Positions 1-59,712 of a stretch of 59,712 nucleotides of DNA are shown one piece after another; within the stretch, counting starts at the first letter, position 1, and every line of letters starts with the position of its first letter. The DNA is from Chloroflexota bacterium. Lineage in GTDB: Bacteria > Chloroflexota > Anaerolineae > Aggregatilineales > Phototrophicaceae. Below the pieces are notes generated by a model. It made no database searches, had not been told where the DNA came from, and saw only the letters and a list, made by a program, of their open reading frames with translations. The position numbers and the translations under genes were made by a program. Location: the NCBI GenBank assembly GCA_039822165.1, contig JBCBMS010000017.1, positions 1 through 59,712 on the forward strand. The letters are read 5' to 3'.

Positions 1-231
1 CGCCAGCCCGAACAGCAGGGTTGAAAACGGCCTGCCTGAAAGGCAGGGGTTCTAACCCCTATTTACAGACAATAGATCAACTACGAGCCGAAAAATCAAA
101 GTGACGGTCGCCCCTACCCCCGTGACCGCCAACCGCGTATGATGTGGCGCTCATGCTCACAGAACCCGACCCACCTGGATAAGGATTGGCGAGAATTTGC
201 ACGGGCACGACGTAGCGCGCCCATGCTGTGA

Positions 232-1446
232 CTACCCGGTGCGCTGCATGGCTTTGCTGGCGTTACACAACCGATGCGTCGTCTGGCCGTTGGCGACCAC
301 CGTTTTGCCGCCCTGGCTGTGGGGCACCACATGATCCGCTTCGAAGGCTGCGTACACCACCTCTTCGCCGCAAATCTGGCAGATGCCTTTATCCCGGCGG
401 TAGATGACCATGCGCTGCAGGTTGGTGAAGTGTCGCTGTGCATCGCGGGTGGGCAGGTCTGGCGCATAGAGCAGCCATGCCTGTAACAGCGCGTCGTGCC
501 GGGAGTTAATGCTGCTCCACTGCTGTGGGGTGTTGTTCATGGCCGTCAGGTACTTGCGTGCCAGCGCGTCACCGTCGGCTTCATCCCGGCAGCGCTGTTC
601 GAAGTCCACCACAAAGTTATGGAACGTCATCTCGTAGCCGCTCAACACAAACGTGTCGATCACGGCGGCCACCAGCCAGTAAAGCGACACAAACTGGGCG
701 CGGGTGGAAACCTCTGGCGTGTCATCGCCCAGTGCCGCGTCGAGGAACGCCATTGTGCGTCTGATCTTTTTCGCAACGGCATCGCGCGGGTTGAACGAAT
801 CGTATGTTTCGTACATCTCCACGATGTACTTATCCGTCAGCGTTGCCCCTTCTCCCTGTAGCTCCAGCAGCACGCACTGCGCTGCCGTCTCCTGGTGGTA
901 CTGGCGAATCTGGCGGGCGCGCACGCTGGAGATGACCGGGTAGGACTGCACCAGATGTTCGACGAAGTGGTGAACTGCACCGCCCATCGCGTTGCGCTTT
1001 TCTGCCTGGGTGAGCTGGGTGCCGTTCTGCAATCGCAGGAACATCTCGCGGATCATGGTGTCGGTGGCTTCTTCGACGACGACAATATCCAGCGCGTACA
1101 TGTCGATGTGGTCTTTGACATTTTCCGGTAATTCGTTGTATGGCACCTCGCCGTACTCTGGTGTGTACTCATCGGATAACTTGAACTGGTTGGTTCGGAA
1201 CTCGTAAATGGCACGGACACGCTGCTGCCCATCAATAATTTCATAATCATATTCGGGGTCTGTAGTCAGCATGCGGAAGTATATTTTGGGGATGTCCATA
1301 TTGCGGATGATGGTGTCTATCAGCAGTTGCTTCTGCCGCCTGGTCCAGACGGAATCACGCTGATAGGACGGGGTCGGGTTCAAACGGTTATATCGGCGCT
1401 CCAGAATCATGGTAGCCCAGCTCAGAGTTTCCATCCGTCGCTTCAT
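232..1446 (-). CDS. DUF262 (ParB-like NTP-binding, DGQQR motif) protein with C-terminal HNH endonuclease motif; GmrSD-like type IV restriction candidate
   Basis: 404-aa ORF; N-terminal IIDGQQR motif typical of DUF262/ParB-like domain; C-terminal CQICG...DHVVPHSQGG...NGQTTHRLCN HNH signature. Confidence 0.7.
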   Translation of the reverse strand: MKRRMETLSWATMILERRYNRLNPTPSYQRDSVWTRRQKQLLIDTIIRNMDIPKIYFRMLTTDPEYDYEIIDGQQRVRAIYEFRTNQFKLSDEYTPEYGEVPYNELPENVKDHIDMYALDIVVVEEATDTMIREMFLRLQNGTQLTQAEKRNAMGGAVHHFVEHLVQSYPVISSVRARQIRQYHQETAAQCVLLELQGEGATLTDKYIVEMYETYDSFNPRDAVAKKIRRTMAFLDAALGDDTPEVSTRAQFVSLYWLVAAVIDTFVLSGYEMTFHNFVVDFEQRCRDEADGDALARKYLTAMNNTPQQWSSINSRHDALLQAWLLYAPDLPTRDAQRHFTNLQRMVIYRRDKGICQICGEEVVYAAFEADHVVPHSQGGKTVVANGQTTHRLCNASKAMQRTG

Positions 1447-1827
1447 GGGGAAATTGTACCCTCACTGCCCGTTTTTGCGGATATGCCTATGGTAACTCAT
1501 CCTGTAAGCCTTTGCTGTTGCAGAGCAGTTTGAAGCGTAAATTTCTGCTGATTGTTTTGAGAACATGCGTGCTGACACTGACTGCGCGTGGTGGCGACCC
1601 CACAGCAACGCCAGAACCTTACCGCCGCGAAAACCGGGAACCCGCACGCTGCACCCCCGCCGACACCTGCCATTCACAGTGCAAACTGGAAATACAGCGT
1701 CACCACCAGCGCCGCTGTGAGCACGAGGCCAGCACTGGCTGCCTTTATGCTATCTATGATAATAAAAAAGAGGCACGGACATCGCCGCACCTCTCGTGAA
1801 TGCTATGCAGTTTTCCCGCACGGGAGC

Positions 1828-3564
1828 CTATGCGCCTGCTGGTTCCTCGGTGCCGTCCATCAGGTTATTGGCCAGCCGCGCACTCGCGGAGTGAATGCCG
1901 GTGGCACCGTCCGGGCGCACATCCTGCTCTTCCTCTGGCTGCGGCGTGCCGTCACCCTCGTAGCAGCGCACCGCAAACTCGTGCGTGCCGCTCTCGAACA
2001 GCCAGTCATAGCGCCAGAACACCCACGTCTTATCGCTGATGGGTGTACGAATCTGCGCTTCTGTCCACTCGCCACCGTCCACGCTCACCTCCACCTTAGA
2101 GATACCCCGCGTAGAAGACATCGCATAGCCGCCCACCGGCACGCGGATGTTCCCATCCTCGTCCTCGAACAGATCCTGGTTGGCGATGGTGTCCACAATA
2201 GAAGTCGTCTGCATAATGGCCGTAGCGCTCCAGCCACGGCGCACCCAGTAACCGCGCTCATCCTCTGCCACCACTTCAATTGCAGTAATCCACTTCGGCT
2301 GCTTCATGCCATAGCGCTCCGGGATGTAAATGCGCAGCGGGAAGCCGTTACGCTCCGGGATCGGCTGGCCGTCCCAGTCATAGGCAAACACAATGCGCTC
2401 ATCTTCCATAATCATGTCGATGCTCACATACTCGAAGAAACCATCGCCGCCGTCAATGCGCAGCCACTTGCCATCTTCGTCAATGTCAAGCTGTGCCAGC
2501 ACGTCACGCACGGGCACACCCGTCCACTTCGTCGTGCTGATGAGATTACCGGCGATGCGGTTGGAAATGCACTGGAGCGTAATGTACTGGTCGAGGCTGT
2601 CCATCTCGCGCAGTTCCGCCATAGTGAATGCGCGGTCTTCGGCAATCAGGCCGGTAAACGGTAGCGTCCACGTCGCCAGGTCAATTTCAATCGGGCGGGA
2701 GGCGATGTCGATGCGGTAGTGCTGCTCAACCGGCGTATACTCCGGGCGCATCCCCGGCGCAGGCTGAACCTCGGCATTTGCGTTCGGCAATGCGTTGCCG
2801 AGTCCGTTCTCGGTCTGCTGTTCAATATCAGCGGCCACCGATGGTGCGGGTTCACCCGGCTCACCAATCAACAGGCCCAGGCCAGCACCCACCACAGTCA
2901 GCGTAGCGGTTGCACCACCCACACGCACCAGGAACTCACGGCGGCCCATGCGCTCGACATGCGCTTCCGGGATTTCCATCGCCGGTTCACCAGCAGTAGC
3001 AGCAGCGGCAGGCGCAGCTTTCTTTGCCTTCACCGGCAGCAGGGAAATATCACGGTAGAGCCAGCCAAAGGCCACGCCCCACGCCACAAACAGGCCCATC
3101 ACCCACAGCGCGGCAAAACGCGGGTCTGTGGAGAAGAAAGCGTTGTTCAGGCTGATAGCCGTGAAGACTACGCCAATCACAGCACCGACGACGGCACCAG
3201 CCCCGTAGAGGAAGTTTTCAAAGTTGCGAGCTGTGGCGAAGAACACCGCACCAACAACCACCCCGACAGCCAGGATGAAGCCGTAGCCCATTGCCTGCTC
3301 AATGCGTTTGGCAATCGTATCCACACTGTCGCCAAAACCGAGGCCAATAATGGCATCGACCATAATGTCGATCACGAATGTAATCAGGTCACCGGGGATA
3401 ATCGGTACCAGAAAGTCGAAAAAGTCCAGCGGCACCAGCGGCAGGCGAACCAGCGTATTGCCGAGGAAGAACAGGGCCAGCAGCGGCAACGTGAGCAGCA
3501 GCCCGACGATGCCACCGGTGATAACACCGGGGTATTGAGTCTGTTGGGTTTGTGTATTTTCCAC
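1828..3564 (-). CDS. membrane-anchored molybdopterin-dependent oxidoreductase (sulfite oxidase / MsrP-like Mo-binding domain)
   Basis: 578-aa ORF, GTG start with GGAGAG RBS; N-terminal multi-TM region, C-terminal Oxidored_molyb-like sequence (TWTLPFTG..., YITLQCISN, NGFPLRIYIPERYGMKQPKW). Confidence 0.75.
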   Translation of the reverse strand: MENTQTQQTQYPGVITGGIVGLLLTLPLLALFFLGNTLVRLPLVPLDFFDFLVPIIPGDLITFVIDIMVDAIIGLGFGDSVDTIAKRIEQAMGYGFILAVGVVVGAVFFATARNFENFLYGAGAVVGAVIGVVFTAISLNNAFFSTDPRFAALWVMGLFVAWGVAFGWLYRDISLLPVKAKKAAPAAAATAGEPAMEIPEAHVERMGRREFLVRVGGATATLTVVGAGLGLLIGEPGEPAPSVAADIEQQTENGLGNALPNANAEVQPAPGMRPEYTPVEQHYRIDIASRPIEIDLATWTLPFTGLIAEDRAFTMAELREMDSLDQYITLQCISNRIAGNLISTTKWTGVPVRDVLAQLDIDEDGKWLRIDGGDGFFEYVSIDMIMEDERIVFAYDWDGQPIPERNGFPLRIYIPERYGMKQPKWITAIEVVAEDERGYWVRRGWSATAIMQTTSIVDTIANQDLFEDEDGNIRVPVGGYAMSSTRGISKVEVSVDGGEWTEAQIRTPISDKTWVFWRYDWLFESGTHEFAVRCYEGDGTPQPEEEQDVRPDGATGIHSASARLANNLMDGTEEPAGA

Positions 3565-3890
3565 AGGTTTCTCTCCTTAAATATAGATCGCACATGATAT
3601 GACTGTACTATACACAAATGGCATGAAGATCGTCTGAATGTACTATTTGAGTCATCAGATCATAACGGTTCGGTTGAATATACCGTGTAAGGTCGGCTAC
3701 ACAACCACAGAAAAGCAGGGGCATGCTGTAGCACCTGCACAATAGTCTGATCTTAACGCGGAAAGGTTACGTCCCACTGAAGAAATTGTTGCGAAAGTAT
3801 CACGGAATGTATTGCAGGTCGATTTCGTGATCCTCCAACCTGAGAGCGTTGTTTATGAAGCAATCCTGAAGGTGTGTTCTTCGGGGTCGC

Positions 3891-5078
3891 TCACAACTTC
3901 TTAATGTCGTCTTCGATGCGTCCAATCAGGTTACTGCGTAACGGCTCGGTTTCCACACGCTCTGCTGTTCGCATCGCACGATATAACCATGTTGTTGCCG
4001 CATCTTTGTTGTCCTGCTTCAGGTACATGAACCCGGTTGCATGTTCGGCATTGGCGATATTGGCGGTGTCTTTTGCGGTCTGCCAGCGCTCCAGCGCACC
4101 GGCCAGCATAATCTCTGCGCGGCCATACTGCGCCAGGTGCGTGAGCGAAACCCCACGGCAATACATGGCCAGCGCAACGTATGCGCCCATTTTTACGTCT
4201 GCGGCATAGGCAATCACCGTTTCAAAGCTCTCTACCGCTGCTGCATGATTCTTCCTGGCCTGTTGCAAAACTCCCAGTTCATAAAACGCCGTCCAGTAGT
4301 GGTGCTTATCCGGCTGTGTTTTGAAGTGTTCGATAGCATCCATCAGGTAGTGTTCCATCAGCGCGGTTTGCTGTGCGACGCGGGCACACATGGTCATCAG
4401 CATCAGGCAGATGCCCATGTGACGGTGAATGTCGCGGGTTGTCTCGCCGTACTTTGCTATGTCTCGCTGGTAGTAGCTGTGCCAGATGGCGTAGGCCGTC
4501 TGCGCAAACCCTGCTGCCTGCACGCTTTCTTCCTGGCGAATGCGATACTGTGCCGCAGCCTCGTAGACCAGCCCGCGTGTGTACGGGTTGGTAGTACCGG
4601 CGGCAAAATGCAGCATGGCCGCATAGCTGGAGTGGTTGGGGGTGTAGGGTTGCAGGGACGCCGCCCGCACAATGTTGATGTAGGCTTCCACGCGATCATT
4701 GTCATCGGTCGTTCGCTCCAGTGACCGCTCGAACGAGAGTTTTGCAGCGTCGGCACGGTTGCCTGCCATGTCATAGTAACCGATTTCATGACGTACCCGC
4801 CTGATGGATTCCTCGTCGCCGATGTTCAGTAGCAATAGCACCTGCCGATCCAGCAGTTTTTCCCAGCGCTGGCGCTGCGGTGTATACAGAAAGTGGCGGG
4901 CAATCAGGGTCAGTGCAGTGGCAGCCTCGTGGACGAACTGCGGGCGGTTGTGCTCGCTGATAAGCCCGTAGAGATCGTCCGCGTGGTCATCCAACCAGTC
5001 CGGGTCGTGGCTGTTACGCCGGATTTGAGGCAGGAAGCGGGCAAGTTCACTGGTCGGGGTATCACCGGGGTTATGCAT
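3891..5078 (-). CDS. hypothetical helical (TPR-like) protein
   Basis: 395-aa ORF with all-helical repeat-like composition; no recognisable catalytic motif. Confidence 0.55.
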   Translation of the reverse strand: MHNPGDTPTSELARFLPQIRRNSHDPDWLDDHADDLYGLISEHNRPQFVHEAATALTLIARHFLYTPQRQRWEKLLDRQVLLLLNIGDEESIRRVRHEIGYYDMAGNRADAAKLSFERSLERTTDDNDRVEAYINIVRAASLQPYTPNHSSYAAMLHFAAGTTNPYTRGLVYEAAAQYRIRQEESVQAAGFAQTAYAIWHSYYQRDIAKYGETTRDIHRHMGICLMLMTMCARVAQQTALMEHYLMDAIEHFKTQPDKHHYWTAFYELGVLQQARKNHAAAVESFETVIAYAADVKMGAYVALAMYCRGVSLTHLAQYGRAEIMLAGALERWQTAKDTANIANAEHATGFMYLKQDNKDAATTWLYRAMRTAERVETEPLRSNLIGRIEDDIKKL

Positions 5079-5220
5079 GGTTCAACCTGGCTTATAACGG
5101 GCAATGAGGTTGTCATACATCCTAACACAAAATCCACTGGCGCTTTATTGAGGGTCAGTGGACATATCATAAATAATGACAGTATTACAAATTAATATGT
5201 TTCACAGCAGGTTGGTATGT

Positions 5221-5247
5221 GGCGGGAGCGTGGGGCAGGCTCCCGCC
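5221..5247 (-). terminator. GC-rich hairpin 13 nt downstream of stop of the sugar dehydrogenase gene (no U-tract)
   Basis: GGCGGGAGC-gtggggcag-GCTCCCGCC perfect 9-bp stem. Confidence 0.4.
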
Positions 5248-5259
5248 GGGGATGTGGGG

Positions 5260-6447
5260 TTATTCTACAGGAGCGAAACGCAGCACCTGTGCCGGGATGC
5301 GACTGGTGCCGTAATGTACCAGATACAGTTCGCCGCTTTCATCCTCACCGAATGAACTGATGGTGTAGTCTGTATCGAGCAGGAGATTGGACTGCCATGC
5401 GCCGTTGGCGTCACGGTAGGTTGCCCAGATCTGGCCGGAGCAGTAGTCACCGTAGATGTAGGCTCCCTGCAATGTGGGGATGGCTTCGCCACGGTACACG
5501 TAGCCGCCGGTGACCGAGCAGTTGCCGTTGATGTGCTGGTATTCGGCAATCGGGGCGGTCAGGTCATCCGGAATAGCCGCGCCAGAGAATGGATTGTTAC
5601 CCTCAAGGATGTTCCAGCCGTAGTTCTGCCCACCCACGCCGGCTGGCTGGAAGTTGACCTCTTCCCAGCGGTTCTGGCCCACATCGCCCAGGTACATATC
5701 GCCGGTTTCGCGGTCAAAGCTGAAGCGCCACACATTGCGCAGGCCATAGGCCCACACTTCATCGGCGGCGAAGTCATTGCCGACGAAGGGATTGCTCTCC
5801 GGGATGGCGTAGGGCAGGCCACCGTTCACGTTGATGCGCAGGATGGTGCCGAGGAGTGTATCCGGCTGCTGGCCACTGTTCAGCGGGTCACCGGCGCTGC
5901 CGCCATCGCCTACGCTGATGTACAGGAAGCCCTCCGGGCCGAATTCAATGTGCCCGCCGTTGTGGTTGGCGTAGGGCTGTGCCGTACGGAAGATGATGTC
6001 TGCGCTGTTCGGGTTGGCGACGTTCGGGTCATCTTCTGAGACGGTGAACCGGGCCACAATCGTGTCGTTGCTGCTCAGTTCTGTGTAGTTGATGAAAAAG
6101 ACACCGTTATCGGCATAGTCCGGGTGAAACGCGAGGCCAAGCAGGCCACGTTCGGTGTAGCCGTTGCCGAGTGCATCCGTAGAAATCAACCCCGAAGCGT
6201 CAAGAAACGGTGTCGTCAGGACGCTACCGTCCTCAATCACGTGGATGATGCCGTTCTGTTGAACCATGAACATGCGGTCGGTGCCGTCCCCGGCATGTGT
6301 GACGTACAGGGCGCGGTTAAAGCCGTCTACCACAGGTTGCAGGGTGAATTGGGTCGCGTCGGGTGTGGTGGTGGTCTGTGCAGTGGAGATGGCGGCGATG
6401 GAAAGTAACAGTAAAACGATGAGCATGTAACGTGCAGTGTTGCGCAT
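5260..6447 (-). CDS. secreted PQQ-dependent sugar dehydrogenase (glucose/sorbosone dehydrogenase beta-propeller family)
   Basis: 395 aa; signal peptide; GLLGLAFHPDY, HNGG, YISVGDGG motifs typical of soluble aldose/sorbosone dehydrogenases. Confidence 0.75.
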   Translation of the reverse strand: MRNTARYMLIVLLLLSIAAISTAQTTTTPDATQFTLQPVVDGFNRALYVTHAGDGTDRMFMVQQNGIIHVIEDGSVLTTPFLDASGLISTDALGNGYTERGLLGLAFHPDYADNGVFFINYTELSSNDTIVARFTVSEDDPNVANPNSADIIFRTAQPYANHNGGHIEFGPEGFLYISVGDGGSAGDPLNSGQQPDTLLGTILRINVNGGLPYAIPESNPFVGNDFAADEVWAYGLRNVWRFSFDRETGDMYLGDVGQNRWEEVNFQPAGVGGQNYGWNILEGNNPFSGAAIPDDLTAPIAEYQHINGNCSVTGGYVYRGEAIPTLQGAYIYGDYCSGQIWATYRDANGAWQSNLLLDTDYTISSFGEDESGELYLVHYGTSRIPAQVLRFAPVE

Positions 6448-6665
6448 CTGTTGTGCGTATTCCTTTGATTACAAACTTTGCATGTAACGGGCATTGTAGC
6501 AGATCAATTGGGGGGTGGTTAGCGGGGGATGATTGTAAATAGCTGTAAACGGTTTTGTAAGGTTAGTGTCTGGTTGTGTAAATATGTGTTGTAAGGTTAT
6601 TGACCTGGCTGACCGAATTTTCGTACTCTGAGGGCCGTTGTCAATTTTCAAAAAGGGGAGGACAT

Positions 6666-7601
6666 ATGTCCGCGAAATACAGAACGAACCTGCCGCAGCT
6701 AAACGGTAAGACTTTCCTGACCGATGGCGGTATCGAGACCACACTCATCTTCCATGATGGGTTAGACCTGCCGCTGTTTTCTGCCTTTGTGCTGCTCGAC
6801 GGCGGCGACGAGCTTGCAGCACTCAAGGCATACTTTGAGCGGTACGCGGCCATCGCCCGTGAGAACGAAACCGGCTTTATCCTGGAAAGCCCGACATGGC
6901 GTGCCAGTCATGGATGGGGCGCACAGCTCGGCTATTCCGTCACTCAAATTGCTGACTATAACCGCCGCGCCATCGACCTGATGCAAACCATCCGCGACGC
7001 GTACGAAACCGACGCAACGCCCATGCCTATCAGTGGGTGCATCGGGCCACAGGGGGATGGCTACTCACCGGAGACGATGATGAGCGCCGAAGCAGCGCAG
7101 GCCTACCACACGCATCAGGTAGAAACCTTTGCTCGGACAGATGCAGATATGGTAACGGCCATCACCATGACCTATGCCGAGGAAGCGATTGGCATTACCA
7201 GGGCGGCGCAGTCGGCTGGCATGCCGGTTGTGATCTCGTTCACCGTGGAAACGGACGGCAAACTGCCATCTGGCCAGCCACTGCACGACACCATCATGCA
7301 GGTGGATGCAGCGACGAACTACGGCCCGGTCTACTACATGATTAACTGTGCCCATCCAACACACTTTGAGCAGGTGTTGACTGGTGCGTGGGTGGAACGT
7401 ATCCGTGGGTTGCGGGCGAACGCTTCCACGATGAGCCACGCTGAACTGGACGAGGCGGAGGAACTGGACGCCGGTGATCCAGTAGACCTGGGCTACCGCT
7501 ATAATCTGCTGAAGGACAGGCTCCCGAATCTGACCGTGCTGGGTGGCTGCTGCGGTACCGATCACCGCCACATTGAGGAAATCTATCGCGCGTACAGTTA
7601 A
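6666..7601 (+). CDS. mmuM: homocysteine S-methyltransferase
   Basis: GGIETTLIF, INCAHP, GGCCGTDHRHI motifs; ATG at 6666 preceded by GGGGAGG RBS (longer ORF from 6600 unlikely). Confidence 0.85.
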   Translation: MSAKYRTNLPQLNGKTFLTDGGIETTLIFHDGLDLPLFSAFVLLDGGDELAALKAYFERYAAIARENETGFILESPTWRASHGWGAQLGYSVTQIADYNRRAIDLMQTIRDAYETDATPMPISGCIGPQGDGYSPETMMSAEAAQAYHTHQVETFARTDADMVTAITMTYAEEAIGITRAAQSAGMPVVISFTVETDGKLPSGQPLHDTIMQVDAATNYGPVYYMINCAHPTHFEQVLTGAWVERIRGLRANASTMSHAELDEAEELDAGDPVDLGYRYNLLKDRLPNLTVLGGCCGTDHRHIEEIYRAYS

Positions 7602-7622
7602 TCGTGCCATTGTAGATAATGA

Positions 7623-7648
7623 GGAAGGGACTTTGAAAAGTCTCTTCC
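7623..7648 (+). terminator. stem-loop downstream of mmuM (10-bp stem, no U-tract)
   Basis: GGAAGGGACT-ttgaaa-AGTCTCTTCC. Confidence 0.35.
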
Positions 7649-7788
7649 CCGGGACGTGCCGGTGCAGGGGGGCCTGACGACAGAACCACCTGATAAATCG
7701 TGTAGTATGTGCAGATGATTCGTTGCTCTTTGCCTGTTCTGGTATATAATTTCCTGAAATGCAGGTGAAAAGCCGAAAGCCTATTCGT

Positions 7789-8304
7789 ATGATTGAAGTG
7801 ATTATAGACAGCATCCGTGTGAGCCTGATGTCGCAGCATCGCATCGTGGTGTTGAAAGATTCTAACAGTGAACGTTACCTGCCTATCTGGATTGGCCCGT
7901 GCGAGGCAGACGCCATTACGACTGAACTCCAGGAAATGCCGCCGCAGCGACCGCTGACGCATGACCTGCTCAAGAACGTGATTAAAGAACTGGGCGGCGA
8001 TGTTGTTCACATTCTGGTGAGCGAACTGCGTAACGACGTGTATTATGCCCGTGTGGTGGTTGACCTGAACGGCAACCGCATGGACATCGACAGCCGCCCG
8101 TCTGACGCAATTGCCCTGGCCGTGCGTGTGAAGGCTCCGATTTTCGTGTCTGAGAGTGTGATGGACAAAGCGTCCATCCAGCCAGACGAAGACGTGGAAA
8201 CCGAGAGCGTGGACGACCTCGAAGAAGAGATTGAAGAGGGCCGCTTGAGCGCCTTTGAGGACTTCGTGGATAACCTCGACCTGGACCTGGACGAAGACGA
8301 CTAA
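7789..8304 (+). CDS. bifunctional nuclease (BFN/DUF151) family protein with acidic C-terminal tail
   Basis: MIEVIIDSI...VVLKD...RYLPIWIGPCEADAI pattern typical of DUF151; alternative upstream ATG at 7759. Confidence 0.65.
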   Translation: MIEVIIDSIRVSLMSQHRIVVLKDSNSERYLPIWIGPCEADAITTELQEMPPQRPLTHDLLKNVIKELGGDVVHILVSELRNDVYYARVVVDLNGNRMDIDSRPSDAIALAVRVKAPIFVSESVMDKASIQPDEDVETESVDDLEEEIEEGRLSAFEDFVDNLDLDLDEDD

Positions 8305-8388
8305 ACCCGAACTTTCGTCAGTATAAAATCAATACACAGGCGGCATGCAAATTCGCTGCATGTCGCGACATCAAATGATTCCCGCACT

Positions 8389-8422
8389 GTAGGGGCTTAA
8401 TTCATTAAGCCCCTACTTTTAT
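8389..8422 (+). terminator. Rho-independent terminator formed by a 28-nt GTAGGGGC...GCCCCTAC palindrome followed by TTTT
   Basis: gtaggggcttaat-tc-attaagcccctac + ttttat; member of the dispersed palindrome family. Confidence 0.7.
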
Positions 8423-8450
8423 CTGCAAATTAGACTGACTACAACACCAT

Positions 8451-10310
8451 ATGACTGACCAGACCCTGCCACAGAACACATTTGACGCCCCTTATGACGA
8501 GGAAATGGAACGCGCCATTCTCGGTTCGGTGTTGATTAACCCGTCTGTTTTCCTGTCGATTGCGTCGTTCCTCCAGCCAGACGACTTTTTCATTCTGCGC
8601 CACCGTTACATCTGGGAGGCGTTCGGGCACATTTCGTTGCGTGGCGAACCGATTGAACGGCAGACCGTGCGCCGCCAGCTACAGGACATGGACTTCTATG
8701 AGGCCGTTGGCGGGGACGTGTACCTCTCCGAACTGACGAACAGCACCTCATCTGCCATCTATGCCGAACACTACGCCCAGCTTGTGGAGCGCGACGCCGT
8801 GCGCCGCCGCCTGCTCATCGCCAGCGACGAAATCCGGGGCATTGCCACCGACCGCGATAAGTCGCTGGAAGAAGTAATTGGCGATGCGGAAAGCAAACTG
8901 TTCGCCGTCAGTGAGCGCCGCACCCAGCGCGATGTGGTCTCCATGCGAGAGGCCACCAGCCGTTACTTCGAGCGGATTGAGCAGATGATGCAGAGCCAGC
9001 AGCGCGGGCTGGGCCTGCCGACCGGCTTCAAAAAGCTGGACGCGCTCCTGGGTGGGTTGCAGCGCAGTGACCTGCTCATCTTTGCCGGACGCCCCGGTAT
9101 GGGCAAGACGTCGTTTATGCTCTCGCTGGCACTCAATGCCGCACAGCAGTTCGGCGCACGGATTCTGGTTTTCTCGCTGGAAATGGGCGTGGAGCAGATG
9201 GTGCAGCGTATGGTGAGCATGGAAACGGGCATCAACATGCAGCGTTTGCGCACGGGCCAGTTCGAGCAGCACGAGCAGCGGTTACTGGTGGAAGCATTAG
9301 GCCGTCTGAGTACGCAGCGCATCTTCCTGGACGATTCGCCATCGCTGAACCCGATCCAGATGCGAACCAAATGCCAGCGCATCAAGCACGAGCATGGCCT
9401 GGACCTGGTGGTGCTGGACTACATGCAGTTGATGCACGCGCCGGGGTTCACCAACAACCGCGTCCAGGAGATCAGTTACATCAGCCGCCACATGAAAGAA
9501 CTGGCCCGCGAGATGAACGTGCCTCTGCTCAGTGCCGCGCAGCTATCTCGCGCTGTGGAACAGCGTGCAGACAAGCGCCCACAGTTGAGCGACCTGCGCG
9601 AGTCTGGCTGTTTAACCGGGGAGTCGCTGGTGTGGCTGCCAGATGCAGGCCGCTACGAGCGCATGGATGCGCTGTGTGGGCAGTCGGGCTTCCGGGTGAT
9701 GAGCCTGAACCCTGACACTTACAAACTGGAAGCCGCCACTGTAACGAATGCGTTCAGCACCGGGGTAAAGCCCGTGTTCAAGTTGCAAACCGCGCCAGGA
9801 CGCAGTGTGCGTGCCACAGCAAATCACAAATTCCTGACGATAGAGGGCTGGAAGCGTCTGGATGAACTGGTAATCGGGGAACGCATCGCAACCCCGGCGG
9901 ACAGAGCAGGCTCTGTCCCTGCACAGGCGCTCACAATGGCTGTAGGGACGCACAACGGCGCGTCCGCCATGAAAACCACCATACTGCCAACCGACGTGAC
10001 ATGGGCCGCCATTACCGCGATAGAACACGATGGCGAAGAAGCCGTCTACGATCTGACCGTACCCGCACATAGCAACTTCGTGTGCAACAACATCGTCGTT
10101 CACAACTCCATTGAGCAGGACGCCGACATTGTGATGTTCCTGTACCGCGACATTGTGTACAACGAGGCGACCGAATACCCGAACCAGGCCGATGTCATCG
10201 TCGCCAAGCACCGCAACGGCCCCACAGACGTGATCCCACTGTACTTCGACTCCACCATCACGCGCTTTATGGACGGCACGCGGCAGTCCGTGGATTTGAG
10301 CACGATGTAA
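8451..10310 (+). CDS. dnaB: replicative DNA helicase DnaB containing a mini-intein
   Basis: DnaB N-terminal domain, Walker A GRPGMGKTS, Walker B LVVLDYMQL; extein junction RESG|C...VVHN|SIEQDADIV. Confidence 0.95.
   Translation: MTDQTLPQNTFDAPYDEEMERAILGSVLINPSVFLSIASFLQPDDFFILRHRYIWEAFGHISLRGEPIERQTVRRQLQDMDFYEAVGGDVYLSELTNSTSSAIYAEHYAQLVERDAVRRRLLIASDEIRGIATDRDKSLEEVIGDAESKLFAVSERRTQRDVVSMREATSRYFERIEQMMQSQQRGLGLPTGFKKLDALLGGLQRSDLLIFAGRPGMGKTSFMLSLALNAAQQFGARILVFSLEMGVEQMVQRMVSMETGINMQRLRTGQFEQHEQRLLVEALGRLSTQRIFLDDSPSLNPIQMRTKCQRIKHEHGLDLVVLDYMQLMHAPGFTNNRVQEISYISRHMKELAREMNVPLLSAAQLSRAVEQRADKRPQLSDLRESGCLTGESLVWLPDAGRYERMDALCGQSGFRVMSLNPDTYKLEAATVTNAFSTGVKPVFKLQTAPGRSVRATANHKFLTIEGWKRLDELVIGERIATPADRAGSVPAQALTMAVGTHNGASAMKTTILPTDVTWAAITAIEHDGEEAVYDLTVPAHSNFVCNNIVVHNSIEQDADIVMFLYRDIVYNEATEYPNQADVIVAKHRNGPTDVIPLYFDSTITRFMDGTRQSVDLSTM
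9609..10106 (+). other. mini-intein (166 aa, no homing-endonuclease domain) inserted at the RESG/SIEQD site of DnaB
   Basis: Begins Cys (CLTGESLVW), contains TANHKF (block B T..H), ends VVHN followed by Ser; same insertion site as the Synechocystis DnaB mini-intein, recalled from memory and not checked here. Confidence 0.85.
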
Positions 10311-10355
10311 TCTGTATTGTCCCCGGCGCAGCGGACATTTATACTGTGGGTAGCT

Positions 10356-10428
10356 GCCCCCGTAGCTCAGTGGATAGAGCGCGGGACTCCTAAGCCCGGC
10401 GTCACAGGTTCGATTCCTGTCGGGGGCA
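10356..10428 (+). tRNA. tRNA-Arg (anticodon CCT)
   Basis: Cloverleaf by eye: acceptor GCCCCCG/CGGGGGC, D-arm GCTC-AGTGGATA-GAGC, anticodon loop CTCCTAA, T-arm ACAGG-TTCGATT-CCTGT; A31-G39 mismatch. Confidence 0.75.
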
Positions 10429-10444
10429 CACGCCACACTTCCAT

Positions 10445-10517
10445 GCATCCGTAGCTCAGTGGATAGAGCGCGGGACGCCTGAACCCGGCGTCACAGGTTC
10501 GATTCCTGTCGGGGGCA
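10445..10517 (+). tRNA. tRNA-Arg-like paralog with non-canonical anticodon loop CGCCTGA (G33, G37) and imperfect acceptor stem; possible pseudo-tRNA
   Basis: Same D/T arms as copy 1; acceptor GCATCCG vs CGGGGGC (1 mismatch + GU). Confidence 0.5.
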
Positions 10518-10530
10518 CACGCCACACTAT

Positions 10531-10603
10531 GCATCCGTAGCTCAGTGGATAGAGCGCGGGACGCCTGAACCCGGCGTCACAGGGTCGATTCCTGTCGGGG
10601 GCA
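10531..10603 (+). tRNA. tRNA-Arg-like paralog (loop CGCCTGA); possible pseudo-tRNA
   Basis: Near-identical to 10445..10517; T-arm ACAGGG-TCGATT-CCTGT. Confidence 0.5.
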
Positions 10604-10615
10604 CACACTTCGCCT

Positions 10616-10689
10616 GCACCCTGTAGCGCAGTGGATAGAGCACGGGACGCCTGAACCCGGCGTCACAGGGTCGATTCCTGTCGAGGGCA
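10616..10689 (+). tRNA. tRNA-Arg-like paralog (loop CGCCTGA), most degenerate copy; possible pseudo-tRNA
   Basis: D-stem GCGC/GAGC and acceptor with mismatches; 3' end CGAGGGCA. Confidence 0.4.
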
Positions 10690-10705
10690 AACGCCACACT
10701 TCCAT

Positions 10706-10778
10706 GCATCCGTAGCTCAGTGGATAGAGCACGGGACGCCTGAACCCGGCGTCACAGGGTCGATTCCTGTTGGGGGCA
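10706..10778 (+). tRNA. tRNA-Arg-like paralog (loop CGCCTGA); possible pseudo-tRNA
   Basis: Same unit as copies 2-3; followed by terminator. Confidence 0.5.
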
Positions 10779-10786
10779 TACACTGA

Positions 10787-10809
10787 ACCGGGTATGCTGC
10801 CCGGTTTTA
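10787..10809 (+). terminator. Rho-independent terminator closing the tRNA array
   Basis: ACCGGG-tatgctg-CCCGGT followed by TTTT. Confidence 0.75.
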
Positions 10810-10856
10810 TTGTATACTCTGGTGACCCGTTATGAACCACAGTAAGGTGATACCAC

Positions 10857-11219
10857 ATGGCCGAAATTGACTGGACGCAGTGGATGAATCAACTTGATCG
10901 ACTGCCGGAAGATGCCCACCTTTCGCGTGCGCAGATGTCTGAGGACGATGTGAAGCTAAAGCAAATGTGGACGTGTGCATTTCCAGACGGGTTGAGTCAT
11001 GCTGAAGTGCTGCAACTCATTCACCTGCTGTACAACGAATATGGGTACGGTTTCAGACCACTCGCGCATGATGTTGGTATCGTGCTCAGGGTCAACTACG
11101 TCTATGTGTTGAATGAAGTCTATGGTGTGCACGAAATTGAACCTGATCCAGAAGTACAGAATAGACTCAGGGTAAAGATGGTAGACTGTGGCTATGTCGA
11201 ATGGATGTCTGAGGAATAG
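10857..11219 (+). CDS. hypothetical protein (AT-rich islet gene 1)
   Basis: 120-aa ORF, lower GC than surroundings, no recognisable motif. Confidence 0.55.
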   Translation: MAEIDWTQWMNQLDRLPEDAHLSRAQMSEDDVKLKQMWTCAFPDGLSHAEVLQLIHLLYNEYGYGFRPLAHDVGIVLRVNYVYVLNEVYGVHEIEPDPEVQNRLRVKMVDCGYVEWMSEE

Positions 11220-11222
11220 ATC

Positions 11223-11423
11223 ATGGCTTTTGAACGAATCACAATCGACCCGGCGAAAATGGGCGGTGTGTCCTGTATACGCGGATTGCGTATACCCGTA
11301 GCAACCGTAGTAGATATGGTTGCAGCGGGGATGTCCACAGATGAGATTCTGGCAAATTTTCCTGACCTCGAACTTGAAGACATTACTGAAGCCCTGCGCT
11401 TTGCATCAGTAGTTCTCCGATAA
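11223..11423 (+). CDS. DUF433 family small protein (antitoxin-like HTH)
   Basis: 66 aa; pattern IRGLRIPV..V.......G.S.DEIL..FPDLELEDI..AL.FA matches DUF433 consensus from memory. Confidence 0.6.
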   Translation: MAFERITIDPAKMGGVSCIRGLRIPVATVVDMVAAGMSTDEILANFPDLELEDITEALRFASVVLR

Positions 11424-11444
11424 TGGTAGTTACCGCAGATCACG

Positions 11445-12101
11445 ATGCACAACATTACTGACAAGGATGACCTTGTAGCTACTATTGAGAAACTGTACGC
11501 GGTATTCAACAAATACCCCTTACGTTCATGGATATCGGGTAATACCAAACAGCGGGCAAGCAAAATACATGCCTTGCGAGCCGTAACGCTTGATGATTTG
11601 TTCGAAAATGATATAGATCACTACTATCTTGATTCGGAGACATTTCGCGGACTGTTTCCACGAATATGTGAAATGATCGCGTTTGAAGATCTACATGACT
11701 TCGAGTTGGGTTACAACTTGAGACTGTCTGTACTTTCTGAGAAGCATTCATGGGAGGATTGGCCGTCAGAGGAACAGGATGCGATCAATACCTATTTGAT
11801 GGCATTGTGGAAATACTTGCCTTCTGTAAAAACGCCAGACTTTGAGCACTTCGTTGAAGTGGCATCAGACATAAATTGCGTGGTCAGCGACCTAACGCCT
11901 TATATAAGGGTGCTTCAGGACAGATGTAGCAATGTTCTGGGTGTCAGGTATCTGGCTGCATGTGTAATTGAAGGTTCTTTTGGCAAGCGCCTATCACAAC
12001 AATCTTTTGTGCTGCCATTGCTTGAAAAAACTTACTATGAACACATTGATACCCCGATAGGTGAAGAAATGGCACGAGCAGTCAATGCCATCGAAAAGTA
12101 G
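11445..12101 (+). CDS. hypothetical protein (AT-rich islet gene 3)
   Basis: 218-aa ORF, AT-rich codon usage, no recognisable motif. Confidence 0.55.
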   Translation: MHNITDKDDLVATIEKLYAVFNKYPLRSWISGNTKQRASKIHALRAVTLDDLFENDIDHYYLDSETFRGLFPRICEMIAFEDLHDFELGYNLRLSVLSEKHSWEDWPSEEQDAINTYLMALWKYLPSVKTPDFEHFVEVASDINCVVSDLTPYIRVLQDRCSNVLGVRYLAACVIEGSFGKRLSQQSFVLPLLEKTYYEHIDTPIGEEMARAVNAIEK

Positions 12102-12138
12102 GCTTGCATTATTTATGTTTGCTCCAACTGTGAGTTGC

Positions 12139-12168
12139 TTGACAACAACCGTCGTGCTGATGTACAGT
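12139..12168 (+). promoter_or_regulatory. sigma70-like promoter (TTGACA-18-TACAGT) upstream of the sugar ABC operon
   Basis: Motif match by eye about 34 nt upstream of the 12202 start codon. Confidence 0.35.
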
Positions 12169-12201
12169 CACGTAAACGATTACATTCATTGAAATTACAC
12201 A

Positions 12202-12981
12202 ATGCAGCCACTTCTTACGGTCGATAACGTTACGAAATCATTCGGTGCGGTGCAGGCGCTCAAGGGCGTCAGCTTCGATGTGTTCCCTGGTGAGGTCATC
12301 GCTCTCGTGGGCGATAACGGGGCCGGGAAATCCACGCTCATTAAAATCATTGCCGGGGTCTACCCCCTCACCACCGGCGAAATCCGCATAGACGACGAAC
12401 CGCAAATATTCAAACGTCCGGCAGATGCCCGTGCCGCCGGAATCGAAACGGTGTACCAGCATCTCGCGCTGGTAGAGCAGCTTGACGTGGCCGATAACGT
12501 CTATCTGGGCCGCGAGGAAATGCAGGGCGGGTGGTTCGGCAATCTGCTCGGCCTGCTGGATCGCAGCCGGATGCGCGAACAGACTGCGGAAGCACTCAGC
12601 CGCCTGCACATTAAAATCCCCGCGCCCACCATGCCCGTGCGCTCCATGAGCGGGGGGCAGCGCCAGGCCGTGGCCATTGGCCGCGCCGTGACGTGGGGCC
12701 GCAAACTGCTCATCTTGGACGAGCCAACCGCCGCACTCGGGGTAGAGGAAACCGAGCAGGTTCTTGTTACAATAGAAAAGCTCCGCGACGAGCACGGCCT
12801 GACGTTCATAGTCATCAGCCACAACATGCAGGACGTGTACCGTATCGCAAACCGCATCGTGGTGCTGCGGCAGGGCCAGCATGTGGCCACGCTCACCCGT
12901 GCGGAGACATCCCCGGAGGATATTGTGGCCTACATCACCGGGGCAAAAACCGGCTCGCCAGAAAAGCTGAAGAGGACGTAA
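12202..12981 (+). CDS. sugar ABC transporter ATP-binding protein (single NBD)
   Basis: Walker A GDNGAGKST, signature SGGQRQAV, Walker B LLILDEPT; only one NBD (259 aa) whereas RbsA-type sugar ATPases usually have two. Confidence 0.85.
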   Translation: MQPLLTVDNVTKSFGAVQALKGVSFDVFPGEVIALVGDNGAGKSTLIKIIAGVYPLTTGEIRIDDEPQIFKRPADARAAGIETVYQHLALVEQLDVADNVYLGREEMQGGWFGNLLGLLDRSRMREQTAEALSRLHIKIPAPTMPVRSMSGGQRQAVAIGRAVTWGRKLLILDEPTAALGVEETEQVLVTIEKLRDEHGLTFIVISHNMQDVYRIANRIVVLRQGQHVATLTRAETSPEDIVAYITGAKTGSPEKLKRT

Positions 12982-12984
12982 CGC

Positions 12985-14025
12985 ATGGCAACCCGATCCG
13001 TAGACAATCCACCCGGCAACCCGGCGTCGCGCAACAACACGTTCACGGACTTTTTCGCGCGGTACGGCATTTTCCTCGTGCTGTTGCTCATTGTTGCGTT
13101 TCTGGCGATTCTCACGCCCATTGTGCGCGGCGAACAGTATTTCCTGCGTCCGCAAAACCTGATTAACATCACGCTCCAGGCCTCGATTAACGCAATTATC
13201 GCTGTGGGGATGACGTTCATTATCACCAGCGGCGGCATTGACCTGTCCGTGGGTAGCATCGTGGCGCTGTGCGGCGTACTGGCGGCATACACATTGCAGC
13301 TCACACAGGAGTGGGCGTTCAGTGCGTGGCTCGGCCTGGCGGTCGCGCTCGGAGCGGGTGGGTTATGCGGCCTGTTCAACGGCTGGCTGATAACGCGGTT
13401 TAATCTACCCGCATTTATTGCCACACTCGGTACGATGGGCATATTCCGGGGGCTGGCGCTCATCCTCAGCGATGGTCGCTCGATTTACGGTTTCGGCCCC
13501 GCCTTCATTGACCTGTTCGCCGGGAATTTTACCGTGCCGATCATCGGGGACTTTCCGAAAGCCGTTGTCGTTGCGCTGATAGTCGCACTTATTGGCTGGT
13601 TCCTGCTGACGAAAACGAAGTTTGGCAAATACACCATCGCTATTGGTGGCAGCGAGGAAACCTCACGTCTGGCGGGTATCCCGGTAGAGCGCTACCGCCT
13701 CGGTATTTATGCATTCGGCGGACTGCTAACGGGCGTGGCGGGGAGCCTGCTGCTGGCGCGGTTACGCTCCGGTGATCCAACGTTCGGTACGCTGTACGAA
13801 CTGGATGCGATTGCTGCCGCTGTTATCGGCGGAACCAGCCTGAGTGGTGGCGAGGGCAGTGTAACCGGAACGATCATCGGTGCGCTTATTATCAGCGTGG
13901 TGCGCAACGCGCTCAACATCCTGAATTTGCAGAGCTACTACCAGCAGCTTGTCATTGGCGCAGTCATTATCCTCGCCATCATGCTGGATCAGTGGCGCAA
14001 GGGGCAGGCCGCCAAACGTATCTGA
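12985..14025 (+). CDS. sugar ABC transporter permease (RbsC/branched-chain-type, 8-10 TM)
   Basis: 346 aa hydrophobic; GGIDLSVGS and conserved SGGEGSV motif region of monosaccharide ABC permeases. Confidence 0.8.
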   Translation: MATRSVDNPPGNPASRNNTFTDFFARYGIFLVLLLIVAFLAILTPIVRGEQYFLRPQNLINITLQASINAIIAVGMTFIITSGGIDLSVGSIVALCGVLAAYTLQLTQEWAFSAWLGLAVALGAGGLCGLFNGWLITRFNLPAFIATLGTMGIFRGLALILSDGRSIYGFGPAFIDLFAGNFTVPIIGDFPKAVVVALIVALIGWFLLTKTKFGKYTIAIGGSEETSRLAGIPVERYRLGIYAFGGLLTGVAGSLLLARLRSGDPTFGTLYELDAIAAAVIGGTSLSGGEGSVTGTIIGALIISVVRNALNILNLQSYYQQLVIGAVIILAIMLDQWRKGQAAKRI

Positions 14026-14041
14026 CATAATCGGCAACACT

Positions 14042-14066
14042 GTAGGGGCGAGGCCATGCCTCGCCC
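14042..14066. repeat. REP-like palindrome (degenerate copy) after permease gene
   Basis: gtaggggcgaggc-cat-gcctcgccc. Confidence 0.5.
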
Positions 14067-14190
14067 AACACACTAACCCGGATTCACGTCAATAGGAGGT
14101 GACCCACCACAACCACACACAAATATAGAGTCTGGCACAGGTATCCGACGCATTTTTTACCAGATTATTTTTACAGGAGACATTGATCCA

Positions 14191-16035
14191 ATGAACAAGA
14201 ACATCCTCCGTATACTGATAATTGTTTCGCTGCTTGCAGTAACCGCGTTCGCGGGTGTATCCGCCCAGGATGACACGATCAAGATCGGCGCACTGACCAA
14301 AAACCTGAGCAACGAGTTCTTCGTCGCAATGGCCAACGGCTACGAGTGGGCCGGTGAGCGTTATGACATCGAGATTGTGGTGGGCAGCACCCCGACTGAA
14401 AACGCCGCCGAAGAACAGCTTGCTATACTCGAAGGCTGGCTGACCGAAGGGGACTTCGATGGTTTTATTGTCACGCCGTTCCGCGCCACCAGCCTGAACA
14501 GTGGTCTTGCCGCCGCGACCGAAGCTGGCATCCCGATCATCAACATGGACGAGATCATCCCGGCAGACGCTGCGGCTGACAGCGGTATCGAAATCGCTGC
14601 CCGCATCTCATCCAACAACGTGCGCGGCGGCGAGTTCGCAGCGAACTATGTTGTCGCCAACGTGGATGAGGGCGCACAGGTGGCCGTGATTGAAGGCGCA
14701 CCGGGCACGACCTCCAGCATTGACCGCGTGACCGGCTTTGCGGATACCGCAACCGCCGGTGGCCTCGAAGTCGTCGCCAGCCAGCCCGCGAACTGGGATC
14801 GTGCTGAGGCGTTCAACGTCGCCACCAACATCCTCCAGTCCAACCCGGACGTGCAGGCAATTTTCGCGGCCAATGACGGGATGGGCCTGGGTGCTGTAGA
14901 AGCGATTGAAGCCGCTGGTATGGCCGATAGTGTGATCGTTGTCAGTGTGGACGCGATTCCAGAAGCACTGGCTGCTGTGGAAGAAGGCCGCCTGGCCGGT
15001 ACCGTGGCGCAGTACCCGGATGAGATGGCTGTTCTGGGTGTGGAAGCCATGCTCAAGGCCATTAATGGCCGCCCGATTGCCCCGCAGATTGAGTCCCCGG
15101 TTGTACTGATTACCGGTGAGAACCTGGACGTGGCAGGCAGCCAGCTTGGTGATGCTGCCATTGGCGAATACAAGATCGGTGGCCTGACGAAGAACCTGAG
15201 CAACGAGTTCTTCCTCGCTATGATCGAAGGGTATGAGATGGCCGCCGCTGACCTCGGCGTAGAAGTGGTGACCGGCAGCACCCCGACCGAAAACGCCGCC
15301 GAAGAACAACTTGCCGTCCTCGAAGGCTGGATCAACGAGGGCGATTTTGACGGCTACGCGGTAACACCGTTCCGTGCCACCAGCCTGAACAGCGGCCTCG
15401 CAACCGCAACTGAAAACGGTACGCCGATCATTAACCTGGACGAACTGATCCCGGCAGATGCTGCGGCTGATAGCGGCCTGAACATCGCGCAGCGCATCGC
15501 GTCCAATAACGTGCGCGGCGGCGAGTTCGCAGCCAACTACGTGCTTTCCGCCGTGGATGCTGGCGCACAGGTCGCCGTGATTGAGGGCGCACCGGGCACC
15601 ACCTCCAGTATTGACCGCGTCACCGGCTTTGCCGATACCGCCACTGCTGGTGGCCTGGACGTGGTTGCCAGCCAGCCCGCCAACTGGGATCGTGCTGAGG
15701 CGTTCAATGTGGCTACCAACATCCTCCAGTCCAACCCGGACGTACAGGCAATCTTCGCCGCCAATGACGGTATGGGCCTGGGTGCTGTAGAAGCGATTGA
15801 AGCGGCTGGTATGGCCGATAGTGTGATTGTCGTCAGTGTTGACGCGATCCCGGAAGCACTTGCCGCTGTGGAAGAAGGCCGCCTGGCCGGTACGGTTGCG
15901 CAGTTCCCGGATGAAATGGCTTACCTGGCCGTTGAGGGTATGATTAAAGTCATCGAAGGCCGCCCGGTTGCGCCGTTCATGGAATCACCCGTGATGCTCA
16001 TCACGTCCGATAACCTCGGTATGATGATGGAATAA
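14191..16035 (+). CDS. periplasmic sugar-binding protein with two tandem, near-identical type-I PBP domains
   Basis: Signal peptide; two ~299-aa repeats each starting IGALTKNLSNEFF / IGGLTKNLSNEFF and ending RP(I/V)AP..ESPV(V/M)LIT. Confidence 0.85.
   Translation: MNKNILRILIIVSLLAVTAFAGVSAQDDTIKIGALTKNLSNEFFVAMANGYEWAGERYDIEIVVGSTPTENAAEEQLAILEGWLTEGDFDGFIVTPFRATSLNSGLAAATEAGIPIINMDEIIPADAAADSGIEIAARISSNNVRGGEFAANYVVANVDEGAQVAVIEGAPGTTSSIDRVTGFADTATAGGLEVVASQPANWDRAEAFNVATNILQSNPDVQAIFAANDGMGLGAVEAIEAAGMADSVIVVSVDAIPEALAAVEEGRLAGTVAQYPDEMAVLGVEAMLKAINGRPIAPQIESPVVLITGENLDVAGSQLGDAAIGEYKIGGLTKNLSNEFFLAMIEGYEMAAADLGVEVVTGSTPTENAAEEQLAVLEGWINEGDFDGYAVTPFRATSLNSGLATATENGTPIINLDELIPADAAADSGLNIAQRIASNNVRGGEFAANYVLSAVDAGAQVAVIEGAPGTTSSIDRVTGFADTATAGGLDVVASQPANWDRAEAFNVATNILQSNPDVQAIFAANDGMGLGAVEAIEAAGMADSVIVVSVDAIPEALAAVEEGRLAGTVAQFPDEMAYLAVEGMIKVIEGRPVAPFMESPVMLITSDNLGMMME
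14263..16020 (+). repeat. ~897-bp tandem direct duplication (2 copies, estimated >85% nt identity) inside the binding-protein gene
   Basis: Repeat units begin near 14266 and 15163; protein repeats nearly identical. Confidence 0.8.
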
Positions 16036-16059
16036 CGAGCCAGCATCCACAAATTTGCG

Positions 16060-16087
16060 GTAGGGGCATGGCATGCCATGCCCCTAC
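16060..16087. repeat. REP-like perfect 28-nt palindrome GTAGGGGCATGGCATGCCATGCCCCTAC
   Basis: Perfect self-complementarity; 25 nt after stop of binding-protein gene. Confidence 0.7.
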
Positions 16088-16157
16088 AGATGAATATGGG
16101 GGACGCGCGTTGTTGTCCCCCCTTTTTGTACCTGCATAGCACACACAGGAGAACAAC

Positions 16158-17006
16158 ATGGTTAAATTTGGCGCACATGCCTTCGTCTGGATTGGCGATT
16201 GGACAACCGAAGCCGGGAACAACGCTATTGCTGAGGCTGGACGCATTGGCTTTGATTTTATCGAAATTCCGCTGCTAAAGCCGGAGACGTTCGACGCGGC
16301 CAGCCACAAACAGGCCCTCGCAGATGCTGGCATCTACGCAACATGTTCGCTGGTGCTGCCGAAGGGGAAGCACATGCCGGCGTATCCAGGGGAGGCGAAA
16401 GCGTTCTTAATTGGGGCGATGGATAAGATGGTCGAACTGGGCAGCGAGTACCTGGGCGGGTGCATCGCCTATGACCTGGGCTACCTGACCGGCAACCCCC
16501 CCACGCCTGAAGAAATCGATACCGTGGTGGAGACGCTGAAGGAAATAGTTGTGGAAGCAAAGCAGCGGGGCATCACACTCTCGCTGGAAGCGTGTAACCG
16601 TTACGAAACGTATCTGTTTAACGCACTCACCGATACGCGCGACGCGATTATGCGCGTGGAAGCAGATAACCTGAAGCTGCACGCCGACACCTATCATATG
16701 AATATTGAGGAGTTCGGCTTCTATGACCCCATTGTACAGACCGCCGATGTACTCGATTACATCCACATGAGTGAGAGCCATCGTGGGCTGGTCGGCAGTG
16801 GCACGGTCAAATGGGATGAGGTGTGGAAAGCACTCGGTGAAATCGATTTCAGTGGACACCTTGTGCTGGAATCTTTTGCCGCTATCAACGCGGATCTTGC
16901 GGCAGCCACCTGCCTGTGGCGTCCGCCCACGCAGAGTTCCGAGCAGATTGCCGTAGAAGGGTTGGAGTTCCTTAAAGACGGCGCAAAGGCGCACGGCCTG
17001 ACGTAA
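16158..17006 (+). CDS. sugar phosphate isomerase/epimerase (xylose-isomerase-like TIM barrel; ketose 3-epimerase-like)
   Basis: 282 aa; FGAHAFVW...FDFIEIPL and conserved His/Glu pattern of DTE/DPE family. Confidence 0.7.
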   Translation: MVKFGAHAFVWIGDWTTEAGNNAIAEAGRIGFDFIEIPLLKPETFDAASHKQALADAGIYATCSLVLPKGKHMPAYPGEAKAFLIGAMDKMVELGSEYLGGCIAYDLGYLTGNPPTPEEIDTVVETLKEIVVEAKQRGITLSLEACNRYETYLFNALTDTRDAIMRVEADNLKLHADTYHMNIEEFGFYDPIVQTADVLDYIHMSESHRGLVGSGTVKWDEVWKALGEIDFSGHLVLESFAAINADLAAATCLWRPPTQSSEQIAVEGLEFLKDGAKAHGLT

Positions 17007-17036
17007 CCTGCTGCCTTCCCCGGTACGGGCATGCCA

Positions 17037-17861
17037 CTATGGCATGTCCGTTGGTGCCCATTGTGCGTTCATCTCATGCAATTTCGCTTCACCGAAGAAG
17101 TGTTGTGCGTACCGGCTTGCATAAATCGCCTGAAAATGTGCTGCGTCTATCGTCAGCGCCTGCTTGAATGCCTTATACGCCGCGCCATAGTGATTCGTCT
17201 CGCCCACGTTCGTGCGTGTAATCTGTAAATCTGGCAATCCCACAAACTCACCTACGATCTGTGACTTCACCGCGTCGTCCATCTCCGTCCGCACAATCAG
17301 CACGTCGTACAGGTCAGTGGTGAAGCGCGTGTGCCCCGCCTCCCGGTCGAACGGGTGCGCGTACACATCCACGCCCAGGAAGCGCTCCGGTTCCCGTTCG
17401 AACCACGTCAGCTTGTCCGTATGACGACCTTCCGCGAAGTACTTCTCGTTGAACGTCGCGCTCAGTTCTTCCGGGGACATCGTTTGATACGAGTTTTCGT
17501 CGCCGGTCATCCAGTGCAGCTTGGGGAGAAAGTCCGAAACCATCAGCGCGACGGGGTTGCGCACAATGAAGATTACCTTTGCCGGACGGCGAGGCTTCGC
17601 GATGTGCTGGTACACCCATTTCACTGTGCCGCGCTTGCCCCGCTCATTGTCGGGATCCATATCCTCGATCTTGAACACGAACGCATTCCGGTTATACAGC
17701 GCATAGAACATCGCAATTGACCCCACGCGCCCGGTACAGTAAATCAGCACGGGCAGGTCACGCTTGAGGTAGTAGCGTGTGTAAATCTCGGCGGCACGGG
17801 CAATTTTATAGGTCAGGCTGCTCTGCTGGACGGGCATGGAGATCTGGTTCCTGCTGTTCAT
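17037..17861 (-). CDS. sulfotransferase-like P-loop protein (capsular polysaccharide synthesis-like)
   Basis: 274 aa; PVLIYCTGRVGS 5'-PSB-like motif. Confidence 0.5.
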   Translation of the reverse strand: MNSRNQISMPVQQSSLTYKIARAAEIYTRYYLKRDLPVLIYCTGRVGSIAMFYALYNRNAFVFKIEDMDPDNERGKRGTVKWVYQHIAKPRRPAKVIFIVRNPVALMVSDFLPKLHWMTGDENSYQTMSPEELSATFNEKYFAEGRHTDKLTWFEREPERFLGVDVYAHPFDREAGHTRFTTDLYDVLIVRTEMDDAVKSQIVGEFVGLPDLQITRTNVGETNHYGAAYKAFKQALTIDAAHFQAIYASRYAQHFFGEAKLHEMNAQWAPTDMP

Positions 17862-17950
17862 GTTAATCCGGCGAATTCTAATGCCATCACGCGAAAAATG
17901 CAGGGGAGACCCGGCAGGCCGAACCGCTCCTGCCAGGTTACATCATCAGT

Positions 17951-18433
17951 TCATCCGGTGTGCTGACCCGGATCGGCCATTGCAAACAAATCCGTATCAA
18001 TTCGGCGCAGAATCTCTATCGCTTCCTCACGTGTGTCGCAGATGCGGTACTCCAGTCGTAGTGATTGCAAAATTACGCTGGCAAGGAAGCCAAATATCTT
18101 CGGCAGGTTCGGGGCGACCAATACGGTCATGCCCTGGCGGTCGTCTTTTTCCTCGTTTGTGGCAGAAACCAGCATACGAACGTTGGCCGGTGCGGCTGAA
18201 AAATCACTGACATCGGCAATCGCATGAACCTTATATGAAGACTGGCCAACATACTCGAATGAATCCCTGTGCAGTTGCTCGAACTCCTGTACAGAGATGT
18301 TCCCGCTGATTTCGATGAGCATAACGCGGTCCTGGATATGCCATGAGATGTTGTAGGGCATAGTAGGGTTCTCACTCAGGAAACGGATACCCTTTTTATA
18401 CCATACTGAACAATATGTCTCCTTTAACGCCAT
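17951..18433 (-). CDS. hypothetical protein
   Basis: 160-aa ORF, no recognisable motif. Confidence 0.5.
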   Translation of the reverse strand: MALKETYCSVWYKKGIRFLSENPTMPYNISWHIQDRVMLIEISGNISVQEFEQLHRDSFEYVGQSSYKVHAIADVSDFSAAPANVRMLVSATNEEKDDRQGMTVLVAPNLPKIFGFLASVILQSLRLEYRICDTREEAIEILRRIDTDLFAMADPGQHTG

Positions 18434-18466
18434 GTTTAACCTGTCGGTTCCACCGTCAGACCCCGA

Positions 18467-21049
18467 TTAAAACCTATCGTAAATGAACGGTGAAGCCGAT
18501 GACTCGACAGGTTCCAATCGCAGCACCGCCCCGTCTGCAATGCTATCCCGCGTCCAGTGCATCGGCCCATACTCCACTGCAATCCAGCGTTCGGCCTGGT
18601 CATCATATTGCGAACTGAAGGGGTGGCCGCTCTGCCCGGTGGGAATAATGCTCAGGCTGCGGTCAAAGTCGCTCAGGTCGATAATCATTCGCTGCGAGAC
18701 AATCGCGCCTGTAGTACCGAAACCTCGATTAGTGCGCCAGCGCATATTGTTGATGACCGTATCTGTTCCGCCCGTGGGATACGGCCCCCGATTGAACACA
18801 CCTTCAATGAACTCAACGCCGCTCAGTCCCAGCGGATTGTGCGTGTGCAGCACGAAATGCGCATTATCCCACCGCCACGCCGCCCGGTCAGCACCATGAT
18901 CGGCTTCCACAGCGGCCAGTGCGGCAGCGAACGCCTCACGCAGAATGTCGTCACGGGTTTCCGTGACATCTGTTTCTGCGTCATCCCACCAGATGTTGTC
19001 GGGGTCGCTCATCAGCATGTGAACCGCCCACTTATTGCGTCCACTGCCGTTCACCATATAGGCTCTGTCTTCCGGTAGCTGGTCAGAAAGCGCTCTGCGA
19101 GGAAGCTCCACCCACAGGTAGCTGAAAAACAGTGCGTGCGCACTCTCCGCCGCATAATCATAGTCCCACTCGGCCAGCCAGTCGCGCACCGCGTTAAGCC
19201 GCTCATCGTCGTAATCCAGCCCGGTGAAGAACGGCACAGTATCCGCCGCATGACTGCTGTAGGTATCCGCTTGCATCTTACTGAACGTGTTCACCGAGTG
19301 TGGCGCGTTGTCTTCTATCATCAAGTGAATGCGGTCGGCGCGATAGGCGTAGGCATAGTTCGTCTGGAAAAAAGCATTTACGTCGCCATCCAGTTCTTCT
19401 GCCAGCGCCGCATAATACCCCGCCGGGGCCGTGACCTGATTGGCAGAGGCAATGTAGCCGCGCTCCGGGTTATAGGTAGACGGCAGCAGATCAAACGGAA
19501 CATAGCCGCGCCACTCGTAGTCGTCCGTCCAGCCTGGAACCGGCGTGAACCCGTCGTGGTCAGCGGCCCGCACCGGTACGTTCCCCGGCATCTGATACCC
19601 GATGTTGCCGTCCACATCCGCATACAGGAAATTCTGCGACGGGCCATCCCACAGGCGCAGCGCCTCACGGAAGTCGTCCCAGTTTTGCGCGGTATTTAGC
19701 AGCACCGCCGATTGCAGCAACGTGCTGGTCTCTGCTATGGATGTCCAGCGTAGCGCCATCGGATTTTCTGTGTTGAAGCCAGTCAGTTCCCCATCTTCGT
19801 AGCTGTTGTCGTTGATGACCGGCCCCAGATGCGTCTCGCGCACGGTGATTTCTACTGGCTCGCTGCCATCTCCGAACTCGATGATTTCGGTATAGGTCGT
19901 CATGTCGCGCATTTTGCCGTTCCACTCATATTGCAGCGGATTCTCCGGGTTCACGCGCAGCAGGTAGTTATCCTGGCTGTCGATGCCGGTATTCGTCACG
20001 GCCCACGCCACGCGCTCGTTGTGCCCGTAGATAATCATGGGAATGGGTGGCAGCGCAAACCCGACGACATTAAACGGGCAATCGTCGTTTACCTCCACGC
20101 AGTGCAGGCCCACCTCATACCACACCGCCGGGATGTTCACACTCAGGTGCGTGTCCCCGGCAATCAGTGGCAGGCCACTTTCGGTCAGCTCACCGCTGAC
20201 CACCCAGTTGTTGCTGCCAATGTCGATGCCGTGCCCGAAGTAAATCGACTGCATCGGGTCAACATTCCCGGCCAGTGTCGTTTCCCCGATGTGCGGCGGG
20301 GCAGTTGTACTGCGCGTCCGTTCGGTATCGCTCATCAGGGGCAATTCGTCTGCCTGTAAAATGCTCGGATGTGCGTCATACGGAAAGGCCGGGAAAAAAT
20401 CCGCCAGCATCTCCGGCGATAATCCCGCGTCCAGCAGGGCCGCCCGGTTGAGTTCCACGCCGCGATTACCACTCAGATCCCATGACAGCACTTTGCCCCA
20501 CACCACGGTATCCAGCGGCGTCCACGGTTCTATTTCGAACGTCACCCCCGTCAGGCCCAGCACCGTATACTCCAGCGCCAGGTCAGCGGGCGCTTTGCCG
20601 CCGATATACGCATTCACGCCATCGGCAAAGGCCTGCAAGTAGCTCAGTGTCTCGTCGTCCATCGCGTCAATATCGCGCTGTGCAGAGCGCGTCCAGCCCA
20701 CCGTACGGATAAACGTATCCACGCCGCGTATTTCCTCGTTCAGCCCCACCAGTTCACTCAGGCGGCCATGCCCCGTGTGCCTGCTGAACTCCATCTGCCA
20801 CCAGCGATCCTGGGCCTGTGTGTAGCCCTGCGCAAACAACAGGTCATGCGTGTTCGTCGCGTAGATGTGCGGCACACCCCGCGCATCGCGCACCACCTCG
20901 ACCGTCTCTTTTAGCCCGTCAACCGGTACCGTGCCGCTGTGTTGTGGCAACACCCCGTGTGTGCGATCCCGGACGATGAATGCGCCGGTTGCCACCAGGA
21001 TCACCACCACCGCGAGTAAAATCAGCAAAATGTTCCGCAATAATTTCAT
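18467..21049 (-). CDS. penicillin acylase family Ntn-hydrolase (possible AHL/penicillin amidase), secreted
   Basis: 860 aa; signal peptide; GSNNWVVSG beta-subunit N-terminal Ser motif. Confidence 0.8.
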   Translation of the reverse strand: MKLLRNILLILLAVVVILVATGAFIVRDRTHGVLPQHSGTVPVDGLKETVEVVRDARGVPHIYATNTHDLLFAQGYTQAQDRWWQMEFSRHTGHGRLSELVGLNEEIRGVDTFIRTVGWTRSAQRDIDAMDDETLSYLQAFADGVNAYIGGKAPADLALEYTVLGLTGVTFEIEPWTPLDTVVWGKVLSWDLSGNRGVELNRAALLDAGLSPEMLADFFPAFPYDAHPSILQADELPLMSDTERTRSTTAPPHIGETTLAGNVDPMQSIYFGHGIDIGSNNWVVSGELTESGLPLIAGDTHLSVNIPAVWYEVGLHCVEVNDDCPFNVVGFALPPIPMIIYGHNERVAWAVTNTGIDSQDNYLLRVNPENPLQYEWNGKMRDMTTYTEIIEFGDGSEPVEITVRETHLGPVINDNSYEDGELTGFNTENPMALRWTSIAETSTLLQSAVLLNTAQNWDDFREALRLWDGPSQNFLYADVDGNIGYQMPGNVPVRAADHDGFTPVPGWTDDYEWRGYVPFDLLPSTYNPERGYIASANQVTAPAGYYAALAEELDGDVNAFFQTNYAYAYRADRIHLMIEDNAPHSVNTFSKMQADTYSSHAADTVPFFTGLDYDDERLNAVRDWLAEWDYDYAAESAHALFFSYLWVELPRRALSDQLPEDRAYMVNGSGRNKWAVHMLMSDPDNIWWDDAETDVTETRDDILREAFAAALAAVEADHGADRAAWRWDNAHFVLHTHNPLGLSGVEFIEGVFNRGPYPTGGTDTVINNMRWRTNRGFGTTGAIVSQRMIIDLSDFDRSLSIIPTGQSGHPFSSQYDDQAERWIAVEYGPMHWTRDSIADGAVLRLEPVESSASPFIYDRF

Positions 21050-21182
21050 GATCGTTGCTTTTCCAGAATAATCTTCGTCTCGTCAGGTCACAGAGCATGG
21101 CCCACACCCGGTCAGTTGTCAACTTGCCCATGCCCCACAACAAAAACTTAAAAATCAGGTCAAAAATCTGTGAGAGTCATGT

Positions 21183-21211
21183 TTGAACAATGGGAATGAT
21201 AGTGTTAAAAT
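21183..21211 (+). promoter_or_regulatory. sigma70-like promoter (TTGAAC-17-TAAAAT) upstream of nuoJ
   Basis: Motif match by eye. Confidence 0.3.
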
Positions 21212-21265
21212 GCACAATCGTTTTTGCAAGAGCCTACAAATGACCCGGATGAGGGCAAGAAACTT

Positions 21266-22576
21266 ATGACAGGATTGTTCATTATAGTGGGTGTGGTGGC
21301 TGTGGTCGCCGCAGTCATGATGTTGCTCAGCGACAACGCGGTGCACAGTGCGCTGTTCTTGATTCTGAACTTCGCGTGTGTCGCGTTTTTCTATCTGATG
21401 TTAGATGCCCCGTTCCTGGCAATGGTGCAGATTGCCGTCTATGCGGGCGCGATCATGGTGTTGTTCCTGTTCGTGATCATGTTGCTCGGCGCGGAACAGG
21501 CGGAATCCATTGTGTCGGTCTCCGCAGGGCTGCCCGGTTCCCGCCGCTACACCATCGTAGCGGCTGCGCTGGCACTGGTTCTGCTGGTGACGGTCGGGTT
21601 CGCGCTCACTGGCGACACAATTGACGACATTGAACCGACGGCTAACCCGGTCGTACGGGTCGTTCACGGAGCCGCAACAGTGAGCCGCGCAGACATCGAA
21701 CTGGACGGCATCGTCATTGCAGAAGATGTTGTCTACGGCGAAGTCACCCGCATGCTGGAAATCGCCCCCGGTGACCACGAGGTCGTGGTATTCGATTCGG
21801 AGACTGGCGAGGTGATTCAGTCCGGCACACTGGCCATCGAAGCGCCAGAAACGCCCAACACGGTGATGACCGTACTGGTCTACGATACCTACGAGACGCT
21901 CATCAACAGCGGCGAGGCCACACAGGCACTTACCGCGTTCGAGCAGGATTTGAACCCGCCGACCGGTGATTATGCCCGCGTGACAGTGTTTAACGGTCTT
22001 GGCCAGCCCATCAGCTTCCACGATACCGGTGTGTTCGGGCGCACGGGAGATACGTTCGTGTATGCATCTGACCTGGCACCGGGTACCGCCAGTGACGCCC
22101 TGTTGCTGGATGAGGGCCGTTATCGCTCACTGCGGGTGGTGCGCCCCGCCGATGAAGAAGCGGACGACGGTGCAGGCGAACCACTGCTCACCATCCCGGA
22201 GCACACGTTTGAAACCAGTTCCGTGGTGCTGATGATGGTTAACGCGGTGCCCAATACCGAGTTCCCGACCATCCGCTACAGCGTGACGGAAACACTGGCC
22301 ACGTTCGGTAGCCCACAGGCTGTGGGGCAACGCCTGTTCGTGGAATACCTGCTGCCGATGCAGCTTGTGGCACTGGTGCTGCTGGCCGCACTTGTTGGCG
22401 TTATCGTCATTGCGCAGCGCCAGGTGGAACCATCCGCCGCTCGTCAGAGCGCTGCTCGTCGTCCGGTTCGCCGCCGCGTGAGCCGCCCGCTGGCCAGTGT
22501 GATTACCAGCCAGGTGGCACCCGACGCGCCAGATGGCACACAACTGAAGTCCGGCGACGAACCCGCTGGGGACTGA
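21266..22576 (+). CDS. nuoJ: NADH-quinone oxidoreductase subunit J with ~280-aa inserted soluble beta-rich domain between TM4 and the last TM helix
   Basis: N-terminal NuoJ TM1-4 (AVYAGAIMVLFLFVIMLLG), C-terminal YLLPMQLVALVLLAALVGVIVIA; central DUF4397-like repeats. Confidence 0.8.
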   Translation: MTGLFIIVGVVAVVAAVMMLLSDNAVHSALFLILNFACVAFFYLMLDAPFLAMVQIAVYAGAIMVLFLFVIMLLGAEQAESIVSVSAGLPGSRRYTIVAAALALVLLVTVGFALTGDTIDDIEPTANPVVRVVHGAATVSRADIELDGIVIAEDVVYGEVTRMLEIAPGDHEVVVFDSETGEVIQSGTLAIEAPETPNTVMTVLVYDTYETLINSGEATQALTAFEQDLNPPTGDYARVTVFNGLGQPISFHDTGVFGRTGDTFVYASDLAPGTASDALLLDEGRYRSLRVVRPADEEADDGAGEPLLTIPEHTFETSSVVLMMVNAVPNTEFPTIRYSVTETLATFGSPQAVGQRLFVEYLLPMQLVALVLLAALVGVIVIAQRQVEPSAARQSAARRPVRRRVSRPLASVITSQVAPDAPDGTQLKSGDEPAGD

Positions 22577-22615
22577 CCCTTACTGGAAACCGTGATGCCG
22601 CGCATTGAATCGTAC

Positions 22616-22636
22616 GGGTGAGGCCATGCCTCGCCC
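22616..22636. repeat. REP-like hairpin after nuoJ
   Basis: gggtgaggc-cat-gcctcgccc. Confidence 0.45.
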
Positions 22637-22673
22637 ACATGATGCGCCTGCACCTTAATTATCAGGAGAATTC

Positions 22674-22991
22674 ATGTTACCGCCATCTCCCGTAGAAGTA
22701 GAAGCATTTGTGATTTTAAGTTTCGTCCTGTTCGTGATTGGAACATTGGGCGTCGTCCTGCGCAAGAACGCGATTCTCGTGTTCATGTCCGTAGAGCTGA
22801 TGCTCAACGCCGGTAACCTGGCACTGGTAGCATTTGCACGCCAGTGGTCAAACATTGACGGGCAACTGTTCGTATTTTTCGTTATGACGGTGGCGGCAGC
22901 CGAGGTTGCCGTGGGGCTGGCGCTGATTGTGGCAATCTTCCGCAGCAAGCACAGCATCAACATCGACGAACTGCATCAATTAGAAGGCTAA
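22674..22991 (+). CDS. nuoK: NADH-quinone oxidoreductase subunit K
   Basis: 105 aa, canonical NuoK sequence ([17 protein letters not shown]). Confidence 0.9.
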
Positions 22992-23027
22992 CACTGCAAC
23001 GGCGGGTTGTAACGTGGGTAGGGGCGT

Positions 23028-23055
23028 AGCGCGTTGCGCCCCTACGACAAACGGT
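23028..23055. repeat. REP-like 28-nt palindrome GTAGGGGCG...CGCCCCTAC after nuoK
   Basis: gtaggggcgtagcgcgttgcgcccctac. Confidence 0.6.
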
Positions 23056-23085
23056 ATTGTCCGCTGACATGCGAGAGGATTTGTA

Positions 23086-25542
23086 ATGGCACAAATCGTA
23101 CCCTTAATTATTTTGATCCCTGCACTGGGAGCGTTTATCAACATTTTCTGGGGGTCGCGCCTCAAGGAAGATCAGTCTGCACTGGTGGGCATCTTCGCAT
23201 CATCCGGCGCGTTCATCATTGCGCTCCTGCTGTACTTTAACCTGCTCAACACCAACTATCAGGAAGCGATCATCAATCCGTTCTTCTTCGATAGCTGGAT
23301 TCGCGTCATCGCGGCGGACATCGAAATCCCGTGGCAGATGCGCGTGGATACGCTGAGCGTGACAATGATGCTTGTCATCACGGGCGTGGGAACACTGATT
23401 CACGTCTATGCCCGTGGTTATATGCACGGTGATCCGCTCTTTTCTCGTTTTTTCGCCTATCTCAACATGTTCCTCGCGTTCATGTTGATTCTGGTAACCG
23501 GCAACAACCTGCTCATGCTGTTCGTCGGCTGGGAAGGTGTGGGCCTCATGTCCTACCTGCTCATCGGCTTCTGGTTCAGCAAACCGAAGGGCGAGGGTTA
23601 CCAGAATGCCAACGCCGCCCGCAAGGCGTTCATTGCCAACCGCGTGGGCGACTTCGGCCTGCTGATGGCCATGTTCCTCACCTTCTGGACGTTCGGCACG
23701 CTGGACTTTTTCAAGCCCGGCGAGGTCATCAACCCGAACTACCAGACCGGCGCGGCCTTCGGTAGCTCATATAGTGATAGCTACGACGACCACGGCGCAG
23801 AAGACGACCACAGCGAAGAGGCTGTTGGTGAAGAACAGGCCGCTATCCCCGGCACGAACTTCGTGCTCACGTCCAACCTCGCCGTAGAAGAACCCGTTCC
23901 CGGTGAGGGCGAAGCCCACGGCACAGACGCCGCCATCGCTGCAAACCCGGCCTTCCCGGATAACTCCCACCTGACAATGGAGCAGATGGGTATGTTCGGC
24001 CAGGCAGAGCGCATCATTGCCGAACAGGAATCATCCGGCGAAGTGCGCATGGTACAGTTCGGGCCGTTCGAAATGCGCTTCGGTGTCGTGATTACGATTA
24101 TCACGCTGTTTATGCTGCTCGGCGCGAGTGGTAAATCCGCGCAGATTCCGTTGTTCGTGTGGCTGCCAGACGCAATGGCTGGCCCCACGCCGGTGAGTGC
24201 GCTCATTCATGCGGCCACGATGGTGACGGCTGGTGTGTACATGATGGTGCGCAGCAACACGTTCTTCCATTATGCGGAGCTAACGTCGTTTATAGTCGCC
24301 ATCATCGGCATGACAACCGCGTTGATGGCCGGTTTCATTGCGATGGGCCAGTGGGACATCAAGCGCGTGCTGGCATACTCCACGGTGTCGCAACTTGGTT
24401 TCATGGTGACGGCAGTTGGCGTTCACGCCTACGTCCCGGCCATGTTCCACCTGGTGACGCACGCTTTCTTCAAGGCGCTGCTGTTCCTTGGCTCCGGCTC
24501 TGTCATCCATGGCGTTGAACACGGTCACCATCATGCCCACGAACACGGGCACGGTGACGACCACGGCCACGATGACCATCACGACGATCACCACGAAGAC
24601 GACTTCGACCCGCAGGACATGCGCAACATGGGCGGCCTGTACACGAAGATGCCGATCACGTTCTTTACCTACCTCATCGGTACGCTGGCCCTGGCTGGCA
24701 TCTACCCGTTTGCTGGCTTCTGGAGCAAGGACGAAATCCTCGCAGATAGCTGGGTGATTGGCGTGACCGAAGGTGGCCTGAAGGGCCTCAGCGGGTTCCT
24801 TGCACTGGTTGTGCTTCTCGTTGCAGCCGGGTTCACGGCATTCTATATGTGGCGTCAGATCGAACTCGTGTTCTTTGGCAAGCCGCGTACAGAAGCCGCC
24901 GAAAACGCACCGGAAAGCTCCTGGTGGATGCTGGTGCCGCTGATTGTACTGGCGTTCTTCAGCCTCACCCTGGGCGCGATGAACCAGCCGGGTACACACC
25001 GCTTTGCTATCTGGATTGAATACAGTGCGCTGCACGCCCATGCGAGTACCTTCCTGATACTGCTGGCGCTGATTGCGCTGTCGTTTGGTATCGGCGGTAT
25101 TGTGCTGGCGGCCCGCATCTATGGCCGCGATAAGGGCCTTGTGGACGGCAAAGACGCCCTCGAAGCCAACCCGCAGACGGCCCCGCTGTTCAACGCGGCG
25201 AACGCCCGCCTGTGGTGGGACGATGCGTACTTCGCTGTGTTCATCAACCCGTTCATCCGCGCTGGTAAGTTCCTGGCAGACCGCCTGGACTGGAAATTCC
25301 TGCACGATGACTTCCACGACGCACTGACGCACGGCTTCCAGCGGCTCGGTAGGGCGCTGGCCCGCCCGGTAGACCAGGGTGCCATTGACGGCACGGTTCT
25401 GGGCATTGGGCGCCTGGCACAGTGGGCCGGTGACCGTATGCGCCGCCCGCAGAACGGTTACGTCCGCACCTACGCGGTCATCCTGTTCTCCGGTGCCATT
25501 CTGGTGCTCATCTTCTTGCTTATCCCGTTGTTCGGCAACTAA
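23086..25542 (+). CDS. nuoL: NADH-quinone oxidoreductase subunit L with ~120-aa acidic insertion and a His-rich (HGHHHAHEHGHGDDHGHDDHHDDHHEDD) insertion
   Basis: 818 aa vs ~630 typical; conserved NuoL blocks flank the insertions. Confidence 0.85.
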   Translation: MAQIVPLIILIPALGAFINIFWGSRLKEDQSALVGIFASSGAFIIALLLYFNLLNTNYQEAIINPFFFDSWIRVIAADIEIPWQMRVDTLSVTMMLVITGVGTLIHVYARGYMHGDPLFSRFFAYLNMFLAFMLILVTGNNLLMLFVGWEGVGLMSYLLIGFWFSKPKGEGYQNANAARKAFIANRVGDFGLLMAMFLTFWTFGTLDFFKPGEVINPNYQTGAAFGSSYSDSYDDHGAEDDHSEEAVGEEQAAIPGTNFVLTSNLAVEEPVPGEGEAHGTDAAIAANPAFPDNSHLTMEQMGMFGQAERIIAEQESSGEVRMVQFGPFEMRFGVVITIITLFMLLGASGKSAQIPLFVWLPDAMAGPTPVSALIHAATMVTAGVYMMVRSNTFFHYAELTSFIVAIIGMTTALMAGFIAMGQWDIKRVLAYSTVSQLGFMVTAVGVHAYVPAMFHLVTHAFFKALLFLGSGSVIHGVEHGHHHAHEHGHGDDHGHDDHHDDHHEDDFDPQDMRNMGGLYTKMPITFFTYLIGTLALAGIYPFAGFWSKDEILADSWVIGVTEGGLKGLSGFLALVVLLVAAGFTAFYMWRQIELVFFGKPRTEAAENAPESSWWMLVPLIVLAFFSLTLGAMNQPGTHRFAIWIEYSALHAHASTFLILLALIALSFGIGGIVLAARIYGRDKGLVDGKDALEANPQTAPLFNAANARLWWDDAYFAVFINPFIRAGKFLADRLDWKFLHDDFHDALTHGFQRLGRALARPVDQGAIDGTVLGIGRLAQWAGDRMRRPQNGYVRTYAVILFSGAILVLIFLLIPLFGN

Positions 25543-25563
25543 CGCCACGATATAGAGGAAACG

Positions 25564-27186
25564 ATGTTTGACGATCTCTCAATTGTAACAATAACGCTGT
25601 TTTTGCCGATCATCGGCATGACCATCCTCATGTTCATGGACGAAGAGCAGGAGGGTACCATCAAGTGGACGGCATTCGGGTTCACCATTGCCACGTTCCT
25701 GTCCTCGCTGCTCATCTGGGTCGGCTACGATAATAGCGTCGCTGAACTGCAAATGGTGCAGCAGTGGACGTGGTTCAACTTTGGCGAGTTCAACGTGAAC
25801 TACTACGTTGGCGTGGACGGCCTGAGCCTGCTGCTGGTCATCCTGACCACCTTCATTATGCCGCTGGCCACACTCAGCAGCTTCGACTCCGGCGTGATTA
25901 AAGAACGCGGACGCTCCAAGCTGTACTATATGTTCCTGCTGCTGCTGGAATGGGCGATGCTCGGCGTGTTCGTCGTGCAGGATCTGTTCGTGTTCTACGT
26001 GTTCTGGGAAGTGTCCCTCGTCCCGATGTACTTCCTGATCGGCATCTGGGGGGCAGAGGAGCGCCGTTACGCTTCGATCAAGTTCTTCCTGTACACGATG
26101 GCCGGGTCGCTGCTGATGCTCATCGCGATTCTGTTCGTGGGCATCCAGGCCGGTACGTTCACGCTGCCGGGTGAAATGGGCATCCTGGCCCAGCTTGAAA
26201 GCGGCGCAATCGAGTTTGCATGGAACCCCGAAGCCCGTTTCGTGAGTGCGCAGTCGCTGCTGTTCCTTGGCTTCTTCATTGCCTTTGCGATCAAAGTGCC
26301 GGTGTGGCCGCTGCATAGCTGGCTGCCAGACGCGCACGTACAGGCGCCAACTGCCGGTTCTGTGATCCTGGCCGGTGTGCTGCTGAAGATGGGTACCTAC
26401 GGCATGGTTCGCTTTAACCTCGCCATGTTCCCGGAGGCCAGCGTGTACTTCGCCCCGTCGATTGCGGTACTCGCTGTTATCGGCATTATCTACGGCGCGT
26501 GGGTCAGCTATGCACAGACGGACGTGAAGAAGCTGGTCGCCTACTCGTCCATCAGCCACCTCGGCTTTGTGGTACTCGGTGTGTTCGCGCTCAACTCCGC
26601 CGGTATCAGCGGCGGCACCCTCCAGATGGTCAATCACGGTATCAGCACCGGTGGTCTGTTCCTTCTCGTGGGCATGCTGTACGAACGTCGCCACACCAAA
26701 GCTCTGGACGCCTTCGGTGGTGTGTGGAAGCTCATGCCGATTTACGGTGGCATCAGCCTGGTGGTTGTGCTTTCCAGTATGGGTTTGCCGGGGCTTAACG
26801 GCTTCGTCGGCGAGTTCGTGATTCTGCTGGGCAGCTACGGCAGTGCTGTACTCGGTGCTGTGTTCACCTTCTTTGCCGCCGCCGGTGTGATCCTGGCCGC
26901 CATCTACATGCTGCACATGTTCCAGAAGGTGTACCTGGGAGAGCCGACTGACGACGAACACATTCTGGAAGAATATAAGCCGCTTAACTGGCGCGAAATC
27001 GCCGTGATGATTCCGATTCTGATTGCGGTCATCCTGATTGGTCTGCGTCCGGCACCGTTCTTCGCCACGATGGATGCTTCTGTTGAAGCGCTGGTGGAAG
27101 ATAAGCTGGAAGTCGCCATTGACGAAGCGCTCAACCCTGAAGAGGGTGTTGCCTCTGCCGACCTCGTGATTGAGGAAACGGAGTAG
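25564..27186 (+). CDS. nuoM: NADH-quinone oxidoreductase subunit M
   Basis: 540 aa, canonical NuoM. Confidence 0.9.
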   Translation: MFDDLSIVTITLFLPIIGMTILMFMDEEQEGTIKWTAFGFTIATFLSSLLIWVGYDNSVAELQMVQQWTWFNFGEFNVNYYVGVDGLSLLLVILTTFIMPLATLSSFDSGVIKERGRSKLYYMFLLLLEWAMLGVFVVQDLFVFYVFWEVSLVPMYFLIGIWGAEERRYASIKFFLYTMAGSLLMLIAILFVGIQAGTFTLPGEMGILAQLESGAIEFAWNPEARFVSAQSLLFLGFFIAFAIKVPVWPLHSWLPDAHVQAPTAGSVILAGVLLKMGTYGMVRFNLAMFPEASVYFAPSIAVLAVIGIIYGAWVSYAQTDVKKLVAYSSISHLGFVVLGVFALNSAGISGGTLQMVNHGISTGGLFLLVGMLYERRHTKALDAFGGVWKLMPIYGGISLVVVLSSMGLPGLNGFVGEFVILLGSYGSAVLGAVFTFFAAAGVILAAIYMLHMFQKVYLGEPTDDEHILEEYKPLNWREIAVMIPILIAVILIGLRPAPFFATMDASVEALVEDKLEVAIDEALNPEEGVASADLVIEETE

Positions 27187-27189
27187 CGC

Positions 27190-28737
27190 ATGGTACAGCT
27201 ACCCACTGCAGCAGACCTGAACCTGTTCCCGGTTCTCCCGGCGATCATCGTAGCAACGGGCATGTGCCTGTTGCTGCTGATTGACCTGTGGATCCCGGAG
27301 GATAAGAAAAATCGGACGGCGTGGCTAGCCCAGGGGATCCTGGTTACGGCCTTTGTCGTGAATCTGTTTACATTCAATGCGAACGATACGGCTGTGATGG
27401 GCATGTACGTTGCCGACCGCGCCACCGCCTTTTTGAACATGGTGACGTTGTTTACCACGTTCATCTGTATCTTCCTGGCGATGGACTATCTCAAGCGCAT
27501 CGGCGCAGAGCGTGGCGAGTTCTACTCGCTCATTCTGTTCTCGGCATCCGGCGCGATGTTCATGGCCAGCGCGAATGATCTGGTGATGATCTTCGTGGCA
27601 CTTGAACTGCTCAGTATCCCGCTGTACGTGATGGCAGCCTTCCGCTACCGCTATGTGCCGGGTGACGAACCGACTCAGACAGAGATCAACAGCGAAGAAG
27701 CCGGGATGAAATACTTTGTTCTCGGCGCGTTTGCCAGTGCATTCTATGTGTATGGCGCGGCCCTGGTTTATGGCGGCACAGGGTCCACTAACCTGAGCGA
27801 AATCTTCCAGTCAGTGTCCCTCATCGGCAGTGACATTGCCGAAGGCTCACTGACGCTGCTGGTGCTGGGCGCGGGCCTCATTCTGGTTGGCCTGGGCTTT
27901 AAAATTGCCGTGTTCCCGTTCCACATGTGGACACCAGACGTGTACGAAGGCTCCCCGACGAACGTGACCGCCTTCATGAGCGTGGCCGCGAAAATCGGTG
28001 GTGTGGCTGCTCTGGCACGCATCCTGGCCTCTGGCCTGCCTGCGCTCGTCGCCGGGACGGGTGAAAACGCCGCGTGGCAGCTTGCTGTATCATCTGTGGC
28101 TATCCTCACGATGGTGCTGGGCAACTTCGTGGCTATCCAGCAGAGTAATATGAAGCGCATGCTGGCCTACTCATCTATCGCGCATGGTGGGTATTTGCTT
28201 ATGGCGATTGCCGCTGCCGGAACGCTCGGCAACAGCGGGGCCACCATGACGGCCATCTCTATCTACCTGCTGACGTATATGTTCACCAACCTGGGCGCGT
28301 TCGCCGTCGTTATGGCGGTCGAAAAGCCGGATGGCACTGGCACCGACATTGACGACCTGGCCGGCCTCAGTCGGTCGCAGCCGTTCCTGGCTGGCCTGAT
28401 GACGCTGTTCATGCTGTCTCTGGTGGGCATCCCGGCGACGGCTGGTTTCATCGGCAAGTATTTTGTGTTTGCTGCTGCTGTGCAGGCCGAACTGTACCTG
28501 CTGGCGACTGTCGGCATCCTGACCAGCGTGGCCAGTGCGTACTACTACATGCGCCCGGTCATTGCCATGTACCTGGCCGACGACGATGTTGAAGGTGACC
28601 CCGCCGAAGGCGCGACACAGTACGTGCGCTGGGCCATTTACATTAGCGGGGCGGGTGTGCTGCTGCTGGGCATTTTACCGGGCCTGGCCACCAGCCTGAT
28701 CGAAGGTCTGGTGATGGTCGCCAGCACCGGCTTCTAA
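27190..28737 (+). CDS. nuoN: NADH-quinone oxidoreductase subunit N
   Basis: 515 aa, canonical NuoN. Confidence 0.9.
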   Translation: MVQLPTAADLNLFPVLPAIIVATGMCLLLLIDLWIPEDKKNRTAWLAQGILVTAFVVNLFTFNANDTAVMGMYVADRATAFLNMVTLFTTFICIFLAMDYLKRIGAERGEFYSLILFSASGAMFMASANDLVMIFVALELLSIPLYVMAAFRYRYVPGDEPTQTEINSEEAGMKYFVLGAFASAFYVYGAALVYGGTGSTNLSEIFQSVSLIGSDIAEGSLTLLVLGAGLILVGLGFKIAVFPFHMWTPDVYEGSPTNVTAFMSVAAKIGGVAALARILASGLPALVAGTGENAAWQLAVSSVAILTMVLGNFVAIQQSNMKRMLAYSSIAHGGYLLMAIAAAGTLGNSGATMTAISIYLLTYMFTNLGAFAVVMAVEKPDGTGTDIDDLAGLSRSQPFLAGLMTLFMLSLVGIPATAGFIGKYFVFAAAVQAELYLLATVGILTSVASAYYYMRPVIAMYLADDDVEGDPAEGATQYVRWAIYISGAGVLLLGILPGLATSLIEGLVMVASTGF

Positions 28738-28758
28738 ACGCCAGATTGCCACAAATTG

Positions 28759-28784
28759 CAGGGACGTAGCATGCTTCGTCCCTG
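28759..28784. repeat. REP-like palindrome (variant of the 32850 element) between convergent nuoN and DHFR-family gene; followed by TTTG
   Basis: cagggacgtagcatgcttcgtccctg. Confidence 0.6.
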
Positions 28785-28796
28785 TTTGCGTCTGGC

Positions 28797-29354
28797 TTAA
28801 CCCTCCACCGCATAGCGCAGGAAGATCACGCCGTTGTTGTAGAGTTTCGTGTCCAGTAGAGACAGCGCCACTGTTTGCTTCAGTGCCCCGAAAACGGGAA
28901 TGCCGCTCCCGAAGATCACCGGGTTTACCTTGAGTATGATTTCATCGACCAGCCCGCATGCCAGCAGGTAACCCGCCAGACTGCCACCGCCGCACAGATA
29001 GATGCTGCCACCTTCTGACGCCTTCAACTGCCGCGTGAACTCAGCCGGGTCGTCGCGCACGATATGCAACTGCTCGTGCTGGTAGTCATCCATTGACTGT
29101 GAAAACACATACTGCTGCATGTGCCCGTAGGTTGGCACGGGCTGCCCCGGCTCTATGCCGAACTGATAGCCCCACTCATAGGTGCGGCGGCCCATCAACA
29201 CAGCGTCGTAGTCGCGCAGGCTCTGCACATAATCCATGATGTGGTGGCCTTCCGTCAGGAAGCCGTCCATCGTTTCGTCTTCATGCGCGATGTAGTGATC
29301 GACCGAGGTGGCGATGTAGTAGACCAGTTTGCGGTTGTTTGATGTCGCTTGCAT
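28797..29354 (-). CDS. dihydrofolate reductase family protein (RibD C-terminal-like)
   Basis: 185 aa; LVYYIATSVDHYIA...GRRTYE pattern. Confidence 0.7.
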   Translation of the reverse strand: MQATSNNRKLVYYIATSVDHYIAHEDETMDGFLTEGHHIMDYVQSLRDYDAVLMGRRTYEWGYQFGIEPGQPVPTYGHMQQYVFSQSMDDYQHEQLHIVRDDPAEFTRQLKASEGGSIYLCGGGSLAGYLLACGLVDEIILKVNPVIFGSGIPVFGALKQTVALSLLDTKLYNNGVIFLRYAVEG

Positions 29355-29363
29355 GGGGAATTT

Positions 29364-29405
29364 CCCTCTCTCTAACCTGATACACCTGTCATTCTAGAGA
29401 GAGGG
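29364..29405 (-). promoter_or_regulatory. 11-bp inverted repeat whose downstream arm on the mRNA covers the AGAGAGAGGG RBS of the DHFR-family gene (possible RBS-sequestering hairpin)
   Basis: ccctctctcta-N20-tagagagaggg, 10 nt upstream of start codon. Confidence 0.3.
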
Positions 29406-29427
29406 GAGCCGCCCGTATTGGAAAAAA

Positions 29428-30249
29428 TTAAACTTTTTCGAAAACGGGCACGTTCGCATTGTGATCCCGGCTCCACGGGGCGTACTCTGTGGGGGTGATG
29501 CCCGCGAACTTACGGAAGTCATTGATAAAGTGCGACTGATCGTAGTAGCCGCAGGCCAGTGCCACGTCGGTTTGCTCTACAGACGAATTTGCCGCCAGCA
29601 TGTGCATTGCTCGCTGGAAACGCTGTACACGCACGTATTGTTTTGGCGTCATGCCCGTGTCTTCCCGGAATACCTGGATAAACCGGGCGTGGCTCAGTGC
29701 GATGTCATCCGCCACCTGCCGCACGGCGACATTACCCGGCGCAGTACGGAACGCCGCCAGGGCATACCCCACTGCCCGATGCCGTGCCTTTGCCCGCACC
29801 AGCCGCTCACACAGTGCCTGCTCCAGTATCTGGAACCGAGCCTGCACCGTACCGGCCTCCAGCAGCCGGCAATAGAGATCACTCGCTGCCAGCCCCCACA
29901 GATCCTCCAGTGAGAGGTGCTGGTTGTGCAGTTCGTGGCCCCCCGCCCCGAAAAATGGCAGCGCCGCCCCCGGCCTGAACAGCACCGCCAGCAACATCAT
30001 AGACTGTGAGGTATCGGTGAGGTATGGCTGCGACTGCCCACCCGATACCAGCGCGTGTGCAATGTGCCGTGTCATCCCGTCAGCGTAGCGCAGCCGGAAC
30101 GGTACGTCCGTCAGGCTGATGACTATCTCCATGTGTCCTATCGGCAGGATGCGCTCTGCCGGGTGCGCCGGATGGTACCCCTCATAGCACCACAGCATCT
30201 CAATAGAGTCGGCCAGTGCGCCCTGTGGCCGGTGTATCGTCAGTGCCAT
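29428..30249 (-). CDS. AraC family transcriptional regulator
   Basis: C-terminal AraC HTH (ANSSVEQTDVALACGYYDQSHFINDFRKFAGITPTEY). Confidence 0.85.
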   Translation of the reverse strand: MALTIHRPQGALADSIEMLWCYEGYHPAHPAERILPIGHMEIVISLTDVPFRLRYADGMTRHIAHALVSGGQSQPYLTDTSQSMMLLAVLFRPGAALPFFGAGGHELHNQHLSLEDLWGLAASDLYCRLLEAGTVQARFQILEQALCERLVRAKARHRAVGYALAAFRTAPGNVAVRQVADDIALSHARFIQVFREDTGMTPKQYVRVQRFQRAMHMLAANSSVEQTDVALACGYYDQSHFINDFRKFAGITPTEYAPWSRDHNANVPVFEKV

Positions 30250-30316
30250 AATCGATTCCTCAGTTCGTTTGCCGGATTCACCGTACCAGCTTCTAACCAG
30301 ACATCACCGTAACTTC

Positions 30317-30343
30317 GTAGGGGCGAAGACTATGCCTTGCCCC
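30317..30343. repeat. REP-like degenerate palindrome
   Basis: gtaggggcgaag-actatg-ccttgcccc + ttt. Confidence 0.45.
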
Positions 30344-30345
30344 TT

Positions 30346-31125
30346 TCAATTAGGATCGGTAAATTTTTCTAGTTGTACAAATCCTTCTTCAGGATTAAAT
30401 TTTGTTCCATCCGGCAGAATCGTCTCACCATCTAGTTTGGTGTAATATTCCCTTGGAACCATGTTGCCATCAACGTAACCTGAAATTGTAATATTTTCTC
30501 GTATGTTTGATCCCTTCAGATTACAGTTTTTTAAATTTGTGCCTCTTAAATCCGCCACTATTAAAGCACCCTCTAAATCCGCCCACCACAATCGTGCCTC
30601 TTGTAATTCTGTTCCAATCAACCTCGCGTGTCTCAAGTCTGTTTTAGTCAGATCAGCATTAATCAAATGTGTTTCAAGTAAAAATGTGTCGCTTAGGTTT
30701 GCGTATCTAAAATCAGCCCCATTAAGATTTGCCCCCTGAAGATGATGTTTACCGCTTAACACCCCGTTTGGACCTACTAACAGATTTTCATATTGCATTT
30801 CTTCAACCGCAACTTTAGCCGTTGTGTTATCTCGGCTACCAGCACGCCTGATAAATTGTTGTTCCTTTTCCTTTCTTACGCGGCGACGATTGAGTACATC
30901 TATAATTCCAACTGCTGCAATGATGCTCAGTATCTCCATCAGTAGGCTCATCATGAATTCGTTATTCACGCGGGGTTGACTGCCATTGAATAGAATGAAT
31001 CCAGCAATCAGGCCAATCATCAACATGATGGAACCCCAGAATAGCGGGGTTTCTGTAATCATTTTGATGCCTTCTTTGCGGGCATTATCGGAACGTGCTT
31101 CTGCTGCCTCAAATCCATTTGCCAT
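30346..31125 (-). CDS. membrane-anchored pentapeptide-repeat protein (AT-rich gene)
   Basis: N-terminal TM helices, C-terminal A(D/N)L..(A/T) pentapeptide repeats. Confidence 0.75.
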   Translation of the reverse strand: MANGFEAAEARSDNARKEGIKMITETPLFWGSIMLMIGLIAGFILFNGSQPRVNNEFMMSLLMEILSIIAAVGIIDVLNRRRVRKEKEQQFIRRAGSRDNTTAKVAVEEMQYENLLVGPNGVLSGKHHLQGANLNGADFRYANLSDTFLLETHLINADLTKTDLRHARLIGTELQEARLWWADLEGALIVADLRGTNLKNCNLKGSNIRENITISGYVDGNMVPREYYTKLDGETILPDGTKFNPEEGFVQLEKFTDPN

Positions 31126-31154
31126 TTACTACCTCCTCAATGTGAAACTGTGTT

Positions 31155-31913
31155 CTATTCTGCCTGTCGGATCGCAAGCCCCATATCCTGATACAGCCGC
31201 AGCGTCTCATCCGGCACCGACCGATCCACCACCAGCCCGGTGACTGCGTTCAACGGCGCAATCAGGTAGGTGGATGCCGCGCCCAGCTTCTCCCCGGACG
31301 CCATCACATACGTCTCCGCTGCCTGCTGTGACAGGGCCAGCTTGATTTTCGCTTCCTCGTAGTCCCCGGTGGTCAATCCGGCCTCAGCATGAACGCCCGT
31401 CACGCCCATGAAGTACACATCGGCGTAAATCTGCCGGATCGCCTCCAGTGCCGCTGCCCCCACCGATACAATCGAGTGCTTGTACAGCCGCCCACCGATC
31501 AGGATCACGTCTACCGTCGGATGTTCCACCAGTTCCACGGCAATACTCGCGCTGTGCGTGACCACTGTGGCCTGCAAATCGACGGGGAGGTGCCGTGCAG
31601 CCTGCACCGCAGTTGTGCCGCCATCCAGCATCACTACCTGCCCCGGCTGAACCATGCCAGCAACCGCCCGTCCGATAGCGACCTTCTCCTGCGGGAGTAT
31701 CGTCTCGCGCTTTGCAAAGTCTGCGATGGCGGGGGAAGCCGGTAGCGCACCGCCATGCACCCGTTGCAGTAAACCCTCGTCGGCAAGCTCCCGCAAATCC
31801 CGCCGAATGGTATCTTCAGACAGGTCAAGCTCCTCACTGATGGCTTTTGCAATCACGCGCCCATCGCGCTTTAGCCGATCCAGAATAAACTGCCTGCGCT
31901 CATCGGGTAACAT
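31155..31913 (-). CDS. DeoR/GlpR family transcriptional regulator
   Basis: N-terminal DeoR HTH (RRQFILDRLKRDGRVIAKAISEELDLSEDTIRRDLREL), C-terminal sugar-binding domain; start at ATG 31913 with GGAGGA RBS. Confidence 0.85.
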   Translation of the reverse strand: MLPDERRQFILDRLKRDGRVIAKAISEELDLSEDTIRRDLRELADEGLLQRVHGGALPASPAIADFAKRETILPQEKVAIGRAVAGMVQPGQVVMLDGGTTAVQAARHLPVDLQATVVTHSASIAVELVEHPTVDVILIGGRLYKHSIVSVGAAALEAIRQIYADVYFMGVTGVHAEAGLTTGDYEEAKIKLALSQQAAETYVMASGEKLGAASTYLIAPLNAVTGLVVDRSVPDETLRLYQDMGLAIRQAE

Positions 31914-32072
31914 GGTGCGGTCCTCCACCTGTAAAAATCCAGTAAATATGCACGTTAATTCCTGATTTCGCATGTTTTTGCATGGTATGATTGGATTCAA
32001 GAAAATTCAGGCAAAAGTGTGTAGGCTCGTGCAATTGCTTGAGCTATCAAATCCATCATAACAGGAGTTCCC

Positions 32073-32456
32073 ATGAACGACCGTAACAAACCCATGCTGA
32101 TTCTCATCGCCGGCCCCTATCGCAGCGGCACCAACGACGACGAGAGCAAGATGGCCGCCAACCTGCGCCACCTTGAGTCTGTATCCTATTCGATTTTTAA
32201 GAAGGGGCATATTCCCATGATCGGTGAATGGGTCGCATTGCCGGTGTGGCGCACTGCCGGAGGCGGCCAGGTTGGTGATGCACTCTACGATGAGATTTTC
32301 CACCCCACCGCCGGACGCCTCATCCAGCACTGTGACGCGATACTTCGCCTGGAGGGGCAGTCCACCGGCGCAGATAACGACGTCCGCCTCGCTAACGAAC
32401 GCGGCATCCGGGTCTACTACAACATCGAGCAAATTCCGGACTTCACGGCAGAATAG
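32073..32456 (+). CDS. DUF4406 / nucleoside 2-deoxyribosyltransferase-like protein
   Basis: MLILIAGPYRSG...HIPM...CDAILRLEG...ANERGIRVY resembles DUF4406 consensus from memory. Confidence 0.55.
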   Translation: MNDRNKPMLILIAGPYRSGTNDDESKMAANLRHLESVSYSIFKKGHIPMIGEWVALPVWRTAGGGQVGDALYDEIFHPTAGRLIQHCDAILRLEGQSTGADNDVRLANERGIRVYYNIEQIPDFTAE

Positions 32457-32461
32457 CAGAA

Positions 32462-33916
32462 CTACGGGCTGCGGATAATTTCCTCTAGCGTACTGTGCGC
32501 GAACTGCTCCACCACCTCAAACGTCGCGTCATCAAACGCGGGATCGAGTGCAATCAGGTCGTTGAGTAACCGTTCGCGCTCTGCGTCGCTGTGATAGTAA
32601 ATCAACACCTGCGCCCGGTCACTTTCCGGCCTGTTTTCCGTGTCGATCCCATGAAAACCTTCGTAGTAGCGCACAGTATAGTTACTCGGATAGCTGTATG
32701 CCAGCGAATCAGAGCCGGTGATGTTCTCTGCAAAGTAAAACGCGGCTATCTCTGCATCTTCGGCAATACCCGTTTCCGGTGACGTGATAATCACGCCGGT
32801 GCGCACAGTATGCGCCGCCACGCCGATAACAAAAACAATCGCAATACCTGTAGGGACGTAGCATGCTACGTCCCTACCCTGACGACTGCAAAAACGCTCC
32901 GTCAAAAACACAATCCCCGCGCCCACCGTCATGAAGTAAATCGGCATCAACGACGACACAATGCGCGGGTATGGGAACACCCGCTGCACCAGCAGTGCCA
33001 GCGTCACCCACACCAGCGCCGTCACCAGCGGAGCCACACTGTACGGCGACCGCGACCGGTGGGTGACCAGTCCAGCGACGGCTGCAAACCCCATCACCGC
33101 CGCCGTGACTGTCGTAAACGGTAGCCACTGATGCGCCCATGCGAAAAAGCCAGCATAGTTCTCGTAGAAGCGCGGGTAATACTCACCGGGTGGAACCGGC
33201 TGCACAAACGGGTTGTTTATCAGCCGATCCAGTCCACTGAACATCATCACCGGCACGTAGAGAATCAGCGTCAGCACGGCGCCCAATCCGATGCCTACGA
33301 CATAGTTCTTTAGCAGCACGCGCCGCCGATACCCCGCGTTATCGAACCAGATGGACAGCAGCAACCACAGTGCCACCGCGCCCATCGGATACAGCATCGT
33401 CGGTATCGTGAGGAAGCCAAGCGCAGACAACAGCGCAAACCACAGCCACTCATTGTTGCGGTTCTTTTCCAGCAAGCGCTGGCCCAGCCAGAACAGCATC
33501 AGCGTAATGAGTACCTGCAAACTGTAGCCCCGTGCATTCACGCTCATATCCAGCAGTGACGGTGACACCGCTACTATCGCCGCCGCCAGCAAGCCTGCCC
33601 CGCGCCCGTAGAATTTTCGTCCCACCTCATACGCGAACGGGATCATCACCACACCGGGAATCCACGCGGCCATGCGCAGGATCACCGGGTGGTTGCCGAA
33701 CACCAGCCACGCCACATGCGCCAGCAAGGAGTGAAAGATGTGGTTGTTTGGCTCAGAGTAGTTGGCCATGATAGACGGCATATTGGTGGAGACGTACTCT
33801 ATGAAGCTCAACGCCTCGTCAAAGCGCATGCTGCGGTCAAAGTAACGGACGCGCAGCCAGTACCCCACCAGCATCATCGCCAGCAGCACCCCATTGTGTA
33901 ACCATCGTCCGCGCAT
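32462..33916 (-). CDS. ArnT/PMT-like (GT39/GT83-type) membrane glycosyltransferase; contains an in-frame palindromic element
   Basis: 484 aa polytopic; N-terminal RMAAWIPGVV..AAIVAVSPSLLDMSVNARGYS pattern of dolichyl/undecaprenyl-phosphate sugar transferases. Confidence 0.7.
   Translation of the reverse strand: MRGRWLHNGVLLAMMLVGYWLRVRYFDRSMRFDEALSFIEYVSTNMPSIMANYSEPNNHIFHSLLAHVAWLVFGNHPVILRMAAWIPGVVMIPFAYEVGRKFYGRGAGLLAAAIVAVSPSLLDMSVNARGYSLQVLITLMLFWLGQRLLEKNRNNEWLWFALLSALGFLTIPTMLYPMGAVALWLLLSIWFDNAGYRRRVLLKNYVVGIGLGAVLTLILYVPVMMFSGLDRLINNPFVQPVPPGEYYPRFYENYAGFFAWAHQWLPFTTVTAAVMGFAAVAGLVTHRSRSPYSVAPLVTALVWVTLALLVQRVFPYPRIVSSLMPIYFMTVGAGIVFLTERFCSRQGRDVACYVPTGIAIVFVIGVAAHTVRTGVIITSPETGIAEDAEIAAFYFAENITGSDSLAYSYPSNYTVRYYEGFHGIDTENRPESDRAQVLIYYHSDAERERLLNDLIALDPAFDDATFEVVEQFAHSTLEEIIRSP
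32850..32877. repeat. perfect 28-nt REP-like palindrome GTAGGGACGTAGCATGCTACGTCCCTAC located in-frame inside the glycosyltransferase CDS (encodes GRDVACYVPT)
   Basis: Perfect self-complementarity; near-identical copy in intergenic position at 28759. Confidence 0.75.
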
Positions 33917-34075
33917 CGCACATCCTCAATTGCATTCTCTTTGCGGGGCGCTGTCCCACACCCCGTCACTTTTTCCAGAAAAAGTGAACAAAGAGCGTCC
34001 CTTCTACTTCTCAAAAGGCGCTTTCTTTGCTCCCTTCTTTATGGAAAGAAAGGAGAGAAAAATAGATATTGAGTC

Positions 34076-35284
34076 TTATTTTAACGCAGACCACACAGTG
34101 GGCACATGGCCCCACACAATGTCATCCGCACCGAGAAACTGTGCCAGATCTTCCACGCTGCGTTGAATCTGGCGTACCAGCCGCTTATGCTTCGGCGCAC
34201 CCGGCTCCGCATACACATTCTGAACATGCAGCGCCCTCGTCTTGCGATCCATCCGCGGATCAATCCGCCCGATCAGTTTATCGCCATACAGAATCGGCAG
34301 CACATAGTAACCATACTGGCGTTTCGCCTTCGGCACATAAATTTCTATCCGGTAGAAGAAGTCAAACAGCAGTTCGGTGCGATCCCGATCACAGATCAGG
34401 TTATCAAACGGAGAGAGCAGCGTGGTACGCGGCGCAAACTCCCCGTCCTGTATCTGTTCCAGCAGCGGCACCTCGTCGGTATGGATGTACCAGTCGCCCT
34501 TCAGCACTTCGCCGTTCTCCACGACCTCGACGCGCTCCAGCAGATGCTCATTCACCAGTGTATCCAGTGTCTCCGTCAGCGTGGTGTAGCGGCCCCGCGT
34601 GTAGTGATATTTGATGTGTGCCGGAGTCCCTGCGCCAAGTGCTTTGATAGCTTTTTGCGCGGCATAGTGTGTGATCTGCCCATCGTTCCAATGTTCTCGC
34701 GGCGTCCACTCCGGCAGATGCCGCTCCGTTAAATCCCAGATGCGCTGCTTGCCCTGTCGCCCCACCACCATAATCTCCCCGCGCGTCCACAGATATTGCA
34801 GAACGCGCGGCACATATCGTGAACTGTACCAGGCGTGGTTGTCGCGGCGTGGATCAACCTCATCAGCCTCAATATCCCGTGAAAGATTGGCACCATGCTC
34901 TCGTAAGTAATCCCGCACGTGGTCGATGAGTTCGGCTGCACCCTGCTCTGCCAGCCACTCGCCATGCTTCGGGTTGGCCGCCTCCTGCCGCATATGCCAC
35001 GCATGCACCGGGTAATCCTCCGTCAGCACGATAGATGCCGCGTGTGCCCAGTACTCGAACAGGTCTTTGCTTTCCCACAACAGCGCGTCAACGTCTGCTT
35101 CTTTGAACCGTCCCAACCGGCTCCACAGCACCAGCAGATGGCTGCGTTCCACTGTACTGATCGGGTCAAGCTGCACACAGCCCATATCGCGGATCACATC
35201 CAGCATAGAAGCCGGTTTGTGTTTGTGTAGATGTTGTTTTGTGATCGCCAGTCGTCGTACATCTTGCCGGGTAAGCTGCCGCAT
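34076..35284 (-). CDS. YcaQ/AlkZ family winged-helix DNA glycosylase (interstrand crosslink repair)
   Basis: 402 aa; N-terminal LAITKQHL...DMGCVQLDP (Q-x-D motif as in YcaQ-type enzymes), HTH_42-like. Confidence 0.65.
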   Translation of the reverse strand: MRQLTRQDVRRLAITKQHLHKHKPASMLDVIRDMGCVQLDPISTVERSHLLVLWSRLGRFKEADVDALLWESKDLFEYWAHAASIVLTEDYPVHAWHMRQEAANPKHGEWLAEQGAAELIDHVRDYLREHGANLSRDIEADEVDPRRDNHAWYSSRYVPRVLQYLWTRGEIMVVGRQGKQRIWDLTERHLPEWTPREHWNDGQITHYAAQKAIKALGAGTPAHIKYHYTRGRYTTLTETLDTLVNEHLLERVEVVENGEVLKGDWYIHTDEVPLLEQIQDGEFAPRTTLLSPFDNLICDRDRTELLFDFFYRIEIYVPKAKRQYGYYVLPILYGDKLIGRIDPRMDRKTRALHVQNVYAEPGAPKHKRLVRQIQRSVEDLAQFLGADDIVWGHVPTVWSALK

Positions 35285-35428
35285 GCTTGTGATGTCCTGT
35301 TTCGGTGTGGTTAGCTCATATGTGCAGCGTAGTATAGCATGAATGTGCGCTTAATTGGCTCTAAATGGTCTGTACCACCTGTGCTACGCTGGTGCGCGTT
35401 GCAGTCACCTGAAAGAGAGCATCCCAAC

Positions 35429-36370
35429 ATGGAAAAAGACACCCGCAACGGCCTCATGTTCGTCATTGCTGCCTCTGTTGGCTATTCGCTGTTTCCGATT
35501 TTCACCAAAACCATCTACAACATCAGCGACATGGGCGAAATTGACCTGACAATCTGGCGCTTTGCCTTTGCGATCCCGTTGATGTGGGTGGGCACCTACG
35601 TGTGGATGCGCGTCACAAAGCCACCGAAGCTGGAAAAACCCCTGCCACGCCTCAAGCTGGCACTGACGGGCATCTTTGCTGTGGCCGCCGCACTGGCCGG
35701 GTTTTTCGGGCTGCGTTATGTAGATGTTGGCATTTATATCGTGCTGTTCTTCACCTACCCGGTGATGACCGCTGTCATCAACACGTTTCTGGGTGAACCG
35801 CTCTCACGGCGGGGGTGGCTGGCGCTGGCGCTCACTATGACGGGCGTGGTGCTGACGGTGATTAATCCGCAGATGTTCAGCGGTGATAGTACCATTCTCA
35901 TTCGGCCACTCGGCATCTGGATTGCGATGGCCAATGCGCTGGTCGTGGCGCTGTTTATGATCTTGAACGGGCGTATTCAGAAGGGGTATCCGACCACTGC
36001 CCGTGCCAGCGCATGGACGATGACGGGCGCACTGTTTGTCACGGTGCCGCTGGCGGCGGTACAGGGCGTTGATGTGCCTGCCACGCCCACGCTATGGCTA
36101 CTGGTGATCGCGATGGCGGCGTTTGCTACAGTGCTGCCATACTTCGGGCTGGTGATGGGCAACAAATTGCTTGGGGCCAACCGCACGTCCATCCTCGGCA
36201 CTATGGAACCCGTGCTGGCGATTCTGCTGGCGGCGCTATTCTTTAACGAACGCATGACGCTGTTGCAGGTGGTGGGTGGGGCACTCATTATCGCCAGCAT
36301 TTTCGTTCTTGAGGCAAGAATCCCCCGGCGCGATGCGTCAAAGGTTCCACAGACTTCTACAGCCAATTAA
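35429..36370 (+). CDS. DMT superfamily (EamA) transporter
   Basis: 10-TM pattern, duplicated EamA halves. Confidence 0.75.
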   Translation: MEKDTRNGLMFVIAASVGYSLFPIFTKTIYNISDMGEIDLTIWRFAFAIPLMWVGTYVWMRVTKPPKLEKPLPRLKLALTGIFAVAAALAGFFGLRYVDVGIYIVLFFTYPVMTAVINTFLGEPLSRRGWLALALTMTGVVLTVINPQMFSGDSTILIRPLGIWIAMANALVVALFMILNGRIQKGYPTTARASAWTMTGALFVTVPLAAVQGVDVPATPTLWLLVIAMAAFATVLPYFGLVMGNKLLGANRTSILGTMEPVLAILLAALFFNERMTLLQVVGGALIIASIFVLEARIPRRDASKVPQTSTAN

Positions 36371-36473
36371 CCTGCACCTGATGCGAAGATAATGTTGTAG
36401 TAGTAGGATATGGGTAGTAAACGGGGCGGTGACTTTCACTGCCCCGTTAATATTGTCAACAATAAGGACTCAC

Positions 36474-37442
36474 ATGGACGCAAAAACAAGAAACGGCTAC
36501 CTGTTCGCCCTGCTGGCGGTACTGTGTTTTGCCTTTCTCCCGCTGTTCACCAAACTCATTTACCTGCACAGCGACCTGCGCGGTATTGACATCGCCGTGT
36601 GGCGCTTTGGATTGGCTGTGCCCATTCTGTGGGTGTTGCTCACGCTGCGCAGCCGCAGTGGCCAGGACCCACATCAGGATGAACAACTCCCGCGTTTCAA
36701 ACTGATGCTGCTCGGCGTCATACTCGCATCCGGGGCGCTGGCGGCCTTCTACGGCCTCAGCATCGTGGACGCGAGTGTGTATAGCCTGCTGTTCCGCACG
36801 CAGCCGATTCTCGTCCTCGTGCTCAATGCGCTGCTGGGAGAGCGCTTCCCCATGCGCGGCTGGGTTGCGCTGCTGGTGACGACGGTTGGTGTGGTCTTCA
36901 TGGTCGGTGACCCGGAAGCCTTTGCCGCTGCCGTCGCCGCCACAGGAGAATCCAACGTTTACCTGATCGGTATTTTCATCGCGCTCGGCAATGCACTGGC
37001 CATCGCGTTCTACCACATCGGCCAGGAACGTGTGATGACGGCCTTCAGCAACAAGCTCCGTGCCACCGCATGGACAATCTCTGGCACACTGCTGACGGTG
37101 CTGCCCATTGCATTGTTCACGGGGGTGCGCGTGCCACCGAACTGGCCAACATGGGCTGCGCTGGTGGGTATGGGTACCATCGTCACCATCATGCCCATGT
37201 TCGCGCTCTATGAGAGCATCGGTCGCATTGGCTCCTCGCGTGTATCCATCATGGGGGCAATTGAGCCGGTACTGACGGTCATCATGGCGATTGTATTCCT
37301 CAGTGAGCCGATGTTTACGCCGTTGCAGTTGGCAGGCAGTGCGCTCATCCTATCCAGTATTTTCATCCTCAACGCAAACTACATCCACTTCCCGTGGCAG
37401 CGCCAACACAACCGGGGCACCGCTTACGCCTCCGGCGACTGA
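36474..37442 (+). CDS. DMT superfamily (EamA) transporter, paralog of upstream gene
   Basis: Similar N-terminus (TRNGYLFALLAVLCFAFLPLFTKLIY vs TRNGLMFVIAASVGYSLFPIFTKTIY); AAGGA RBS. Confidence 0.75.
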   Translation: MDAKTRNGYLFALLAVLCFAFLPLFTKLIYLHSDLRGIDIAVWRFGLAVPILWVLLTLRSRSGQDPHQDEQLPRFKLMLLGVILASGALAAFYGLSIVDASVYSLLFRTQPILVLVLNALLGERFPMRGWVALLVTTVGVVFMVGDPEAFAAAVAATGESNVYLIGIFIALGNALAIAFYHIGQERVMTAFSNKLRATAWTISGTLLTVLPIALFTGVRVPPNWPTWAALVGMGTIVTIMPMFALYESIGRIGSSRVSIMGAIEPVLTVIMAIVFLSEPMFTPLQLAGSALILSSIFILNANYIHFPWQRQHNRGTAYASGD

Positions 37443-37454
37443 CCGATCCACATA

Positions 37455-37480
37455 GCCCCTCAAAAATGGGGGGCTTTATC
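37455..37480 (+). terminator. hairpin downstream of second EamA gene
   Basis: AGCCCC-tcaaaaat(gg)-GGGGCT + TTAT. Confidence 0.4.
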
Positions 37481-37545
37481 CCCGCTCTTATAGAGTTGCG
37501 CTATAATCTGAAAAACAGAACGTAGATGTAACAGGTCGCAACACC

Positions 37546-38073
37546 ATGAAACGCAAAAAGAAACGCAATGCCGTCAGTCGTATGATGCAGATCTGGCTGA
37601 AAGAAAACGGAAATGGCAAGCTGGCCTATGACCAGTGGATGGAACTGGTGACACTGCCTTTGCTGCCCATGCTGCTGGCCGCTTTGCCAGTGATTGTGCT
37701 ATTCGCGTTCTCGCCGTTGGGGACGTTGAGCATTTTACGTGTGGCACGATACGGGGGCGCTGTGATTGTGATCGTGCTGGCTGCAATTGTGGGGGCGCTG
37801 GTGGTGCGGGGTATCCGGCTGTCGCGGCTGCCGGTTCACCAGGCACAGCTTTACGCCGGGGCCGATTCCGATCTGTTCTCGCGCTTTTCACGAACGTTCG
37901 TGATGTATACCCGCAACGGTGACCCCATTGAGTTCAACAGCATGCTGCGCGGCAAGCCCGATCTGGTACCGGATGAGCCATACGTGGTGCATTTTCTGGA
38001 AGATGAAGAACGCCGCACACTCGTCAGCTATGGCATTGCCAGCCACCCCAACGCCGGTGAGTGGAAGAGCTAA
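37546..38073 (+). CDS. hypothetical membrane protein
   Basis: 175 aa, basic N-terminus, two TM helices. Confidence 0.5.
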   Translation: MKRKKKRNAVSRMMQIWLKENGNGKLAYDQWMELVTLPLLPMLLAALPVIVLFAFSPLGTLSILRVARYGGAVIVIVLAAIVGALVVRGIRLSRLPVHQAQLYAGADSDLFSRFSRTFVMYTRNGDPIEFNSMLRGKPDLVPDEPYVVHFLEDEERRTLVSYGIASHPNAGEWKS

Positions 38074-38324
38074 ACGGCCACTGGCTGCAAAATCGCCTCA
38101 AACTGGCGCGGGTTAATCTGGCGGGCAATGTCGCTATCCGGCGCGAACCGGCGATACTCCTGTACCGCCTGTATCAGCAGCATTACCACGTCATGATCCA
38201 TCGGCGTTAGCCCGTGGCGGACGGTGACGGCGGTGTGTATGTCAATGCCGTGCGGGATGAGCGCGTTCAGCGTGATTTCCGGGAGGTAAAGGGTGTTGTT
38301 GGTAATGTAAGGTGCGTAGTTCAT
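38070..38324 (-). CDS. hypothetical small protein (convergent, 4-nt overlap)
   Basis: 84-aa ORF only. Confidence 0.3.
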   Translation of the reverse strand: MNYAPYITNNTLYLPEITLNALIPHGIDIHTAVTVRHGLTPMDHDVVMLLIQAVQEYRRFAPDSDIARQINPRQFEAILQPVAV

Positions 38325-38551
38325 GGGTCTTTGCCTGCTTGAATGAAAACTGTTCCATGCAAAGCAGTGTACCCCGGTTTTCGTACATTAAACTGTATAA
38401 ATTCATTAAAAGAATATCAAAAATGTAAAGTATGGTGGCCTGTAACAAACCGGTTGAACTGGTAAGAAGATACTTACCTGACGCAATAAAACGATAGATT
38501 CCAGGTAAAATAAACTCACCAATCATCAAGCAGCTATTATGTGACAGTGCC

Positions 38552-39295
38552 GTGAATCTCATTGACGCGATACTCAAATCCTATGTTGTTTTACGCCGCC
38601 AGGGCCACCCCCCGCTGGAAGCCCTTGAGAAACTGCGCCCGCGCATAGAAGGTATGAGCGCCCGCGACAAGGGCCGCATTGTAGCCGGGGTGCGCTACTA
38701 CGAACAGCAGGTGAAAAAACGCCGCGCGGCTATCGCCGGGCGTGGCACGGCCACCACGACTACCACTACAAAAACTGCTACCAGTGGAACCCCGTCCATC
38801 TGCGAGAACTGCGGCACGCTAAACTGGAACAACCAGGCGCAGTGCCGCAAGTGTGGCGCCCCGCTTATCTCTCGTCAGGCAGGTTCCCGGATGATGACGC
38901 GCCGCCTCGGCAACGAAGACAACCAGCGCAGCGAAGAGTTCCGACCGGATACCACGCTGATTTTGCGCATGCCGGAGCAAAAAGCCGTGATAGAACTGTG
39001 CCCACAGGACTTTGACCGTAGCCTCATCTTCGGGCGGTTCGATCAGTCCGGCGGCATTATACCGGATGTGGATTTAGAGGAATATGGTGGGGCAGAACGC
39101 GGTGTTTCGCGGTTGCATATGGCGCTCGCCTATGACGCCCGTCGCAACCACCTGAGCGTGAAAGACATGGGCAGTGCCAACGGCGTCATCGTCAATGGGC
39201 GTCGCCTGCCATCGTTCGATACCCACATCCTGCGCAGCGGTGACCGGATCGAACTCGGCAACTTCCTTATTCAGATTGTCTACGCCCACAATTAA
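38552..39295 (+). CDS. FHA domain protein with N-terminal zinc-ribbon
   Basis: CENCGTLNW...CRKCGAP zinc ribbon; C-terminal FHA (GR...VSRLHMAL...NGVIVNGRRL). Confidence 0.75.
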   Translation: MNLIDAILKSYVVLRRQGHPPLEALEKLRPRIEGMSARDKGRIVAGVRYYEQQVKKRRAAIAGRGTATTTTTTKTATSGTPSICENCGTLNWNNQAQCRKCGAPLISRQAGSRMMTRRLGNEDNQRSEEFRPDTTLILRMPEQKAVIELCPQDFDRSLIFGRFDQSGGIIPDVDLEEYGGAERGVSRLHMALAYDARRNHLSVKDMGSANGVIVNGRRLPSFDTHILRSGDRIELGNFLIQIVYAHN

Positions 39296-39345
39296 GTGCG
39301 AGGGGCACAGCACTGACAAATCGTCAATGCTATGCCCGTCAGGGT

Positions 39346-40782
39346 CTACAGCCCGAACGTGTCACGAACCTTCGTGTACACCTTGAAGCCCGTGCTGTTC
39401 AGCAAGCGCTCCACCTTCATCTTACTGGCAAAGTTCGCAGAGATCTGGCCATACGTCGGGTAGGAGTGGATGGTATTGGAGAGATCACCCACGCCGCCGC
39501 CGTTCTGCATCACCATGGCGTACTCGTTAATTGTCTCGCCAGCGCGCTTGCTCACCACGGTCACGCCAAGCAGCTTGCCGTCCTGGTGAATGATCTTCAC
39601 GAAGCCATCCATATCGTCCTCGGCCTGGGCGCGGTCGCCCTCTTCCATACTGAAGATGCGCGCCTCAAAGTTGCCCTTGCCCAGTTTTTCCTCGGCCATC
39701 GGCTCCGTCAGGCCCACATGGGCAATCTCCGGCTCTGTGAACGTTGTCCACGGCAGCACCTCGGTCGTACCCTTGCTGCTGCCCGGCAGCAGCGCATTAC
39801 GTGCGGCAATGCTCCCCTGGAACCCGGCGTAGTGCGTAAACTGCATGCCGCCAGTCACATCCCCGGCTGCGTAGATGTGTTCCTGGCTGGTGCGCAGGTT
39901 CTCATCCACCTGGATGCCGCGCGGGGTGTACTTCACGCCTGCCGCTTCCAGGTTCATACCGTTTACATGCGGGCGGCGTCCGGTCGCTACCAGCAGCATA
40001 TCAGCGGCAACGCGCTGCTCACCCACATACACACAGATTTTATCGCCCTCTTGCACCACCTTCGTCACATGGCCCATGGCAAACGCAATGCCCTCGGCCT
40101 CGAAGACCTTCTTCATGTGTTCGGCCACTTCCGGGTCATCGTTCATCATGATTTTTTCCGTGACGACCGTGACTTTCGCGCCCAGCCGCGAGTACGCCTG
40201 CGACATTTCCATGCCGATGGGGCCACCACCGACGGTAACCAGGCTCTCCGGCAGTTCCTTATTATCGAAGAACGTCAGGTTGGTGTGGTAGTCCACCGTG
40301 TCAAGGCCCTCAATCGGTGGTACAAACGGCGATGCACCGGTCGCGATGACAAATTTATTGCCGCTGATGCTCTTTTCGCCAGCGTCGTCGTTCAGGGTGA
40401 TGTTGATGGTGTGGGTGTCGGTGAATTCTGCCGTGCCAAGGATGACATCCACGCCACGACTGCCGATTTCTTCTGGCGTTTCGTGTTCATACACGCGGCT
40501 GATGGTGTCATGCACGTAGTCGTGGACTTTCTGCATATCCACGTCATTGACGGCGGCGTTGATGCCGTATTTTGCACCGGCACGGGCTGCGTGGGCCGTT
40601 TTCGCGACGTGCAGCAGTGCCTTGCTGGGCACACAACCGAACCACGTACAGTCACCACCCAGGAACGGGCGCTTTTCTACCAGGGCGGCCTTCAGGCCCA
40701 TCCGGCCTGCAAAACTCGCGGCAACCAGTCCAGCGGAGCCACTGCCAATTACAACGAGATCATAATCATATTCATGGGACAT
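39346..40782 (-). CDS. class I pyridine nucleotide-disulfide oxidoreductase (dihydrolipoyl dehydrogenase / mercuric reductase-like)
   Basis: VVIGSGSAG FAD motif; GGDCTWFGCVPSK redox-active disulfide; C-terminal dimerisation domain. Confidence 0.8.
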   Translation of the reverse strand: MSHEYDYDLVVIGSGSAGLVAASFAGRMGLKAALVEKRPFLGGDCTWFGCVPSKALLHVAKTAHAARAGAKYGINAAVNDVDMQKVHDYVHDTISRVYEHETPEEIGSRGVDVILGTAEFTDTHTINITLNDDAGEKSISGNKFVIATGASPFVPPIEGLDTVDYHTNLTFFDNKELPESLVTVGGGPIGMEMSQAYSRLGAKVTVVTEKIMMNDDPEVAEHMKKVFEAEGIAFAMGHVTKVVQEGDKICVYVGEQRVAADMLLVATGRRPHVNGMNLEAAGVKYTPRGIQVDENLRTSQEHIYAAGDVTGGMQFTHYAGFQGSIAARNALLPGSSKGTTEVLPWTTFTEPEIAHVGLTEPMAEEKLGKGNFEARIFSMEEGDRAQAEDDMDGFVKIIHQDGKLLGVTVVSKRAGETINEYAMVMQNGGGVGDLSNTIHSYPTYGQISANFASKMKVERLLNSTGFKVYTKVRDTFGL

Positions 40783-40959
40783 ATCGTTCCCTCTCCTTTA
40801 GCTAATCCATCTCTGCAACACGTGCAGCAGTCTACAGCCCTATGACGCCACCTTACCGTAGGCTCGCACACATTTCGTTACCAATTTCACGAGTTATTTA
40901 CTTTTCATGCGAAAAATGTATGCCGCAGGGCAGCCGTATGGTGAGCGCAGGTTACGCGC

Positions 40960-42147
40960 ATGTCATCCACGCGGCATAATGCCACAAAAAACAGGCACCC
41001 GCCCATGTTCCACATCCCCTACCTGGATACCAACCCCATCGCACAGGCCGAGTACCGACGGCTGCGCCACACCAATACCCTCTCGCGGGGGCATACGGTG
41101 GTGTTTGCGCTGGTTTACCTGCTGATTGTGCTGGTGGCGTTCTCGCCGTATGTCTACTACATCACGCCGCGGCGCGTTAGCTGGCTGGCGGTGATAGCCA
41201 TTGTCGTGTTCGGGTTTCAGGTCTACGTCACGCTGCGCACGGCAGCCGTGATTACGTCCGTGCCACTGCCACAGACCGAGTTACTGACCATCACGCCGAT
41301 GAGCCGCTGGCGGCTGGTGGTGGGCAAATGGTGGGGCGCGTTCAGAACGGTGTGGGTGTGGCACCTGCTCACGGCAATTCCGAAGGTGGGGTTATCACTG
41401 GGCGTGATGAACTATATGCATTTACAGACAGTGTATACAATGCCAGTGTTCACCAACGGAACTTTGCGACTGCTAGCTTTCCCATACATCTACATCAGCC
41501 ATAACTACCATGCTCGACAGATTTATCCAATGGGATGGATAGTTGTAATTGTAATCTTATTCAGTCTGCATTTTGCGATCTGGGATTCTACAATGTTTGC
41601 GGCTATGGCAACTCTCGTGAGTTCTGCTTACTCCAATACACTATTGACACGCTTGCTTATTTTCCGGGGAGTGTTGTTCGCATTTGTGATCTTATCCAAC
41701 CTGACCATCGGATACATCGACCACAATTATATTCGACAGTACAACATAATTCCCTCGTATCACATTCTCAAACAGAATGAATTTATTGAAGAATGCGTGG
41801 AAATCTTCTACAAAGAATACAGAGATGATTGCGCTAGCTGGTATGTCCATAAACAATACACACGCGCTATGGAGACACACCTCATAGCATCCAACTCATT
41901 TATCGACAACGGCATCATGCTACACGCGAATATGATGCGCCCTATCCCATACAGCAAAGTTTCCAGCAGCCAGTGTTTCTGGCTGGAATTGTGTGAGGGA
42001 ACATATGATCCATGGTGGTATGAAACTCTACGAATAAGTCACCTGCAATTTCTGCTGCGGCACATGGCAAGCGCCGCCTACGGGATGTTTCTACACGTGA
42101 TGCTCACGCTGGGGTTTCTGTGGCTGGCGGCGCGGCGGCATCCATAG
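40960..42147 (+). CDS. hypothetical polytopic membrane protein (AT-rich 3' half)
   Basis: 395-aa ORF, multiple TM segments; alternative start 41005. Confidence 0.5.
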   Translation: MSSTRHNATKNRHPPMFHIPYLDTNPIAQAEYRRLRHTNTLSRGHTVVFALVYLLIVLVAFSPYVYYITPRRVSWLAVIAIVVFGFQVYVTLRTAAVITSVPLPQTELLTITPMSRWRLVVGKWWGAFRTVWVWHLLTAIPKVGLSLGVMNYMHLQTVYTMPVFTNGTLRLLAFPYIYISHNYHARQIYPMGWIVVIVILFSLHFAIWDSTMFAAMATLVSSAYSNTLLTRLLIFRGVLFAFVILSNLTIGYIDHNYIRQYNIIPSYHILKQNEFIEECVEIFYKEYRDDCASWYVHKQYTRAMETHLIASNSFIDNGIMLHANMMRPIPYSKVSSSQCFWLELCEGTYDPWWYETLRISHLQFLLRHMASAAYGMFLHVMLTLGFLWLAARRHP

Positions 42148-42169
42148 AGGGTGGTCTGTTACCGGTTCA

Positions 42170-42196
42170 GGCGGACATGCAGAAGCATGTCCCTAC
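42170..42196. repeat. REP unit (GGCGGAC arm ... GTCCCTAC), minus orientation, part of an inverted REP doublet
   Basis: ggcggacatgc-agaa-gcatgtccctac. Confidence 0.6.
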
Positions 42197-42222
42197 AGGT
42201 GTATGGGGTTCACAACAAATGT

Positions 42223-42248
42223 GTAGGGACGGCCTTCTGGCCGTCCGC
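42223..42248. repeat. REP unit (GTAGGGAC ... GTCCGC), plus orientation, partner of 42170..42196 (REPIN-like pair between convergent genes)
   Basis: gtagggacggcc-ttct-ggccgtccgc. Confidence 0.6.
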
Positions 42249-42263
42249 AATAAAAGCCCTGCA

Positions 42264-42911
42264 CTAAATACTGCGTCCGGTTTCTGCTGTGCCGGTAGCG
42301 GTGGCCGCCGGGGTGACGGTGGGCAGTGGCGTGACGGTATCTGTGGGCGGTGTGGTCGCGTCCGGGTCAATTGTCGGCGTCGGTAGCGGGGTGCTGGTTA
42401 CTGTCGGCGTGATCGGCGTCACGGTGGGCAGCGGCGTGGGCGAGATCGTCGGTGACGGAGTGGGAGCCAGCGGCTCAATCGTGTCGTTGCGCATGTAGGC
42501 TTCGTCAATGCGGCGCGTGTCCGTGTTCAGGTCGATGAGGTACCAGTCGGTGTCGCCCACGCGCTCAATCACGCACATAATGCGCCCACCCACCGCAGAG
42601 TCAATCACGGCGGCCTCTACAGACGGTGAGCGGCGCACATTGGCTGTGGGCACACTCACAATCCAGTCCTCGCACGCCGGGATGGGTGTAAATGTGGGGA
42701 ACAATGTGCGGGTGGGGTCGGCTTCCGTGGCGCGGCGCACAGAGGCCGTGGTAGCGACCACTGCCGCCTGCTCTGTTGCTGCATCCACGCCCAGGCCGCC
42801 TGTCGCCAGGTAGGTTTGCAGGCCCAGCCACAGGTAGTAGCTGCCCAGCACGAACGCCACACTCAGCAAAAAGATTAACCACGCCGGGATACCCCGCCTG
42901 CGCCTGTACAC
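42264..42911 (-). CDS. membrane-anchored protein with Pro/Thr-rich C-terminal low-complexity tail
   Basis: N-terminal TM; C-terminal PTPSPTISPTPLPTVTPITPTVTSTPLPTPT. Confidence 0.55.
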   Translation of the reverse strand: MYRRRRGIPAWLIFLLSVAFVLGSYYLWLGLQTYLATGGLGVDAATEQAAVVATTASVRRATEADPTRTLFPTFTPIPACEDWIVSVPTANVRRSPSVEAAVIDSAVGGRIMCVIERVGDTDWYLIDLNTDTRRIDEAYMRNDTIEPLAPTPSPTISPTPLPTVTPITPTVTSTPLPTPTIDPDATTPPTDTVTPLPTVTPAATATGTAETGRSI

Positions 42912-43002
42912 GATACGTTGCCACCAGATAGCTCGCTAAAACCAGTAGCAGTGTTTTAACAGCAAATGTGCGTTTCGTCACCCCACGTCGGGGAATCGTG
43001 GG

Positions 43003-43401
43003 TTAGCCGTTGAGCTGGTCGTGTAGTTGTTTGATGCGCACCAGGCTTTTCACACGCAGCAGCATCAGCGAGTTATTCACCGGCTTGAACAGAATATCGT
43101 CCACACCGGCAGCAATGGCTTTATCAATATCGCGCTGTTCCTGGAAGCCGGTTACCAGCAGCACCGGGACGTGCGCCGTTGCCGGGTCATCTTTTAGCAG
43201 GCGGGTGGTTTCCAGCCCGTCCATGCCGCGCATACTCACATCCATCAAAATCAGATCCGGGGGATCGGCCCGCACAAACTCAATCGCAGATTCACCGCTG
43301 TAAACTGCCTCGGAGTGATACCCGCCGCGTTCCAGGTGTGCCTGCATCACCTCGACAATCAGATCATCATCGTCCACAATCAGTATCGTTTCGTTCGCCA
43401 T
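43003..43401 (-). CDS. stand-alone response regulator receiver (CheY-like)
   Basis: ILIVDDDD...DLILMDVSMRGMDG...LVTG...K pattern. Confidence 0.85.
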   Translation of the reverse strand: MANETILIVDDDDLIVEVMQAHLERGGYHSEAVYSGESAIEFVRADPPDLILMDVSMRGMDGLETTRLLKDDPATAHVPVLLVTGFQEQRDIDKAIAAGVDDILFKPVNNSLMLLRVKSLVRIKQLHDQLNG

Positions 43402-43445
43402 ACGTGCTATCCCAATCCCGGAAAAGGTCTTCCCGAATAACTAAA

Positions 43446-44276
43446 ATGAATGTAACGCAACGTGCGTCTCGTATAAAGTCCTGCACACAATATTCTAGCA
43501 GCATCTACTTTCGATTGTATGTCATCCTTGCGGTTGTGCTACTGCTGGCAGCTTGCAGCAGCAATTCTCGTCCGTCCCTGCTTATTTTCGCGGCATCCTC
43601 ACTCACGGATGCGCTCCCTGCTGTTGGAGCAGCGTTCGCCGCACAGGAACCGGGCGTTTCGCTGGACTACAACTTCGCCGGGTCGTCCACACTCGCCATT
43701 CAAATCACCGAGGGCGCCCCGGCAGATGTATTCCTGAGCGCAAACCCGGCACAGATGGCTGTTGTACAGCAGGCAGGCCGTGTCACCGGGGAACCGGTTG
43801 TGTTTACTGGCAATCGGCTGGTGGTGGCCATCCCGGCAGATAACCCGGCAGCCATTGCGACAATAGATGACCTGGCTGCCGATCAACTGATGCTCATCAC
43901 GGCAGCGGAGGGCGTGCCGGTGCGTACCTACACCGACGCTGTCATAGAAGGGCTGGCCGCAGGTGGCTTCGACGCCGCCGGGTACCACGCCAGTATCGAC
44001 AGTGAAGAAACCAATGTGCGCCAGGTCGTCAGTAAACTTGCGCTCGGCGAGGCCGACGCCGCGATTGTCTATCAATCTGACGTGACGCCGCAAAACCGCG
44101 ACCGCGTAACCGCACTGGACATCATCCCGGCAGAAGTAAACGTTACCGCGACGTACCCCGCCGCTGCCATCGACGGCAGCAACACGGAACTTGCACAGCG
44201 CTACATAGACTTCCTGACGACGGACACCGCACAGGCCATCTTCGCAGAGTGGGGGTTCATCGGTGCAGCGGGGTGA
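43446..44276 (+). CDS. modA: molybdate ABC transporter substrate-binding protein
   Basis: LLIFAASSLTDAL...DVFLSAN...; lipoprotein-like LLLAACSS; start chosen at first ATG not overlapping the response regulator. Confidence 0.75.
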   Translation: MNVTQRASRIKSCTQYSSSIYFRLYVILAVVLLLAACSSNSRPSLLIFAASSLTDALPAVGAAFAAQEPGVSLDYNFAGSSTLAIQITEGAPADVFLSANPAQMAVVQQAGRVTGEPVVFTGNRLVVAIPADNPAAIATIDDLAADQLMLITAAEGVPVRTYTDAVIEGLAAGGFDAAGYHASIDSEETNVRQVVSKLALGEADAAIVYQSDVTPQNRDRVTALDIIPAEVNVTATYPAAAIDGSNTELAQRYIDFLTTDTAQAIFAEWGFIGAAG

Positions 44277-45027
44277 TCGCAGGGGGGCGCTGGTGTGGAT
44301 CGCGGCGATACCGGGCCTGCTGTTGATCGTGCTGCCACTGGCCGGTTTGCTGTGGCGGGCGGTCACGGTACGGGCCTGGGCGGGCATGGCCGCTGATGGC
44401 CTCGGCGTAGCGGTCTGGTTGAGCCTGTACACCACTGCCGCCGCCATTGTCATAACGATTTTGCTGGGAACCCCGCTGGCCTATGCGCTGTCGCGGGACA
44501 TGTTCCCGTATAACCGGGTGGTCAACCTGCTGGTCGAGCTACCCATCGTGCTGCCGCCAGCAGTGGCGGGCCTGGCCCTGCTGATTACCTTCGGGCGGCG
44601 CGGCGTACTGGGAGACGTGGGCGTCTCACTGCCGTTCACGGTGTATGCGGTGGTGCTGGCGCAGGCATTTGTTGCCATGCCATTTTATGTACGCACGGCG
44701 GTGGTCGGGTTTCGTAATGTGCCGCGTATATTAGAAGACGCGGCCCGTGTGGATGGTGCCGATGAGCGGGCAGTGTTCCAGCGAATTGTACTGCCGATGG
44801 CGGGGCGCACCCTGGTGGCCGGGGCTGTGCTGGGCTGGGCACGAGCAATGGGCGAGTTTGGCGCGACGTTAATTTTTGCAGGGAGCCTGCGCGGGCGTAC
44901 ACAGACCATGCCCCTTTACATCTACAGTGTGCTGGAGCGGGATGTGGATGCAGCGGTGTGGGCGGGGGTGTTGCTGCTGGGCGTAGCGTTCGTCGCGCTG
45001 AGTGTGTCTCGCTGGCTTTCCGGTTGA
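44263..45027 (+). CDS. modB: molybdate ABC transporter permease
   Basis: EAA-type permease motif region (EDAARVDGADERAVFQRIVLP), ModB-like. Confidence 0.8.
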   Translation: MQRGDRRGALVWIAAIPGLLLIVLPLAGLLWRAVTVRAWAGMAADGLGVAVWLSLYTTAAAIVITILLGTPLAYALSRDMFPYNRVVNLLVELPIVLPPAVAGLALLITFGRRGVLGDVGVSLPFTVYAVVLAQAFVAMPFYVRTAVVGFRNVPRILEDAARVDGADERAVFQRIVLPMAGRTLVAGAVLGWARAMGEFGATLIFAGSLRGRTQTMPLYIYSVLERDVDAAVWAGVLLLGVAFVALSVSRWLSG

Positions 45028-45028
45028 G

Positions 45029-46738
45029 TTATGCGCCCTGTGCGGGCAATTCCACGGTCACTACGGTTCCGGCATTCAGTCGGCTGTCCAGCGAAATCGT
45101 GCCGCCCATCGCTTCCACGATGTTGCGCACAATCACCAGCCCCAGGCCGGTACCGTTGATCGTTCTGACATTTGCTGCCCGGTAGAACGGCTGGAACAGA
45201 TTCGATAGCTCATCCTGCGGGATGCCAATGCCACTGTCCAGCACCTGCATGACGTACTCGCCACGCTGGTAGGAGATCAACAGATCAATGGCCGTGCCCT
45301 GCGGGCTGTAACGTGCGGCATTCGTGAGCAGATTGCCCACAATATATTTCAACCAGCGCTCGTCGGTAACGATTACATGAGCATCCGGTTCACAGGACAG
45401 ACGAACCGGGTTGTTGTACTTCTGATTCAGATCGTGAACGGCCTGGCGTGCAAACTGCACCATATCTACCGGGTTATACTTGAATACAAAGCCAGAATTA
45501 TCGTTACGCACCACCATGTCAATGTCATCCAGAATCTGGGTCAGGTGGGCTGTCTGCTCCTGCATAGATACAAGCCGCTGCTGGCGCTTCTCCGGCGTGA
45601 GGCGGTCGTGGTAGTCGTGCAGCAGGTCACTCGCGCTGCGGATGCTGGCCAGCGGGTTCCGCAGCTCATGAGAAAGTGTCATCATCAGCTTACGACGAAT
45701 TTCACTCAGTTCGCGTTCCTTGCGCAGTTCAACTTCCAGCTTTTCTCTCTCGAGCCGTTCGCGTTCACGTTCCACCCGCTCGGTGATGTCAATGAAAATA
45801 CAGATGACGCTTGATCGTTCCCCGTCTTCGTAGATGGCGTGCGTGCGTAATTCGTAGGCACTGTCCCTCGCGAACAGGGTGATACTCGTCTGCTCGTGCT
45901 TGAGGGCATCCCGCAGGGCTTCTGTAACCTGTGGGTAGTCTTTCAGGACTTCGAACACGGACTGCCCGATGCGGGGCATCCCACCCTCAAATAACCGGTA
46001 AGATCGCGTGCCGGTTGCCAGCAGAACCTGCCCATCTGCGCTCAGCATCAGCAGCACCACCGGGGCATTGGTTGCCATTGTGCGGTACAGGGCCTCACTG
46101 ATCTCCAGATCGCGAGCGGTACTCAGCAGTTCGTCTTGCAGTGTGTCCTCAAAGCGCAGCAGCTCTGTGGTGAAGCGCGTCAGAATGTCCGGGTCTGGAT
46201 AGGTGACGGGCAGCTTGTGGCGGGCTTCCTGTAGCTGTGCCAGCACCTTTGGCCGGTAGCTCTGGACAACATCTTCCAGCACGTCCAGCACCCGGTTCAC
46301 AATCTCGACATCAAAACTCCATACGGTATCGAACTTTCGGTGAGCTTCGGTTTTCGCCGGGGCCAGGTTATCCAGCCCACACAGGATCACGCTGAAGTCT
46401 GCACTGAGAATAGCCACGAACCATTCCTGGCGCAGCGGGTCGTCGCCGTCCAGTTCAATCTGGATGGCACCGGCAGCAGAGTCTGCTGGCAGCGGCTTAC
46501 CGGCAAAGATGCATACCTGCATGTTACTATCGGCCAGCGTCTGATAGCGTTCTGTCTCTTTGCGCCAGTGGGAGGACTCCTGGAAGCCGGTGAACAACAT
46601 GGCAGGCACTTGCTTTTGCAGCACGAAGTCTTCCAGTGTATGCGAAAGATGCACCAGCGTGGCTTTAGTCAGTTGTATAATCGGCAGGTCGTTACCGATC
46701 CTATCCTTCAGCGTCTGGAAGATTGATAGCTTTGCCAT
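45029..46738 (-). CDS. sensor histidine kinase (N-terminal sensory domain + PAS + HisKA + HATPase)
   Basis: H-box LSHELRNPL, N/G boxes (LLTNAARYS, DSGIGIP, GTGLGL). Confidence 0.85.
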   Translation of the reverse strand: MAKLSIFQTLKDRIGNDLPIIQLTKATLVHLSHTLEDFVLQKQVPAMLFTGFQESSHWRKETERYQTLADSNMQVCIFAGKPLPADSAAGAIQIELDGDDPLRQEWFVAILSADFSVILCGLDNLAPAKTEAHRKFDTVWSFDVEIVNRVLDVLEDVVQSYRPKVLAQLQEARHKLPVTYPDPDILTRFTTELLRFEDTLQDELLSTARDLEISEALYRTMATNAPVVLLMLSADGQVLLATGTRSYRLFEGGMPRIGQSVFEVLKDYPQVTEALRDALKHEQTSITLFARDSAYELRTHAIYEDGERSSVICIFIDITERVERERERLEREKLEVELRKERELSEIRRKLMMTLSHELRNPLASIRSASDLLHDYHDRLTPEKRQQRLVSMQEQTAHLTQILDDIDMVVRNDNSGFVFKYNPVDMVQFARQAVHDLNQKYNNPVRLSCEPDAHVIVTDERWLKYIVGNLLTNAARYSPQGTAIDLLISYQRGEYVMQVLDSGIGIPQDELSNLFQPFYRAANVRTINGTGLGLVIVRNIVEAMGGTISLDSRLNAGTVVTVELPAQGA

Positions 46739-46846
46739 AATAATCTCGTTAAAACCACGTAATATGCAGGAATTGTAATATGTCTGATGTTCGTCATGAT
46801 TGTAACGCACTTTTGATGTCGTGTACGATTAGTATTGGCAATATCT

Positions 46847-47965
46847 ATGCAAGCAACGGAGAATTCATTCGTGAATCATACGTTTGACGTTGTAATAATT
46901 GGCGGTGGGCAGGCTGGCCTCGTCACAGGCTACTATCTGAACAACCATACCCGCAACTATGTGATTCTGGACGCCAACGAACAGATTGGCGGGGCGTGGC
47001 AGCACTACTACGAAAGCCTGAAGCTGTTTTCGCCCGTCCGCTGGGCAGAGCTACCCGGCCTCCCGTTCGAAGCCGACCCCGATCACTATCCCACGCGCAA
47101 CGAAGTGATTGACTACCTGCGTGACTATGCCCGCGTCCACGACCTGCCGGTGCGCAGCGGTGTACGCGTCACATCAGTGGAGCGTGACGAAAGCGGTTTT
47201 ACACTCCACACAGACGGCGGCGACACTTACCGGGCCGGGGCGGTTGTGAGTGCGTCCGGGCCGCACAATACCCCGCACATGCCCGCTTTAACCGGCGCAG
47301 AGCAGTTCACCGGGCCACGCGTCCACTCGTATGACTACAAAAATCCGGAACCATACCGCGATCAACATGTAGTCGTGATTGGTGCGCGGGACAGCGCCAT
47401 GCAGATTGCCTATGAACTGGCGCAGGTGGCCCGCGTCTCGATGGCGGTGCGCCATGATCTGAAGTTTATGCCGAAATACATCCTGGGGCTGAGCGTGTTC
47501 TGGTGGCTGCATGAAACCGGCTACGACGAACTGCCGCTGGGGTTGTTCTCGCACGTTGAAGGCACCGACAGAATCGTCGGCAAGGAGCCGTATCAAACGG
47601 CACTGGCAGCGGGTAATCCACAGCCGAAGCCCATGTTCACGCACTTCAAAGAGAACGGCGTGGTGTGGGGCGACGGCACCTATGAGGACGTGGATGCGGT
47701 CATCTATGCGACCGGTTTTCGTCCCGGCCTGGGCTACCTGCGTAACCTCGACGCACTGGACGGAGACGGCATGCCCTGCCACCGCGCAGGTGTTAGCGAG
47801 ACGGTAGAAGGTTTGTTTTACATCGGGCTATTCGGGCAGCGGTCACATGCCTCTGCAACGTTACGCGGTGTGGATAAAGACGCGAAGTTCATTGTGCGCC
47901 GGGTGATGGACTATCTGAAGCATGACGCGCCATTACGGGAGCGCGAACTCGCTGCCGGGGACTGA
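46847..47965 (+). CDS. flavin-containing monooxygenase / CzcO-like FAD/NAD(P)-binding oxidoreductase
   Basis: VVIIGGGQAG and second GxGxxG (VVVIGARDSAMQIA); alternative GTG start 46871. Confidence 0.7.
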   Translation: MQATENSFVNHTFDVVIIGGGQAGLVTGYYLNNHTRNYVILDANEQIGGAWQHYYESLKLFSPVRWAELPGLPFEADPDHYPTRNEVIDYLRDYARVHDLPVRSGVRVTSVERDESGFTLHTDGGDTYRAGAVVSASGPHNTPHMPALTGAEQFTGPRVHSYDYKNPEPYRDQHVVVIGARDSAMQIAYELAQVARVSMAVRHDLKFMPKYILGLSVFWWLHETGYDELPLGLFSHVEGTDRIVGKEPYQTALAAGNPQPKPMFTHFKENGVVWGDGTYEDVDAVIYATGFRPGLGYLRNLDALDGDGMPCHRAGVSETVEGLFYIGLFGQRSHASATLRGVDKDAKFIVRRVMDYLKHDAPLRERELAAGD

Positions 47966-48015
47966 CACAGATCGGGCGGGGCACGGCCTCGCCCTCACAA
48001 CACAGGAATTGACCT

Positions 48016-48405
48016 ATGACTACCGTGGAACTCCGTCCCATTGACCGGGACAACTACAGACAGGCCACAGCGCTGACGGTTGCACCGGAGCAAGAAAATT
48101 ACGTCGCGCCGAACCTCAATTCACTGGCCGATGCCTACGTGTGGTATGACATTGCCCGCTGCGATGGTATTTTCGCCGGGGAGGAGATGGTCGGGTTCAC
48201 CATGTACACGAAGAAGCCGACCGAAAGCGGCAAGTGGATCATCGTGCGCTACATGATCGACCACCGGCAGCAGGGGAAGGGCTATGGCCGCGCCGGGTTG
48301 AACAAACTCATTGAGCAGTTCAAGGCCCAACTTGGCTGCGACCGCGTGTATCTCTCGGTGATACCGGAAAACGTGGCGGCGAAATCACTTTACGAAAGCG
48401 CCTGA
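48016..48405 (+). CDS. GNAT family N-acetyltransferase
   Basis: 129 aa; Q/RxxGxG/A acetyl-CoA motif (HRQQGKGYGRAG). Confidence 0.75.
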   Translation: MTTVELRPIDRDNYRQATALTVAPEQENYVAPNLNSLADAYVWYDIARCDGIFAGEEMVGFTMYTKKPTESGKWIIVRYMIDHRQQGKGYGRAGLNKLIEQFKAQLGCDRVYLSVIPENVAAKSLYESA

Positions 48406-48469
48406 TTCAAAGCCACCGGTGAAATCCACAGTGGCGAGGCGGAGTACGTGCTGGTGTTTTGACCCGTAG

Positions 48470-48853
48470 TTACTGCCGCTTTTGCCAGCGCTCATAGGCA
48501 GGCCGTGCTTTTGCGATGATTTCGGCATCGCCGTGGGTTTGCAGGGCGGCCCACGTGCGCGGATACGCATCCGCTACATCGAACTTGCGCTCCAGTGAGT
48601 AGGCCACCGCGTTAAAGTCCAGCCGCCCCTCTGCCGCCGCTTCGATGGCGGGTTCGATGGTGCGCGGGTCGCGGGTGGCAATCAGCACCTCATAGGCGGC
48701 TTTGCGCACACTGCGCAGCGGGTCATTTAACGCAGCCAGCAGGGGCGGCACCGCCTCCAGGGAACCGCTCTGGCCGAGCGCGATGGCCGCCTGTTTGCGC
48801 GTTTCTTCGTCGCCGTCGCGGAGCTGTGCGGCAAGCTGTTCGATGTCTGCCAT
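48470..48853 (-). CDS. HEAT-repeat protein
   Basis: RKQAAIALGQSGSLEAVPPLLAALNDP...VRKAA HEAT/PBS-lyase-like repeats. Confidence 0.65.
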   Translation of the reverse strand: MADIEQLAAQLRDGDEETRKQAAIALGQSGSLEAVPPLLAALNDPLRSVRKAAYEVLIATRDPRTIEPAIEAAAEGRLDFNAVAYSLERKFDVADAYPRTWAALQTHGDAEIIAKARPAYERWQKRQ

Positions 48854-48971
48854 GTGTGCTGCCTCCCTTGAATTCAGAAAAAATTCGTCCGAAATGCGTA
48901 AATTCTACCCCGATCCACAATACGAAGCGTTATAATCAAAGCACTTCGCCTACCAGACTGGAACTGACCCT

Positions 48972-49757
48972 GTGGATTCTAACACGAAAGCTCAGATGAA
49001 AGAGGCCCGCGACCGGATTCGCGGCGGGCACTACGATGAAGCCCGCGCCATTCTGCTGTACATTCGGCACCCGACTGCCCGTGAGTGGCTGGAAAAGCTG
49101 GAACAACTCGACCCATCCGGCAGCGCAGATTCCCTGGCACAGCGACCGACGAAACGCGACAGCGGCCTCAGCCCGGTGGCGATTGGTGTGCTGGCCGTGG
49201 GCGTGGTCGTGTTCGTCGCGGCTATTGTGCTGATGGTGACGGGAACACTCTCGAATTTGTCCGGGTTTTCATTCAATTCCGAGCCGGCCCCGGCGACTAT
49301 GCTGCGTTTCGATCACCCGCAGGTGGCCTTCAGCTACCCGGACACGTTGCAGTTACAGGACGCTTCGCAGCACCCGGATTGTGACCTGCCGCTGGAGTGC
49401 GCGGCCTGGCTGACGGATAGCCGCCGGGATGCGCATGTGCTGGTGAGTTCAATCACCATTCCGCTCCAGATTATCGACTACAGCAGCGACGAACTGGAGC
49501 GGGCGTTGATGCGCTTTGTGCGTGATGGCGTGGCGGGTGAGGAGTTTATCTCGCGCGGGCTGGTGGATGTGGGTGAGGGCCGCTACGAGGCCATCCGGCG
49601 GGAGATGTACTACCCCACCGGCGGCTATGAAGTCACCTACCTGATTACGTTTGAGGGGCGGGCCTACTTCGTGTGGTACCTCGCCAGCTCTGAGCGCGAT
49701 CTTAACCGCTATATGGCCGACGCCGAGATGGTCGCCAATACGCTGCTCATCAAGTAG
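48972..49757 (+). CDS. hypothetical membrane-anchored protein
   Basis: 261-aa ORF with one central TM segment. Confidence 0.5.
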   Translation: MDSNTKAQMKEARDRIRGGHYDEARAILLYIRHPTAREWLEKLEQLDPSGSADSLAQRPTKRDSGLSPVAIGVLAVGVVVFVAAIVLMVTGTLSNLSGFSFNSEPAPATMLRFDHPQVAFSYPDTLQLQDASQHPDCDLPLECAAWLTDSRRDAHVLVSSITIPLQIIDYSSDELERALMRFVRDGVAGEEFISRGLVDVGEGRYEAIRREMYYPTGGYEVTYLITFEGRAYFVWYLASSERDLNRYMADAEMVANTLLIK

Positions 49758-49789
49758 GGTGGGGCGGACGCCAGAATTGGCGTCCCTAC
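49754..49789. repeat. REP unit (ends ...GTCCCTAC), minus orientation
   Basis: gtagggtggggcggacgcc-agaatt-ggcgtccctac. Confidence 0.6.
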
Positions 49790-49809
49790 GCAAAATACAG
49801 GTTCATGCT

Positions 49810-49836
49810 GTAGGGACATGCTTCTGCATGTCCGCC
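49810..49836. repeat. REP unit (GTAGGGAC...GTCCGCC), plus orientation; with 49754..49789 forms an inverted doublet between convergent genes
   Basis: gtagggacatgc-ttct-gcatgtccgcc. Confidence 0.6.
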
Positions 49837-49859
49837 GCAAAAAAACGGGAGAGGATAAC

Positions 49860-51113
<1,254 letters not shown>

Positions 51114-51269
51114 ATTGATGGGTTGCTCCTTAGAAAATTATGATAAGCCGGAGAAATTATAGCACGGGATATGATCCGTGGTAGGTGAACCGGGCCGTCA
51201 TTGCACAACTTGCAGCCGCTCACTATAATTTCGCTTCGCAAGTGACACACCACGGAGCCTCCCCCACCA

Positions 51270-52577
51270 ATGCCAGCACAAAAAACGCTCTACATCCACA
51301 TCGGCATGCCCAAAACCGGCACCACCACCATCCAGCATGGGCTACAGATCAACGAAGATGCCCTGCGGGAAAATGGCTACTATCTGCCAGTGACGGGCCG
51401 GCTCCGTAGCCCGCGCACCATCGTACATGCCAACGTGGGCCTGCAATACCTCACCGATAACGCCGCGTTCCACGACCGCTACGACGACAGCATGCCCTTC
51501 TCCGCGCTCATCGACGAAATCCAGCAGCAGGACGCGCCAAACAGCATCATCTCGCACGAGATATTATTCTCCATGCCACCAGAGCAAAACACGGCCTTCC
51601 GTGCCGCTATCCCGGCAAACATCCGCCCGGTCATCATCATCTACATCCGCCGCCACGACCGCTACGTGCAGTCGGCGTGGTCACAGCATGTGCGGATTTC
51701 GCGAAAAACATGGTCATTCGAGGAGTACTTCGACCGACTGGACGACCCGAAACAGCAGCGCTACCGTGACTATGACTTCATTCTATCCGGGTGGGAGCGT
51801 GAGTTCGGCATCGAGAATATCCGGGTACGCCGCTTTGATGAGGTGATTGCCGGGGAGACGCACCTGTTCCATGATTTTTTGCAGACATGCGACGTGCCAC
51901 AGCCGCCACAGTACGCCGTGCCAGAGCAGATCAACATCTCGCCATCGTACAAAACGCTGGAAGTCATCCGTGCCGTCACAAAACGAGCCAATCTGGACAC
52001 GAACGACCCGGATAGCTTCTTCGACATCACCCGTTTTACCGAACCCGTCCAGAAGTACGCGCAGCAGGCCGGCTGGGACAGCGAAAAACTGAACCTGATG
52101 ACCCCGGAGCGACACAGGCGCATTCAGCAGTTGTTCGGGGAGTCTGACGCGCGGGTGGCTCGCCGTTACTTTGACAGCGACACGCTGTTCCCGCATAGCT
52201 ACAAAGACCGCCCCGTCTCACAGTTCGATATGGAGCGGGATGTGACCCCGGATGATTGGCTGAGCATCGCGACGTTTGCCATGCTGGAGGCACTGAAGCG
52301 GTCACAGAACGCGAACCGGTTGCTGAAACGTAACGAACAGTTGCAGCGTCAGCTCACACAGACGCGGCTGCAGGCCGAACTGGACGCTGCCAACAAACGC
52401 ATTGCCGACCTCGAAGCCGAACTGGCAAACCGCCGTCAGTTGCCGCTGGCCCGCGCCGGGGAACTGATTGCAGCGGCACAGCGCGAAGCCCGTGAGGGTG
52501 GCATGGGCGGGTTGTTCGGGCGAGTGTGGGGCTGGTTGCAGGGCCAGCGGAGCGGTGGCCAGCACAGCACCCGTTGA
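51270..52577 (+). CDS. sulfotransferase-like P-loop protein with C-terminal coiled coil
   Basis: IHIGMPKTGTTTIQ (5'-PSB-like); C-terminal heptad-rich region. Confidence 0.5.
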   Translation: MPAQKTLYIHIGMPKTGTTTIQHGLQINEDALRENGYYLPVTGRLRSPRTIVHANVGLQYLTDNAAFHDRYDDSMPFSALIDEIQQQDAPNSIISHEILFSMPPEQNTAFRAAIPANIRPVIIIYIRRHDRYVQSAWSQHVRISRKTWSFEEYFDRLDDPKQQRYRDYDFILSGWEREFGIENIRVRRFDEVIAGETHLFHDFLQTCDVPQPPQYAVPEQINISPSYKTLEVIRAVTKRANLDTNDPDSFFDITRFTEPVQKYAQQAGWDSEKLNLMTPERHRRIQQLFGESDARVARRYFDSDTLFPHSYKDRPVSQFDMERDVTPDDWLSIATFAMLEALKRSQNANRLLKRNEQLQRQLTQTRLQAELDAANKRIADLEAELANRRQLPLARAGELIAAAQREAREGGMGGLFGRVWGWLQGQRSGGQHSTR

Positions 52578-52653
52578 TCCACACAGCGTGAATTCGCGAA
52601 CAATGTTATAGTGGCAGCACGGTATCCAACTGGCCCCAACCGGAGGTGTTGCT

Positions 52654-53811
52654 ATGATCGGCACGATTGTTGAGATTGTTATCGGTCTGGTTTTTGTTTA
52701 CGTCCTGCTCAGTTTGCTCGTCACGCAGTTAAACAACATTGTGGTGTGGGCGACCCGCCTGCGGGCCAATGTCCTGTTCGTTTTTGTGCGGGATAAGCTG
52801 TTGCAGGGTGAACTCGGCACAATTCTCCAGCACCCGCTGCTGAACCTTGTAGAAGAAAATGGGGCAATCAAACGCACTGCCACCTATATTGACCCGCAAG
52901 CCTTTGCACTCACCCTCTCCAACGCGACCGTGGAGCGTGTGGTGCGGGCGGTGGAAAGCCGGTTACAGGGTGTCGATCGGCAGCAGGTAGAGTCTACCGG
53001 TGCAAAGCTGCTGATCGAACTGAAAGACCCGGCGCTCACCATCCAGAACCTGCAATCGCTGAAAACCAGTGCTGCTAACCTGCCCGCCGGGGGCGCAAAA
53101 CAGGCCATTACTGCCGAACTGGACGATATGATCCGCGTGCTGACAGAGTACCAGGCTACCCCGGCAGAAGACAAAGACGCGCGGCTGGCGCTGCTTCAGC
53201 GCGAGGTGCAGAACGTCAACAACTATGCGCTGCGCACGTCGCTCAGTTCCCTGCTGGAAACAGTGGAGACGTTCGATGACACCATCACCCGTATCGGGCA
53301 GTGGTTTGACGACCGTGTAGCAGAAACATCAAAGGTCTACAGCCGCCGCATGGCGCAGATCAGTTTCATCCTCGGGTTAATCTGCGCCATCGTCATCAAT
53401 GCCGATTCACTCTACATTGCCCGCGTCCTGTGGGATGACAGCGAACTTCGCCAGCAAATTGTTGTCGAGGCCACAGATAATCTGTCTACCGTTGAGGAGC
53501 TTATCACCAGCAGCGAGGAGATGCGGGCCCAGCTTTCTGCCACAGAAGACCCTGCCGCACCGGAACAACCCATCGAAGCGCAGGCGGCGCAGCGTACCGA
53601 GGAACTCTCGACGACGCTGGAAGACATTGAGGCGACCATCGCACTTATTGAATCGACCAATCTGCCGGTGGGGTGGAGCGTGGGCAATGTGCCCACCGAT
53701 GTACCCGGCTTTTTGCTACAGATGGTGGGCTGGGTGATTACGGCACTTGCTACCACACTGGGTGCCCCGTTCTGGTTCGACATTCTGCGCAACCTCACAA
53801 AACCGCGTTAA
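52654..53811 (+). CDS. hypothetical 3-TM membrane protein, paralog A
   Basis: N-terminal IVEIVIGLVFVYVLLSLLV, central SFILGLICAIVINADSLYIARVLWDDS, C-terminal LGAPFWFDILRNL. Confidence 0.6.
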   Translation: MIGTIVEIVIGLVFVYVLLSLLVTQLNNIVVWATRLRANVLFVFVRDKLLQGELGTILQHPLLNLVEENGAIKRTATYIDPQAFALTLSNATVERVVRAVESRLQGVDRQQVESTGAKLLIELKDPALTIQNLQSLKTSAANLPAGGAKQAITAELDDMIRVLTEYQATPAEDKDARLALLQREVQNVNNYALRTSLSSLLETVETFDDTITRIGQWFDDRVAETSKVYSRRMAQISFILGLICAIVINADSLYIARVLWDDSELRQQIVVEATDNLSTVEELITSSEEMRAQLSATEDPAAPEQPIEAQAAQRTEELSTTLEDIEATIALIESTNLPVGWSVGNVPTDVPGFLLQMVGWVITALATTLGAPFWFDILRNLTKPR

Positions 53812-53915
53812 CGGCAAACTGCCGGAAAAATGGTATATTTGGAAAAACAAACCGACTGTCATGGGATGTGCCTGTGCATATCCCCTTTTTGCAAACATAA
53901 GGGGGCAACGGAATC

Positions 53916-55199
53916 ATGCTGGGTTCCGCAGTGATTGAAGTCATTATCGGGCTGGTGTTCGTCTACATCCTGCTCAGTTTGCTGGTCTCGCAAATCAACC
54001 AGCTCATCGCCGATCTGCTTAACATCCGCGCCAACGCACTGCGCGAACGGGTTGAAAAACTGCTCTACGACGAGCAGCTACAGGAGCGCGTACTTACACA
54101 TCCCGTCGTGGGCATCCTGCGGCCTCCACTGCCAGAAGACACGCCAGACCGCCGCCAGCGCACGGCAAAGGTCGCCAACCTGGCCGCGAACAACTTCGCC
54201 AAAGCACTGGTGAACATCCTCAGCGACCCGTACCTAGACCTGTATGCAGCACTCACCACGGTTGAGGACGAAGAAACGGCAGACCGCATGCGCATGGTGG
54301 TCGATCAACTGAAAGCCAACGTGGGTGACCCCACCCGCGCCCGTGCTGTCCTCAGTCGCCTGCACAACGAGATCGACAAACTGCGCGAAACCGACGAATA
54401 CGCTTATGAATCACTGATCCGCACACTGGGGCCGCTGCAAGCATCGGTGCAAAACATCCAGTCCGGCAACTCCGGCTATTTGCAGGTACTCAACGGCGTC
54501 AGCCAGATCGACAACCGGGCGTTCCAGGTCGCAATGGAAACCGTGCTTTCTGGCACGCAGAACCTCAAGGAAGCCGAACTGGCCATTGAGGAGTGGTACG
54601 ATAACAAGATGTCGCAAACGAAAGACACCTATGGCCGCTACATGAGCAATCTGTCGCTGCTGGTGGGGTTGCTGCTGGCTGTCTTCCTGAACATTGACTC
54701 GCTGTATCTGGCCCGCACCCTGTGGAACGACAGTGCCCTGCGCGACCGCCTGTCGGTTGCTGCCAATGCCGCCGTCATCAACGCAGAAGATGTGGCCATC
54801 CAGCAACCAGCCGTTGCCGGGCCGGGTGGCCAGAGTACCGAGGATGCCATCACTGCCGCTGCGGATAGCTTCCAGCTTGCCGAGGCTACGTTCGAGCGGT
54901 TGCTGGAACTGCGTCTGCCCATCGGCTGGACGTTCCGACTGCCAGGGAGTGCTCCAGAAACCATATCCGGCGGAACGGTGAATGTATACGACGCCACACA
55001 GGATTCCCGCAACCTGTACAACATTGTGGTGCCGTGGTCATCACGAGAGTGGCTGCTGAACGTGATTGCCAAGCTGGCCGGGTTGATTATCACGTCGTTT
55101 GCGGTGGCACAGGGTGCGCCCTTCTGGTTCGATGTGCTGCGGCGTGTGAGTGGGCAGAAAAGCCCCTCATCCACCGGTACCAGTACCACAAACGCCTGA
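53916..55199 (+). CDS. hypothetical 3-TM membrane protein, paralog B
   Basis: Same three conserved segments as paralog A (VIEVIIGLVFVYILLSLLV; LNIDSLYLARTLWNDS; QGAPFWFDVLRRV). Confidence 0.6.
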   Translation: MLGSAVIEVIIGLVFVYILLSLLVSQINQLIADLLNIRANALRERVEKLLYDEQLQERVLTHPVVGILRPPLPEDTPDRRQRTAKVANLAANNFAKALVNILSDPYLDLYAALTTVEDEETADRMRMVVDQLKANVGDPTRARAVLSRLHNEIDKLRETDEYAYESLIRTLGPLQASVQNIQSGNSGYLQVLNGVSQIDNRAFQVAMETVLSGTQNLKEAELAIEEWYDNKMSQTKDTYGRYMSNLSLLVGLLLAVFLNIDSLYLARTLWNDSALRDRLSVAANAAVINAEDVAIQQPAVAGPGGQSTEDAITAAADSFQLAEATFERLLELRLPIGWTFRLPGSAPETISGGTVNVYDATQDSRNLYNIVVPWSSREWLLNVIAKLAGLIITSFAVAQGAPFWFDVLRRVSGQKSPSSTGTSTTNA

Positions 55200-55246
55200 G
55201 CTTTGACGGGGCGCAGCCGATCTGTGCCCCGTCCTGCCCCGCACTT

Positions 55247-55723
55247 TCAGTACAGGGCAAGCGCCATCGCCAGTGCCCCGCAACCGGCACAACCAATGGA
55301 AAAGCGCAGCAGGTTCAGGTGAAACCAGTGCATACGTTCCTCCCGCCAGCCCTCTACCTCTGTGTCTTTGTCCCATGCCATGATGCGGTCGTACCACGGT
55401 TCATTGGCATACCGGGATACAAGCACCGGCCCGGCAACGAACAACACAACCCCAACAGCAGCCCCGATGAACGTCGGCGTCCCGATTGAATCTCGGAGCA
55501 GCACCAGCGCAATCCCCGCACTGAGCAACGGCAATAGCAGCAGCACCCATACAACAATCGCCTTCCTGCCGGAGGTGATAATGCCCTGCATCACCTGTGT
55601 GTACGTCGCGTAATCCAGTTGATAGAGCATCCGCTGGATAACGCCCATCATCGCGGCGATGATACCGACGAATAGACTCGAACTGACCACGGTTATCACG
55701 AGAAGAACTTCAATGATGTCCAT
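55247..55723 (-). CDS. DUF1772-like (anthrone oxygenase-like) small membrane protein
   Basis: 158 aa, 4 TM, pattern consistent with DUF1772. Confidence 0.45.
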   Translation of the reverse strand: MDIIEVLLVITVVSSSLFVGIIAAMMGVIQRMLYQLDYATYTQVMQGIITSGRKAIVVWVLLLLPLLSAGIALVLLRDSIGTPTFIGAAVGVVLFVAGPVLVSRYANEPWYDRIMAWDKDTEVEGWREERMHWFHLNLLRFSIGCAGCGALAMALALY

Positions 55724-55806
55724 TTTCCGTCATTTTCTCCGTTACCACATAGTTTGCTCAATACCATAGTGCCCCCGAATCAACCCGGAGGCACGCTGCA
55801 ATGGCA

Positions 55807-56556
55807 TTATGTGGTATACATCACCCGCGCCAGCCGCCTTATCAGATACGCCAGCGCGGCAAACTGTGTGACGAGGGCGATCACCATATAGAGCGGCCAC
55901 AGACTTTCACCGGCTTCGATGGCCCACAGTGATTTCATCGTCCAGTACGGGGGGTACACCCCGGCGATGAACTGCCACGGTTCCGGGATAAACCACGCAC
56001 CCATGACAATCAACATCAGTGACCCCACGATTTTGATTGTCGCGAAGCCCTCCACCTTGTTCGCAGAGAATATCGCGAGGAACAGTGATACCAGCGCGGC
56101 GAACACGGCGTTCACGGTGGCCAGCAGCAGAATATGCCACCACGCCAGCGCATGCAGATTGCCGAGCAGCGCCAGTCCCAGTACACTGAACACGAACCCG
56201 ATCACCGTAGGGATCATGACGCGATACAGGATGTACTTACCGGGGGGCACCGGCGTGACCAGCATCGCTGTGAGCGTGCCGGTATCGCGTTCGTCAATAA
56301 GTATGAAGCCCATCACCGTGCCGGATAGCACCGCCGCCACCTGATGCAGCACCAGTCCCGACACAATCAGCGGATAGTACACCGACAGATCAAAGTCCAT
56401 CTCTTTCATCAGCGTATTGGCCAGTGGCGGCACCGCGAACCGGATCAGGATGATGGCGAACAGCGCATACCCGAACAGCATAATCAGGAACGTATCTCGC
56501 CCGATGATTCGCGCATCGTTGCGCCCGACCTTTGCAACAACCTGTGTGAACTGCAT
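55807..56556 (-). CDS. ABC-2 type exporter permease
   Basis: 249 aa, 6 TM. Confidence 0.7.
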   Translation of the reverse strand: MQFTQVVAKVGRNDARIIGRDTFLIMLFGYALFAIILIRFAVPPLANTLMKEMDFDLSVYYPLIVSGLVLHQVAAVLSGTVMGFILIDERDTGTLTAMLVTPVPPGKYILYRVMIPTVIGFVFSVLGLALLGNLHALAWWHILLLATVNAVFAALVSLFLAIFSANKVEGFATIKIVGSLMLIVMGAWFIPEPWQFIAGVYPPYWTMKSLWAIEAGESLWPLYMVIALVTQFAALAYLIRRLARVMYTT

Positions 56557-56557
56557 G

Positions 56558-57268
56558 CTAACTCCCTCCCATCAGGATAATGTGACGATCAAACGCGATC
56601 TTTGCCCACACACTCAACCCGGCAATCCAGAGCACGGAATAGCCCACCCCGTAGATAAGCTGCCATGTGGAAATACCATCAAACCCGCCGAGCATCAGTA
56701 CGAACGGTGCAGCGGTCGGGATGGCGTACCACAACGCGTCCAGCCCCGCACCCAGGTTCGCCAGCAGGAAGATCGGTAGCTGCGTGATAACTCCGATAAT
56801 CCCCGCTGGCAGGAAGAAATCGGTCACGGTGTCATAGCGCACCACGGGAATAATGCCCATCAGCACCATCATGGCACCGAGCAGCACCATGCCCGTGTAA
56901 ACGAGCAACCCGTTAAACCCGAACCCGAACGACAGCAGGATAATCACACTCGTTTCCAGCGTCGCCAGCAGCGTGAGCGTCACCGTTTTCGAGAACAGGT
57001 ACTCGCGCACGCGCAGTGGCGTCACAATGATGCCATCCAGCGTGTTCTCGTTCTTCTCGAAGATAATCATCCCGGCCACGAACATGAATGTCGTGCCACC
57101 TATAGCCATCAACACGAACGCGGGAATCGCTGCCCCCAGCATGTCCTGCGGGAAGAAGCTGCGCATGGCCACCGCAATCAACAGCGCCAGCCCGATACTG
57201 ATGTGATACAGCTTGTTGCGGGCCTGCAACGTAACATCCAGCCGCATGGTACTGAACAGGCGCGTCAT
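56558..57268 (-). CDS. ABC-2 type exporter permease
   Basis: 236 aa, 6 TM, adjacent to ATPase with ATGA overlap. Confidence 0.7.
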   Translation of the reverse strand: MTRLFSTMRLDVTLQARNKLYHISIGLALLIAVAMRSFFPQDMLGAAIPAFVLMAIGGTTFMFVAGMIIFEKNENTLDGIIVTPLRVREYLFSKTVTLTLLATLETSVIILLSFGFGFNGLLVYTGMVLLGAMMVLMGIIPVVRYDTVTDFFLPAGIIGVITQLPIFLLANLGAGLDALWYAIPTAAPFVLMLGGFDGISTWQLIYGVGYSVLWIAGLSVWAKIAFDRHIILMGGS

Positions 57269-58119
57269 GACAGTTCCCTCCCGGTGACCTCAATGAAGAT
57301 ATTCTCCAGCGTGGTTTCCTTTGTATGGATCGTTGCGATTTCGTGCTGCCGCAGCAGGTCAATGAACGCGCTGTTGTCGCCCAGGCCATCCAGCGAGAAG
57401 TCGCAGTCTTCCACATGCCCGTTGACGTGGTAGCGCACGTTCACTTTGCGTTCGCCGTGCTGCACTTTCAATGTTGCGGGCGCGTCAATCAGTGCGATGT
57501 CGCCATCTACGATGAACGCCACCCGGTCACACAGTTCATCGGCTACGGTCATGTTGTGTGTGGTGACGAACACTGTCGTGCCTTCCTCACGCAGCCGCAA
57601 AATCAGGTTTTTGATGTTGCGGGCGTTCACCGGGTCAAGTCCAGATGTTGGCTCGTCCATGAACAGCACCTTCGGCTTATTGAGCAGGCTGCGGGCCACA
57701 TTCAGGCGGTTCTTCATGCCCTTGCTGAAGTCACTCACGCGCTTATCGGCATCATCACGCAGCCCCACCCACTCCAGCACCTCGTGCGGGTCACGGGTTT
57801 CACCGCTGTAAAGCGATGCGAAGTACGCCAGGTTCTCCAGCGCCGTCAGCTTGAGATAGTGGTTCGGCAGCTCGAACGACACCCCGACGTGTTCATAGTA
57901 GTCGCTGCCCCACGCACTCACCTCTTTGCCCATGACCAGCGCACTGCCAGTGTACCTGCGCAGCAAACCGATGAGCAGCTTCTGCGTGGTGGATTTGCCC
58001 GCGCCAGACGGCCCCAGAAACCCGAATATCTCGCGTTCGGCTATGTTGAACGATATGCCGTGCAGCGTTTCCGCCGGGGCACCCGGATAGGTGTAGTGCA
58101 GGTCTTTCACGTCGATCAT
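57265..58119 (-). CDS. ABC transporter ATP-binding protein (exporter)
   Basis: Walker A GPSGAGKST, signature SKGMKNRL, Walker B LFMDEPTSGLD. Confidence 0.9.
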   Translation of the reverse strand: MIDVKDLHYTYPGAPAETLHGISFNIAEREIFGFLGPSGAGKSTTQKLLIGLLRRYTGSALVMGKEVSAWGSDYYEHVGVSFELPNHYLKLTALENLAYFASLYSGETRDPHEVLEWVGLRDDADKRVSDFSKGMKNRLNVARSLLNKPKVLFMDEPTSGLDPVNARNIKNLILRLREEGTTVFVTTHNMTVADELCDRVAFIVDGDIALIDAPATLKVQHGERKVNVRYHVNGHVEDCDFSLDGLGDNSAFIDLLRQHEIATIHTKETTLENIFIEVTGRELS

Positions 58120-58207
58120 GTATCGCCTCCGTTGTGACTTGATGACCGGATAGTGTTATCTGGTCAAATCGTACCAGAGCCGGGGTAGCTGTCAATCAAA
58201 ATCGGGG

Positions 58208-58233
58208 GCACATCCCCCATTCGGGGGATGTGC
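58208..58233. promoter_or_regulatory. perfect 11-bp inverted repeat (GCACATCCCCC-attc-GGGGGATGTGC) in divergent regulatory region; candidate operator
   Basis: Lies between ABC exporter operon start and LuxR/TetR genes. Confidence 0.35.
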
Positions 58234-58264
58234 GTGTATACCGGGTAAAAACGGCGTGGACTGC

Positions 58265-58294
58265 TTGACACACCGCCGGGAATTTCTGTAGAAT
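58265..58294 (+). promoter_or_regulatory. sigma70-like promoter (TTGACA-18-TAGAAT) for LuxR/TetR genes
   Basis: Motif match by eye. Confidence 0.35.
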
Positions 58295-58337
58295 TTTGAC
58301 TGAATAGACGAATCTGGTCACGAGGACACAATAGACG

Positions 58338-58568
58338 ATGGACGCAACGTATACAGATCATCACCTCACCAGCCGCGAACAGGACGTGCTGGCCATTATG
58401 GCAACAGGGGCCACCAACCGGCAGATTGCGCTGCAACTGACGATCAGCAAAGAGACGGTGAAAACGCACGTCTCGCACATCCTGCAAAAACTGCACGCCT
58501 CCTGCCGCACCGAGGCGGTCAGCATCGGGTATTCACGAGGATTGCTCACGCCGATGGAACGGAACTGA
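58338..58568 (+). CDS. small LuxR-type HTH protein
   Basis: LTSREQDVLAIMATGATNRQIALQLTISKETVKTHVSHILQKL. Confidence 0.8.
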   Translation: MDATYTDHHLTSREQDVLAIMATGATNRQIALQLTISKETVKTHVSHILQKLHASCRTEAVSIGYSRGLLTPMERN

Positions 58569-58571
58569 CAC

Positions 58572-59249
58572 ATGGCGACTGACGACCGCGAACAGCGCAT
58601 CCTGGATGCCGCGCTGGATCTGATTACGCACTATGGCTACGACAAAACCCCCGTCAGTGAAATTGCAGAACAGGCCGGGGTGAGCAAGGGGGCTATCTAC
58701 CTGCACTTTGAGAGCAAAATCGACCTGCTGGATGCCCTGCTCAAACGGGAGATGGCCAGCTATGCCGAAGACTGGATGCAGCGCGTCCAGGCAGACCCGG
58801 ACGGTGGCAGTATGGGCAGTGTGTATAAACACAGCCTGGGCGCACTCAATGCGAACCCGTTCATGCGGGCGCTGTTCAACCAGGACAGGCGCGTGCTGGG
58901 CAAATACCTGAAAGAAACCGACCAGGTGTTCAACATGAAACAGGCCGTAGAAACACGGGCGCTGTTTATCCGGCAGATGCAGGAGGTGGGGGCGGTGCGT
59001 GATGATGTAGACCCCTATACGACTGCGTACCTGATGAGCGTGTTTGTAAACGGCATCACGGCGATGGACGCAGTGGTGCCGGATGAAGCCGTGCCGCCCT
59101 TTGATGAATTGATGACGGCAATGGGCGACATGATGGACAGCTACCTCTCGCGGTGCGGCACCACCAACACCGAAGCCGGTAAGCAGGTGATCGCCAATGT
59201 CACTGTCGCGTTCCGGCAGCGCTCCGGGGCAGGCGACGCTGAGAGTTAA
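58572..59249 (+). CDS. TetR/AcrR family transcriptional regulator
   Basis: N-terminal TetR HTH (ILDAALDLITHYGYDKTPVSEIAEQAGVSKGAIYLHF). Confidence 0.85.
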   Translation: MATDDREQRILDAALDLITHYGYDKTPVSEIAEQAGVSKGAIYLHFESKIDLLDALLKREMASYAEDWMQRVQADPDGGSMGSVYKHSLGALNANPFMRALFNQDRRVLGKYLKETDQVFNMKQAVETRALFIRQMQEVGAVRDDVDPYTTAYLMSVFVNGITAMDAVVPDEAVPPFDELMTAMGDMMDSYLSRCGTTNTEAGKQVIANVTVAFRQRSGAGDAES

Positions 59250-59262
59250 GTTATGGTCATTA

Positions 59263-59712
59263 TCACTGGCTAACGGGCTGGTTGGGTTTCGTGTCCGCCT
59301 CATTCACCGGCGGTTCCGGGATCAGGATCCCCGGCGCGGGCATCTCATAGGGCATGCCGCGCCGTTCTTCGCGGCTGTTCAACCGCCACAGGTCGCCTGC
59401 ATAGTAGATCACACGCCCGCCGTCCTCACTCATAGCCAGGCGGGCCACCCCTCGCGCAAACACATCCACCGGCATGGGCGCACTCCGTCCCCCCACCGGC
59501 GATAGCGCCGCCGCCAGTGAAATCAACCGGTAGAGTAGCGGACGCGGCTTGCCGCGCTGGTACAGAATGGGCGCCCGCACGACCGTGCTGCGCAGGCCCA
59601 CCCGCGCCATGTAATTTTCTGCCATGCGCTTGGCCTGCACATAGCCACGCGGCAGCCACGGTGCCCGCGCCGCACTGATAAGCATGATGTGTTGTGCGCC
59701 GTCCGTGACGCA
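59263..59712 (-). CDS. SDR/NAD-dependent epimerase (NmrA/NDUFA9-like) protein, 3' part; gene continues beyond window end
   Basis: YVQAK (YxxxK) catalytic motif; reading frame open to the window edge. Confidence 0.5.
   Translation of the reverse strand, partial: CVTDGAQHIMLISAARAPWLPRGYVQAKRMAENYMARVGLRSTVVRAPILYQRGKPRPLLYRLISLAAALSPVGGRSAPMPVDVFARGVARLAMSEDGGRVIYYAGDLWRLNSREERRGMPYEMPAPGILIPEPPVNEADTKPNQPVSQ

Follow-up and report, generated by a model that had tools for sequence, protein, structure and literature searches.

Short GTAG-headed REP hairpins just past genes in a Chloroflexota genome

Elements and their neighbors

The window, a 59.7-kb stretch of DNA from an uncultured Chloroflexota bacterium, carries among its genes dnaB with its mini-intein, the nuo operon, a PMT_2 glycosyltransferase ORF and a pentapeptide-repeat gene. 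Dispersed among them are 11 REP loci that comprise 14 REP units—eight singles and three head-to-head doublets (Table 1)—a density, within these 59.7 kb, of approximately one locus per 5 kb. The exact pattern GTAGGGRC-N12-GYCCCTAC occurs four times in the window (8389, 16060, 23018 and 32850) versus 0.00 times in 100 dinucleotide shuffles; with up to three mismatches allowed, there are eight matches versus 0.45 expected. The elements are 28 nt in length with stems of 9–14 bp, and as DNA they fold with energies of -6.6 to -13.2 kcal/mol (z -2.8 to -7.1). At the four exact copies, three G-C pairs form the bottom of the stem (GTAG-GGG...CCC-CTAC). The other four singles (14042, ~22613–22640, 28758 and 30317) are degenerate; they are genuine hairpins in which the head is damaged or an indel is present. 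The GTAG foot is kept in six of the eight singles and five of the six doublet units, and is mutated in 22613, 28758 and 9896. At least five different types of center are present among the copies in these 60 kb. The flanks have a pyrimidine bias at positions -2/-1 only, with no conservation beyond, and inspection of the printed flanks revealed no direct repeats.

Table 1. REP units and weaker hairpins in the window
Feature	Position	Strand	Structure	Context
Double-foot REP	8389..8416	.	perfect 13-bp stem (GTAGGGGCTTAAT/ATTAAGCCCCTAC); -11.4 kcal/mol, z -6.4	84 nt past stop of BFN-domain gene, 34 nt ahead of dnaB; sole copy with a T-run after it
Canonical REP, left doublet unit	9896..9922	-	GGCGGAC-N12-GTCCCTGC; head mutated to CTGC	in frame in DnaB mini-intein
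Canonical REP, right doublet unit	9942..9968	+	GTAGGGAC-N12-GTCCGCC	DnaB intein linker
Degenerate double-foot REP	14042..14069	.	GTAGGGGCGAGGC-CAT-GCCTCGCCC-AAC; right foot damaged	16 nt past permease gene stop
Double-foot REP	16060..16087	.	perfect 14+14; 42.9 bits	24 nt past stop of ORF 14191-16035
Degenerate copy	22613..22640	.	GGGTGAGGC-CAT-GCCTCGCCC; center as in 14042; head lost, one G-T pair	nuoJ/nuoK gap
Double-foot REP	23018..23045	.	perfect feet, two G-T pairs in center	nuoK/nuoL gap
Degenerate copy	28758..28785	.	GCAGGGACGTAGCATGCTTCGTCCCTGT; center type as in 32850; E 5e-4	convergent gap after nuoN
Degenerate copy	30317..30344	.	GTAGGGGCGAAGACTATGCCTTGCCCCT, indel	1 nt past stop of minus-strand pentapeptide-repeat gene
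Perfect double-foot REP	32850..32877	.		in frame inside ORF 32462-33916(-), PMT_2 glycosyltransferase
Canonical REP, left doublet unit	42170..42196	-		22 nt past stop of ORF 40960-42147
Canonical REP, right doublet unit	42223..42249	+	spacer 26 nt	14 nt from stop of convergent ORF 42264-42911(-)
Canonical REP (49762-49789) plus extra GTAGGG at 49754	49754..49789	-		
Canonical REP, right doublet unit	49810..49836	+	spacer 20 nt	
Possible headless relative	55208..55230	.	GGGGCGCAG-CCGAT-CTGTGCCCC	9 nt past stop, convergent gap
Weak headless candidates akin to 55208	203-222, 36423-36445, 47974-47994			

Nine of the 11 loci are intergenic and lie 1–84 nt past a stop codon, in a window that is only 9.9% intergenic (P = 4e-8). 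Six occupy unidirectional gaps and three convergent gaps; none is in a divergent gap. Two, at 22613 and 23018, sit within the nuo operon, between nuoJ, nuoK and nuoL; in a 60%-identical relative (L123), the nuoK-nuoL junction where REP 23018 is found here is just 6 nt. The stop codon of ORF 48972-49757 is the TAG within the extra GTAGGG at 49754. The remaining two loci are in frame within genes: the 9896–9968 doublet in the linker of the DnaB mini-intein, where its units encode PADRAGSVPA...VGTHNGASA, and 32850 in the glycosyltransferase, where it encodes GRDVACYVPT.

The three doublets (9896–9968, 42170–42249 and 49762–49836) have spacers of 19–26 nt, and the last can fold as a single long hairpin (-22.9 kcal/mol). 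They resemble the REPINs of Pseudomonas and Escherichia coli, which are associated with group 2/3 RAYTs (Bertels and Rainey 2011, PMC3116915), in pairing two inverted REPs across a short spacer and, in the case of 49762–49836, in the one-long-hairpin fold. REPIN arms are near-identical, however, whereas those of the window doublets share just the foot and the base of the stem. Because the 12-nt centers of the paired units differ in every doublet, these are not clean REPINs; and most of the window elements, unlike REPINs, are singlets.

The initial annotation of this DNA had described a dispersed family of 28-nt GTAG-headed palindromes in at least 11 copies. A family of short, self-complementary REP hairpins placed just after genes in the window is real, and details alone need adjustment. 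The perfect 28-mers at 8389, 16060 and 32850 stand, and the one given as 23028 begins at 23018; the degenerate copies (listed as 14042, 22616, 28759 and 30317) are hairpins as supposed; and the doublets 42170/42223 and 49754/49810 both exist, but the first unit of the latter begins at 49762. A third doublet, 9896–9922/9942–9968, had been overlooked. The placement of almost all copies 10–60 nt after stop codons holds for the most part, given the enrichment at gene 3′ ends, but the range is wider, and 32850 and the 9896 doublet lie inside ORFs.

Four weaker, headless GGGGC hairpins, at 203, 36423, 47974 and 55208, can be found in the window as well; they are not individually significant (E 0.5–5).

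Paired centers, and the same elements elsewhere

When 185,579 species genomes were scanned for the motif, at least 120 loci were found, in many phyla and in genomes of 32–73% GC. Among the matches listed from these loci, the center is base-paired (at least five of six pairs) in 125 of 135. Across 85 distinct 28-mers, 98.6% of cells are paired versus 81.8% in shuffles, and the covariation score is 0.458 versus 0.114, a value that none of 500 shuffles reaches. Pairs 9–12 each occur as three or four types of Watson-Crick pair. The centers thus vary and yet stay self-complementary, as first proposed. That proposal went on to credit selection rather than copy-paste, and here the verdict is mixed: the covariation is strong, but identical centers are shared by several copies and by phyla far apart, and some copies in the window have decayed. 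Amplification of discrete sub-types by an enzyme that requires a hairpin accounts for the data at least as well as selection does.

Among the matches listed, identical 28-mers occur in Cyanobacteria, Chloroflexota, Omnitrophota, Patescibacteria, Nitrospirota and other phyla, in genomes of 32–73% GC; a 28-mer identical to the window's 32850 is present in a cyanobacterial MAG (L002). Four of the matches listed lie in frame inside RAYT genes (ORFs with PNHxHG...WQRNYY). A RAYT ORF matches the NCBIfam model REP_Tyr_transpos with E = 1.6e-19 and 70.3 bits, under the 80-bit cut-off. The peptide that the REP encodes, R[GD]xxxx[AV]PT, is present in 78 of 120 RAYT homologs, and in 69 of 82 such inserts the center can be encoded by a perfect 12-nt palindrome, versus 1.7% of all tetrapeptides. 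L252/L254 have a full REPtron, a RAYT gene with REPs on either side of it and within it; in L023 and L252 the flanking and in-gene copies are identical. Diverged RAYTs keep a perfect in-gene palindrome even without an extragenic copy nearby.

Some RAYT genes are embedded in Type I restriction-modification operons.

In the window itself, neither a motif scan nor an HMM built from the four RAYT ORFs detected a RAYT gene, in agreement with the initial annotation.

Identity of the elements and competing explanations

The annotation's assignment of these palindromes to REPs of the RAYT type has proved sound. The 28-mers correspond to the 'double foot' and the doublets to the 'canonical long' REP described, together with in-frame REPs in tnpA-REP genes, for subclass 2.4 (Quentin, Siguier, Chandler and Fichant 2018, PMC6006769), and the same 28-mers occur in and around RAYT genes elsewhere. 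Repeats like these, and their association with RAYT transposases, had already been described in 2013 and 2018, and the window family is a further example. We consider it probable that these are GTAG-superfamily REPs in a Chloroflexota MAG, in two forms tied to TnpA-REP/RAYT subclass 2.4 (Bertels group 4), whose copies are dispersed or maintained by a hairpin-recognizing HUH/Y1 enzyme; the cognate RAYT of this genome, which would have the motifs NH[IFV]H (HuH), WQ and YIxNNP and the REP inside its gene or to either side, is putative. One form would be the 28-nt double foot, GTAG-GGGC-(variable paired center)-GCCC-CTAC, and the other the canonical REP, GTAG-GGAC-N12-GTCC-GCC, in head-to-head dimers.

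Like the double foot of subclass 2.4 (PMC6006769), the window elements have a 5′ GT[AG]G with a complementary 3′ C[TC]AC and three G-C pairs at the bottom of the stem, co-occur with canonical long REPs, and are spread patchily over Cyanobacteria, Bacteroidetes, Chloroflexi and other phyla. They differ in that no RAYT is seen alongside them in the 59.7-kb window, and in that the canonical units are head-to-head dimers with differing centers, one of them in an intein linker. Cyanobacteria, Chlorobia and Caldilineae commonly carry group 4 RAYTs (PMC5581495). The GTAG-tagged superfamily, reported in Chloroflexi (Di Nocera, De Gregorio and Rocco 2013, PMC3733652), offers further parallels: the tag itself, stems of 6–13 bp with complementary variants, short loops, dimers 20–100 bp apart, and sites between unidirectional or convergent ORFs near 3′ ends. 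The same work reported REPs in frame within genes for replication and repair, and TAG stop codons supplied by GTAG; both have counterparts here. That superfamily is defined by an unpaired GTAG located at one end, however, whereas the window 28-mers pair GTAG with CTAC; and GTAG-23 of T. roseum, the sole Chloroflexi family listed (PMC3733652), is clustered in blocks, whereas the window copies are dispersed.

Could the hairpins instead be primarily RNA elements of the host, formed in situ at the 3′ ends of genes—intrinsic terminators or mRNA-stabilizing stem-loops—and not mobile DNA? All nine intergenic loci do lie just past a stop, the stems are stable, and the G-T pairs on the sense strand of 22613 and 23018 would remain paired in RNA (wobble pairs by strand, three versus three, are uninformative). 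Only 8389 looks like a terminator, however: it is the sole REP whose GC-rich hairpin runs straight into a U/T tract, which leaves one locus in 11 with a T-tract, and the terminator role first suggested is not supported. Two copies lie within the nuoJ-K-L operon, two are in frame within genes, and after REP 16060 comes another, terminator-like hairpin, at 16098–16121, which has its own T-run. Across many phyla, the 8-nt feet and in some cases the entire 28-mer reappear beside unrelated genes, and also within RAYT genes, and we regard an origin as host RNA elements as quite improbable. Less credible by far, and close to negligible in our estimation, is that the motifs serve a dimeric DNA-binding regulator as palindromic operators, or belong to a DDE transposase as miniature inverted-repeat transposons. 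The perfect 28-bp dyad symmetry and conserved outer half-sites would suit such elements, but divergent and promoter gaps hold no copy, the flanks on inspection showed no direct repeats, known MITEs are far longer than 28 nt, and the association is with Y1, not DDE, transposases. The center, moreover, is free to vary provided that its pairing is kept, a pattern that speaks for a folded strand over duplex read-out.

A different objection grants that a RAYT spread the copies, and holds that it was then lost, leaving orphan relics that decay while intrastrand templated repair, not selection, keeps the palindromes perfect. Four of the eight singles have indeed lost heads or acquired indels or mismatches. 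With no RAYT in the 60 kb read, the copies could be orphans, and the number of center types in so short a stretch suggests an old, diversified population. Against this, the other four singles are perfect or have G-T changes only, and the three dimers are intact. RAYTs, moreover, are normally single-copy (PMC5581495), so their lack in 60 kb carries little weight. On balance we think it unlikely that the copies are relics, and prefer to see them as REPs with a putative cognate RAYT.

How the elements may spread, and what they mean

The mechanism that we envisage for these REPs is borrowed from the biochemistry of E. coli TnpA-REP and of IS200/IS605. In single-stranded DNA the REP would fold into a hairpin; an HUH/Y1 enzyme would recognize this hairpin together with the GTAG foot, and then cut and rejoin the DNA, dispersing or maintaining REP copies without target duplications. 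Sequences would remain substrates only if they kept the foot and the paired stem, so that centers would co-vary and discrete sub-types amplify. With a double foot, either strand would present the enzyme with the same substrate. Copies would be expected to persist where they do little harm: just past stops, in convergent gaps, and in frame in tolerant protein loops. Where transcribed, they may serve as 3′ mRNA hairpins. By this analogy, the window REPs would share with the subterminal hairpins of IS200/IS605, the substrates of a TnpA Y1 transposase, the use of a single-stranded DNA hairpin by an HUH/Y1 enzyme and the absence of target duplication. They differ in not being the ends of insertion sequences: they are 28 nt, stand-alone and without cargo, and have a RAYT-type GTAG foot. 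The nearest relative shares only 60–63% protein identity and there is no pair of filled and empty sites at high nucleotide identity, so for this lineage we infer mobility rather than observe it.

A bolder reading, which we offer tentatively and think doubtful as it stands, is that double-foot REPs exist as a limited set of discrete 28-mer 'alleles' common to several phyla, and that the in-frame copy inside the RAYT gene acts as a master copy. A horizontally moved gene would then bring its own substrate, from which a fresh population of REPs could start in the recipient. The identical 28-mers across phyla, the match of 32850 to a cyanobacterial copy, the in-gene palindromes that are kept, and the identity of in-gene and flanking copies in L023 and L252 all fit this idea.

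For annotation of this genome, the loci should be marked as REP elements, not as terminators or regulatory sites, and REP-derived peptide inserts are present in two ORFs, those of the dnaB intein and glycosyltransferase. The RAYT subclass 2.4 system has been little studied, and the window adds an example from Chloroflexota that is rich in REPs. The identical 28-mers found across phyla, the DNA palindrome conserved inside RAYT genes, and the presence of RAYTs in Type I restriction-modification operons sharpen the question of what role group 4 RAYTs play.

REP elements of the window and their placement

The pattern GTAGGGRC-N12-GYCCCTAC (the '28-mer', with a 12-nt centre and a GTAG foot at its head) occurs four times in the window and not once in 100 dinucleotide-preserving shuffles; if up to three mismatches are allowed, there are eight matches where 0.45 are expected. 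Three of the perfect copies lie where the initial annotation placed them, while the fourth starts at 23018 rather than 23028, a slip. The four degenerate singles proposed are all seen on reading the sequence. Both inverted doublets proposed are present as well, except that the second begins at 49762; the GTAGGG at 49754 is a surplus head, and its TAG serves as stop codon for ORF 48972-49757. One more doublet, in DnaB, had been overlooked. This brings the total to 11 loci and 14 REP units, all of which are found again by a covariance model trained on 85 distinct 28-mers. The model also returns four weak GC-rich hairpins that lack the GTAG head and may be decayed or variant REPs; with E-values of 0.5-5 they are individually non-significant, and so just suggestive.

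Coordinates of REPs and REP-like hairpins (window REPs are named by start coordinate)
Element	Position	Location	Remarks
Perfect singles	8389; 16060; 23018
Perfect single	32850	inside PMT_2 glycosyltransferase ORF	in frame, encodes GRDVACYVPT
Degenerate singles	14042; ~22613-22640; 28758; 30317
Doublet	9896-9922/9942-9968	in frame in DnaB, within mini-intein	Pfam Intein_splicing, residues 396-552
Doublets	42170/42223; 49762/49810
Headless hairpins, GGGGC...GCCCC	203-222; 36423-36445; 47974-47994; 55208-55230	each just 3' of a stop codon	covariance model
Double-foot REP, 21 nt	L123 263-283	gap between two upstream nuo-operon genes with Pfam 2Fe-2S_thioredx and Complex1_51K products	GTAGGGGCG-CTG-CGCCCCTAC; GCA_964438955.1, 60% NuoJ identity

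The elements come in two architectures. The singles are symmetric throughout: GTAG-GGGC leads into a paired centre, which GCCC-CTAC follows, and GTAG therefore pairs with the 3' CTAC. Doublet units are asymmetric (GTAG-GGAC-N12-GTCC-GCC), with GTAG unpaired, and are oriented head to head with 19-26 nt between them; within each doublet, the foot and the stem base are common to both units and the 12-nt centres differ. Folded as single-stranded DNA, the singles reach -6.6 to -13.2 kcal/mol, well under shuffles, and the doublet at 49762-49836 can be folded into one long hairpin of -22.9 kcal/mol.

On a gene map drawn from long ORFs with coding-like GC3 and from Pfam searches, 9.9% of the window is intergenic, and 9 of the 11 loci fall there (binomial P = 4e-8), all of them 1-84 nt past a stop codon. 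Unidirectional gaps account for six of the nine and convergent gaps for three; the eight divergent gaps are free of them. The other two lie in genes, in frame. Alignment to solved cyanobacterial DnaB mini-inteins maps the DnaB doublet to the linker between two splicing subdomains, a stretch lacking in 4o1r, a DnaB intein chain of 142 residues whose alignment falls into two blocks, one to each side of it. The mini-intein itself (DnaB 8451-10310, residues ~386-555) is closely related to cyanobacterial 4o1r, 6frh and 1mi8, and the linker that its REP dimer occupies is the normal site of a homing endonuclease domain.

Other features of the window were recorded in passing. NuoJ (21224-22576) contains an inserted DUF4397 domain, an architecture common to hundreds of Chloroflexota/Anaerolineae homologues. 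An Rfam scan returned tRNAs only, among them four near-identical tandem tRNA-Arg(CCT)-like copies at 10356-10778 that score 64, 47, 42 and 39 bits along the array, the first two alone being accepted by ARAGORN. Read by eye, the base ahead of the anticodon, normally U, is G in copies 2-4, and the T-stem of copies 3-4 contains a mismatch, so these may be decaying duplicates. Three ORFs (10857-12101, 30346-31125 and 38242-38577), one of which encodes a pentapeptide-repeat protein, have a third-position GC of 0.36-0.53, against ~0.7 elsewhere in the window, which suggests recent acquisition.

The 28-mer in other genomes

A pattern scan of 185,579 species genomes finds the 28-mer at at least 120 loci. 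Those listed belong to Chloroflexota (many), Cyanobacteria, Bacteroidota, Omnitrophota, Patescibacteria, Nitrospirota, Desulfobacterota, Binatia, Planctomycetota and others, and range in local GC from 32 to 73%; isolate genomes have the motif too. The listed loci hold 135 matches, of which two lie on the Logan contig of the window itself. All six centre pairs are complementary in 89 of the 135 and five of the six in another 36, against a 0.02% chance of full pairing for a random 12-mer; these matches are not chance. Their flanks are unrelated, save for a pyrimidine bias at -2/-1, and the 28-mer is thus the whole unit. Within it, R is favoured at position 9, C at 13 and R at 14, which yields CATG, CGCG and similar apexes.

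The initial annotation had described centres that vary from copy to copy and nonetheless remain self-complementary, and the wider sample bears this out. Among the 85 distinct 28-mers, 98.6% of the hairpin's cells are paired (81.8% when shuffled), and covariation scores 0.458 where shuffles score 0.114, none of 500 shuffles matching the observed value; pairs 9-12 each occur as three or four Watson-Crick types. Centre types are unevenly represented among the listed matches, a few appearing 4-8 times, each in several phyla. REP 32850 is the same 28-mer as one in a cyanobacterial MAG.

The pattern also occurs at 120 or more loci in IMG/VR viral contigs, with the centre paired in 100 of the 136 matches listed; no RAYT (TnpA-REP transposase) gene was found in these listed loci. 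A non-palindromic centre, GCTCCGCCGCAGCTGC, which occurs 13 times among the listed viral matches (both strands counted), probably represents a conserved segment of a phage gene. A full-text literature search for GTAGGGGC matched unrelated primer sequences only.

RAYT genes that carry the element

When 1,938 ORFs lying within 2.5 kb of a 28-mer match were compared all-against-all by BLASTP, a single family, the RAYT cluster, was found to overlap the 28-mer; other clusters comprised at most five loci each and lay at a distance from the motif. At four loci (L023, L036, L098 and L110) the 28-mer is in frame in an ORF with MPNHxHGI, then GRGxxxxAPT, then WQRNYYEHIIRD. The 28-mer-bearing RAYT ORF matches the NCBIfam 'REP-associated tyrosine transposase' model at E = 1.6e-19 and 70.3 bits, below the 80-bit curated cut-off, and Pfam Y1_Tnp weakly. 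R[GD]xxxx[AV]PT is found in 78 of its 120 best homologues, several of which have the name 'RayT' at source. In 69 of 82 such inserts the central tetrapeptide (most commonly TMHR, TLQR or TARR) can be encoded by a perfect 12-nt palindrome, as can 1.7% of all tetrapeptides; what is conserved is thus the DNA palindrome and not the peptide. The window has no RAYT gene, as first reported: neither a motif scan nor an HMM built from four RAYT ORFs finds one. The arrangement proposed as a check, a RAYT gene flanked by two REPs, does exist in other genomes (L252 and L254), where identical double-foot REPs lie upstream of, inside and downstream of the gene.

In these last two loci (L252 6001-6900; L254 6001-7240) the RAYT protein is the same, but the 3' half of the gene is involved in a 341-bp tandem duplication that sets the two apart and that has double-foot REPs at or close to its ends; one REP provides, through its GTAG, the TAG stop codon of the gene. 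Elsewhere (L126 8745-13719, L127 4898-13728 and L128), subclass-2.4-like RAYT genes with a perfect in-gene 28-mer lie in Type I restriction-modification operons of Meiothermus ruber and a second genome, between the genes for Methylase_S (specificity) and HSDR_N/ResIII (restriction). The RAYT gene overlaps both neighbours in L127 and L128 and the upstream one in L126, and the L127 operon also includes SIR2 and DUF87 genes. In Atribacteria, a RAYT gene adjoins toxin-antitoxin, SNF2 and DUF1156 genes. Such placements suggest that group 4 RAYTs are linked to defence islands.

Possible function and turnover of the window REPs, and their affinity

Could the REPs be terminators, a role that the initial annotation proposed to test? 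Such a role is unsupported. REP 8389 has a T-run after it and is scored terminator-like; neither holds for any other REP in the window. REPs 22613 and 23018 sit between nuoJ, nuoK and nuoL, and efficient termination there would break the nuo operon. Beyond REP 16060, at a distance of 11 nt, comes a second, distinct GC hairpin that does have a T-run (16098-16121), as would be expected of a REP that is itself transcribed and precedes the real terminator. G-T wobble pairs, a check for selection at the level of RNA, divide evenly between sense and antisense strands (3 versus 3). The REPs may act as 3' mRNA hairpins. They were rejected as integron attC sites, CRISPR repeats or DDE-type MITEs: they measure 28 nt, have housekeeping genes as neighbours and form no arrays, and no direct repeats were apparent in their flanks. 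They are unlikely to be an artefact of assembly, since the motif is present in isolate genomes and the 28-mers of 16060 and 23018 are also in the Logan assembly of SRR22824292, in which contigs of 10-17 kb that end inside the window encode proteins identical to the window's.

The variable centres had been attributed to selection rather than copy-paste. Constraint on complementarity is upheld; the exclusion of copy-paste is not, as identical sub-types recur and the window holds decayed copies (14042, 22613, 28758 and 30317), a combination that fits amplified sub-families which arise and die out. Perfect arms could also be restored by templated repair inside the palindrome. The nearest relatives of the window share 60-63% protein identity (NuoJ), and in one of them, L123, the nuoK-nuoL junction is 6 nt, against 94 nt with a REP in the window. 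Comparison of the two sequences, at 60% identity, is consistent with REP turnover in either direction. L123 has REPs of its own at other places in the nuo operon; its 21-nt copy is shorter, so the N12 pattern catches only part of the family.

If the published work on E. coli TnpA-REP and IS200/IS605 is a guide, the hairpin would form in single-stranded DNA, and an HUH/Y1 enzyme would read the GTAG foot and the stem, then cut and rejoin. The pyrimidine dinucleotide ahead of GTAG would mark the cleavage site. The enzyme's need for foot plus stem would filter REP centres for complementarity. It is conceivable, though we think it rather unlikely, that the master copy of a REP resides in frame within its RAYT gene, and that RAYT genes take a limited repertoire of 28-mer alleles with them from one phylum to another.

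Descriptions of comparable elements are already in print. TnpA-REP subclass 2.4, equivalent to group 4 of Bertels, has the motifs HuH NH[IFV]H, WQ and YIxNNP, and goes with 'canonical long' REPs, built on three G-C pairs at the base of the stem, and with 'double foot' REPs (5' GT[AG]G and 3' C[TC]AC) (Quentin et al. 2018, PMC6006769). Group 4 RAYTs are common in Cyanobacteria, Chlorobia and Caldilineae, a class of Chloroflexi (Bertels et al. 2017, PMC5581495). The GTAG REP superfamily, Chloroflexi included, displays complementary stem variants, G-T pairs and dimers, and favours gene 3' ends in unidirectional and convergent gaps; its GTAG can provide stop codons, and genes for replication and repair are reported to contain REPs in frame (Di Nocera et al. 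2013, PMC3733652). The elements of the window match these three accounts in every sequence-level feature. A further defining feature is a cognate RAYT in the same genome; RAYT genes with 28-mers in and around them are seen in other genomes. The original reading of the elements as RAYT-type GTAG REPs holds in its core: they belong to an already described kind, and what is new is this Chloroflexota MAG.

Follow-up and report, generated by a model that had tools for sequence, protein, structure and literature searches.

One intact tRNA-Arg(CCU) gene followed by four probable pseudo-tRNAs in a tandem array of a Chloroflexota bacterium

Results

The window is the whole stretch of DNA that was analyzed (59,712 nucleotides of contig JBCBMS010000017.1, assembly GCA_039822165.1 of a Chloroflexota bacterium). 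Positions 10356 to 10778 of its + strand are occupied by five head-to-tail tRNA-like units with a period of 86 to 89 bp (Table 1). The existence of five tandem tRNA-Arg-like units, first proposed by inspection of the sequence (hereafter the original prediction), was confirmed by Tandem Repeats Finder (4.8 copies of an 86-bp unit at 10360–10778, 90% matches), by a repeat search (five 81-nt copies at spacings of 89, 86, 86, and 89 bp), and by Rfam. A 26-nt pattern covering the T-arm and acceptor occurred five times in the window versus zero expected by chance. The spacers differ from each other in length and sequence; a CACGC block is present in spacers 1 and 2 and appears as AACGC in spacer 4. 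The –10 hexamer of a putative promoter ends 10 nt upstream from unit 1, predicting a 5' leader of only about 3 to 5 nt. The terminator that had been proposed to end the array was recovered by a terminator scan. The sequence CTGAACC at 10783–10789, which borders the terminator stem on its 5' side and extends into the first bases of the stem, is identical to the 7-mer found in the anticodon loop of the variant units. Since one promoter and one terminator flank the array, units 2 to 5 are probably co-transcribed with unit 1, and the array is likely to form a single transcription unit closed by one terminator.

Table 1. Features of the tRNA-Arg-like array and of the adjoining region.
Feature	Position	Strand	Description
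Putative sigma-70-like promoter	10317..10345	+	TTGTCC-17 nt-TATACT; 9/12 consensus matches
Unit 1, canonical tRNA-Arg(CCU)	10356..10428	+	Rfam 64.4 bits; ARAGORN Arg(cct)
Spacer 1	10429..10444	+	CACGCCACACTTCCAT; 16 nt; no relation to the 5' leader of unit 1 (alignment)
Unit 2, founder-type variant	10445..10517	+	Rfam 47.0 bits; ARAGORN default Arg(cct)
Spacer 2	10518..10530	+	CACGCCACACTAT; 13 nt, i.e. spacer 1 minus 3 nt in length
Unit 3, unit 2 plus U54 to G	10531..10603	+	Rfam 41.9 bits; ARAGORN at relaxed threshold only
Spacer 3	10604..10615	+	CACACTTCGCCT; 12 nt; without CACGC block
Unit 4, most decayed	10616..10689	+	Rfam 21.2 bits (10618–10689); no ARAGORN + strand call
Spacer 4	10690..10705	+	AACGCCACACTTCCAT; 16 nt; junction also in independent MAG contig L006
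Unit 5, variant with A26, G54, and C66 to U (G7.U66)	10706..10778	+	Rfam 38.7 bits; ARAGORN at relaxed threshold only
Intrinsic terminator	10785..10812	+	GAACCGGG-loop-CCCGGTT, then T-run; 10-pair stem
Low-GC islet, three small genes	10857..12101	+	Neighboring context
120-aa ORFan	10857–11219	+	Sole match itself among 5.8 billion proteins
66-aa DUF433 protein	11223–11423	+	Pfam
218-aa protein without family	11445–12101	+	No Pfam match

Unit 1 is the working tRNA-Arg(CCU) gene of the organism. It combines a perfect 7-bp acceptor stem, the anticodon loop CUCCUAA, GTTCGATTCC in the T-arm, and discriminator A73. Its anticodon arm, including A31.G39, was also found in an unrelated single-copy tRNA-Arg(CCU). 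CCA is not encoded by any of the five units. In 22 core genes, AGG accounted for 14 of 10,229 codons (0.14%) and for 2.7% of the Arg codons. Because AGG is rare, additional gene dosage of tRNA-Arg(CCU) is not needed.

As proposed, a canonical anticodon loop and a fully paired acceptor stem were found in unit 1 only, and units 2 to 5 all contain the loop CGCCUGA, with G33 and G37. Unit 2 differs from unit 1 exclusively at positions 3, 4, 33, 37, and 39, the other 68 positions being identical and T54 intact. The G39 to A change of units 2 to 5 converts the A31.G39 opposition of unit 1 into A31.A39. The acceptor of units 2, 3, and 5 reads GCAUCCG/CGGGGGC, with A3.G70 and U4.G69. The A-G acceptor mismatch ascribed to copies 2 to 5 is present in these three units, whereas the 5' strand of unit 4 is different (GCACCCUG) owing to U4 to C and a 1-nt insertion. 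Unit 4 additionally harbors U12 to G (G12.A23 in the D-stem), A26, G54, and G68 to A (A68 opposite C5), in agreement with the D-stem and acceptor changes attributed to it. The original prediction considered the D- and T-arms to be common to the units; this does not hold for the T-arms, as G54 had been missed. The T-loop is GGTTCGATTCC (T54) in units 1 and 2 and GGGTCGATTCC (G54) in units 3 to 5.

The alignment revealed that U8, A14, G18G19, A21, C56, and A58 are invariant across the five units. The D-loop AGUGGAUA with A20 and the anticodon CCU (C34, C35, U36) are likewise unchanged in all five. The identity set of ArgRS comprises A20, C35, and U36 or G36. On these established identity rules, the variants could still be recognized by ArgRS and by processing enzymes. 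The changes at U33, A37, T54, and the acceptor stem fall at sites that are hardly ever altered in functional elongator tRNAs. U33, which stabilizes the anticodon turn, is highly conserved (PMC11415595). As a counterpoint to a pseudogene reading, some tRNAs that decode in nature have G33 or A33 (PMC11415595). The 36-UAA-38 motif, described as strictly required for t6A37 (PMC13276492), is present in unit 1 (U36-A37-A38) and replaced by U36-G37-A38 in units 2 to 5, so that the A37 to G substitution destroys it.

The substitutions are shared in a nested fashion that follows the order of the array: the five founder changes are present in units 2 to 5, G54 in units 3 to 5, and A26 in units 4 and 5. 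This distribution supports the proposal that the variants were amplified after having diverged, and is the pattern that stepwise tandem expansion would be expected to generate. Units 2, 3, and 5 display only 0 to 3 further changes each and the short spacers are more variable, which may reflect some constraint or gene conversion. The differences between units 1 and 2 are confined to positions 3–4 and 33–39, a clustering with p of about 0.02 in a simulation judged post hoc, which could be due to a mutational cluster but equally to selection acting on the anticodon loop.

Scoring with the Rfam tRNA model (RF00005, gathering cut-off of 29 bits) placed only unit 4 below the cut-off. With default settings ARAGORN called units 1 and 2, both as Arg(cct); the relaxed -ps option added units 3 and 5, and no call was obtained on the + strand for unit 4 even at -ps60. 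Thus, the five units did not all obtain high scores with standard loops, indicating that the folding by eye was right. Shifting the register of the anticodon stem to restore a U33-type loop did not give a paired stem in any case (by inspection). Matches to the Y RNA-like family YrlA (RF02553; 32.8 and 30.9 bits versus a gathering threshold of 69) were rejected, the scores being driven by the tRNA-like module across two adjacent units.

The predicted minimum-energy fold of units 2, 3, and 5 is not a cloverleaf but a three-hairpin structure built on a perfect GACGCC/GGCGUC helix. The U33G change perfects the corresponding inverted repeat (GACGCC/GGCGTC) and ranks among the 3.7% most stabilizing single changes possible in unit 1. 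The later substitutions ranked at fractions of 0.20, 0.18, and 0.47, i.e. were not unusually stabilizing for any fold, and no selection for the alternative fold is therefore claimed.

Comparison of copy number, as suggested in the original prediction, showed that strains that are 99.7% identical contain two or five units. In the two-unit strain (L002), only unit 1 and a unit of the unit 2 type precede the terminator, and unit 2 is identical to that of the window. In a second MAG, GCA_039820705.1, one contig holds units 1, 2, and 3 and the start of unit 4 without any difference from the window. Spacer 4, unit 5, and the terminator lie on another contig of this MAG, the sole difference in unit 5 being G1 to T at 10706. 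Unit 5 is thus polymorphic between strains (G1 to T in L006, A26 to G in L007). That strain variants of one or two units had been chained together during metagenome assembly might be suspected, as short-read contigs end within the array in this species and one MAG displays two units only. However, the four spacers are mutually different, so that every unit-to-unit junction is a unique sequence, which a two-unit locus could not have supplied, and all the parts listed above were reproduced by the independent MAG. The array is not an assembly artefact, an explanation to which we attach next to no credence.

At the equivalent site of five relatives (DnaB 75–78% identical), BFN-DnaB is followed by DnaD-like and DnaC-like genes, which are absent from the window, and there is no tRNA; one of these relatives has two transposase-type genes inserted after dnaB. 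In this comparison, the array is lineage-specific. No tRNA-Arg was detected near dnaB in the 49 Chloroflexota-type loci scanned (80 DnaB loci from genome contigs, all ≤53% identity). Scanning metagenomes with the anticodon-arm pattern GCRCGGGACKCCTRARCCCGGCG retrieved one chance match and one canonical tRNA-Arg(CCU) that is unrelated and present singly, and scanning viral sequences retrieved no match. Antisense peptides derived from the array, compared with 5.8 billion protein sequences and with 1.84 billion cluster representatives, gave nothing or generic antisense-tRNA ORFs, and a distant-mode BLAST search of phage and plasmid collections with units 2 and 3 gave matches to ordinary single tRNA-Arg only. 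A homologous array was therefore not found in the metagenome, viral, phage, or plasmid collections or in the antisense-ORF searches.

The AT-rich islet reported downstream from the array corresponds to a region of 42–47% GC at 10.95–12.3 kb versus about 58%. A toxin or decoy link to the islet was rejected, as its proteins gave no match in NCBIfam, PADLOC, or the PDB, DUF433 being the only Pfam hit, and their single-sequence AlphaFold2 models were all-helical and of low confidence. AGG and AGA account for 8 of the 22 Arg codons of the islet. Look-ups of DUF433 and BFN for other loci returned contigs of the same species only. The 46 ORFs of the window up to about 48.4 kb contained no integrase or recombinase domain (Pfam), and the window ORFs scanned contained no aminoacyl-tRNA-dependent transferase or tRNA nuclease.

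Discussion

We consider it likely, with room for doubt, that the locus comprises one functional tRNA gene and four co-transcribed pseudo-tRNAs that arose by tandem duplication and unequal crossing-over and are now decaying. Pseudo-tRNAs were among the options raised in the original prediction and provide the best fit to the falling scores, the substitutions at U33 and T54, the broken stems of unit 4, and the strain-to-strain variation in number and sequence. The array looks like a young and unstable tandem duplication rather than a new kind of RNA, and units 2 to 5 are presumed to be nonfunctional. A first duplication would have generated a founder copy of the unit 2 type, with homology to unit 1 from tRNA position 5 only and with U33G, A37G, and G39A in the anticodon loop. 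As the homology of the founder would begin at position 5, its 5' acceptor strand would be mismatched to the 3' strand. The repeat detected by Tandem Repeats Finder starts at 10360, which is tRNA position 5, and unit 1 and the variants have unrelated 5' leaders; hence, the acceptor substitutions may simply mark the duplication junction. Unequal crossing-over or replication slippage between the 86- to 89-bp repeats would have expanded the founder to four copies in one lineage, G54 (units 3 to 5), A26 (units 4 and 5), and the many changes of unit 4 being later hits acquired during expansion. Following co-transcription, units 2 to 5 would be cut out or degraded and would take no part in decoding.

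Several of the clustered changes look as if they had been templated by nearby inverted or direct near-repeats, which suggests template switching as the mutational mechanism. U33G perfects the inverted repeat GACGCC/GGCGTC, A37G and G39A convert CTAAGCC into CTGAACC, the same 7-mer as that bordering the terminator stem (10783–10789), and all three 5' changes of unit 4 raise complementarity to GCGTCACAGGGT. Nearby templates for the clustered changes are plausible.

Another possibility is that units 2 to 5, or at least units 2, 3, and 5, are functional non-canonical tRNA-like RNAs that are processed and, since A20, C35, and U36 are kept, perhaps charged with arginine. With G33 and without t6A37, such RNAs would decode poorly on the ribosome. 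They might donate Arg off the ribosome, act as decoys or sponges toward an anticodon nuclease or a modification enzyme, or serve as deliberately weak readers of AGG. The three founder changes that cluster in the anticodon loop spare the anticodon itself, the tertiary-core elements are intact in all units, and the promoter and terminator are common with the working tRNA. Precedents are provided by G33 and A33 tRNAs acting in translation (PMC11415595) and by a pseudo-tRNA of B. cereus located beside a genomic island and having a regulatory role (PMC3399842). The identity of unit 2 in two strains would also be in favor of a function but carries no weight at 0.3% divergence. We nevertheless regard this explanation as unlikely: the later changes affect T54 and stems and are not unusually stabilizing, unit 4 is badly broken, G1 is polymorphic in the last unit, near-identical strains harbor 2 to 5 copies, no partner transferase or nuclease was present among the ORFs scanned, and the collections searched contained no related arrays. 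More specifically, the unit 2 type could be a purposely disabled tRNA-Arg that is cut out, CCA-tailed, and charged, and that acts as a decoy for a tRNA-Arg nuclease or toxin or as an off-ribosome Arg donor. In this proposal, which we find decidedly improbable, unit 2 would be excluded from the ribosome by G33 and the lost t6A37, or refolded by the GACGCC/GGCGUC hairpin that U33G enables, and tandem expansion would serve to adjust its copy number.

A very improbable explanation is that units 2 to 5 are functional extra copies that provide more tRNA-Arg(CCU). Bacteria commonly contain tandem repeats of tRNA genes, the adjoining islet is rich in AGG and AGA, and experimental tRNA-gene duplication under selection is documented (PMC7661048). 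However, copies kept for dosage normally have the parent sequence, whereas all the extra copies have G33 and a mismatched acceptor stem and are devoid of the t6A motif, and AGG is scarce in core genes. The original prediction also raised remnants of repeated integration. In this reading, to which we give scarcely any credence, the units would be att-site duplications left as scars by site-specific integration and excision events recurring at the tRNA-Arg gene. The array is located exactly at a synteny break and is followed by the low-GC ORFan islet, integration classically occurs at tRNA and tmRNA genes, and serial integrations in Dehalococcoides, also a member of the Chloroflexota, leave many ssrA direct repeats (PMC3146451). 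The latter scars are 3' fragments of about 20 bp with islands of several kb between them (PMC3146451). In contrast, the units of the array are full length, with D-arm and anticodon arm, and only 12–16 bp apart, leaving no element between them. The window contained no att-like copy of the tRNA 3' end at a distance from the array, and the 46 ORFs scanned (up to about 48.4 kb) encoded neither an integrase nor a recombinase. The integration reading is thus largely refuted by the anatomy of the locus.

If tandem duplication and decay is the true explanation, the array is a natural snapshot of the tandem duplication of a bacterial tRNA gene and of the death of its copies, in which a founder with a faulty 5' junction was expanded step by step, the mutations are nested, and strains of 99.7% identity differ in copy number. 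The locus is also a warning for annotation, since unit 2 is called as a normal tRNA-Arg by ARAGORN and four of the five units pass Rfam, and since short-read assemblies break at the array and possibly collapse it. Should the G33/G37/A39 units prove to be expressed and conserved, they would constitute a case, in bacteria, of an arginine tRNA purposely kept from decoding.

Several known systems share part of these features. Natural tRNAs in which the near-universal U33 is replaced, as in units 2 to 5, include a mistranslating tRNA-Ser with G33, which seems to curtail decoding efficiency, and the bacterial tRNA-ProX with A33 (PMC11415595). Units 2 to 5 keep their Arg identity elements and have a mismatched acceptor stem, and units 3 to 5 lose T54. 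In contrast, the stems and T-loops of G33 tRNA-Ser and A33 tRNA-ProX are reportedly intact, and both tRNAs reportedly show conservation between species and a changed amino-acid identity. The tRNA-Other of B. cereus is also a tRNA-like gene located beside an island and does not act in translation (PMC3399842). However, tRNA-Other is present as one gene, its phenotypes were established experimentally, and its longer transcripts have been mapped, whereas the copies described here are repeated, visibly decaying, and known from sequence. The ssrA islands of Dehalococcoides combine tRNA-derived repeats, a synteny break, and low-GC strain-specific DNA in the same phylum (PMC3146451). They differ from the array by their short 3' scars lying between islands with integrase modules, whereas the present units are cloverleaf-sized and closely spaced, with no integrase in the ORFs scanned.

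E. coli contains four tandem tRNA-Arg(ACG) genes. The array resembles such tandem genes, and the births of tRNA genes by tandem duplication (PMC7661048), in its head-to-tail copies, short spacers, and shared transcription signals, and in copies that arise and vary in number through duplication and unequal recombination. The duplications of PMC7661048 are large-scale, compared to a unit of 86 to 89 bp here. In tandem tRNA genes the copies are intact and contribute to dosage, whereas only the first copy of the present array is intact, the others being changed at U33, A37, T54, and the acceptor stem.

Organization and reality of the array

The window comes from an uncultured Chloroflexota bacterium and is unremarkable chromosomal DNA containing housekeeping genes (dnaB with an intein, ABC transporters, and complex I subunits); its best DnaB matches belong to Anaerolineae-type MAGs. 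The array starts 46 bp past the stop codon of dnaB (10310). An 86-bp unit was detected in 4.8 copies (10360-10778) by Tandem Repeats Finder, and a repeat search detected five copies spaced by 89, 86, 86, and 89 bp. The spacers (16, 13, 12, and 16 nt) are related to each other and unrelated to the 5' leader of unit 1. Since a promoter-like sequence, TTGTCC-17-TATACT, ends 10 nt upstream from unit 1 and a terminator (10-pair hairpin plus T-run) is located 6 nt downstream from unit 5, the five units look like a single transcription unit. Each unit was scored with the Rfam tRNA model (cut-off of 29 bits) and with ARAGORN at default and relaxed -ps settings, down to -ps60.

Table. Coordinates of the array units and of other features of the window.
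Feature	Position	Strand	Rfam tRNA (bits)	ARAGORN detection or content
Unit 1	10356-10428	+	64.4	Default
Unit 2	10445-10517	+	47.0	Default
Unit 3	10531-10603	+	41.9	Relaxed -ps only
Unit 4	10618-10689	+	21.2	Never on the + strand, even at -ps60
Unit 5	10706-10778	+	38.7	Relaxed -ps only
Low-GC islet	10857-12101	+		120-aa ORFan, DUF433 protein, 218-aa protein without family
dnaB	8451-10310	+		Replicative helicase DnaB with a mini-intein
Nuclease ORF	232-1446	-		GmrSD_N and HNH nuclease domains
Sugar-binding protein	14191-16035	+		614 aa, two tandem periplasmic domains

Same-species short-read contigs end inside the array, as expected of a repeat. In an independent MAG (GCA_039820705.1), one contig carries units 1, 2, 3, and the start of unit 4, identical to the window, and a second contig (L006) carries spacer 4, the terminator, and unit 5, in which G1->T at 10706 is the sole difference. 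Every unit junction has its own spacer sequence, which a strain-mixed two-unit locus could not yield. The array is therefore real. A contig from a third assembly (L002, GCA_038520535.1), 99.7% identical across 3.1 kb, contains only unit 1 and one unit of the unit 2 type (T54, G26, and C66), directly followed by the terminator; it could conceivably be a collapsed assembly. The last unit also varies in another same-species contig (L007, A26->G). Thus, copy number and unit sequence are fluid over a very short evolutionary distance.

Sequence of the units

Unit 1 is a normal tRNA-Arg(CCU) with a perfect acceptor stem, the anticodon loop CUCCUAA, the D-loop AGUGGAUA (G18G19, A20), the T-arm GTTCGATTCC, and the discriminator A73. 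Its A31.G39 pair is no defect: the anticodon arm is identical in an unrelated single-copy tRNA-Arg(CCU) recovered by a metagenome scan (L088). Unit 2 differs from unit 1 by exactly five changes: C3A, C4U, U33G, A37G, and G39A. Unit 3 additionally harbors U54G, and unit 5 harbors U54G, G26A, and C66U. Unit 4 combines U54G, G26A, and U4C with a 1-nt insertion before position 8, U12G (G12.A23), and G68A (C5.A68). CCA is encoded in none of the five units. These searches confirmed and extended the original prediction of a tandem array in which only unit 1 is canonical in both anticodon loop and acceptor stem. Since the five units did not all combine high scores with standard loops, its by-eye folding was right. 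Its list of variant changes was correct for the loop and acceptor stem but omitted G39A and the more important G54 of units 3 to 5.

Genomic context

In each of five relatives with 75-78% identical DnaB, BFN-DnaB is followed by DnaD-like (DnaB_2) and DnaC-like (IstB/AAA) genes, and then by a GNAT gene where the retrieved locus extends that far, and none of these dnaB loci contains a tRNA. Two transposase-type genes (DDE_Tnp_1 and IS605 OrfB-type) are inserted after dnaB in one relative (L092). The DnaD-like and DnaC-like loader genes were not found anywhere in the window, placing the array exactly at the synteny break, directly after dnaB (10310-10356). In another relative (L091), FemAB-family and PAD_porph (arginine/agmatine deiminase-type) genes lie upstream from BFN-dnaB (1078-2151 and 1-499, respectively, both on the - strand). 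FemAB-family enzymes are aminoacyl-tRNA-dependent transferases. Neither gene has a counterpart among the scanned window ORFs, and a link to the array is therefore not proposed.

Downstream from the array lies a stretch of 1.4 kb with low GC content (42-47% versus ~58%). The 120-aa ORFan matched only itself among 5.8 billion proteins, and no family assignment was found for the 218-aa protein. AGA and AGG account for 8 of the 22 arginine codons of the islet, compared with 4.8% for core genes. AlphaFold2 models built from single sequences were all-helical and of low confidence. One possibility is that the islet was acquired as a small cassette, for example an antitoxin or immunity module. Scanning metagenome and viral contigs for the pattern, antisense-ORF protein searches, and BLAST against phages and plasmids detected no related arrays.

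Elsewhere in the window, the DnaB mini-intein (Pfam Intein_splicing, residues 396-552) is devoid of a homing-endonuclease domain; DnaB homologues include some with larger inteins harboring a LAGLIDADG domain (PF14528) and some without intein (454 aa). With a hit to the PADLOC NsnA model (E = 1.3e-29), the nuclease ORF likely encodes a restriction or defence nuclease. For the substrate-binding part of an ABC sugar transporter, the sugar-binding protein, in which Peripla_BP_4 matched twice, is of unusual length.

Origin of the variant units

The locus most likely comprises one working tRNA gene and four pseudogenes generated by tandem duplication. Substitutions affect U33, T54, stem pairs, and the U36-A37-A38 motif, required for t6A according to PMC13276492. 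Changes accumulate in a nested manner along the array order, unit 4 is broken, and copy number differs among near-identical strains. Pseudo-tRNAs amplified after diverging, one of three options originally offered, is thus the best supported of these. Homology between unit 1 and the variants begins at tRNA position 5, as does the array defined by Tandem Repeats Finder. The first duplication may have begun at this position; GCAU would then be mere junction sequence starting with GC by chance, and what looks like acceptor substitutions may have arisen without any substitution.

A functional role of the variants, which we consider unlikely, finds some support in the clustering of the five differences between units 1 and 2 (p ~0.02 by simulation, judged post hoc), the unchanged anticodon and ArgRS identity bases, the tertiary core intact in all five units, and the limited alteration of units 2, 3, and 5 relative to the founder copy. 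Functional tRNAs carrying G33 or A33 are on record (PMC11415595), and a regulatory role is known for a B. cereus pseudo-tRNA adjoining an island (PMC3399842). The minimum-energy fold of units 2, 3, and 5 (RNAfold) is not the cloverleaf but three hairpins around the new 6-bp helix completed by U33G, with a predicted advantage of 3.8-6.8 kcal/mol. Later substitutions were not unusually stabilising, providing no evidence of selection for this fold.

The clustered changes have nearby templates, which suggests, post hoc and from sequence, template-switch mutagenesis. U33G, among the top 3.7% most stabilising of possible single changes in unit 1, turns GACGCC-N7-GGCGTC into a fully matched inverted repeat of 6 bp (tRNA positions 30-35 and 43-48; 10474-10492 and the same positions in units 3 to 5). 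A37G and G39A generate CTGAACC, a 7-mer also present at the 5' border of the terminator stem. They are exactly the changes producing the near-identity of the variant loop CTGAACCCGG (10479-10488, 10565-10574, 10651-10660, and 10740-10749) to CTGAACCGGG at the terminator start (10783-10792), which may reflect templated mutation or coincidence. All three 5' changes of unit 4 raise complementarity to GCGTCACAGGGT.

Three other readings were also considered. Dosage amplification was rejected: all extra copies are damaged, and AGG is rare (in 22 core genes, 14 of 10,229 codons, or 2.7% of those for arginine), so that extra dosage is uncalled for. A Y RNA-like identity was rejected since YrlA scores (31-33 bits versus a cut-off of 69) reflect the tRNA-like module only. 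Repeated integration, also proposed originally, was rejected on unit anatomy and because no integrase domain was found in scanned window ORFs and no distal att-like copy in the window. In the Dehalococcoides ssrA islands, scars are short 3' fragments of about 20 bp (PMC3146451) separated by integrase-bearing islands, whereas the units of the window span the whole tRNA, with gaps of 12-16 bp between them. The locus, mildly interesting for the anticodon-loop cluster of its founder and its strain-level copy-number change, is a fresh instance of a known phenomenon, tandem tRNA duplication with decay.

Follow-up and report, generated by a model that had tools for sequence, protein, structure and literature searches.

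Predicted type II toxin-antitoxin (TA) pairs made up of DUF433 and DUF5615 proteins (COG2442-COG4634) have been described (PMC2701414; PMC5499597). The Mut7-C group of PIN-like domains includes COG4634 (PMC5499597), and no conserved partner of DUF433 other than PIN has been found (PMC2701414). VapBC10 of Synechocystis is an experimentally validated TA system: its DUF433 protein neutralizes the toxin and binds its own promoter (PMC3834315). In a different setting, RlaP-type nucleotidyltransferases are known companions of RNA-repair ligases (PMC12776372).

The DNA studied here, referred to as the window, is a stretch of 59,712 nucleotides from Chloroflexota bacterium GCA_039822165.1 (contig JBCBMS010000017.1). 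It contains a low-GC islet of three plus-strand open reading frames (ORFs) with ATG starts, encoding proteins of 120, 66, and 218 amino acids. The original prediction was that these genes could form a new toxin-antitoxin or defense module, either as a trio or as a pair of the DUF433 and 218-aa genes. We instead consider it likely, with a probability of roughly 70%, that the islet is a patchwork of compositionally foreign accessory DNA in which three unrelated genes lie together without having co-evolved as a module. The features of the region are as follows.

10356..10429, plus strand: canonical tRNA-Arg (anticodon CCT), unit 1 of a tandem array (ARAGORN; Rfam tRNA 64.4 bits)
10445..10779, plus strand: four degenerate tRNA-Arg-like units (10445-10518, 10531-10604, 10618-10690, 10706-10779; repeat family D1)
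10785..10817, plus strand: terminator-like hairpin (10785-10807) and T-rich tail (consensus scan; 10-bp stem, then TATTGTATAC)
10857..11219, plus strand: 120-aa ORF without relatives, predicted all-helical (ORF listing)
11223..11423, plus strand: solo DUF433 (COG2442, VapB-type) antitoxin gene, 66 aa, with TAA at codon 67 (PF04255, E = 2e-24)
11424..11444, plus strand: relic DUF433 C-terminal tail, codons 68-74 (W * L P Q I T vs R Q L P Q V A in relatives; read-through, codon comparison with loci L007 and L010, and DNA alignment)
11445..12101, plus strand: 218-aa member of a family without a Pfam model, predicted alpha-solenoid (profile match, structure model)
12139..12168, plus strand: promoter-like site TTGACA-18-TACAGT of the downstream ABC operon (consensus scan, 10/12 matches)

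The positions originally given for the three ORFs agree exactly with the ORF listing. The tight packing also stands, although the gaps measure 3 and 21 nt rather than 4 and 22 nt, which were start-minus-end differences; the 21-nt "spacer" at 11424..11444 is itself the former DUF433 tail. The DUF433 call is sound, as the match covers positions 1-56 of the 56-position profile, and the 120-aa and 218-aa proteins do lack recognizable domains, with no match to either in Pfam, NCBIfam, PADLOC, or PHROGs. Weak matches to DUF6508 (E = 0.24) and to a PHROG protease (E = 0.17) in the library scans of these two proteins were discarded as noise. PADLOC-DB 2.0 gave zero matches at E<=1 for all three islet proteins. 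The close spacing, the good ribosome-binding sites of the first two genes, and the finding of no internal terminator above chance suggest that the three genes are probably transcribed together.

The islet was originally described as AT-richer than its flanks, and the deviation is strong. Its GC content is 0.457, compared with 0.571±0.025 in 45 non-overlapping windows matched to it in length (z = -4.5), and the lowest-GC 1.2-kb segment of the entire 59.7 kb lies at 10801-12000 (GC 0.461). In 300-nt windows GC stays at 0.42-0.50 from ~10800 to ~12200-12300, with values of 0.55-0.66 on either side. The low-GC patch is thus ~1.3 kb long, bordered on the left at ~10800, where GC drops from 0.59 to 0.46, and on the right at ~12200, from which it returns to 0.54-0.59. 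Third codon positions show the same pattern, with GC3 of 0.53, 0.42, and 0.44 in the 120-, 66-, and 218-aa ORFs against 0.68-0.75 in the DnaB gene and three ABC-transporter genes. The 5' flank is a DnaB helicase gene with a mini-intein, and the 3' flank is a sugar-type ABC operon (ABC_tran / BPD_transp_2 / double Peripla_BP_4). The terminator-like hairpin that ends the tRNA array coincides with the left edge of the patch, and the promoter-like site of the ABC operon lies near its right edge.

Signs of mobility are limited to composition. The islet holds no integrase, as originally noted, since only the three ORFs described fit between the tRNA array and the ABC operon. The reported lack of an att duplication was borne out as well: a direct repeat of the tRNA 3' end around the islet was looked for and not found. 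Of the marks of a tRNA-integrated genomic island, the locus therefore shows the deviating composition, and neither the integrase nor the direct repeat of the tRNA 3' end. Among species-representative genomes, 32 ABC operons are closest to that of the window (ATPase 62-79% identical), and their 6 kb of upstream sequence contains neither a DnaB gene nor tRNA-Arg nor any islet gene; because these operons sit in other contexts, synteny is not kept at this distance and no empty site was found. Acquisition of the islet at a tRNA locus is plausible on the basis of its composition.

The tRNA array itself is only partly what its name suggests. One unit is a canonical tRNA-Arg(CCT), whose minimum free energy (MFE) fold shows the cloverleaf acceptor, D, and T arms, while the other four are degenerate copies. 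These have a period of 86-89 nt and an identity of 84-96%, and score 47, 41.9, 21.2, and 38.7 bits, in order, against the Rfam tRNA model. The anticodon-loop changes U33G, A37G, and G39A are common to all four, and an A3.G70 acceptor mismatch can be read from the sequence in units 2, 3, and 5 of the array. None of the four folds into a cloverleaf; an alternative 6-bp hairpin, GACGCC/GGCGUC, appears instead. An exact match to the variant unit was absent from the metagenome and viral contigs searched.

The product of the middle gene has 3535 relatives at E<=1e-5 among 5.8 billion proteins. The best of these are 80-86% identical and nearly all have a length of 76 aa; they come from Anaerolineae and from other Chloroflexota. 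In the alignment the islet protein stops at ...VVLR, ten residues short, where its relatives go on ...LRERQLPQVxxx. Reading in frame past the stop gives LR*W*LPQIT, as compared to LRERQLPQVA in relatives, and codons 67-69 are TAA TGG TAG in the islet and GAA CGG CAG in relatives, so that the tail is severed by two in-frame nonsense codons, 67 and 69. Three independent assemblies (GenBank GCA_039820705.1 and two Logan runs) show no difference across the gene, so the nonsense codons are not assembly errors. DNA homology to the relatives extends from the ATG to approximately codon 74. Comparison with the relatives' genes gave pN of 0.07-0.08 and pS of 0.66-0.75, with synonymous sites saturated; since pN is far below pS, purifying selection has acted on the DUF433 domain, and since the tail is still readable past the stops despite this saturation, the stops are recent. 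The gene is what remains of a canonical pair of the DUF433-DUF5615 (VapBC) type. With its winged-helix domain intact, the small, tail-less 66-aa protein most likely still binds DNA as a solo antitoxin or regulator. Databases contain other DUF433 proteins of only 64-67 aa, and the shortened version may accordingly retain full function.

That small PIN-like DUF5615 toxins are the usual partners of DUF433, as the original prediction held, is true of the published pairs (PMC2701414; PMC3834315; PMC5499597) and of the closest relatives of the islet gene. In three loci of an 80% identical relative (P0009; L097-L099), the 76-aa DUF433 gene has a 4-nt overlap with a 124-aa DUF5615 / PIN_10 / Mut7-C-type gene, and in loci L007-L009 (P0006, 86% identical) a DUF5615 gene lies downstream of DUF433. 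The toxin gene of L007, however, appears to be frameshifted after 31 codons. In L010, which has the same Apiosidase ... Pyr_redox ... Asn_synthase neighborhood as the P0009 loci, another small gene replaces the toxin gene, and in loci L100-L102 (P0016) DUF433 stands alone with nothing following. With toxins frameshifted, replaced, or missing in these loci, toxin decay is recurrent in the clade. In the islet, the gene downstream of DUF433 encodes no adjacent PIN-like DUF5615/COG4634 protein, but a protein with no Pfam match; the locus has the DUF433/COG2442 winged-helix antitoxin of a canonical pair and not the full-length antitoxin of ~76 aa. A hidden DUF5615 remnant was also considered. Searches by tblastn with two DUF5615 proteins found nothing of the kind, either in the islet (best E = 0.86, islet alone) or elsewhere in the 59.7-kb window.

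From these observations the following course of events is proposed. A DUF433-DUF5615 pair lost its PIN-like toxin gene, and two recent nonsense mutations removed the last ten residues of the antitoxin, leaving the winged-helix DUF433 domain intact. The 218-aa gene, as a copy of a horizontally spreading helical-repeat family, would have landed or recombined precisely where antitoxin and toxin genes once met: it starts with an ATG at codon 75 of the former DUF433 frame, within ~3 nt of the position of the toxin ATG in intact pairs. The 120-aa gene without relatives would be the third component of the patch. Some observations stand against an accessory patchwork, in that the three ORFs are intact and tightly packed and the DUF433 domain is under purifying selection; the 218-aa start at the old toxin position could also reflect a functional swap that kept the operon architecture.

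An alternative is that the whole patch is non-functional, decaying foreign DNA in which the ORFs survive by chance or recency. The nonsense mutations in the DUF433 tail, the loss of the toxin, the AT drift relative to the host, and the lack of a clear ribosome-binding site ahead of the 218-aa ORF are all in keeping with such decay, as is a first ORF for which only the 120-aa protein itself was found among 5.8 billion proteins. This protein likewise had no match in the PDB or among viral proteins. Its single-sequence AF2 model is weak (pLDDT 63, six helices) and has no fold match. Two candidate affiliations were dropped: distant kinship with the 218-aa family (hhalign probability 0.1%), and a resemblance of its motif "FPDGL...LL" to DUF3349 (no Pfam match). 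Nonetheless, the 120-aa ORF is probably a real gene, and this is indicated by a ribosome-binding-site-like aaggtga 7 nt ahead of the ATG, by a coding-like codon composition (GC1/2/3 = 0.62/0.29/0.53), and by the rarity of an ORF as long as 120 codons in shuffled sequence (4/5000 shuffles). It may be lineage-specific. Three intact ORFs of 120, 66, and 218 codons in DNA of 46% GC, good ribosome-binding sites for the 120-aa and 66-aa genes, a complete DUF433 domain with pN far below pS, and the conservation of key residues in the 218-aa protein described below make it unlikely that the patch is dead DNA.

The 218-aa protein belongs to a sizeable family. Beyond a near-identical partial copy in the same organism, a word-seeded search turned up just two proteins, at 40-43% identity. 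A profile built from three sequences, the islet protein and two relatives, was run by HMMER against 1.84 billion cluster representatives; it identified 795 proteins at E<=1e-3, of which 169 also passed E<=1e-10. Members are mostly 240-260 aa long, with a few tandem duplications or pentapeptide-repeat fusions. Patterns for the close subfamily confirmed no relatives in species-representative genomes, JGI metagenomes, or viral contigs. An alignment of 33 members revealed five invariant residues, Y18, F21, P72, E110, and W122. The islet protein keeps all five, as well as 9 of 10 nearly invariant residues, and lacks a conserved Cys at position 32 (CxxC region). The predicted fold is all-alpha, and it matches generic alpha-solenoids only and no viral fold. 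Resemblance to HEAT, ARM, MIF4G, and ENTH-VHS domains is one of fold class only, with identity of 5-11% and no profile match to Pfam or PDB; a PDB sequence search with both family profiles likewise gave nothing significant. The predicted fold would point to a protein- or RNA-binding scaffold rather than an enzyme or toxin. Close-subfamily genes are AT-richer than their surroundings in all four other hosts measured (GC 0.38-0.42 vs 0.41-0.51), and the islet copy has a GC of 0.43 compared with 0.57 in its surroundings. This lower GC fits horizontal spread of the family as an accessory gene.

Conserved co-occurrence of the islet genes had been proposed as a check on the original prediction. For the 218-aa family, 14 other neighborhoods were sampled out of several hundred.

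L001: two tandem 218-aa family paralogues
L002: lone family gene after a GFO_IDH_MocA oxidoreductase
L011: family gene after a MOSC gene
L012-14: family gene between DNA_pol_A_exo1 and TP_methylase
L095/96: family gene between RrnaAD and DUF5698
L109: family gene among hypothetical genes
Six plasmid loci (Deinococcus, Chondrinema, Asticcacaulis): members all annotated "hypothetical protein"
P0125 place: Hen1_L - 92 aa - member - DUF4291 - 118 aa - AAA_33
Gene order in one of the six plasmid loci, that of Deinococcus ficus pDFI2: Hen1 - NTase - NTase - member - Pnkp, each gene overlapping the next by 4 nt

A DUF433 gene was found beside a family member in 0 of these 14, and no other recurring partner gene was seen across them. 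Because L095/96 and L011 are on the same contig, one genome carries at least two copies of the family. These neighborhoods bear on a second alternative, in which DUF5615 gave way to the 218-aa protein as effector, creating a new TA or defense module of two or three genes under DUF433 control. Such a swap would account for the shared strand and 21-nt gap of the DUF433 and 218-aa genes and for the uniformly low GC of the patch. The patch also adjoins a tRNA, and accessory modules are often located beside tRNAs. The sole point that keeps this alternative alive is the position of the 218-aa ATG at the ancestral antitoxin/toxin boundary. Against it, the family has no DUF433 or other recurring partner, and close paralogues have housekeeping genes as neighbors, with two such copies in a single genome. 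The antitoxin tail was destroyed by two stops rather than adapted, the predicted fold is a generic alpha-solenoid, the invariant residues form no evident catalytic motif, PADLOC matches are zero, and the 120-aa gene lacks any relatives. We consider a swap of this kind very unlikely. The three genes thus have unrelated histories and do not co-occur in the neighborhoods sampled, and one of the outcomes that the original prediction itself had named as its refutation, membership in unrelated conserved families, is essentially what was found: a truncated pair remnant, a separate 218-aa family, and a 120-aa protein without relatives.

A third alternative gives the family a role in RNA damage. Here the 218-aa proteins would be accessory factors in tRNA/RNA damage-repair conflicts, and the place of the islet copy beside tRNA-like repeats and a VapB-type remnant would be functional. 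Two of the 14 sampled neighborhoods, Deinococcus ficus pDFI2 and the P0125 place, have family members inside Hen1/Pnkp RNA-repair operons; the Deinococcus member matches the family profile at E = 1.7e-35. Hen1/Pnkp RNA-repair operons are rare, so the two embedded members may point to an RNA-related role. Other neighbors include the RNA enzymes RrnaAD and DNA_pol_A_exo1, and the predicted fold of the 218-aa protein is MIF4G/HEAT-like, a type that often binds RNA-protein complexes. However, 12 of the 14 neighborhoods have no repair gene, Hen1 and Pnkp are absent from the 59.7-kb window, and the tRNA-like units resemble decayed copies rather than working tRNAs, which leaves this alternative highly unlikely. 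Most doubtful of all is the extended form of this proposal, that the ~800-member family is an unrecognized RNA-damage/repair accessory factor whose copy, captured at a VapB-type toxin position beside anticodon-loop-mutated tRNA-Arg copies, makes up a new tRNA-centered module.

Taken as a patchwork of accessory DNA, the islet offers a small, clear example of chromosomal TA decay, in which the toxin was lost, the antitoxin tail severed, and the DNA-binding domain kept. It likewise illustrates how unrelated accessory genes can accumulate in one low-GC patch adjoining a tRNA gene, and it serves as a warning that tight spacing and one "antitoxin" domain do not make a new module. Two side products may be of wider interest: a sizeable protein family without a Pfam model that occurs twice inside RNA-repair operons, and an unusual tandem array of degenerate tRNA-Arg copies.

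Several known systems resemble parts of this locus. The 218-aa family recalls the accessory genes of Pnkp/Hen1 operons, such as the RlaP nucleotidyltransferases (PMC12776372), in that two members are embedded likewise; this likeness is by gene position alone, and the islet copy has no repair genes nearby. The islet as a whole resembles tRNA-adjacent genomic islets in having low-GC accessory genes directly 3' of a tRNA gene, between housekeeping operons. It differs from them in its size of only 1.3 kb, in the absence of an integrase, a duplicated tRNA 3' end, or a demonstrable empty site, and in that the tRNA itself has been amplified to five units, mostly degenerate. The locus also resembles canonical DUF433-DUF5615 pairs, as the 66-aa protein contains the full DUF433 domain and is 80-86% identical to antitoxins that other Chloroflexota carry in intact pairs; this host phylum is one of those in which such pairs are most abundant. 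Unlike these pairs, the islet has no toxin gene, its antitoxin lacks the last 10 residues by way of two nonsense codons, and its DUF433 gene begins 3 nt behind an unrelated ORF, without a promoter region of its own. In retaining an antitoxin whose DNA-binding domain is under purifying selection after loss of the toxin, the locus is similar to solo (orphan) antitoxins and decaying chromosomal TA loci, with the difference that here an intact, unrelated gene occupies the place of the toxin and starts at the old junction.

Decay of the toxin gene is recurrent in the clade of closest relatives of the window's DUF433 gene, the antitoxin-type member of the low-GC islet whose usual partner is a DUF5615 PIN-like toxin. 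The DUF5615 gene is frameshifted at one such locus, L007 (1623-2024), and absent from three others (L100-L102), while at L010 (1582-1800) a different small gene replaces it within a neighbourhood otherwise common to L097.

Two arrangements upstream of the islet have features of their own, a helicase gene and, directly downstream of it, an array of tRNA-like repeats:

Window 8451-10310, + strand: DnaB replicative helicase gene with a mini-intein.
Window 10356-10779, + strand: tRNA array made up of a canonical tRNA-Arg(CCT) and, downstream of it, four tRNA-like copies.

The Intein_splicing domain spans residues 396-552 of the DnaB protein, within DnaB_C. The repeat period of the array is 86-89 nt. 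All four tRNA-like copies have the anticodon-loop changes U33G, A37G, and G39A, and three of the four also have an A3.G70 acceptor mismatch; on folding they yield no cloverleaf and gain instead a perfect 6-bp hairpin (GACGCC/GGCGUC). The four copies may be pseudogenes, or tRNA-like RNAs that have a function. An exact match to the variant unit was sought in metagenome and viral contigs, and none was found. The array is also a break point in assemblies of the source organism.

The sugar-type ABC operon downstream of the islet itself looks mobile, because its relatives span Chloroflexota, Deinococcota, and one Aggregatilineales plasmid in differing contexts. Its substrate-binding protein is an internal tandem duplication, the halves being near-identical by eye in the sequence:

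Window 14191-16035, + strand: substrate-binding protein of the ABC operon, 614 aa, two Peripla_BP_4 domains.

Low GC is seen elsewhere in the window as well:

Window 30346-31125, - strand: further low-GC patch, GC 0.467 in a 1.2-kb window.
Window 40960-42147, + strand: further low-GC patch, GC 0.503 in a 1.2-kb window.

The former encodes a 259-aa protein that, as its sequence reads, would carry a membrane anchor and pentapeptide repeats, and the latter a 395-aa putative multi-pass membrane protein.

Composition is a consistent property of the close subfamily of the islet's 218-aa protein. The GC of these genes (L001, L002, L011, L095, and window 11445-12101) is 0.38-0.43, independent of that of their surroundings (0.41-0.57). 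One contig carries two subfamily paralogues, separated by 30 kb. This steady low GC, together with the paralogue pair, is a sign of either recent horizontal spread or a constraint on composition. Members of the wider family, which comprises about 800 proteins and lacks a Pfam model, are enclosed by Hen1/Pnkp RNA-repair operons in 2 of the 14 sampled neighbourhoods:

L107, 3501-4214: family member in a Hen1/Pnkp operon, Deinococcus ficus pDFI2, NZ_CP021083.1.
P0125 place: family member in a Hen1/Pnkp operon, JGI 3300071358.

The setting within these operons provides a possible functional lead for the family.

Follow-up and report, generated by a model that had tools for sequence, protein, structure and literature searches.

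A perfect 28-nt palindrome, GTAGGGACGTAGCATGCTACGTCCCTAC, lies at 32850-32877 of the 59.7-kb stretch of Chloroflexota DNA analyzed here (the window), inside a long open reading frame. Is this a single gene that has taken up a mobile palindrome, and if so, how has the gene come through it? The sequence-only reading of the window had proposed just such an event: a REP-like palindrome that had entered a membrane glycosyltransferase gene without breaking its frame, encoding GRDVACYVPT within a continuous 484-aa frame at 32462..33916. That description is largely borne out. The palindrome is exact, and 100 dinucleotide-preserving shuffles of the window gave no match to it, even with up to three mismatches permitted. 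The frame runs uninterrupted across it on the minus strand, with the peptide at residues 347-356. The explanation favored here, with considerable though not complete confidence, is that a double-foot GTAG REP of the type linked to RAYT subclass 2.4 has been inserted in the glycosyltransferase gene and is carried there as a tolerated passenger.

The host gene is well defined. Its product scores 45.8 bits against Pfam PMT_2 (cut-off 26.1) and is identical to an NCBI 'glycosyltransferase family 39' entry from a Chloroflexota MAG. Thirteen homologues with 30-57% identity align with it end to end across the insert site, and identity to homologues is 60% upstream and 48% downstream of the insert. 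Invariant columns in this alignment occur on both sides: D33/E34, R129-Y131, P410 and Y417/Y418. An AlphaFold2 model built on the homologue alignment has a mean pLDDT of 89.8 and a pTM of 0.88, and its best Foldseek matches are the GT-C enzymes STT3, ArnT and PglB, with E-values down to 4e-8. The PMT_2 score, the GT-C fold of the model and the invariant acidic motif D33/E34 all place the protein among GT-C (PMT_2/GT39-like) enzymes, which are multi-pass proteins with such a motif in their first extracytoplasmic loop. The region 32462..33916 is thus one real gene, predicted from homology and modeling to encode a GT-C fold membrane glycosyltransferase. The same gene with the same REP is found in two further MAG assemblies, on contigs that are at least 99.9% identical.

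The palindrome itself has the architecture of a GTAG-tagged REP, in which the foot adjoins a GC-rich stem-loop. It reads GTAG-GGACGTAGCA|TGCTACGTCC-CTAC, with a 10-bp stem that extends to 12 bp if the feet are paired, and a shorter GTAG-CATG-CTAC is nested within it. In the definition of double-foot REPs used here (PMC6006769), one hairpin bears both a 5' GT[AG]G and a 3' C[TC]AC foot, and its stem begins with three G-C pairs in a row; the element at 32850-32877, which is assigned no strand, has a 5' GTAG, a 3' CTAC and the three G-C pairs. The repeat unit is better taken as 30 nt (32849-32878), which matches the cross-genome consensus TGTAGGG...CCCTACA at 29 of 30 positions. On the minus strand this unit corresponds to exactly ten codons, GGT AGG GAC GTA GCA TGC TAC GTC CCT ACA, or GRDVACYVPT.

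As RNA, the 28 nt would fold into a 12-bp stem with a 4-nt loop at -20.3 kcal/mol. The local RNA is more stable than its shuffled counterparts (z = -4.1), a score that a perfect palindrome yields by itself. An intrinsic terminator inside the glycosyltransferase gene was considered and ruled out, since 32300-34100 contains no terminator-like site. A MITE was also rejected: such elements span 70-300 bp, with IS-derived terminal inverted repeats and target-site duplications, and the element here is 28-30 bp long and consists wholly of one hairpin. The flanks of 67 copies have no consistent target-site duplication, and a literature search returned no match to the exact element sequence.

The element is not alone in the window. 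The pattern GTAGGG-N(8-30)-CCCTAC occurs five times, against 0.01 expected, and a hairpin census that adds single-foot units and dimers brings the total to about ten related REP units at eight loci. Seven of the eight loci are intergenic, the copy at 32850 being the sole exception, and most of the intergenic loci lie about 17-85 nt 3' of a stop codon. This mainly extragenic, 3'-of-gene placement is that of a REP family, as is the dispersal of copies, with about ten units here and unrelated flanks around the copies elsewhere. Three further double-foot variants are present: GTAGGGGCTTAATTCATTAAGCCCCTAC at 8389..8416 and GTAGGGGCGTAGCGCGTTGCGCCCCTAC at 23018..23045, both intergenic, and GTAGGGGCATGGCATGCCATGCCCCTAC at 16060..16087, itself a perfect palindrome located 25 nt past a stop codon. 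Like the other double-foot copies and the dimers, these have no assigned strand. The single-foot form follows the scheme GTAG-GGAC-stem-loop-stem-GTCC-GC and is represented on the plus strand at 14042..14066 by GTAG-GGGCGAGGC-c-ATGCCTCGCCC, 17 nt past a stop codon.

Single-foot units also occur as head-to-head dimers. The first dimer, at 42171..42248, lies between convergent genes and has its units at 42173 and 42223, separated by a 26-nt spacer; the left unit is GC-GGACATGC-agaa-GCATGTCC-CTAC and the right unit GTAG-GGACGGCC-ttct-GGCCGTCC-GC. The second, at 49754..49835, has units at 49766 and 49810. One unit, GTAGGGACATGCTTCTGCATGTCC, is identical in both dimers, being the right-hand unit of the second and occupying 42173-42196 in the first. 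The GTAGGG at 49754 includes the TAG stop codon of the ORF at 48972..49757. That GTAG was considered as a foot for the neighboring REP and rejected, the hairpin's own foot being the CTAC at 49786-49789, and the stop-codon overlap is therefore not claimed to be REP-derived.

The sequence-only reading had listed one intergenic relative of the palindrome, a copy at 28759 described as near-identical; the loci at 8389, 14042, 16060, 23018, 42173/42223 and 49766/49810 were absent from its list. The intergenic position of that copy (28758..28785) is correct, 21 nt and 12 nt from the stop codons of two convergent genes. It is not near-identical: four of its 28 positions differ, for which reason the three-mismatch search missed it, and both feet are mutated (GCAG...CTGT). 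It is a decayed copy of the same REP subfamily.

Beyond this genome, the element is widespread. A search of species-representative genomes for the exact 24-nt core, AGGGACGTAGCATGCTACGTCCCT, detected 69 copies at 67 loci in 23 other genomes, and the full 28-nt palindrome has 63 identical copies in other genomes. The hosts of the core include Pleurocapsales, Xenococcaceae, Spirulina, other Cyanobacteria and Melainabacteria, along with Saprospiraceae and other Bacteroidota, Calditrichia, Cardiobacteriaceae, an Enterobacteriaceae MAG (Gammaproteobacteria) and three Chloroflexota. One exact 28-30-mer is thus common to at least five phyla. The flanks are unrelated, and conservation beyond the core is confined to GT/AC (96-97%) followed by T/A (63% at position -3 of the symmetrized flanks), from which the 67 copies give the 30-nt consensus TGTAGGG...CCCTACA. 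A phage vector for the cross-phylum spread was considered and rejected, as the 28-mer has no matches in viral contigs. Two of the 69 copies elsewhere are located mid-ORF, both within RAYT genes. To these may be added one disrupted case (L059), where the REP follows residue 56 of a DUF5615/PIN_10 ORF and the profile match stops at position 56 of 110. A frame-preserving mid-gene copy in a housekeeping-type gene is uncommon for this REP subfamily.

The RAYT genes are informative in their own right. Among the core-bearing loci are four Y1 transposase genes with HuH, WQ and YIxNNP motifs (L066, L009, L040 and L049). In the first three, the same REP adjoins a RAYT gene with the motifs NH[IL]H...WQ...YI.NNP, so that the REPtron arrangement is present in other genomes: the gene at 1780-2367 of L066 has its REP at 1697, that at 6580-7170 of L009 at 6518, and that at 4933-5604 of L040 at 5589. 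Pfam Y1_Tnp scores above cut-off for L066 and L040. The first motif of L040 reads NHLH rather than NH[IFV]H. The L049 gene is flanked by other REPs, of the GTAGGGGC kind. The REP also occurs inside these transposase genes, in frame and just after the HuH motif: it encodes CRDVACYVPT in L066 and CRDVACYVPM in L009 (...NPNHP-CRDVACYVPT-LNVH...), and L040 has a diverged derivative at the same site.

Homologues of these RAYTs number at least 7874 proteins at E <= 1e-10, and several are named 'REP element-mobilizing transposase RayT' by JGI. Among the best 120 of the at least 7874, every organism-named one is cyanobacterial, and none is tied to the present MAG. Many of the homologues examined carry REP-derived peptides at the post-HuH site, such as CRDVACYVST, CRDVPWNVPT and VETLHCNVST. 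Within the 59.7-kb window, a motif regular expression, a tblastn search with four RAYTs and an HMM built from 120 RAYTs found no RAYT and matched only the REP-encoded peptide. The term REP-like therefore proves apt for the palindrome in the glycosyltransferase gene: it has the GTAG foot, the GC-rich stem and a dispersed family found mostly 3' of genes, and the identical sequence flanks or lies inside RAYT genes elsewhere.

That 32849-32878 is an insertion rather than native sequence is supported by several comparisons. The closest homologue, P0002 (56% identity), lacks ten residues at the insert in the multiple alignment and nine in the pairwise alignment. The segment from G334 to P410 contains 75 aa in the host protein and 66 in P0002, with a median of 70 and a range of 66-76 among the homologues; in silico deletion of the ten residues would leave 65, one fewer than in P0002. 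GRDVACYVPT is absent from all other 47 homologues of the host protein, so the alignment with orthologues that had been proposed as a check points to a ten-residue segment that is lineage-specific. The codon usage of the insert is the second lowest of the 475 ten-codon windows in the gene, and its codons include AGG (2.6% of Arg), CCT (5.6% of Pro) and GTA (10.8% of Val). An allele with an empty site, which would read ...TGCAGTCGTCAG|GGTATTGCGATT... with the flanks of the insert joined, is absent from the collections searched, and the exact boundaries of the insertion are therefore not fixed: in the protein search, no match had an identity above 56% and below 100%, metagenome contigs yielded no closer relative, and both of the other assemblies with the host gene contain the insert.

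Why such an element is tolerated may be understood from its reading frames and its location. Direct reading of the element shows TAG stops in two of its three phases (GTA GGG ACG TAG; G TAG), which leaves AGG GAC GTA GCA TGC TAC GTC CCT as the sole open phase. Because the element is a palindrome, this single stop-free phase is identical on both strands, and because the consensus unit is 30 nt, or ten codons, the codons downstream stay in register. The AlphaFold2 model places the insert at the turn that joins helix 317-346 to helix 348-373. These are the final two membrane helices, after which comes the C-terminal alpha/beta domain, and the length of this turn varies among homologues. The earlier description of the site as a predicted loop thus holds insofar as it is a turn between two helices, with the qualification that the model uses part of the insert to extend the last transmembrane helix at its N-terminal end. 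Local confidence falls to a pLDDT of 73 at residues 341-350, compared with the mean of 89.8. GT-C enzymes that end in a soluble domain have it on the extracytoplasmic side, and by analogy with this topology the turn that carries the insert is probably cytoplasmic. The turn has three arginines, which fit a cytoplasmic placement.

These observations suggest a simple sequence of events. Most probably, a RAYT, an HUH-tyrosine transposase acting on single-stranded DNA, inserted a copy of the REP in the glycosyltransferase gene, a step suggested by the association of the element with RAYT genes. In vitro, E. coli TnpA_REP has been shown to cleave and rejoin single-stranded oligonucleotides; to our knowledge, RAYT-driven REP insertion has never been directly demonstrated in vivo. 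Survival of the inserted copy would then have depended on three circumstances: the mobile unit of 30 nt added ten codons and kept the downstream frame; it landed in the one phase of three that has no TAG stop, on either strand; and it fell in a short, length-variable turn between the last two transmembrane helices. The outcome would be ten extra residues, GRDVACYVPT, and an mRNA hairpin of about -20 kcal/mol that lacks terminator features. The insert is most likely not an adaptation but a tolerated passenger, neutral or slightly deleterious in effect. It is probably recent, as suggested by a palindrome that is still perfect and identical to 63 copies in other genomes.

The same signs of recency could be read differently. 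It may be that the insertion inactivated the enzyme and that the ORF is a young pseudogene, too young to have accumulated stops or frameshifts, and the L059 case, in which this REP occupies a disrupted DUF5615/PIN_10 ORF, demonstrates that copies can reside in broken genes. However, the reading frame of the glycosyltransferase is intact, the insert falls in a turn of variable length that is well removed from the conserved columns, among them the invariant DE motif (D33, E34), and the model accommodates it with merely a local dip in confidence. The allele with the insert is also the only one seen, in three assemblies. Loss of function is accordingly judged unlikely. Less likely again is co-option of the hairpin or peptide, whether to pause translation ahead of the final transmembrane helix, to provide a site for RNase action or processing, or to form a Cys-containing loop with a function. 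The stability of the hairpin (-20.3 kcal/mol, local fold z = -4.1) and the fact that RAYT genes of distant phyla keep the same peptide in frame are compatible with such a role, but the z-score is a plain product of the perfect palindrome, and the biology of the element itself accounts for its persistence in RAYT genes, a pattern that is uninformative about the glycosyltransferase. Nothing comparable occurs at this site in any glycosyltransferase homologue, and the element family is otherwise intergenic; a selected function is therefore quite improbable.

The idea that there is no insertion to explain, the palindrome having arisen by chance, through faulty assembly or where two genes meet, has next to no credibility. 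Palindromes can in principle come from assembly errors, although no specific support for this was found, and the shuffles (0 of 100) argue against chance. Against an artefact, the complete 28-mer recurs 63 times in independently assembled genomes of several phyla, and the host gene itself is present with it in three assemblies. The possibility of two genes split at the palindrome, raised in the sequence-only reading as grounds for rejecting its own proposal, likewise fails, as homologues span the site as single proteins and the host protein is modeled as one at high mean pLDDT (89.8). We thus retain a REP inserted in frame in a single gene for a membrane glycosyltransferase, as the PMT_2 match, the 13 spanning homologues and the GT-C model together indicate, and carried as a passenger.

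The sequence-only reading compared the element to the palindromic elements (RPEs) of Rickettsia. Typical RPEs, such as RPE-1, are about 100-150 bp long and encode tens of residues. The likeness lies in palindromic repeats situated in frame inside genes that are probably functional. The element here is not an RPE, being 28-30 bp long, GTAG-tagged, RAYT-linked and only ten codons in extent. According to Di Nocera, De Gregorio and Rocco 2013 (PMC3733652), Rickettsia conorii RPE sequences end in CGTC, not GTAG, and CGTC REPs lack a known dedicated transposase. RPEs are thus the wrong reference, and the literature on GTAG REPs fits better. In-frame intragenic palindromes are also less rare than had been supposed, as that literature already describes GTAG REPs in frame within genes (PMC3733652, PMC6006769). 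Di Nocera and colleagues report GTAG REPs that lie wholly inside ORFs of known function with the frame unbroken, and include a member of the Chloroflexi, Thermomicrobium roseum, with GTAG-23. They also describe a preference for positions just 3' of genes, head-to-head dimers, and cases where the TAG of GTAG serves as a stop codon. In their catalogue, intragenic GTAG REPs occur preferentially in genes for replication and repair, and dimers or grouped repeats that encode 20-30 aa make up more than half; the present case differs in being one unit of 10 aa within a membrane glycosyltransferase.

The closest known counterpart is the TnpA_REP/RAYT subclass 2.4 of Quentin, Siguier, Chandler and Fichant 2018 (PMC6006769), which is associated with canonical REPs, whose stems begin with three G-C pairs, and with 'double foot' REPs. 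This subclass (Bertels group 4) occurs in Cyanobacteria, Bacteroidetes and scattered phyla, and its double-foot REPs resemble the present element in their feet, their three G-C pairs, their coexistence with single-foot REPs and their taxonomic spread. Insertion of REPs in frame in genes, including the RAYT genes themselves, has already been described for this system (PMC6006769, PMC3733652). A patchy distribution and horizontal transfer have also been proposed for the subclass, and the cross-phylum sharing observed here fits that picture. The difference from the RAYT-borne REPs of subclass 2.4 is that the host is a GT-C glycosyltransferase gene in a Chloroflexota MAG and not a transposase gene. 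REPINs, described with group 2/3 RAYTs in Pseudomonas and Enterobacteria (Bertels and Rainey 2011, PMC3116915), are a more distant comparison. They share the GTAG foot and the hairpin, and inverted dimers such as those at 42171-42248 and 49754-49835 in the window recall them, as does presumed mobilization by a single-copy HUH-Y1 protein. Unlike REPINs, however, the intragenic copy is a singleton with two feet on one symmetric hairpin and belongs with a different RAYT subclass, and identical REP sequences cross phyla here, whereas REPIN sequences are species-specific.

The phenomenon is thus already documented (PMC3733652, PMC6006769), and the copy in the Chloroflexota glycosyltransferase gene is a further example of it; it settles no open question. 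It does extend the range of subclass 2.4 REPs to an uncultured Chloroflexota lineage, and an exact REP common to distant phyla bears on how REP-RAYT systems spread. The locus is also a worked example of what allows such an element to persist in a gene: a unit that is a multiple of three nucleotides, one phase without stops, and a landing site in a turn of variable length between transmembrane helices. A bolder reading, which we consider doubtful, is that the double-foot REP of subclass 2.4 has been shaped by selection for life in coding sequence, that REP and RAYT cross phyla as a package, and that insertions in host genes are regular. Behind it stand the ten-codon unit, the phase free of stops on both strands, the in-frame presence in its own transposase and the occurrence in at least five phyla. 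Were it true, REP insertions in host genes would not be rare accidents but a regular contribution, so far underestimated, to variation in the loop lengths of proteins.

There are also consequences for annotation. Peptides of the (C/G)RDVACYVPT type in MAG proteins mark REP insertions, not conserved motifs, and REPs of this kind also create spurious antisense ORFs. The ORF at 32810..33124, antisense to the glycosyltransferase gene, does contain CRDVACYVPT, as had been pointed out. This is a trivial consequence of the palindromic element, and the ORF, which is 104 aa long and rich in Arg and His, is probably not a gene.

The 28-nt palindrome at 32850-32877, located within the glycosyltransferase gene, is itself nested: a central 12-nt palindrome, GTAG-CATG-CTAC, is flanked by GTAGGGAC and GTCCCTAC, an arrangement that resembles a mini double-foot unit enclosed in a larger one. 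The surrounding genes encode a DeoR-family regulator (31155-32000), a 127-aa ORF with no Pfam match (32073-32456) and an AlkZ-like DNA glycosylase (34076-35284), and there is no sign of a functional tie between the REP and these neighbours.

The exact 24-nt core of this REP is common to 23 genomes in at least five phyla in a search of species representatives, among which the window's own MAG was not matched. Approximately 25 of the 67 loci come from Pleurocapsales LEGE 06147 by itself; a search of viral contigs for the element gave no matches. In a Saprospiraceae MAG (locus L013, 1-52), another REP holds the 28-mer in its loop, in the arrangement GGGGCGC-aact-[28-mer]-a-GCGCCCCTAC. One REP seems here to have inserted into another, and such a nested insertion would be direct evidence for mobility of the 28-mer. 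In a Cyanobacteria MAG (locus L059, ~6301), a DUF5615/PIN_10 ORF is followed, after its residue 56, by a copy of the REP, and the ORF's match to the Pfam profile ends at position 56 of 110. The REP appears either to disrupt this gene or to mark the point at which it is truncated.

REP-derived sequence is also found within transposases. Some subclass 2.4-type RAYTs (homologues P0152, P0140, P0153 and P0068) carry tandem arrays of REP-derived peptides at the HuH-Y variable site, such as five copies of PQNVETLR or three of RRDVANY, and these tandem peptides suggest repeated partial duplications of an internal REP.

Elsewhere in the window, single-foot REPs occur as head-to-head dimers at 42171-42248 and 49754-49835. 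Both follow the layout [GC-stem-loop-stem-CTAC], a 20-26 nt spacer and [GTAG-stem-loop-stem-GC], a head-to-head arrangement resembling that of REPINs, and they share one unit, GTAGGGACATGCTTCTGCATGTCC, which occurs unchanged on the minus strand at 42173-42196 and on the plus strand at 49810-49833. At 49754, a GTAGGG motif adjoining a REP hairpin contains the TAG stop of a 261-aa ORF (48972..49757) for which a Pfam search returned no match. The TAG may be an example of a stop codon supplied by a REP foot, as reported by Di Nocera 2013 (PMC3733652), although the GTAG at 49754-49757 is not the foot of the neighbouring hairpin.

Follow-up and report, generated by a model that had tools for sequence, protein, structure and literature searches.

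REP-associated tyrosine transposases (RAYTs) bind folded single-stranded REPs, require the GTAG tag and cut at a CT dinucleotide on either the 5' or the 3' side of the REP (PMC8266576); support in the literature for the mobilisation of REPs by these enzymes in vivo is still indirect (PMC8266576 and passages of PMC5581495). The enzymes of subclass 2.4, equivalent to RAYT Group 4 of Bertels et al. 2017, are characterized, in the available passages of Quentin et al. 2018 (PMC6006769), by the motifs NH[IFV]H, WQ and Y[IV]xNNP and by a variable, REP-bearing insertion between the HUH and Tyr motifs. Group 4 RAYTs are described in passages of PMC5581495 as common in Cyanobacteria, Chlorobia and Caldilineae; they were analysed in Haemophilus and are linked to 16-mers of modest abundance. 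According to the same passages of both papers, the surveys behind subclass 2.4 and Group 4 covered complete genomes up to ~2013-2017. REPs of Group 3 resemble the units examined here in being short, perfect palindromes (PMC8266576).

The repeats analysed in this work share several traits with the REPs of subclass 2.4/Group 4. In both, a G/C-rich stem has GTAG immediately at its foot (passages of PMC6006769 and PMC5581495); as in the subclass 2.4 passages of PMC6006769, double-foot variants combine a GTAG end with a CTAC end, and RAYT genes carry in-frame REPs between their HUH and Tyr motifs. The distribution is patchy across phyla, with a Chloroflexi class and the Pasteurellaceae included, as in the Group 4 survey passages. 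Further likenesses concern the GTAG REPs of Di Nocera 2013, compared through the text description in the available part of that paper rather than through the consensus sequences of its 24 families (PMC3733652): units of 20-40 nt; HH and TT dimers 20-100 nt apart, both homodimers and heterodimers; sub-families that differ by complementary stem changes; tandem-reiterated clusters; a position at most 20 bp from the 3' ends of convergent ORFs; and in-frame intragenic copies, notably in replication and repair genes. In contrast, GTAG-23 of Thermomicrobium roseum (Chloroflexi) is clustered at few loci according to the same text (PMC3733652), whereas the units here are dispersed along the window.

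Archetypal REPINs belong with Group 2/3 RAYTs and consist of near-identical copies round a master sequence, with abundant 16-mers. Those of Pseudomonas fluorescens SBW25 and E. coli were reportedly described by Bertels and Rainey in 2011; they have in common with the doublets presented here the inverted REPs with a short spacer, the recurrence of the doublet (here in relatives) and the association with RAYTs. The differences are that here GTAG lies inside, the partners are unlike, the long hairpin is imperfect, the enzyme would be of Group 4 and no master sequence dominates; owing to the variable upper stem, the family yields few exact 16-mers. HH dimers, in which GTAG is outside, are given as the source of the archetypal Pseudomonas REPINs (available part of PMC3733652). 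E. coli BIMEs also alternate in orientation, join unlike partners (Y and Z) and form tandem arrays, as found here at three loci (L073, L089 and L090), whereas their sequence is unrelated, their REPs exceed the present ones in length and have a bulged stem, and their RAYTs are of Group 2. Rickettsia palindromic elements (RPEs) are likewise palindromic and lie in frame in coding genes without destroying them; in contrast to the repeats here, whose intragenic copies are a minority, they are longer (at least 100 nt for RPE-1) and mostly intragenic.

The DNA analysed here (the window) is a stretch of 59,712 nt from a Chloroflexota bacterium, and two of its sites had been described as REP doublets in a sequence-only reading. 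That core is right, and the kind of repeat is already well described and tied to a domesticated transposase, the RAYT. With a probability of roughly 0.8, both sites are inverted pairs of GTAG-tagged REPs from a REP population served by subclass 2.4/Group 4 RAYTs. The direct importance of the finding is small, since the repeat population of this uncultured Chloroflexota lineage is a typical REP/RAYT one.

Anatomy and setting of the two doublets

Direct reading of the sequence bears out two inverted REP units at each of the reported sites, arranged as follows:

42170..42196, minus strand: left REP unit of doublet 1; the plus strand reads GGCGGAC-ATGC-AGAA-GCAT-GTCCCTAC and the minus strand, tag first, GTAGGGAC-ATGC-TTCT-GCAT-GTCCGCC
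42197..42222: spacer of doublet 1, 26 nt, includes GGTTCACAAC
42223..42248, plus strand: right REP unit of doublet 1, GTAGGGAC-GGCC-TTCT-GGCC-GTCCGC
49763..49789, minus strand: left REP unit of doublet 2; the plus strand reads GGCGGAC-GCCA-GAAT-TGGC-GTCCCTAC
49790..49809: spacer of doublet 2, 20 nt, includes GGTTCA
49810..49836, plus strand: right REP unit of doublet 2, GTAGGGAC-ATGC-TTCT-GCAT-GTCCGCC

Read tag first, a unit is composed of GTAG + GGAC + N4 + a 4-nt loop + N4' + GTCC + GC(C), that is, ~27 nt forming an 8-bp stem and a 4-nt loop with GTAG at the foot. The short hairpin that had been assigned to each unit is present; its length of 4 bp had been underestimated, as the invariant GGAC/GTCC adds another 4 bp. 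The palindrome of 20-50 nt preceded by GTAG that defines the GTAG REPs is thus seen in the unit anatomy, and also in the covariation reported below. One unit type recurs, on the right in doublet 2 and on the left in doublet 1. Doublet 2 had been given the span 49754..49836; the doublet is there, but the position 49754 takes in an unrelated GTAGGG that overlaps the upstream stop codon.

Both doublets lie between convergent genes, as had been claimed, and the distances to the two stop codons, at most 25 nt at either site, bear this out. In particular, doublet 1 begins 22 nt past a hypothetical gene that ends, with its stop codon, at 42147; on its other side, 15 nt separate it from the stop codon of a minus-strand gene (42264-42911) that matches SH3_3 weakly, below threshold. 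For doublet 2 the corresponding distances are 5 nt from the stop codon of a 261-aa hypothetical gene (49755-49757) and ~23 nt from that of an isocitrate/isopropylmalate dehydrogenase (IDH) gene.

The units exceed chance expectation in the 59.7-kb window: GCGGAC-N12-GTCCCTAC with up to two mismatches has 8 matches against 0.48 expected, a count reached in 0/100 shuffles, while GTCCCTAC has 7 matches and GGAC-N12-GTCC 8, each against 1.0 expected. An Rfam scan of the window gave no match at the units, and the gathering scores were reached by four tRNAs only. Folded as single-stranded DNA, doublet 1 has an energy of -22.1 kcal/mol (z -5.0) and doublet 2 of -25.4 kcal/mol (z -5.3), with 0/200 shuffles as good in either case. 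The fold of doublet 1 consists of two separate hairpins, because the upper stems of its two units are unlike; in doublet 2 the outer and central stems are closed with two small hairpins within. The folding suggested in the sequence-only reading returned strongly stable structures at both sites (z ~-5), but one long hairpin is approached only by doublet 2, and imperfectly.

The same reading had expected bidirectional termination between the convergent genes, and this is not supported: no T-run follows the units on either strand (their tails read CTACAGG..., GCAATAA..., CTACGCA... and GCCGCAAAAAAA), and a terminator scan placed no terminator-like site at any unit. A separate terminator-like hairpin, outside the repeat family, lies between doublet 2 and the IDH gene:

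49853..49872: GGATAAC-N6-GTTATCC, overlapping the IDH stop codon; T-rich tail on the plus strand and TTTTTTT 7 nt downstream on the minus strand

In E. coli, REPs are involved in mRNA stabilisation and transcription attenuation, as cited in PMC5581495. Together with the closeness of both doublets to two convergent stop codons, their strong hairpins and a roughly two-fold enrichment of doublets in convergent gaps of other genomes, this would suit a non-mobile origin, in which selection in the host formed each doublet on the spot as a bidirectional terminator or a stabiliser of mRNA 3' ends. Such an origin is very unlikely: besides the missing T-runs and the negative terminator scan, like units lie in frame in dnaB, GT39 and RAYT genes as well as upstream of genes, an identical 12-nt foot occurs across phyla, a separate terminator-like hairpin is already present at 49853-49872, and the IDH genes of relatives end in ordinary hairpin-plus-T-run terminators without a REP. 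As for an effect of the REP pairs on their neighbour genes, protection of mRNA 3' ends by the hairpin would be more likely than classical termination.

Further REP-like elements in the window

The 59.7 kb contain ~13 REP-like elements, namely 8 GGAC-class units and 5 GGGC-class units; a third doublet, two double-foot units and the five units of the sister class, whose foot is GTAGGGGC...GCCCCTAC, had been overlooked:

8389..8416: sister class, double-foot REP, GTAGGGGC-TTAATTCATTAA-GCCCCTAC, intergenic, upstream of dnaB
9896..9968: doublet 3, units 9896-9922 (tag decayed to GCAG) and 9942-9968, 19-nt spacer
14042..14066, plus strand: sister class, single-foot REP, GTAGGGGCGAGGC-CAT-GCCTCGCCC, shortly past a stop codon at 14025
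16060..16087: sister class, double-foot REP, GTAGGGGC-ATGGCATGCCAT-GCCCCTAC, intergenic
23018..23045: sister class, double-foot REP, GTAGGGGC-GTAGCGCGTTGC-GCCCCTAC, intergenic
28758..28785: degenerate double-foot unit, GCAGGGACGTAGCATGCTTCGTCCCTGT
30317..30343, plus strand: sister class, degenerate unit, GTAGGGGCGAAGACTATGCCTTGCCCC, intergenic
32850..32877: double-foot single REP, a perfect 28-nt palindrome GTAGGGAC-GTAG-CATG-CTAC-GTCCCTAC, the centre also written GTAGCATGCTAC

The double-foot form, with GTAG at the 5' end and CTAC at the 3' end, is found at 32850-32877, 8389-8416, 16060-16087 and 23018-23045. Two of the elements are coding. Doublet 3, whose fold is no better than that of shuffles (z -1.5), lies in frame in the mini-intein linker of dnaB (8451-10310; product with Pfam matches to DnaB, DnaB_C and Intein_splicing) and encodes ADRAGSVPAQALTMAVGTHNGASA. 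This linker is hypervariable among DnaB homologues, and the closest of them (78% identity) has REP-encoded peptides of its own; the linker is therefore a hotspot and not the site of a clean insertion event. The unit 32850-32877 is in frame in a GT39/PMT_2 gene, where it encodes GRDVACYVPTG. The degenerate unit 28758-28785 is located between a gene of the Proton_antipo_M family (NADH:quinone oxidoreductase/Mrp antiporter) and a RibD_C gene, which are convergent.

Relatives: conserved structure and RAYT genes

One genome per GTDB species was scanned with the exact pattern GGAC-N12-GTCCCTAC-N{12,40}-GTAGGGAC-N12-GTCC, which specifies 24 bases. The doublet architecture occurs in at least 119 genome stretches; about 100 of those listed are Chloroflexota, mostly Anaerolineae, and include Aggregatilineales, Phototrophicaceae and Flexifilum, while the non-Chloroflexota matches listed are long contigs of Ignavibacteria, Verrucomicrobia, Bacteroidetes and Pleurocapsa and a Glaesserella isolate.

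The loci listed contain 421 strict units with 191 different inner 12-mers. Perfect pairing of the upper stem is found in 136 of these 191 12-mers, whereas 6.4 would be expected from shuffled partners; the arms are of 45 different kinds. In a formal covariation count over 140 distinct units, 96.8% of cells are paired whereas slid partners pair in 28-43%; cells changed on both sides number 265 versus 88 in shuffles, and the observed values were reached in 0/500 shuffles. Since the upper stems pair far above shuffled or slid partners, the hairpin is conserved as a structure, and conservation of sequence is confined to the tag and the lower stem. The two units of a doublet generally carry unlike upper-stem arms (104 of the 115 distinct doublets in the loci listed), which makes them heterodimers.

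Doublets lie mostly outside coding sequence: 16% of those in the loci listed fall inside crude ORF calls in comparison to 82% of random segments, and 29% of the intergenic ones lie in convergent gaps versus ~13% of random intergenic segments, the two-fold enrichment mentioned above. The mostly extragenic position near 3' ends that is typical of GTAG REPs is thus seen both in the stop-codon distances of the window and in the ORF census of the loci. Among viral contigs, a scan found the doublet in 1 of 2.9 million, and 418 kb from IDH-bearing relatives (metagenome scan, protein identity of at most 86%) contained zero units; the REP family is therefore chromosomal and patchy between lineages. An Anaerolineae/Aggregatilineales population of this kind, in which the GTAGGGAC...GTCC foot is invariant, the upper stem is hypervariable and TT heterodimers predominate, is absent from the Group 4 survey passages of PMC6006769 and PMC5581495.

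In this genome, ~68 kb were examined, made up of the window and 8.4 kb beyond its right side, and contain no RAYT; the 8.4 kb also have no REP unit, and on the left the sole contig found ends at about window position 48. RAYT-like genes are present in five of the doublet loci (L005, L017, L023, L040 and L065), with doublets beside or inside the genes. The lead came from tblastn with an E. coli YafM sequence, used as a lead only, and the hits were confirmed independently by NCBIfam, Pfam, PDB and alignment. All five match NCBIfam NF047646 'REP-associated tyrosine transposase' with E-values of 8e-19 to 6e-16 (59-68 bits, below the 80-bit cut-off) and give a weak Pfam Y1_Tnp match; a profile built from them matches E. 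coli TnpA-REP (4ER8) with an E-value of 1.7e-5, whereas the single-sequence PDB search gave no match. In their alignment NHxH, WQ and Y..NP are invariant. Four of the five genes contain an in-frame REP doublet just past the HUH strand; at this position the fifth carries one unit, its doublet lying upstream. Across 120 homologues, the loop that separates the HUH motif from the Tyr motif measures 3 to 105 aa, and most long loops carry REP-encoded peptides such as VGT..S, ..VVPT, SSLQ and GRD..RPY.

The RAYTs of the related loci fit subclass 2.4/Group 4 in their motifs (NHVH, WQ and YVxNNP), in going with double-foot REPs and in bearing REPs within the gene; the motif and insertion features of subclass 2.4 are those of related-locus enzymes, not of one from this genome. 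REPs in frame in RAYT genes were considered as a novelty and rejected as such, being already described for subclass 2.4 in passages of PMC6006769. The repeat family, the covariation of its hairpin, the doublet architecture, the extragenic bias and the linkage to RAYTs in related genomes are established. REP units also explain odd peptides such as VGTxxxxS, xxVVPT and SSLQ in annotated proteins, among them DnaB inteins, glycosyltransferases and RAYTs.

A RAYT is presumably present in this genome too and would be the enzyme that mobilises these doublets. Each unit forms its hairpin in single-stranded DNA, with an invariant GGAC/GTCC lower stem and four upper base pairs that vary while staying paired. 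By analogy with other RAYTs, HUH/Tyr single-strand DNA enzymes which recognise a folded REP with its GTAG and cut a nearby CT, a Group 4 RAYT of the genome would recognise GTAG and the GGAC/GTCC foot and copy or move units and doublets round the chromosome. Copies would survive where they do little harm, mostly past stop codons and occasionally in frame in tolerant protein loops.

An invariant foot with a variable upper stem leads to undercounting by methods based on exact k-mers, and this may bear on the weak REP association of Group 4 RAYTs in earlier surveys; the modest abundance of Group 4 16-mers is what a variable upper stem would produce. A broader reading, possible but doubtful, is that GTAGGGAC-foot REPs constitute one cross-phylum super-family served by Group 4 RAYTs that read only the tag and the lower stem, leaving the upper stem free (at least 45 arm types) and the partners nearly always unlike. 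The k-mer surveys would then have scored Group 4 weakly because exact 16-mers are rare, the density in Anaerolineae would equal that of classical REPIN systems (~1 unit/5 kb here), and the activity of the family would suffice for repeated insertion into its own transposase gene and into the intein linkers of essential genes.

Possible mobility of the doublet

The sequence-only reading had also identified the doublet with the mobile unit of REPINs, a claim that stands in part. Inverted REP pairs with a short spacer are present three times in the window (spacers of 26, 20 and 19 nt) and recur as units in relatives; on the other side, the three window doublets are unlike one another, carry their GTAG tags inside, as TT dimers, and join unlike partners. 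They are not copies of one another and have in common only the invariant foot and one unit type, GGACATGCAGAAGCATGTCC; this unit occurs in both doublet 1 and doublet 2, but its side with respect to the spacer motif is reversed between them. Such non-identical doublets do not fit a recently active master doublet.

Three MAGs (DAOTTW, CAZXCU and CALKIA) contain a doublet that is repeated at several sites along with its spacer and 40-70 nt of adjoining sequence, and that forms the core of a ~170-190 nt composite repeat. Repetition of a doublet as a unit is thus seen in the MAGs of relatives and in none of the three doublets in ~68 kb of this genome; the refuting condition of the sequence-only reading, doublets not conserved as a unit elsewhere in the genome, does not hold for relatives. 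In Aggregatilineales SYSU G02658 (CP146238.1), intergenic tandem arrays consist of 11-12 copies of whole doublets with periods of 103, 78 and 80 nt. CRISPR was rejected as an identity for these arrays, because the segments between the doublets are identical, which indicates tandem duplications. The spacers hold shared elements as well: the motif GGTTCACAACGG is common to several genomes, window doublet 1 included, and GGTTCACAAC of the doublet 1 spacer is also present in the doublet spacers of other Anaerolineae genomes.

These observations weigh against an origin in which doublets are assembled in place, through insertion of single units, preferentially beside a unit already there in inverse orientation, or exchange of units by recombination or gene conversion, the doublet itself not being the mobile unit. 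Entire doublets repeated with spacer and flank, their tandem amplification and a spacer motif found in multiple genomes speak against such a process, and strict TT doublets outnumber single units in the loci (124 vs 54), a count biased by the choice of loci for having a doublet. Assembly in place would in turn account for the predominance of heterodimers, for GGACATGCAGAAGCATGTCC lying on opposite sides of a common spacer motif, for the window spacers differing in length and mostly in sequence, and for the occurrence of single and double-foot units. It would also suit the unit pair of doublet 3 (AGAGCAGGCTCT with GCRCAACGGCGC), found again at a non-homologous intergenic site (L081) with a spacer unrelated to that of doublet 3. 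On balance this origin is rather unlikely.

The composite repeat, which in some genomes has terminal inverted repeats of its own, and the inverted outer 7 nt of the doublets recall a MITE-type element in which GGCGGAC/GTCCGCC would be the terminal inverted repeats. This is extremely improbable. The target-site duplication that accompanies terminal inverted repeats in MITEs is missing, as no direct repeat occurs among the flank pairs of the three window doublets (ggttca/aataaa, ggtggg/gcaaaa and aacccc/atgaaa); the elements are only 73-79 nt long, their conserved parts are the GTAG tag and the hairpin foot rather than terminal repeats, and the sole transposase-like gene linked to doublets is a Y1 HUH enzyme. 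GTAG-tagged REP pairs remain the preferred identity of the sites.

The presence or absence polymorphism that had been proposed as a mark of mobile doublets was not recovered: exact-protein look-ups for sister MAGs and the metagenome IDH scan returned no empty site. The sister MAGs GCA_039820705.1, GCA_038523065.1 and GCA_038520535.1 (99.5-99.99% identity) have identical doublets, and none of 80 IDH loci at ≤86% identity in the metagenome scan keeps synteny downstream of IDH.

The repeats also leave their mark on assemblies. Logan assemblies of this organism break inside doublet 1, a sign of a multi-copy sequence, and 27 of 114 doublets lie at contig edges in comparison to 2% of random segments. 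REP units explain the fragmented MAGs of this organism, whose contigs break at the units.

REP units within coding sequences

REP units, the GTAG-tagged palindromes, are found in frame within two genes of the window, in one as a doublet (two inverted units and a spacer) and in the other as a double-foot REP, a single unit with GTAG at one end and CTAC at the other.

Features of the two genes
8451-10310: dnaB, replicative helicase with a mini-intein
9896-9968: complete REP doublet within the mini-intein linker, in frame, encoding ADRAGSVPAQALTMAVGTHNGASA
32462-33916, minus strand: gene for a GT39/PMT_2 membrane glycosyltransferase
32850-32877: perfect 28-nt double-foot REP, in frame in the glycosyltransferase gene

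Comparison of DnaB homologues indicates that the intein linker is hypervariable: it is minimal in some of them (P0089 and P0095), and the nearest homologue (78% identity) carries its own REP-encoded peptides in the linker, in another reading frame. The linker seems to act as a hotspot, or a safe harbour, for REPs. Directly downstream of dnaB comes a four-gene tRNA cluster (10356-10778).

In the glycosyltransferase the double-foot REP encodes GRDVACYVPTG. The alignment is variable in this region, and P0242, which is the closest homologue (57% identity), is 9 residues shorter here.

In the family of REP-associated tyrosine transposases (RAYTs) linked to these doublets, the genes themselves harbour REP units or doublets, inserted in frame after the HUH motif and ahead of the Tyr motif, as observed at the doublet-bearing loci L005, L017, L023, L040, and L065 and in the homologous proteins P0121-P0240. 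The reading frames of these REPs differ among genes, and the loop between the two motifs ranges from 3 to 105 aa in 120 homologues. In-gene REPs at this position are already known for RAYT subclass 2.4, according to the account of that subclass in PMC6006769.

Other REP arrangements

A second REP class in the window has the foot GTAGGGGC...GCCCCTAC; most of its members are double-foot single units, and no doublets of this class occur within the window.

Second-class REPs, all intergenic
8389-8416
14042-14066
16060-16087
23018-23045
30317-30343

In CP146238.1 (Aggregatilineales SYSU G02658), whole doublets with a linker form tandem arrays resembling BIME-type clusters.

Tandem doublet arrays of CP146238.1
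L073, 3627-4785: period 103 nt, 11.3 copies, 98% identity; no long ORF spans this array
L089, 3055-3990, and L090, 2473-3260: periods 78 and 80 nt

In three MAGs the doublet is the core of a composite repeat of about 170-190 nt, present at several sites, which includes additional hairpins and has terminal inverted repeats of its own, such as ATGGACAA...TTGTCCAT and CTAAGCCA...TGGCTTAG.

Composite-repeat loci
DAOTTW: L024, L026, L043, L051, L034, L037, L091
CAZXCU: L062, L082, L087
CALKIA: L020, L063, L110

Terminator candidate and contig ends

The sequence-only reading had assigned bidirectional termination between convergent genes to the REPs; a more conventional terminator candidate is a hairpin at the isocitrate/isopropylmalate dehydrogenase gene.

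49853-49872: hairpin GGATAAC-N6-GTTATCC, overlapping the dehydrogenase stop codon

It is followed by a T-rich tail on the plus strand and, on the minus strand, by a TTTTTTT run 7 nt downstream.

Three independent Logan assemblies of the same organism (L204, L206, and L207) end within doublet 1 (42170-42248), right after a unit. Of the 114 doublets in the other loci, 27 are at a contig edge, against 2% of random segments. These ends are repeat-induced assembly breaks, which may cause the strong fragmentation of this organism's MAGs.

At the left end of the window, the sole Logan contig found stops at about position 48, and a CCCTAC fragment is located at 112-117, near a gene whose product resembles a type IV restriction enzyme.

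232-1446, minus strand: 404-aa protein with GmrSD_N and HNH domains
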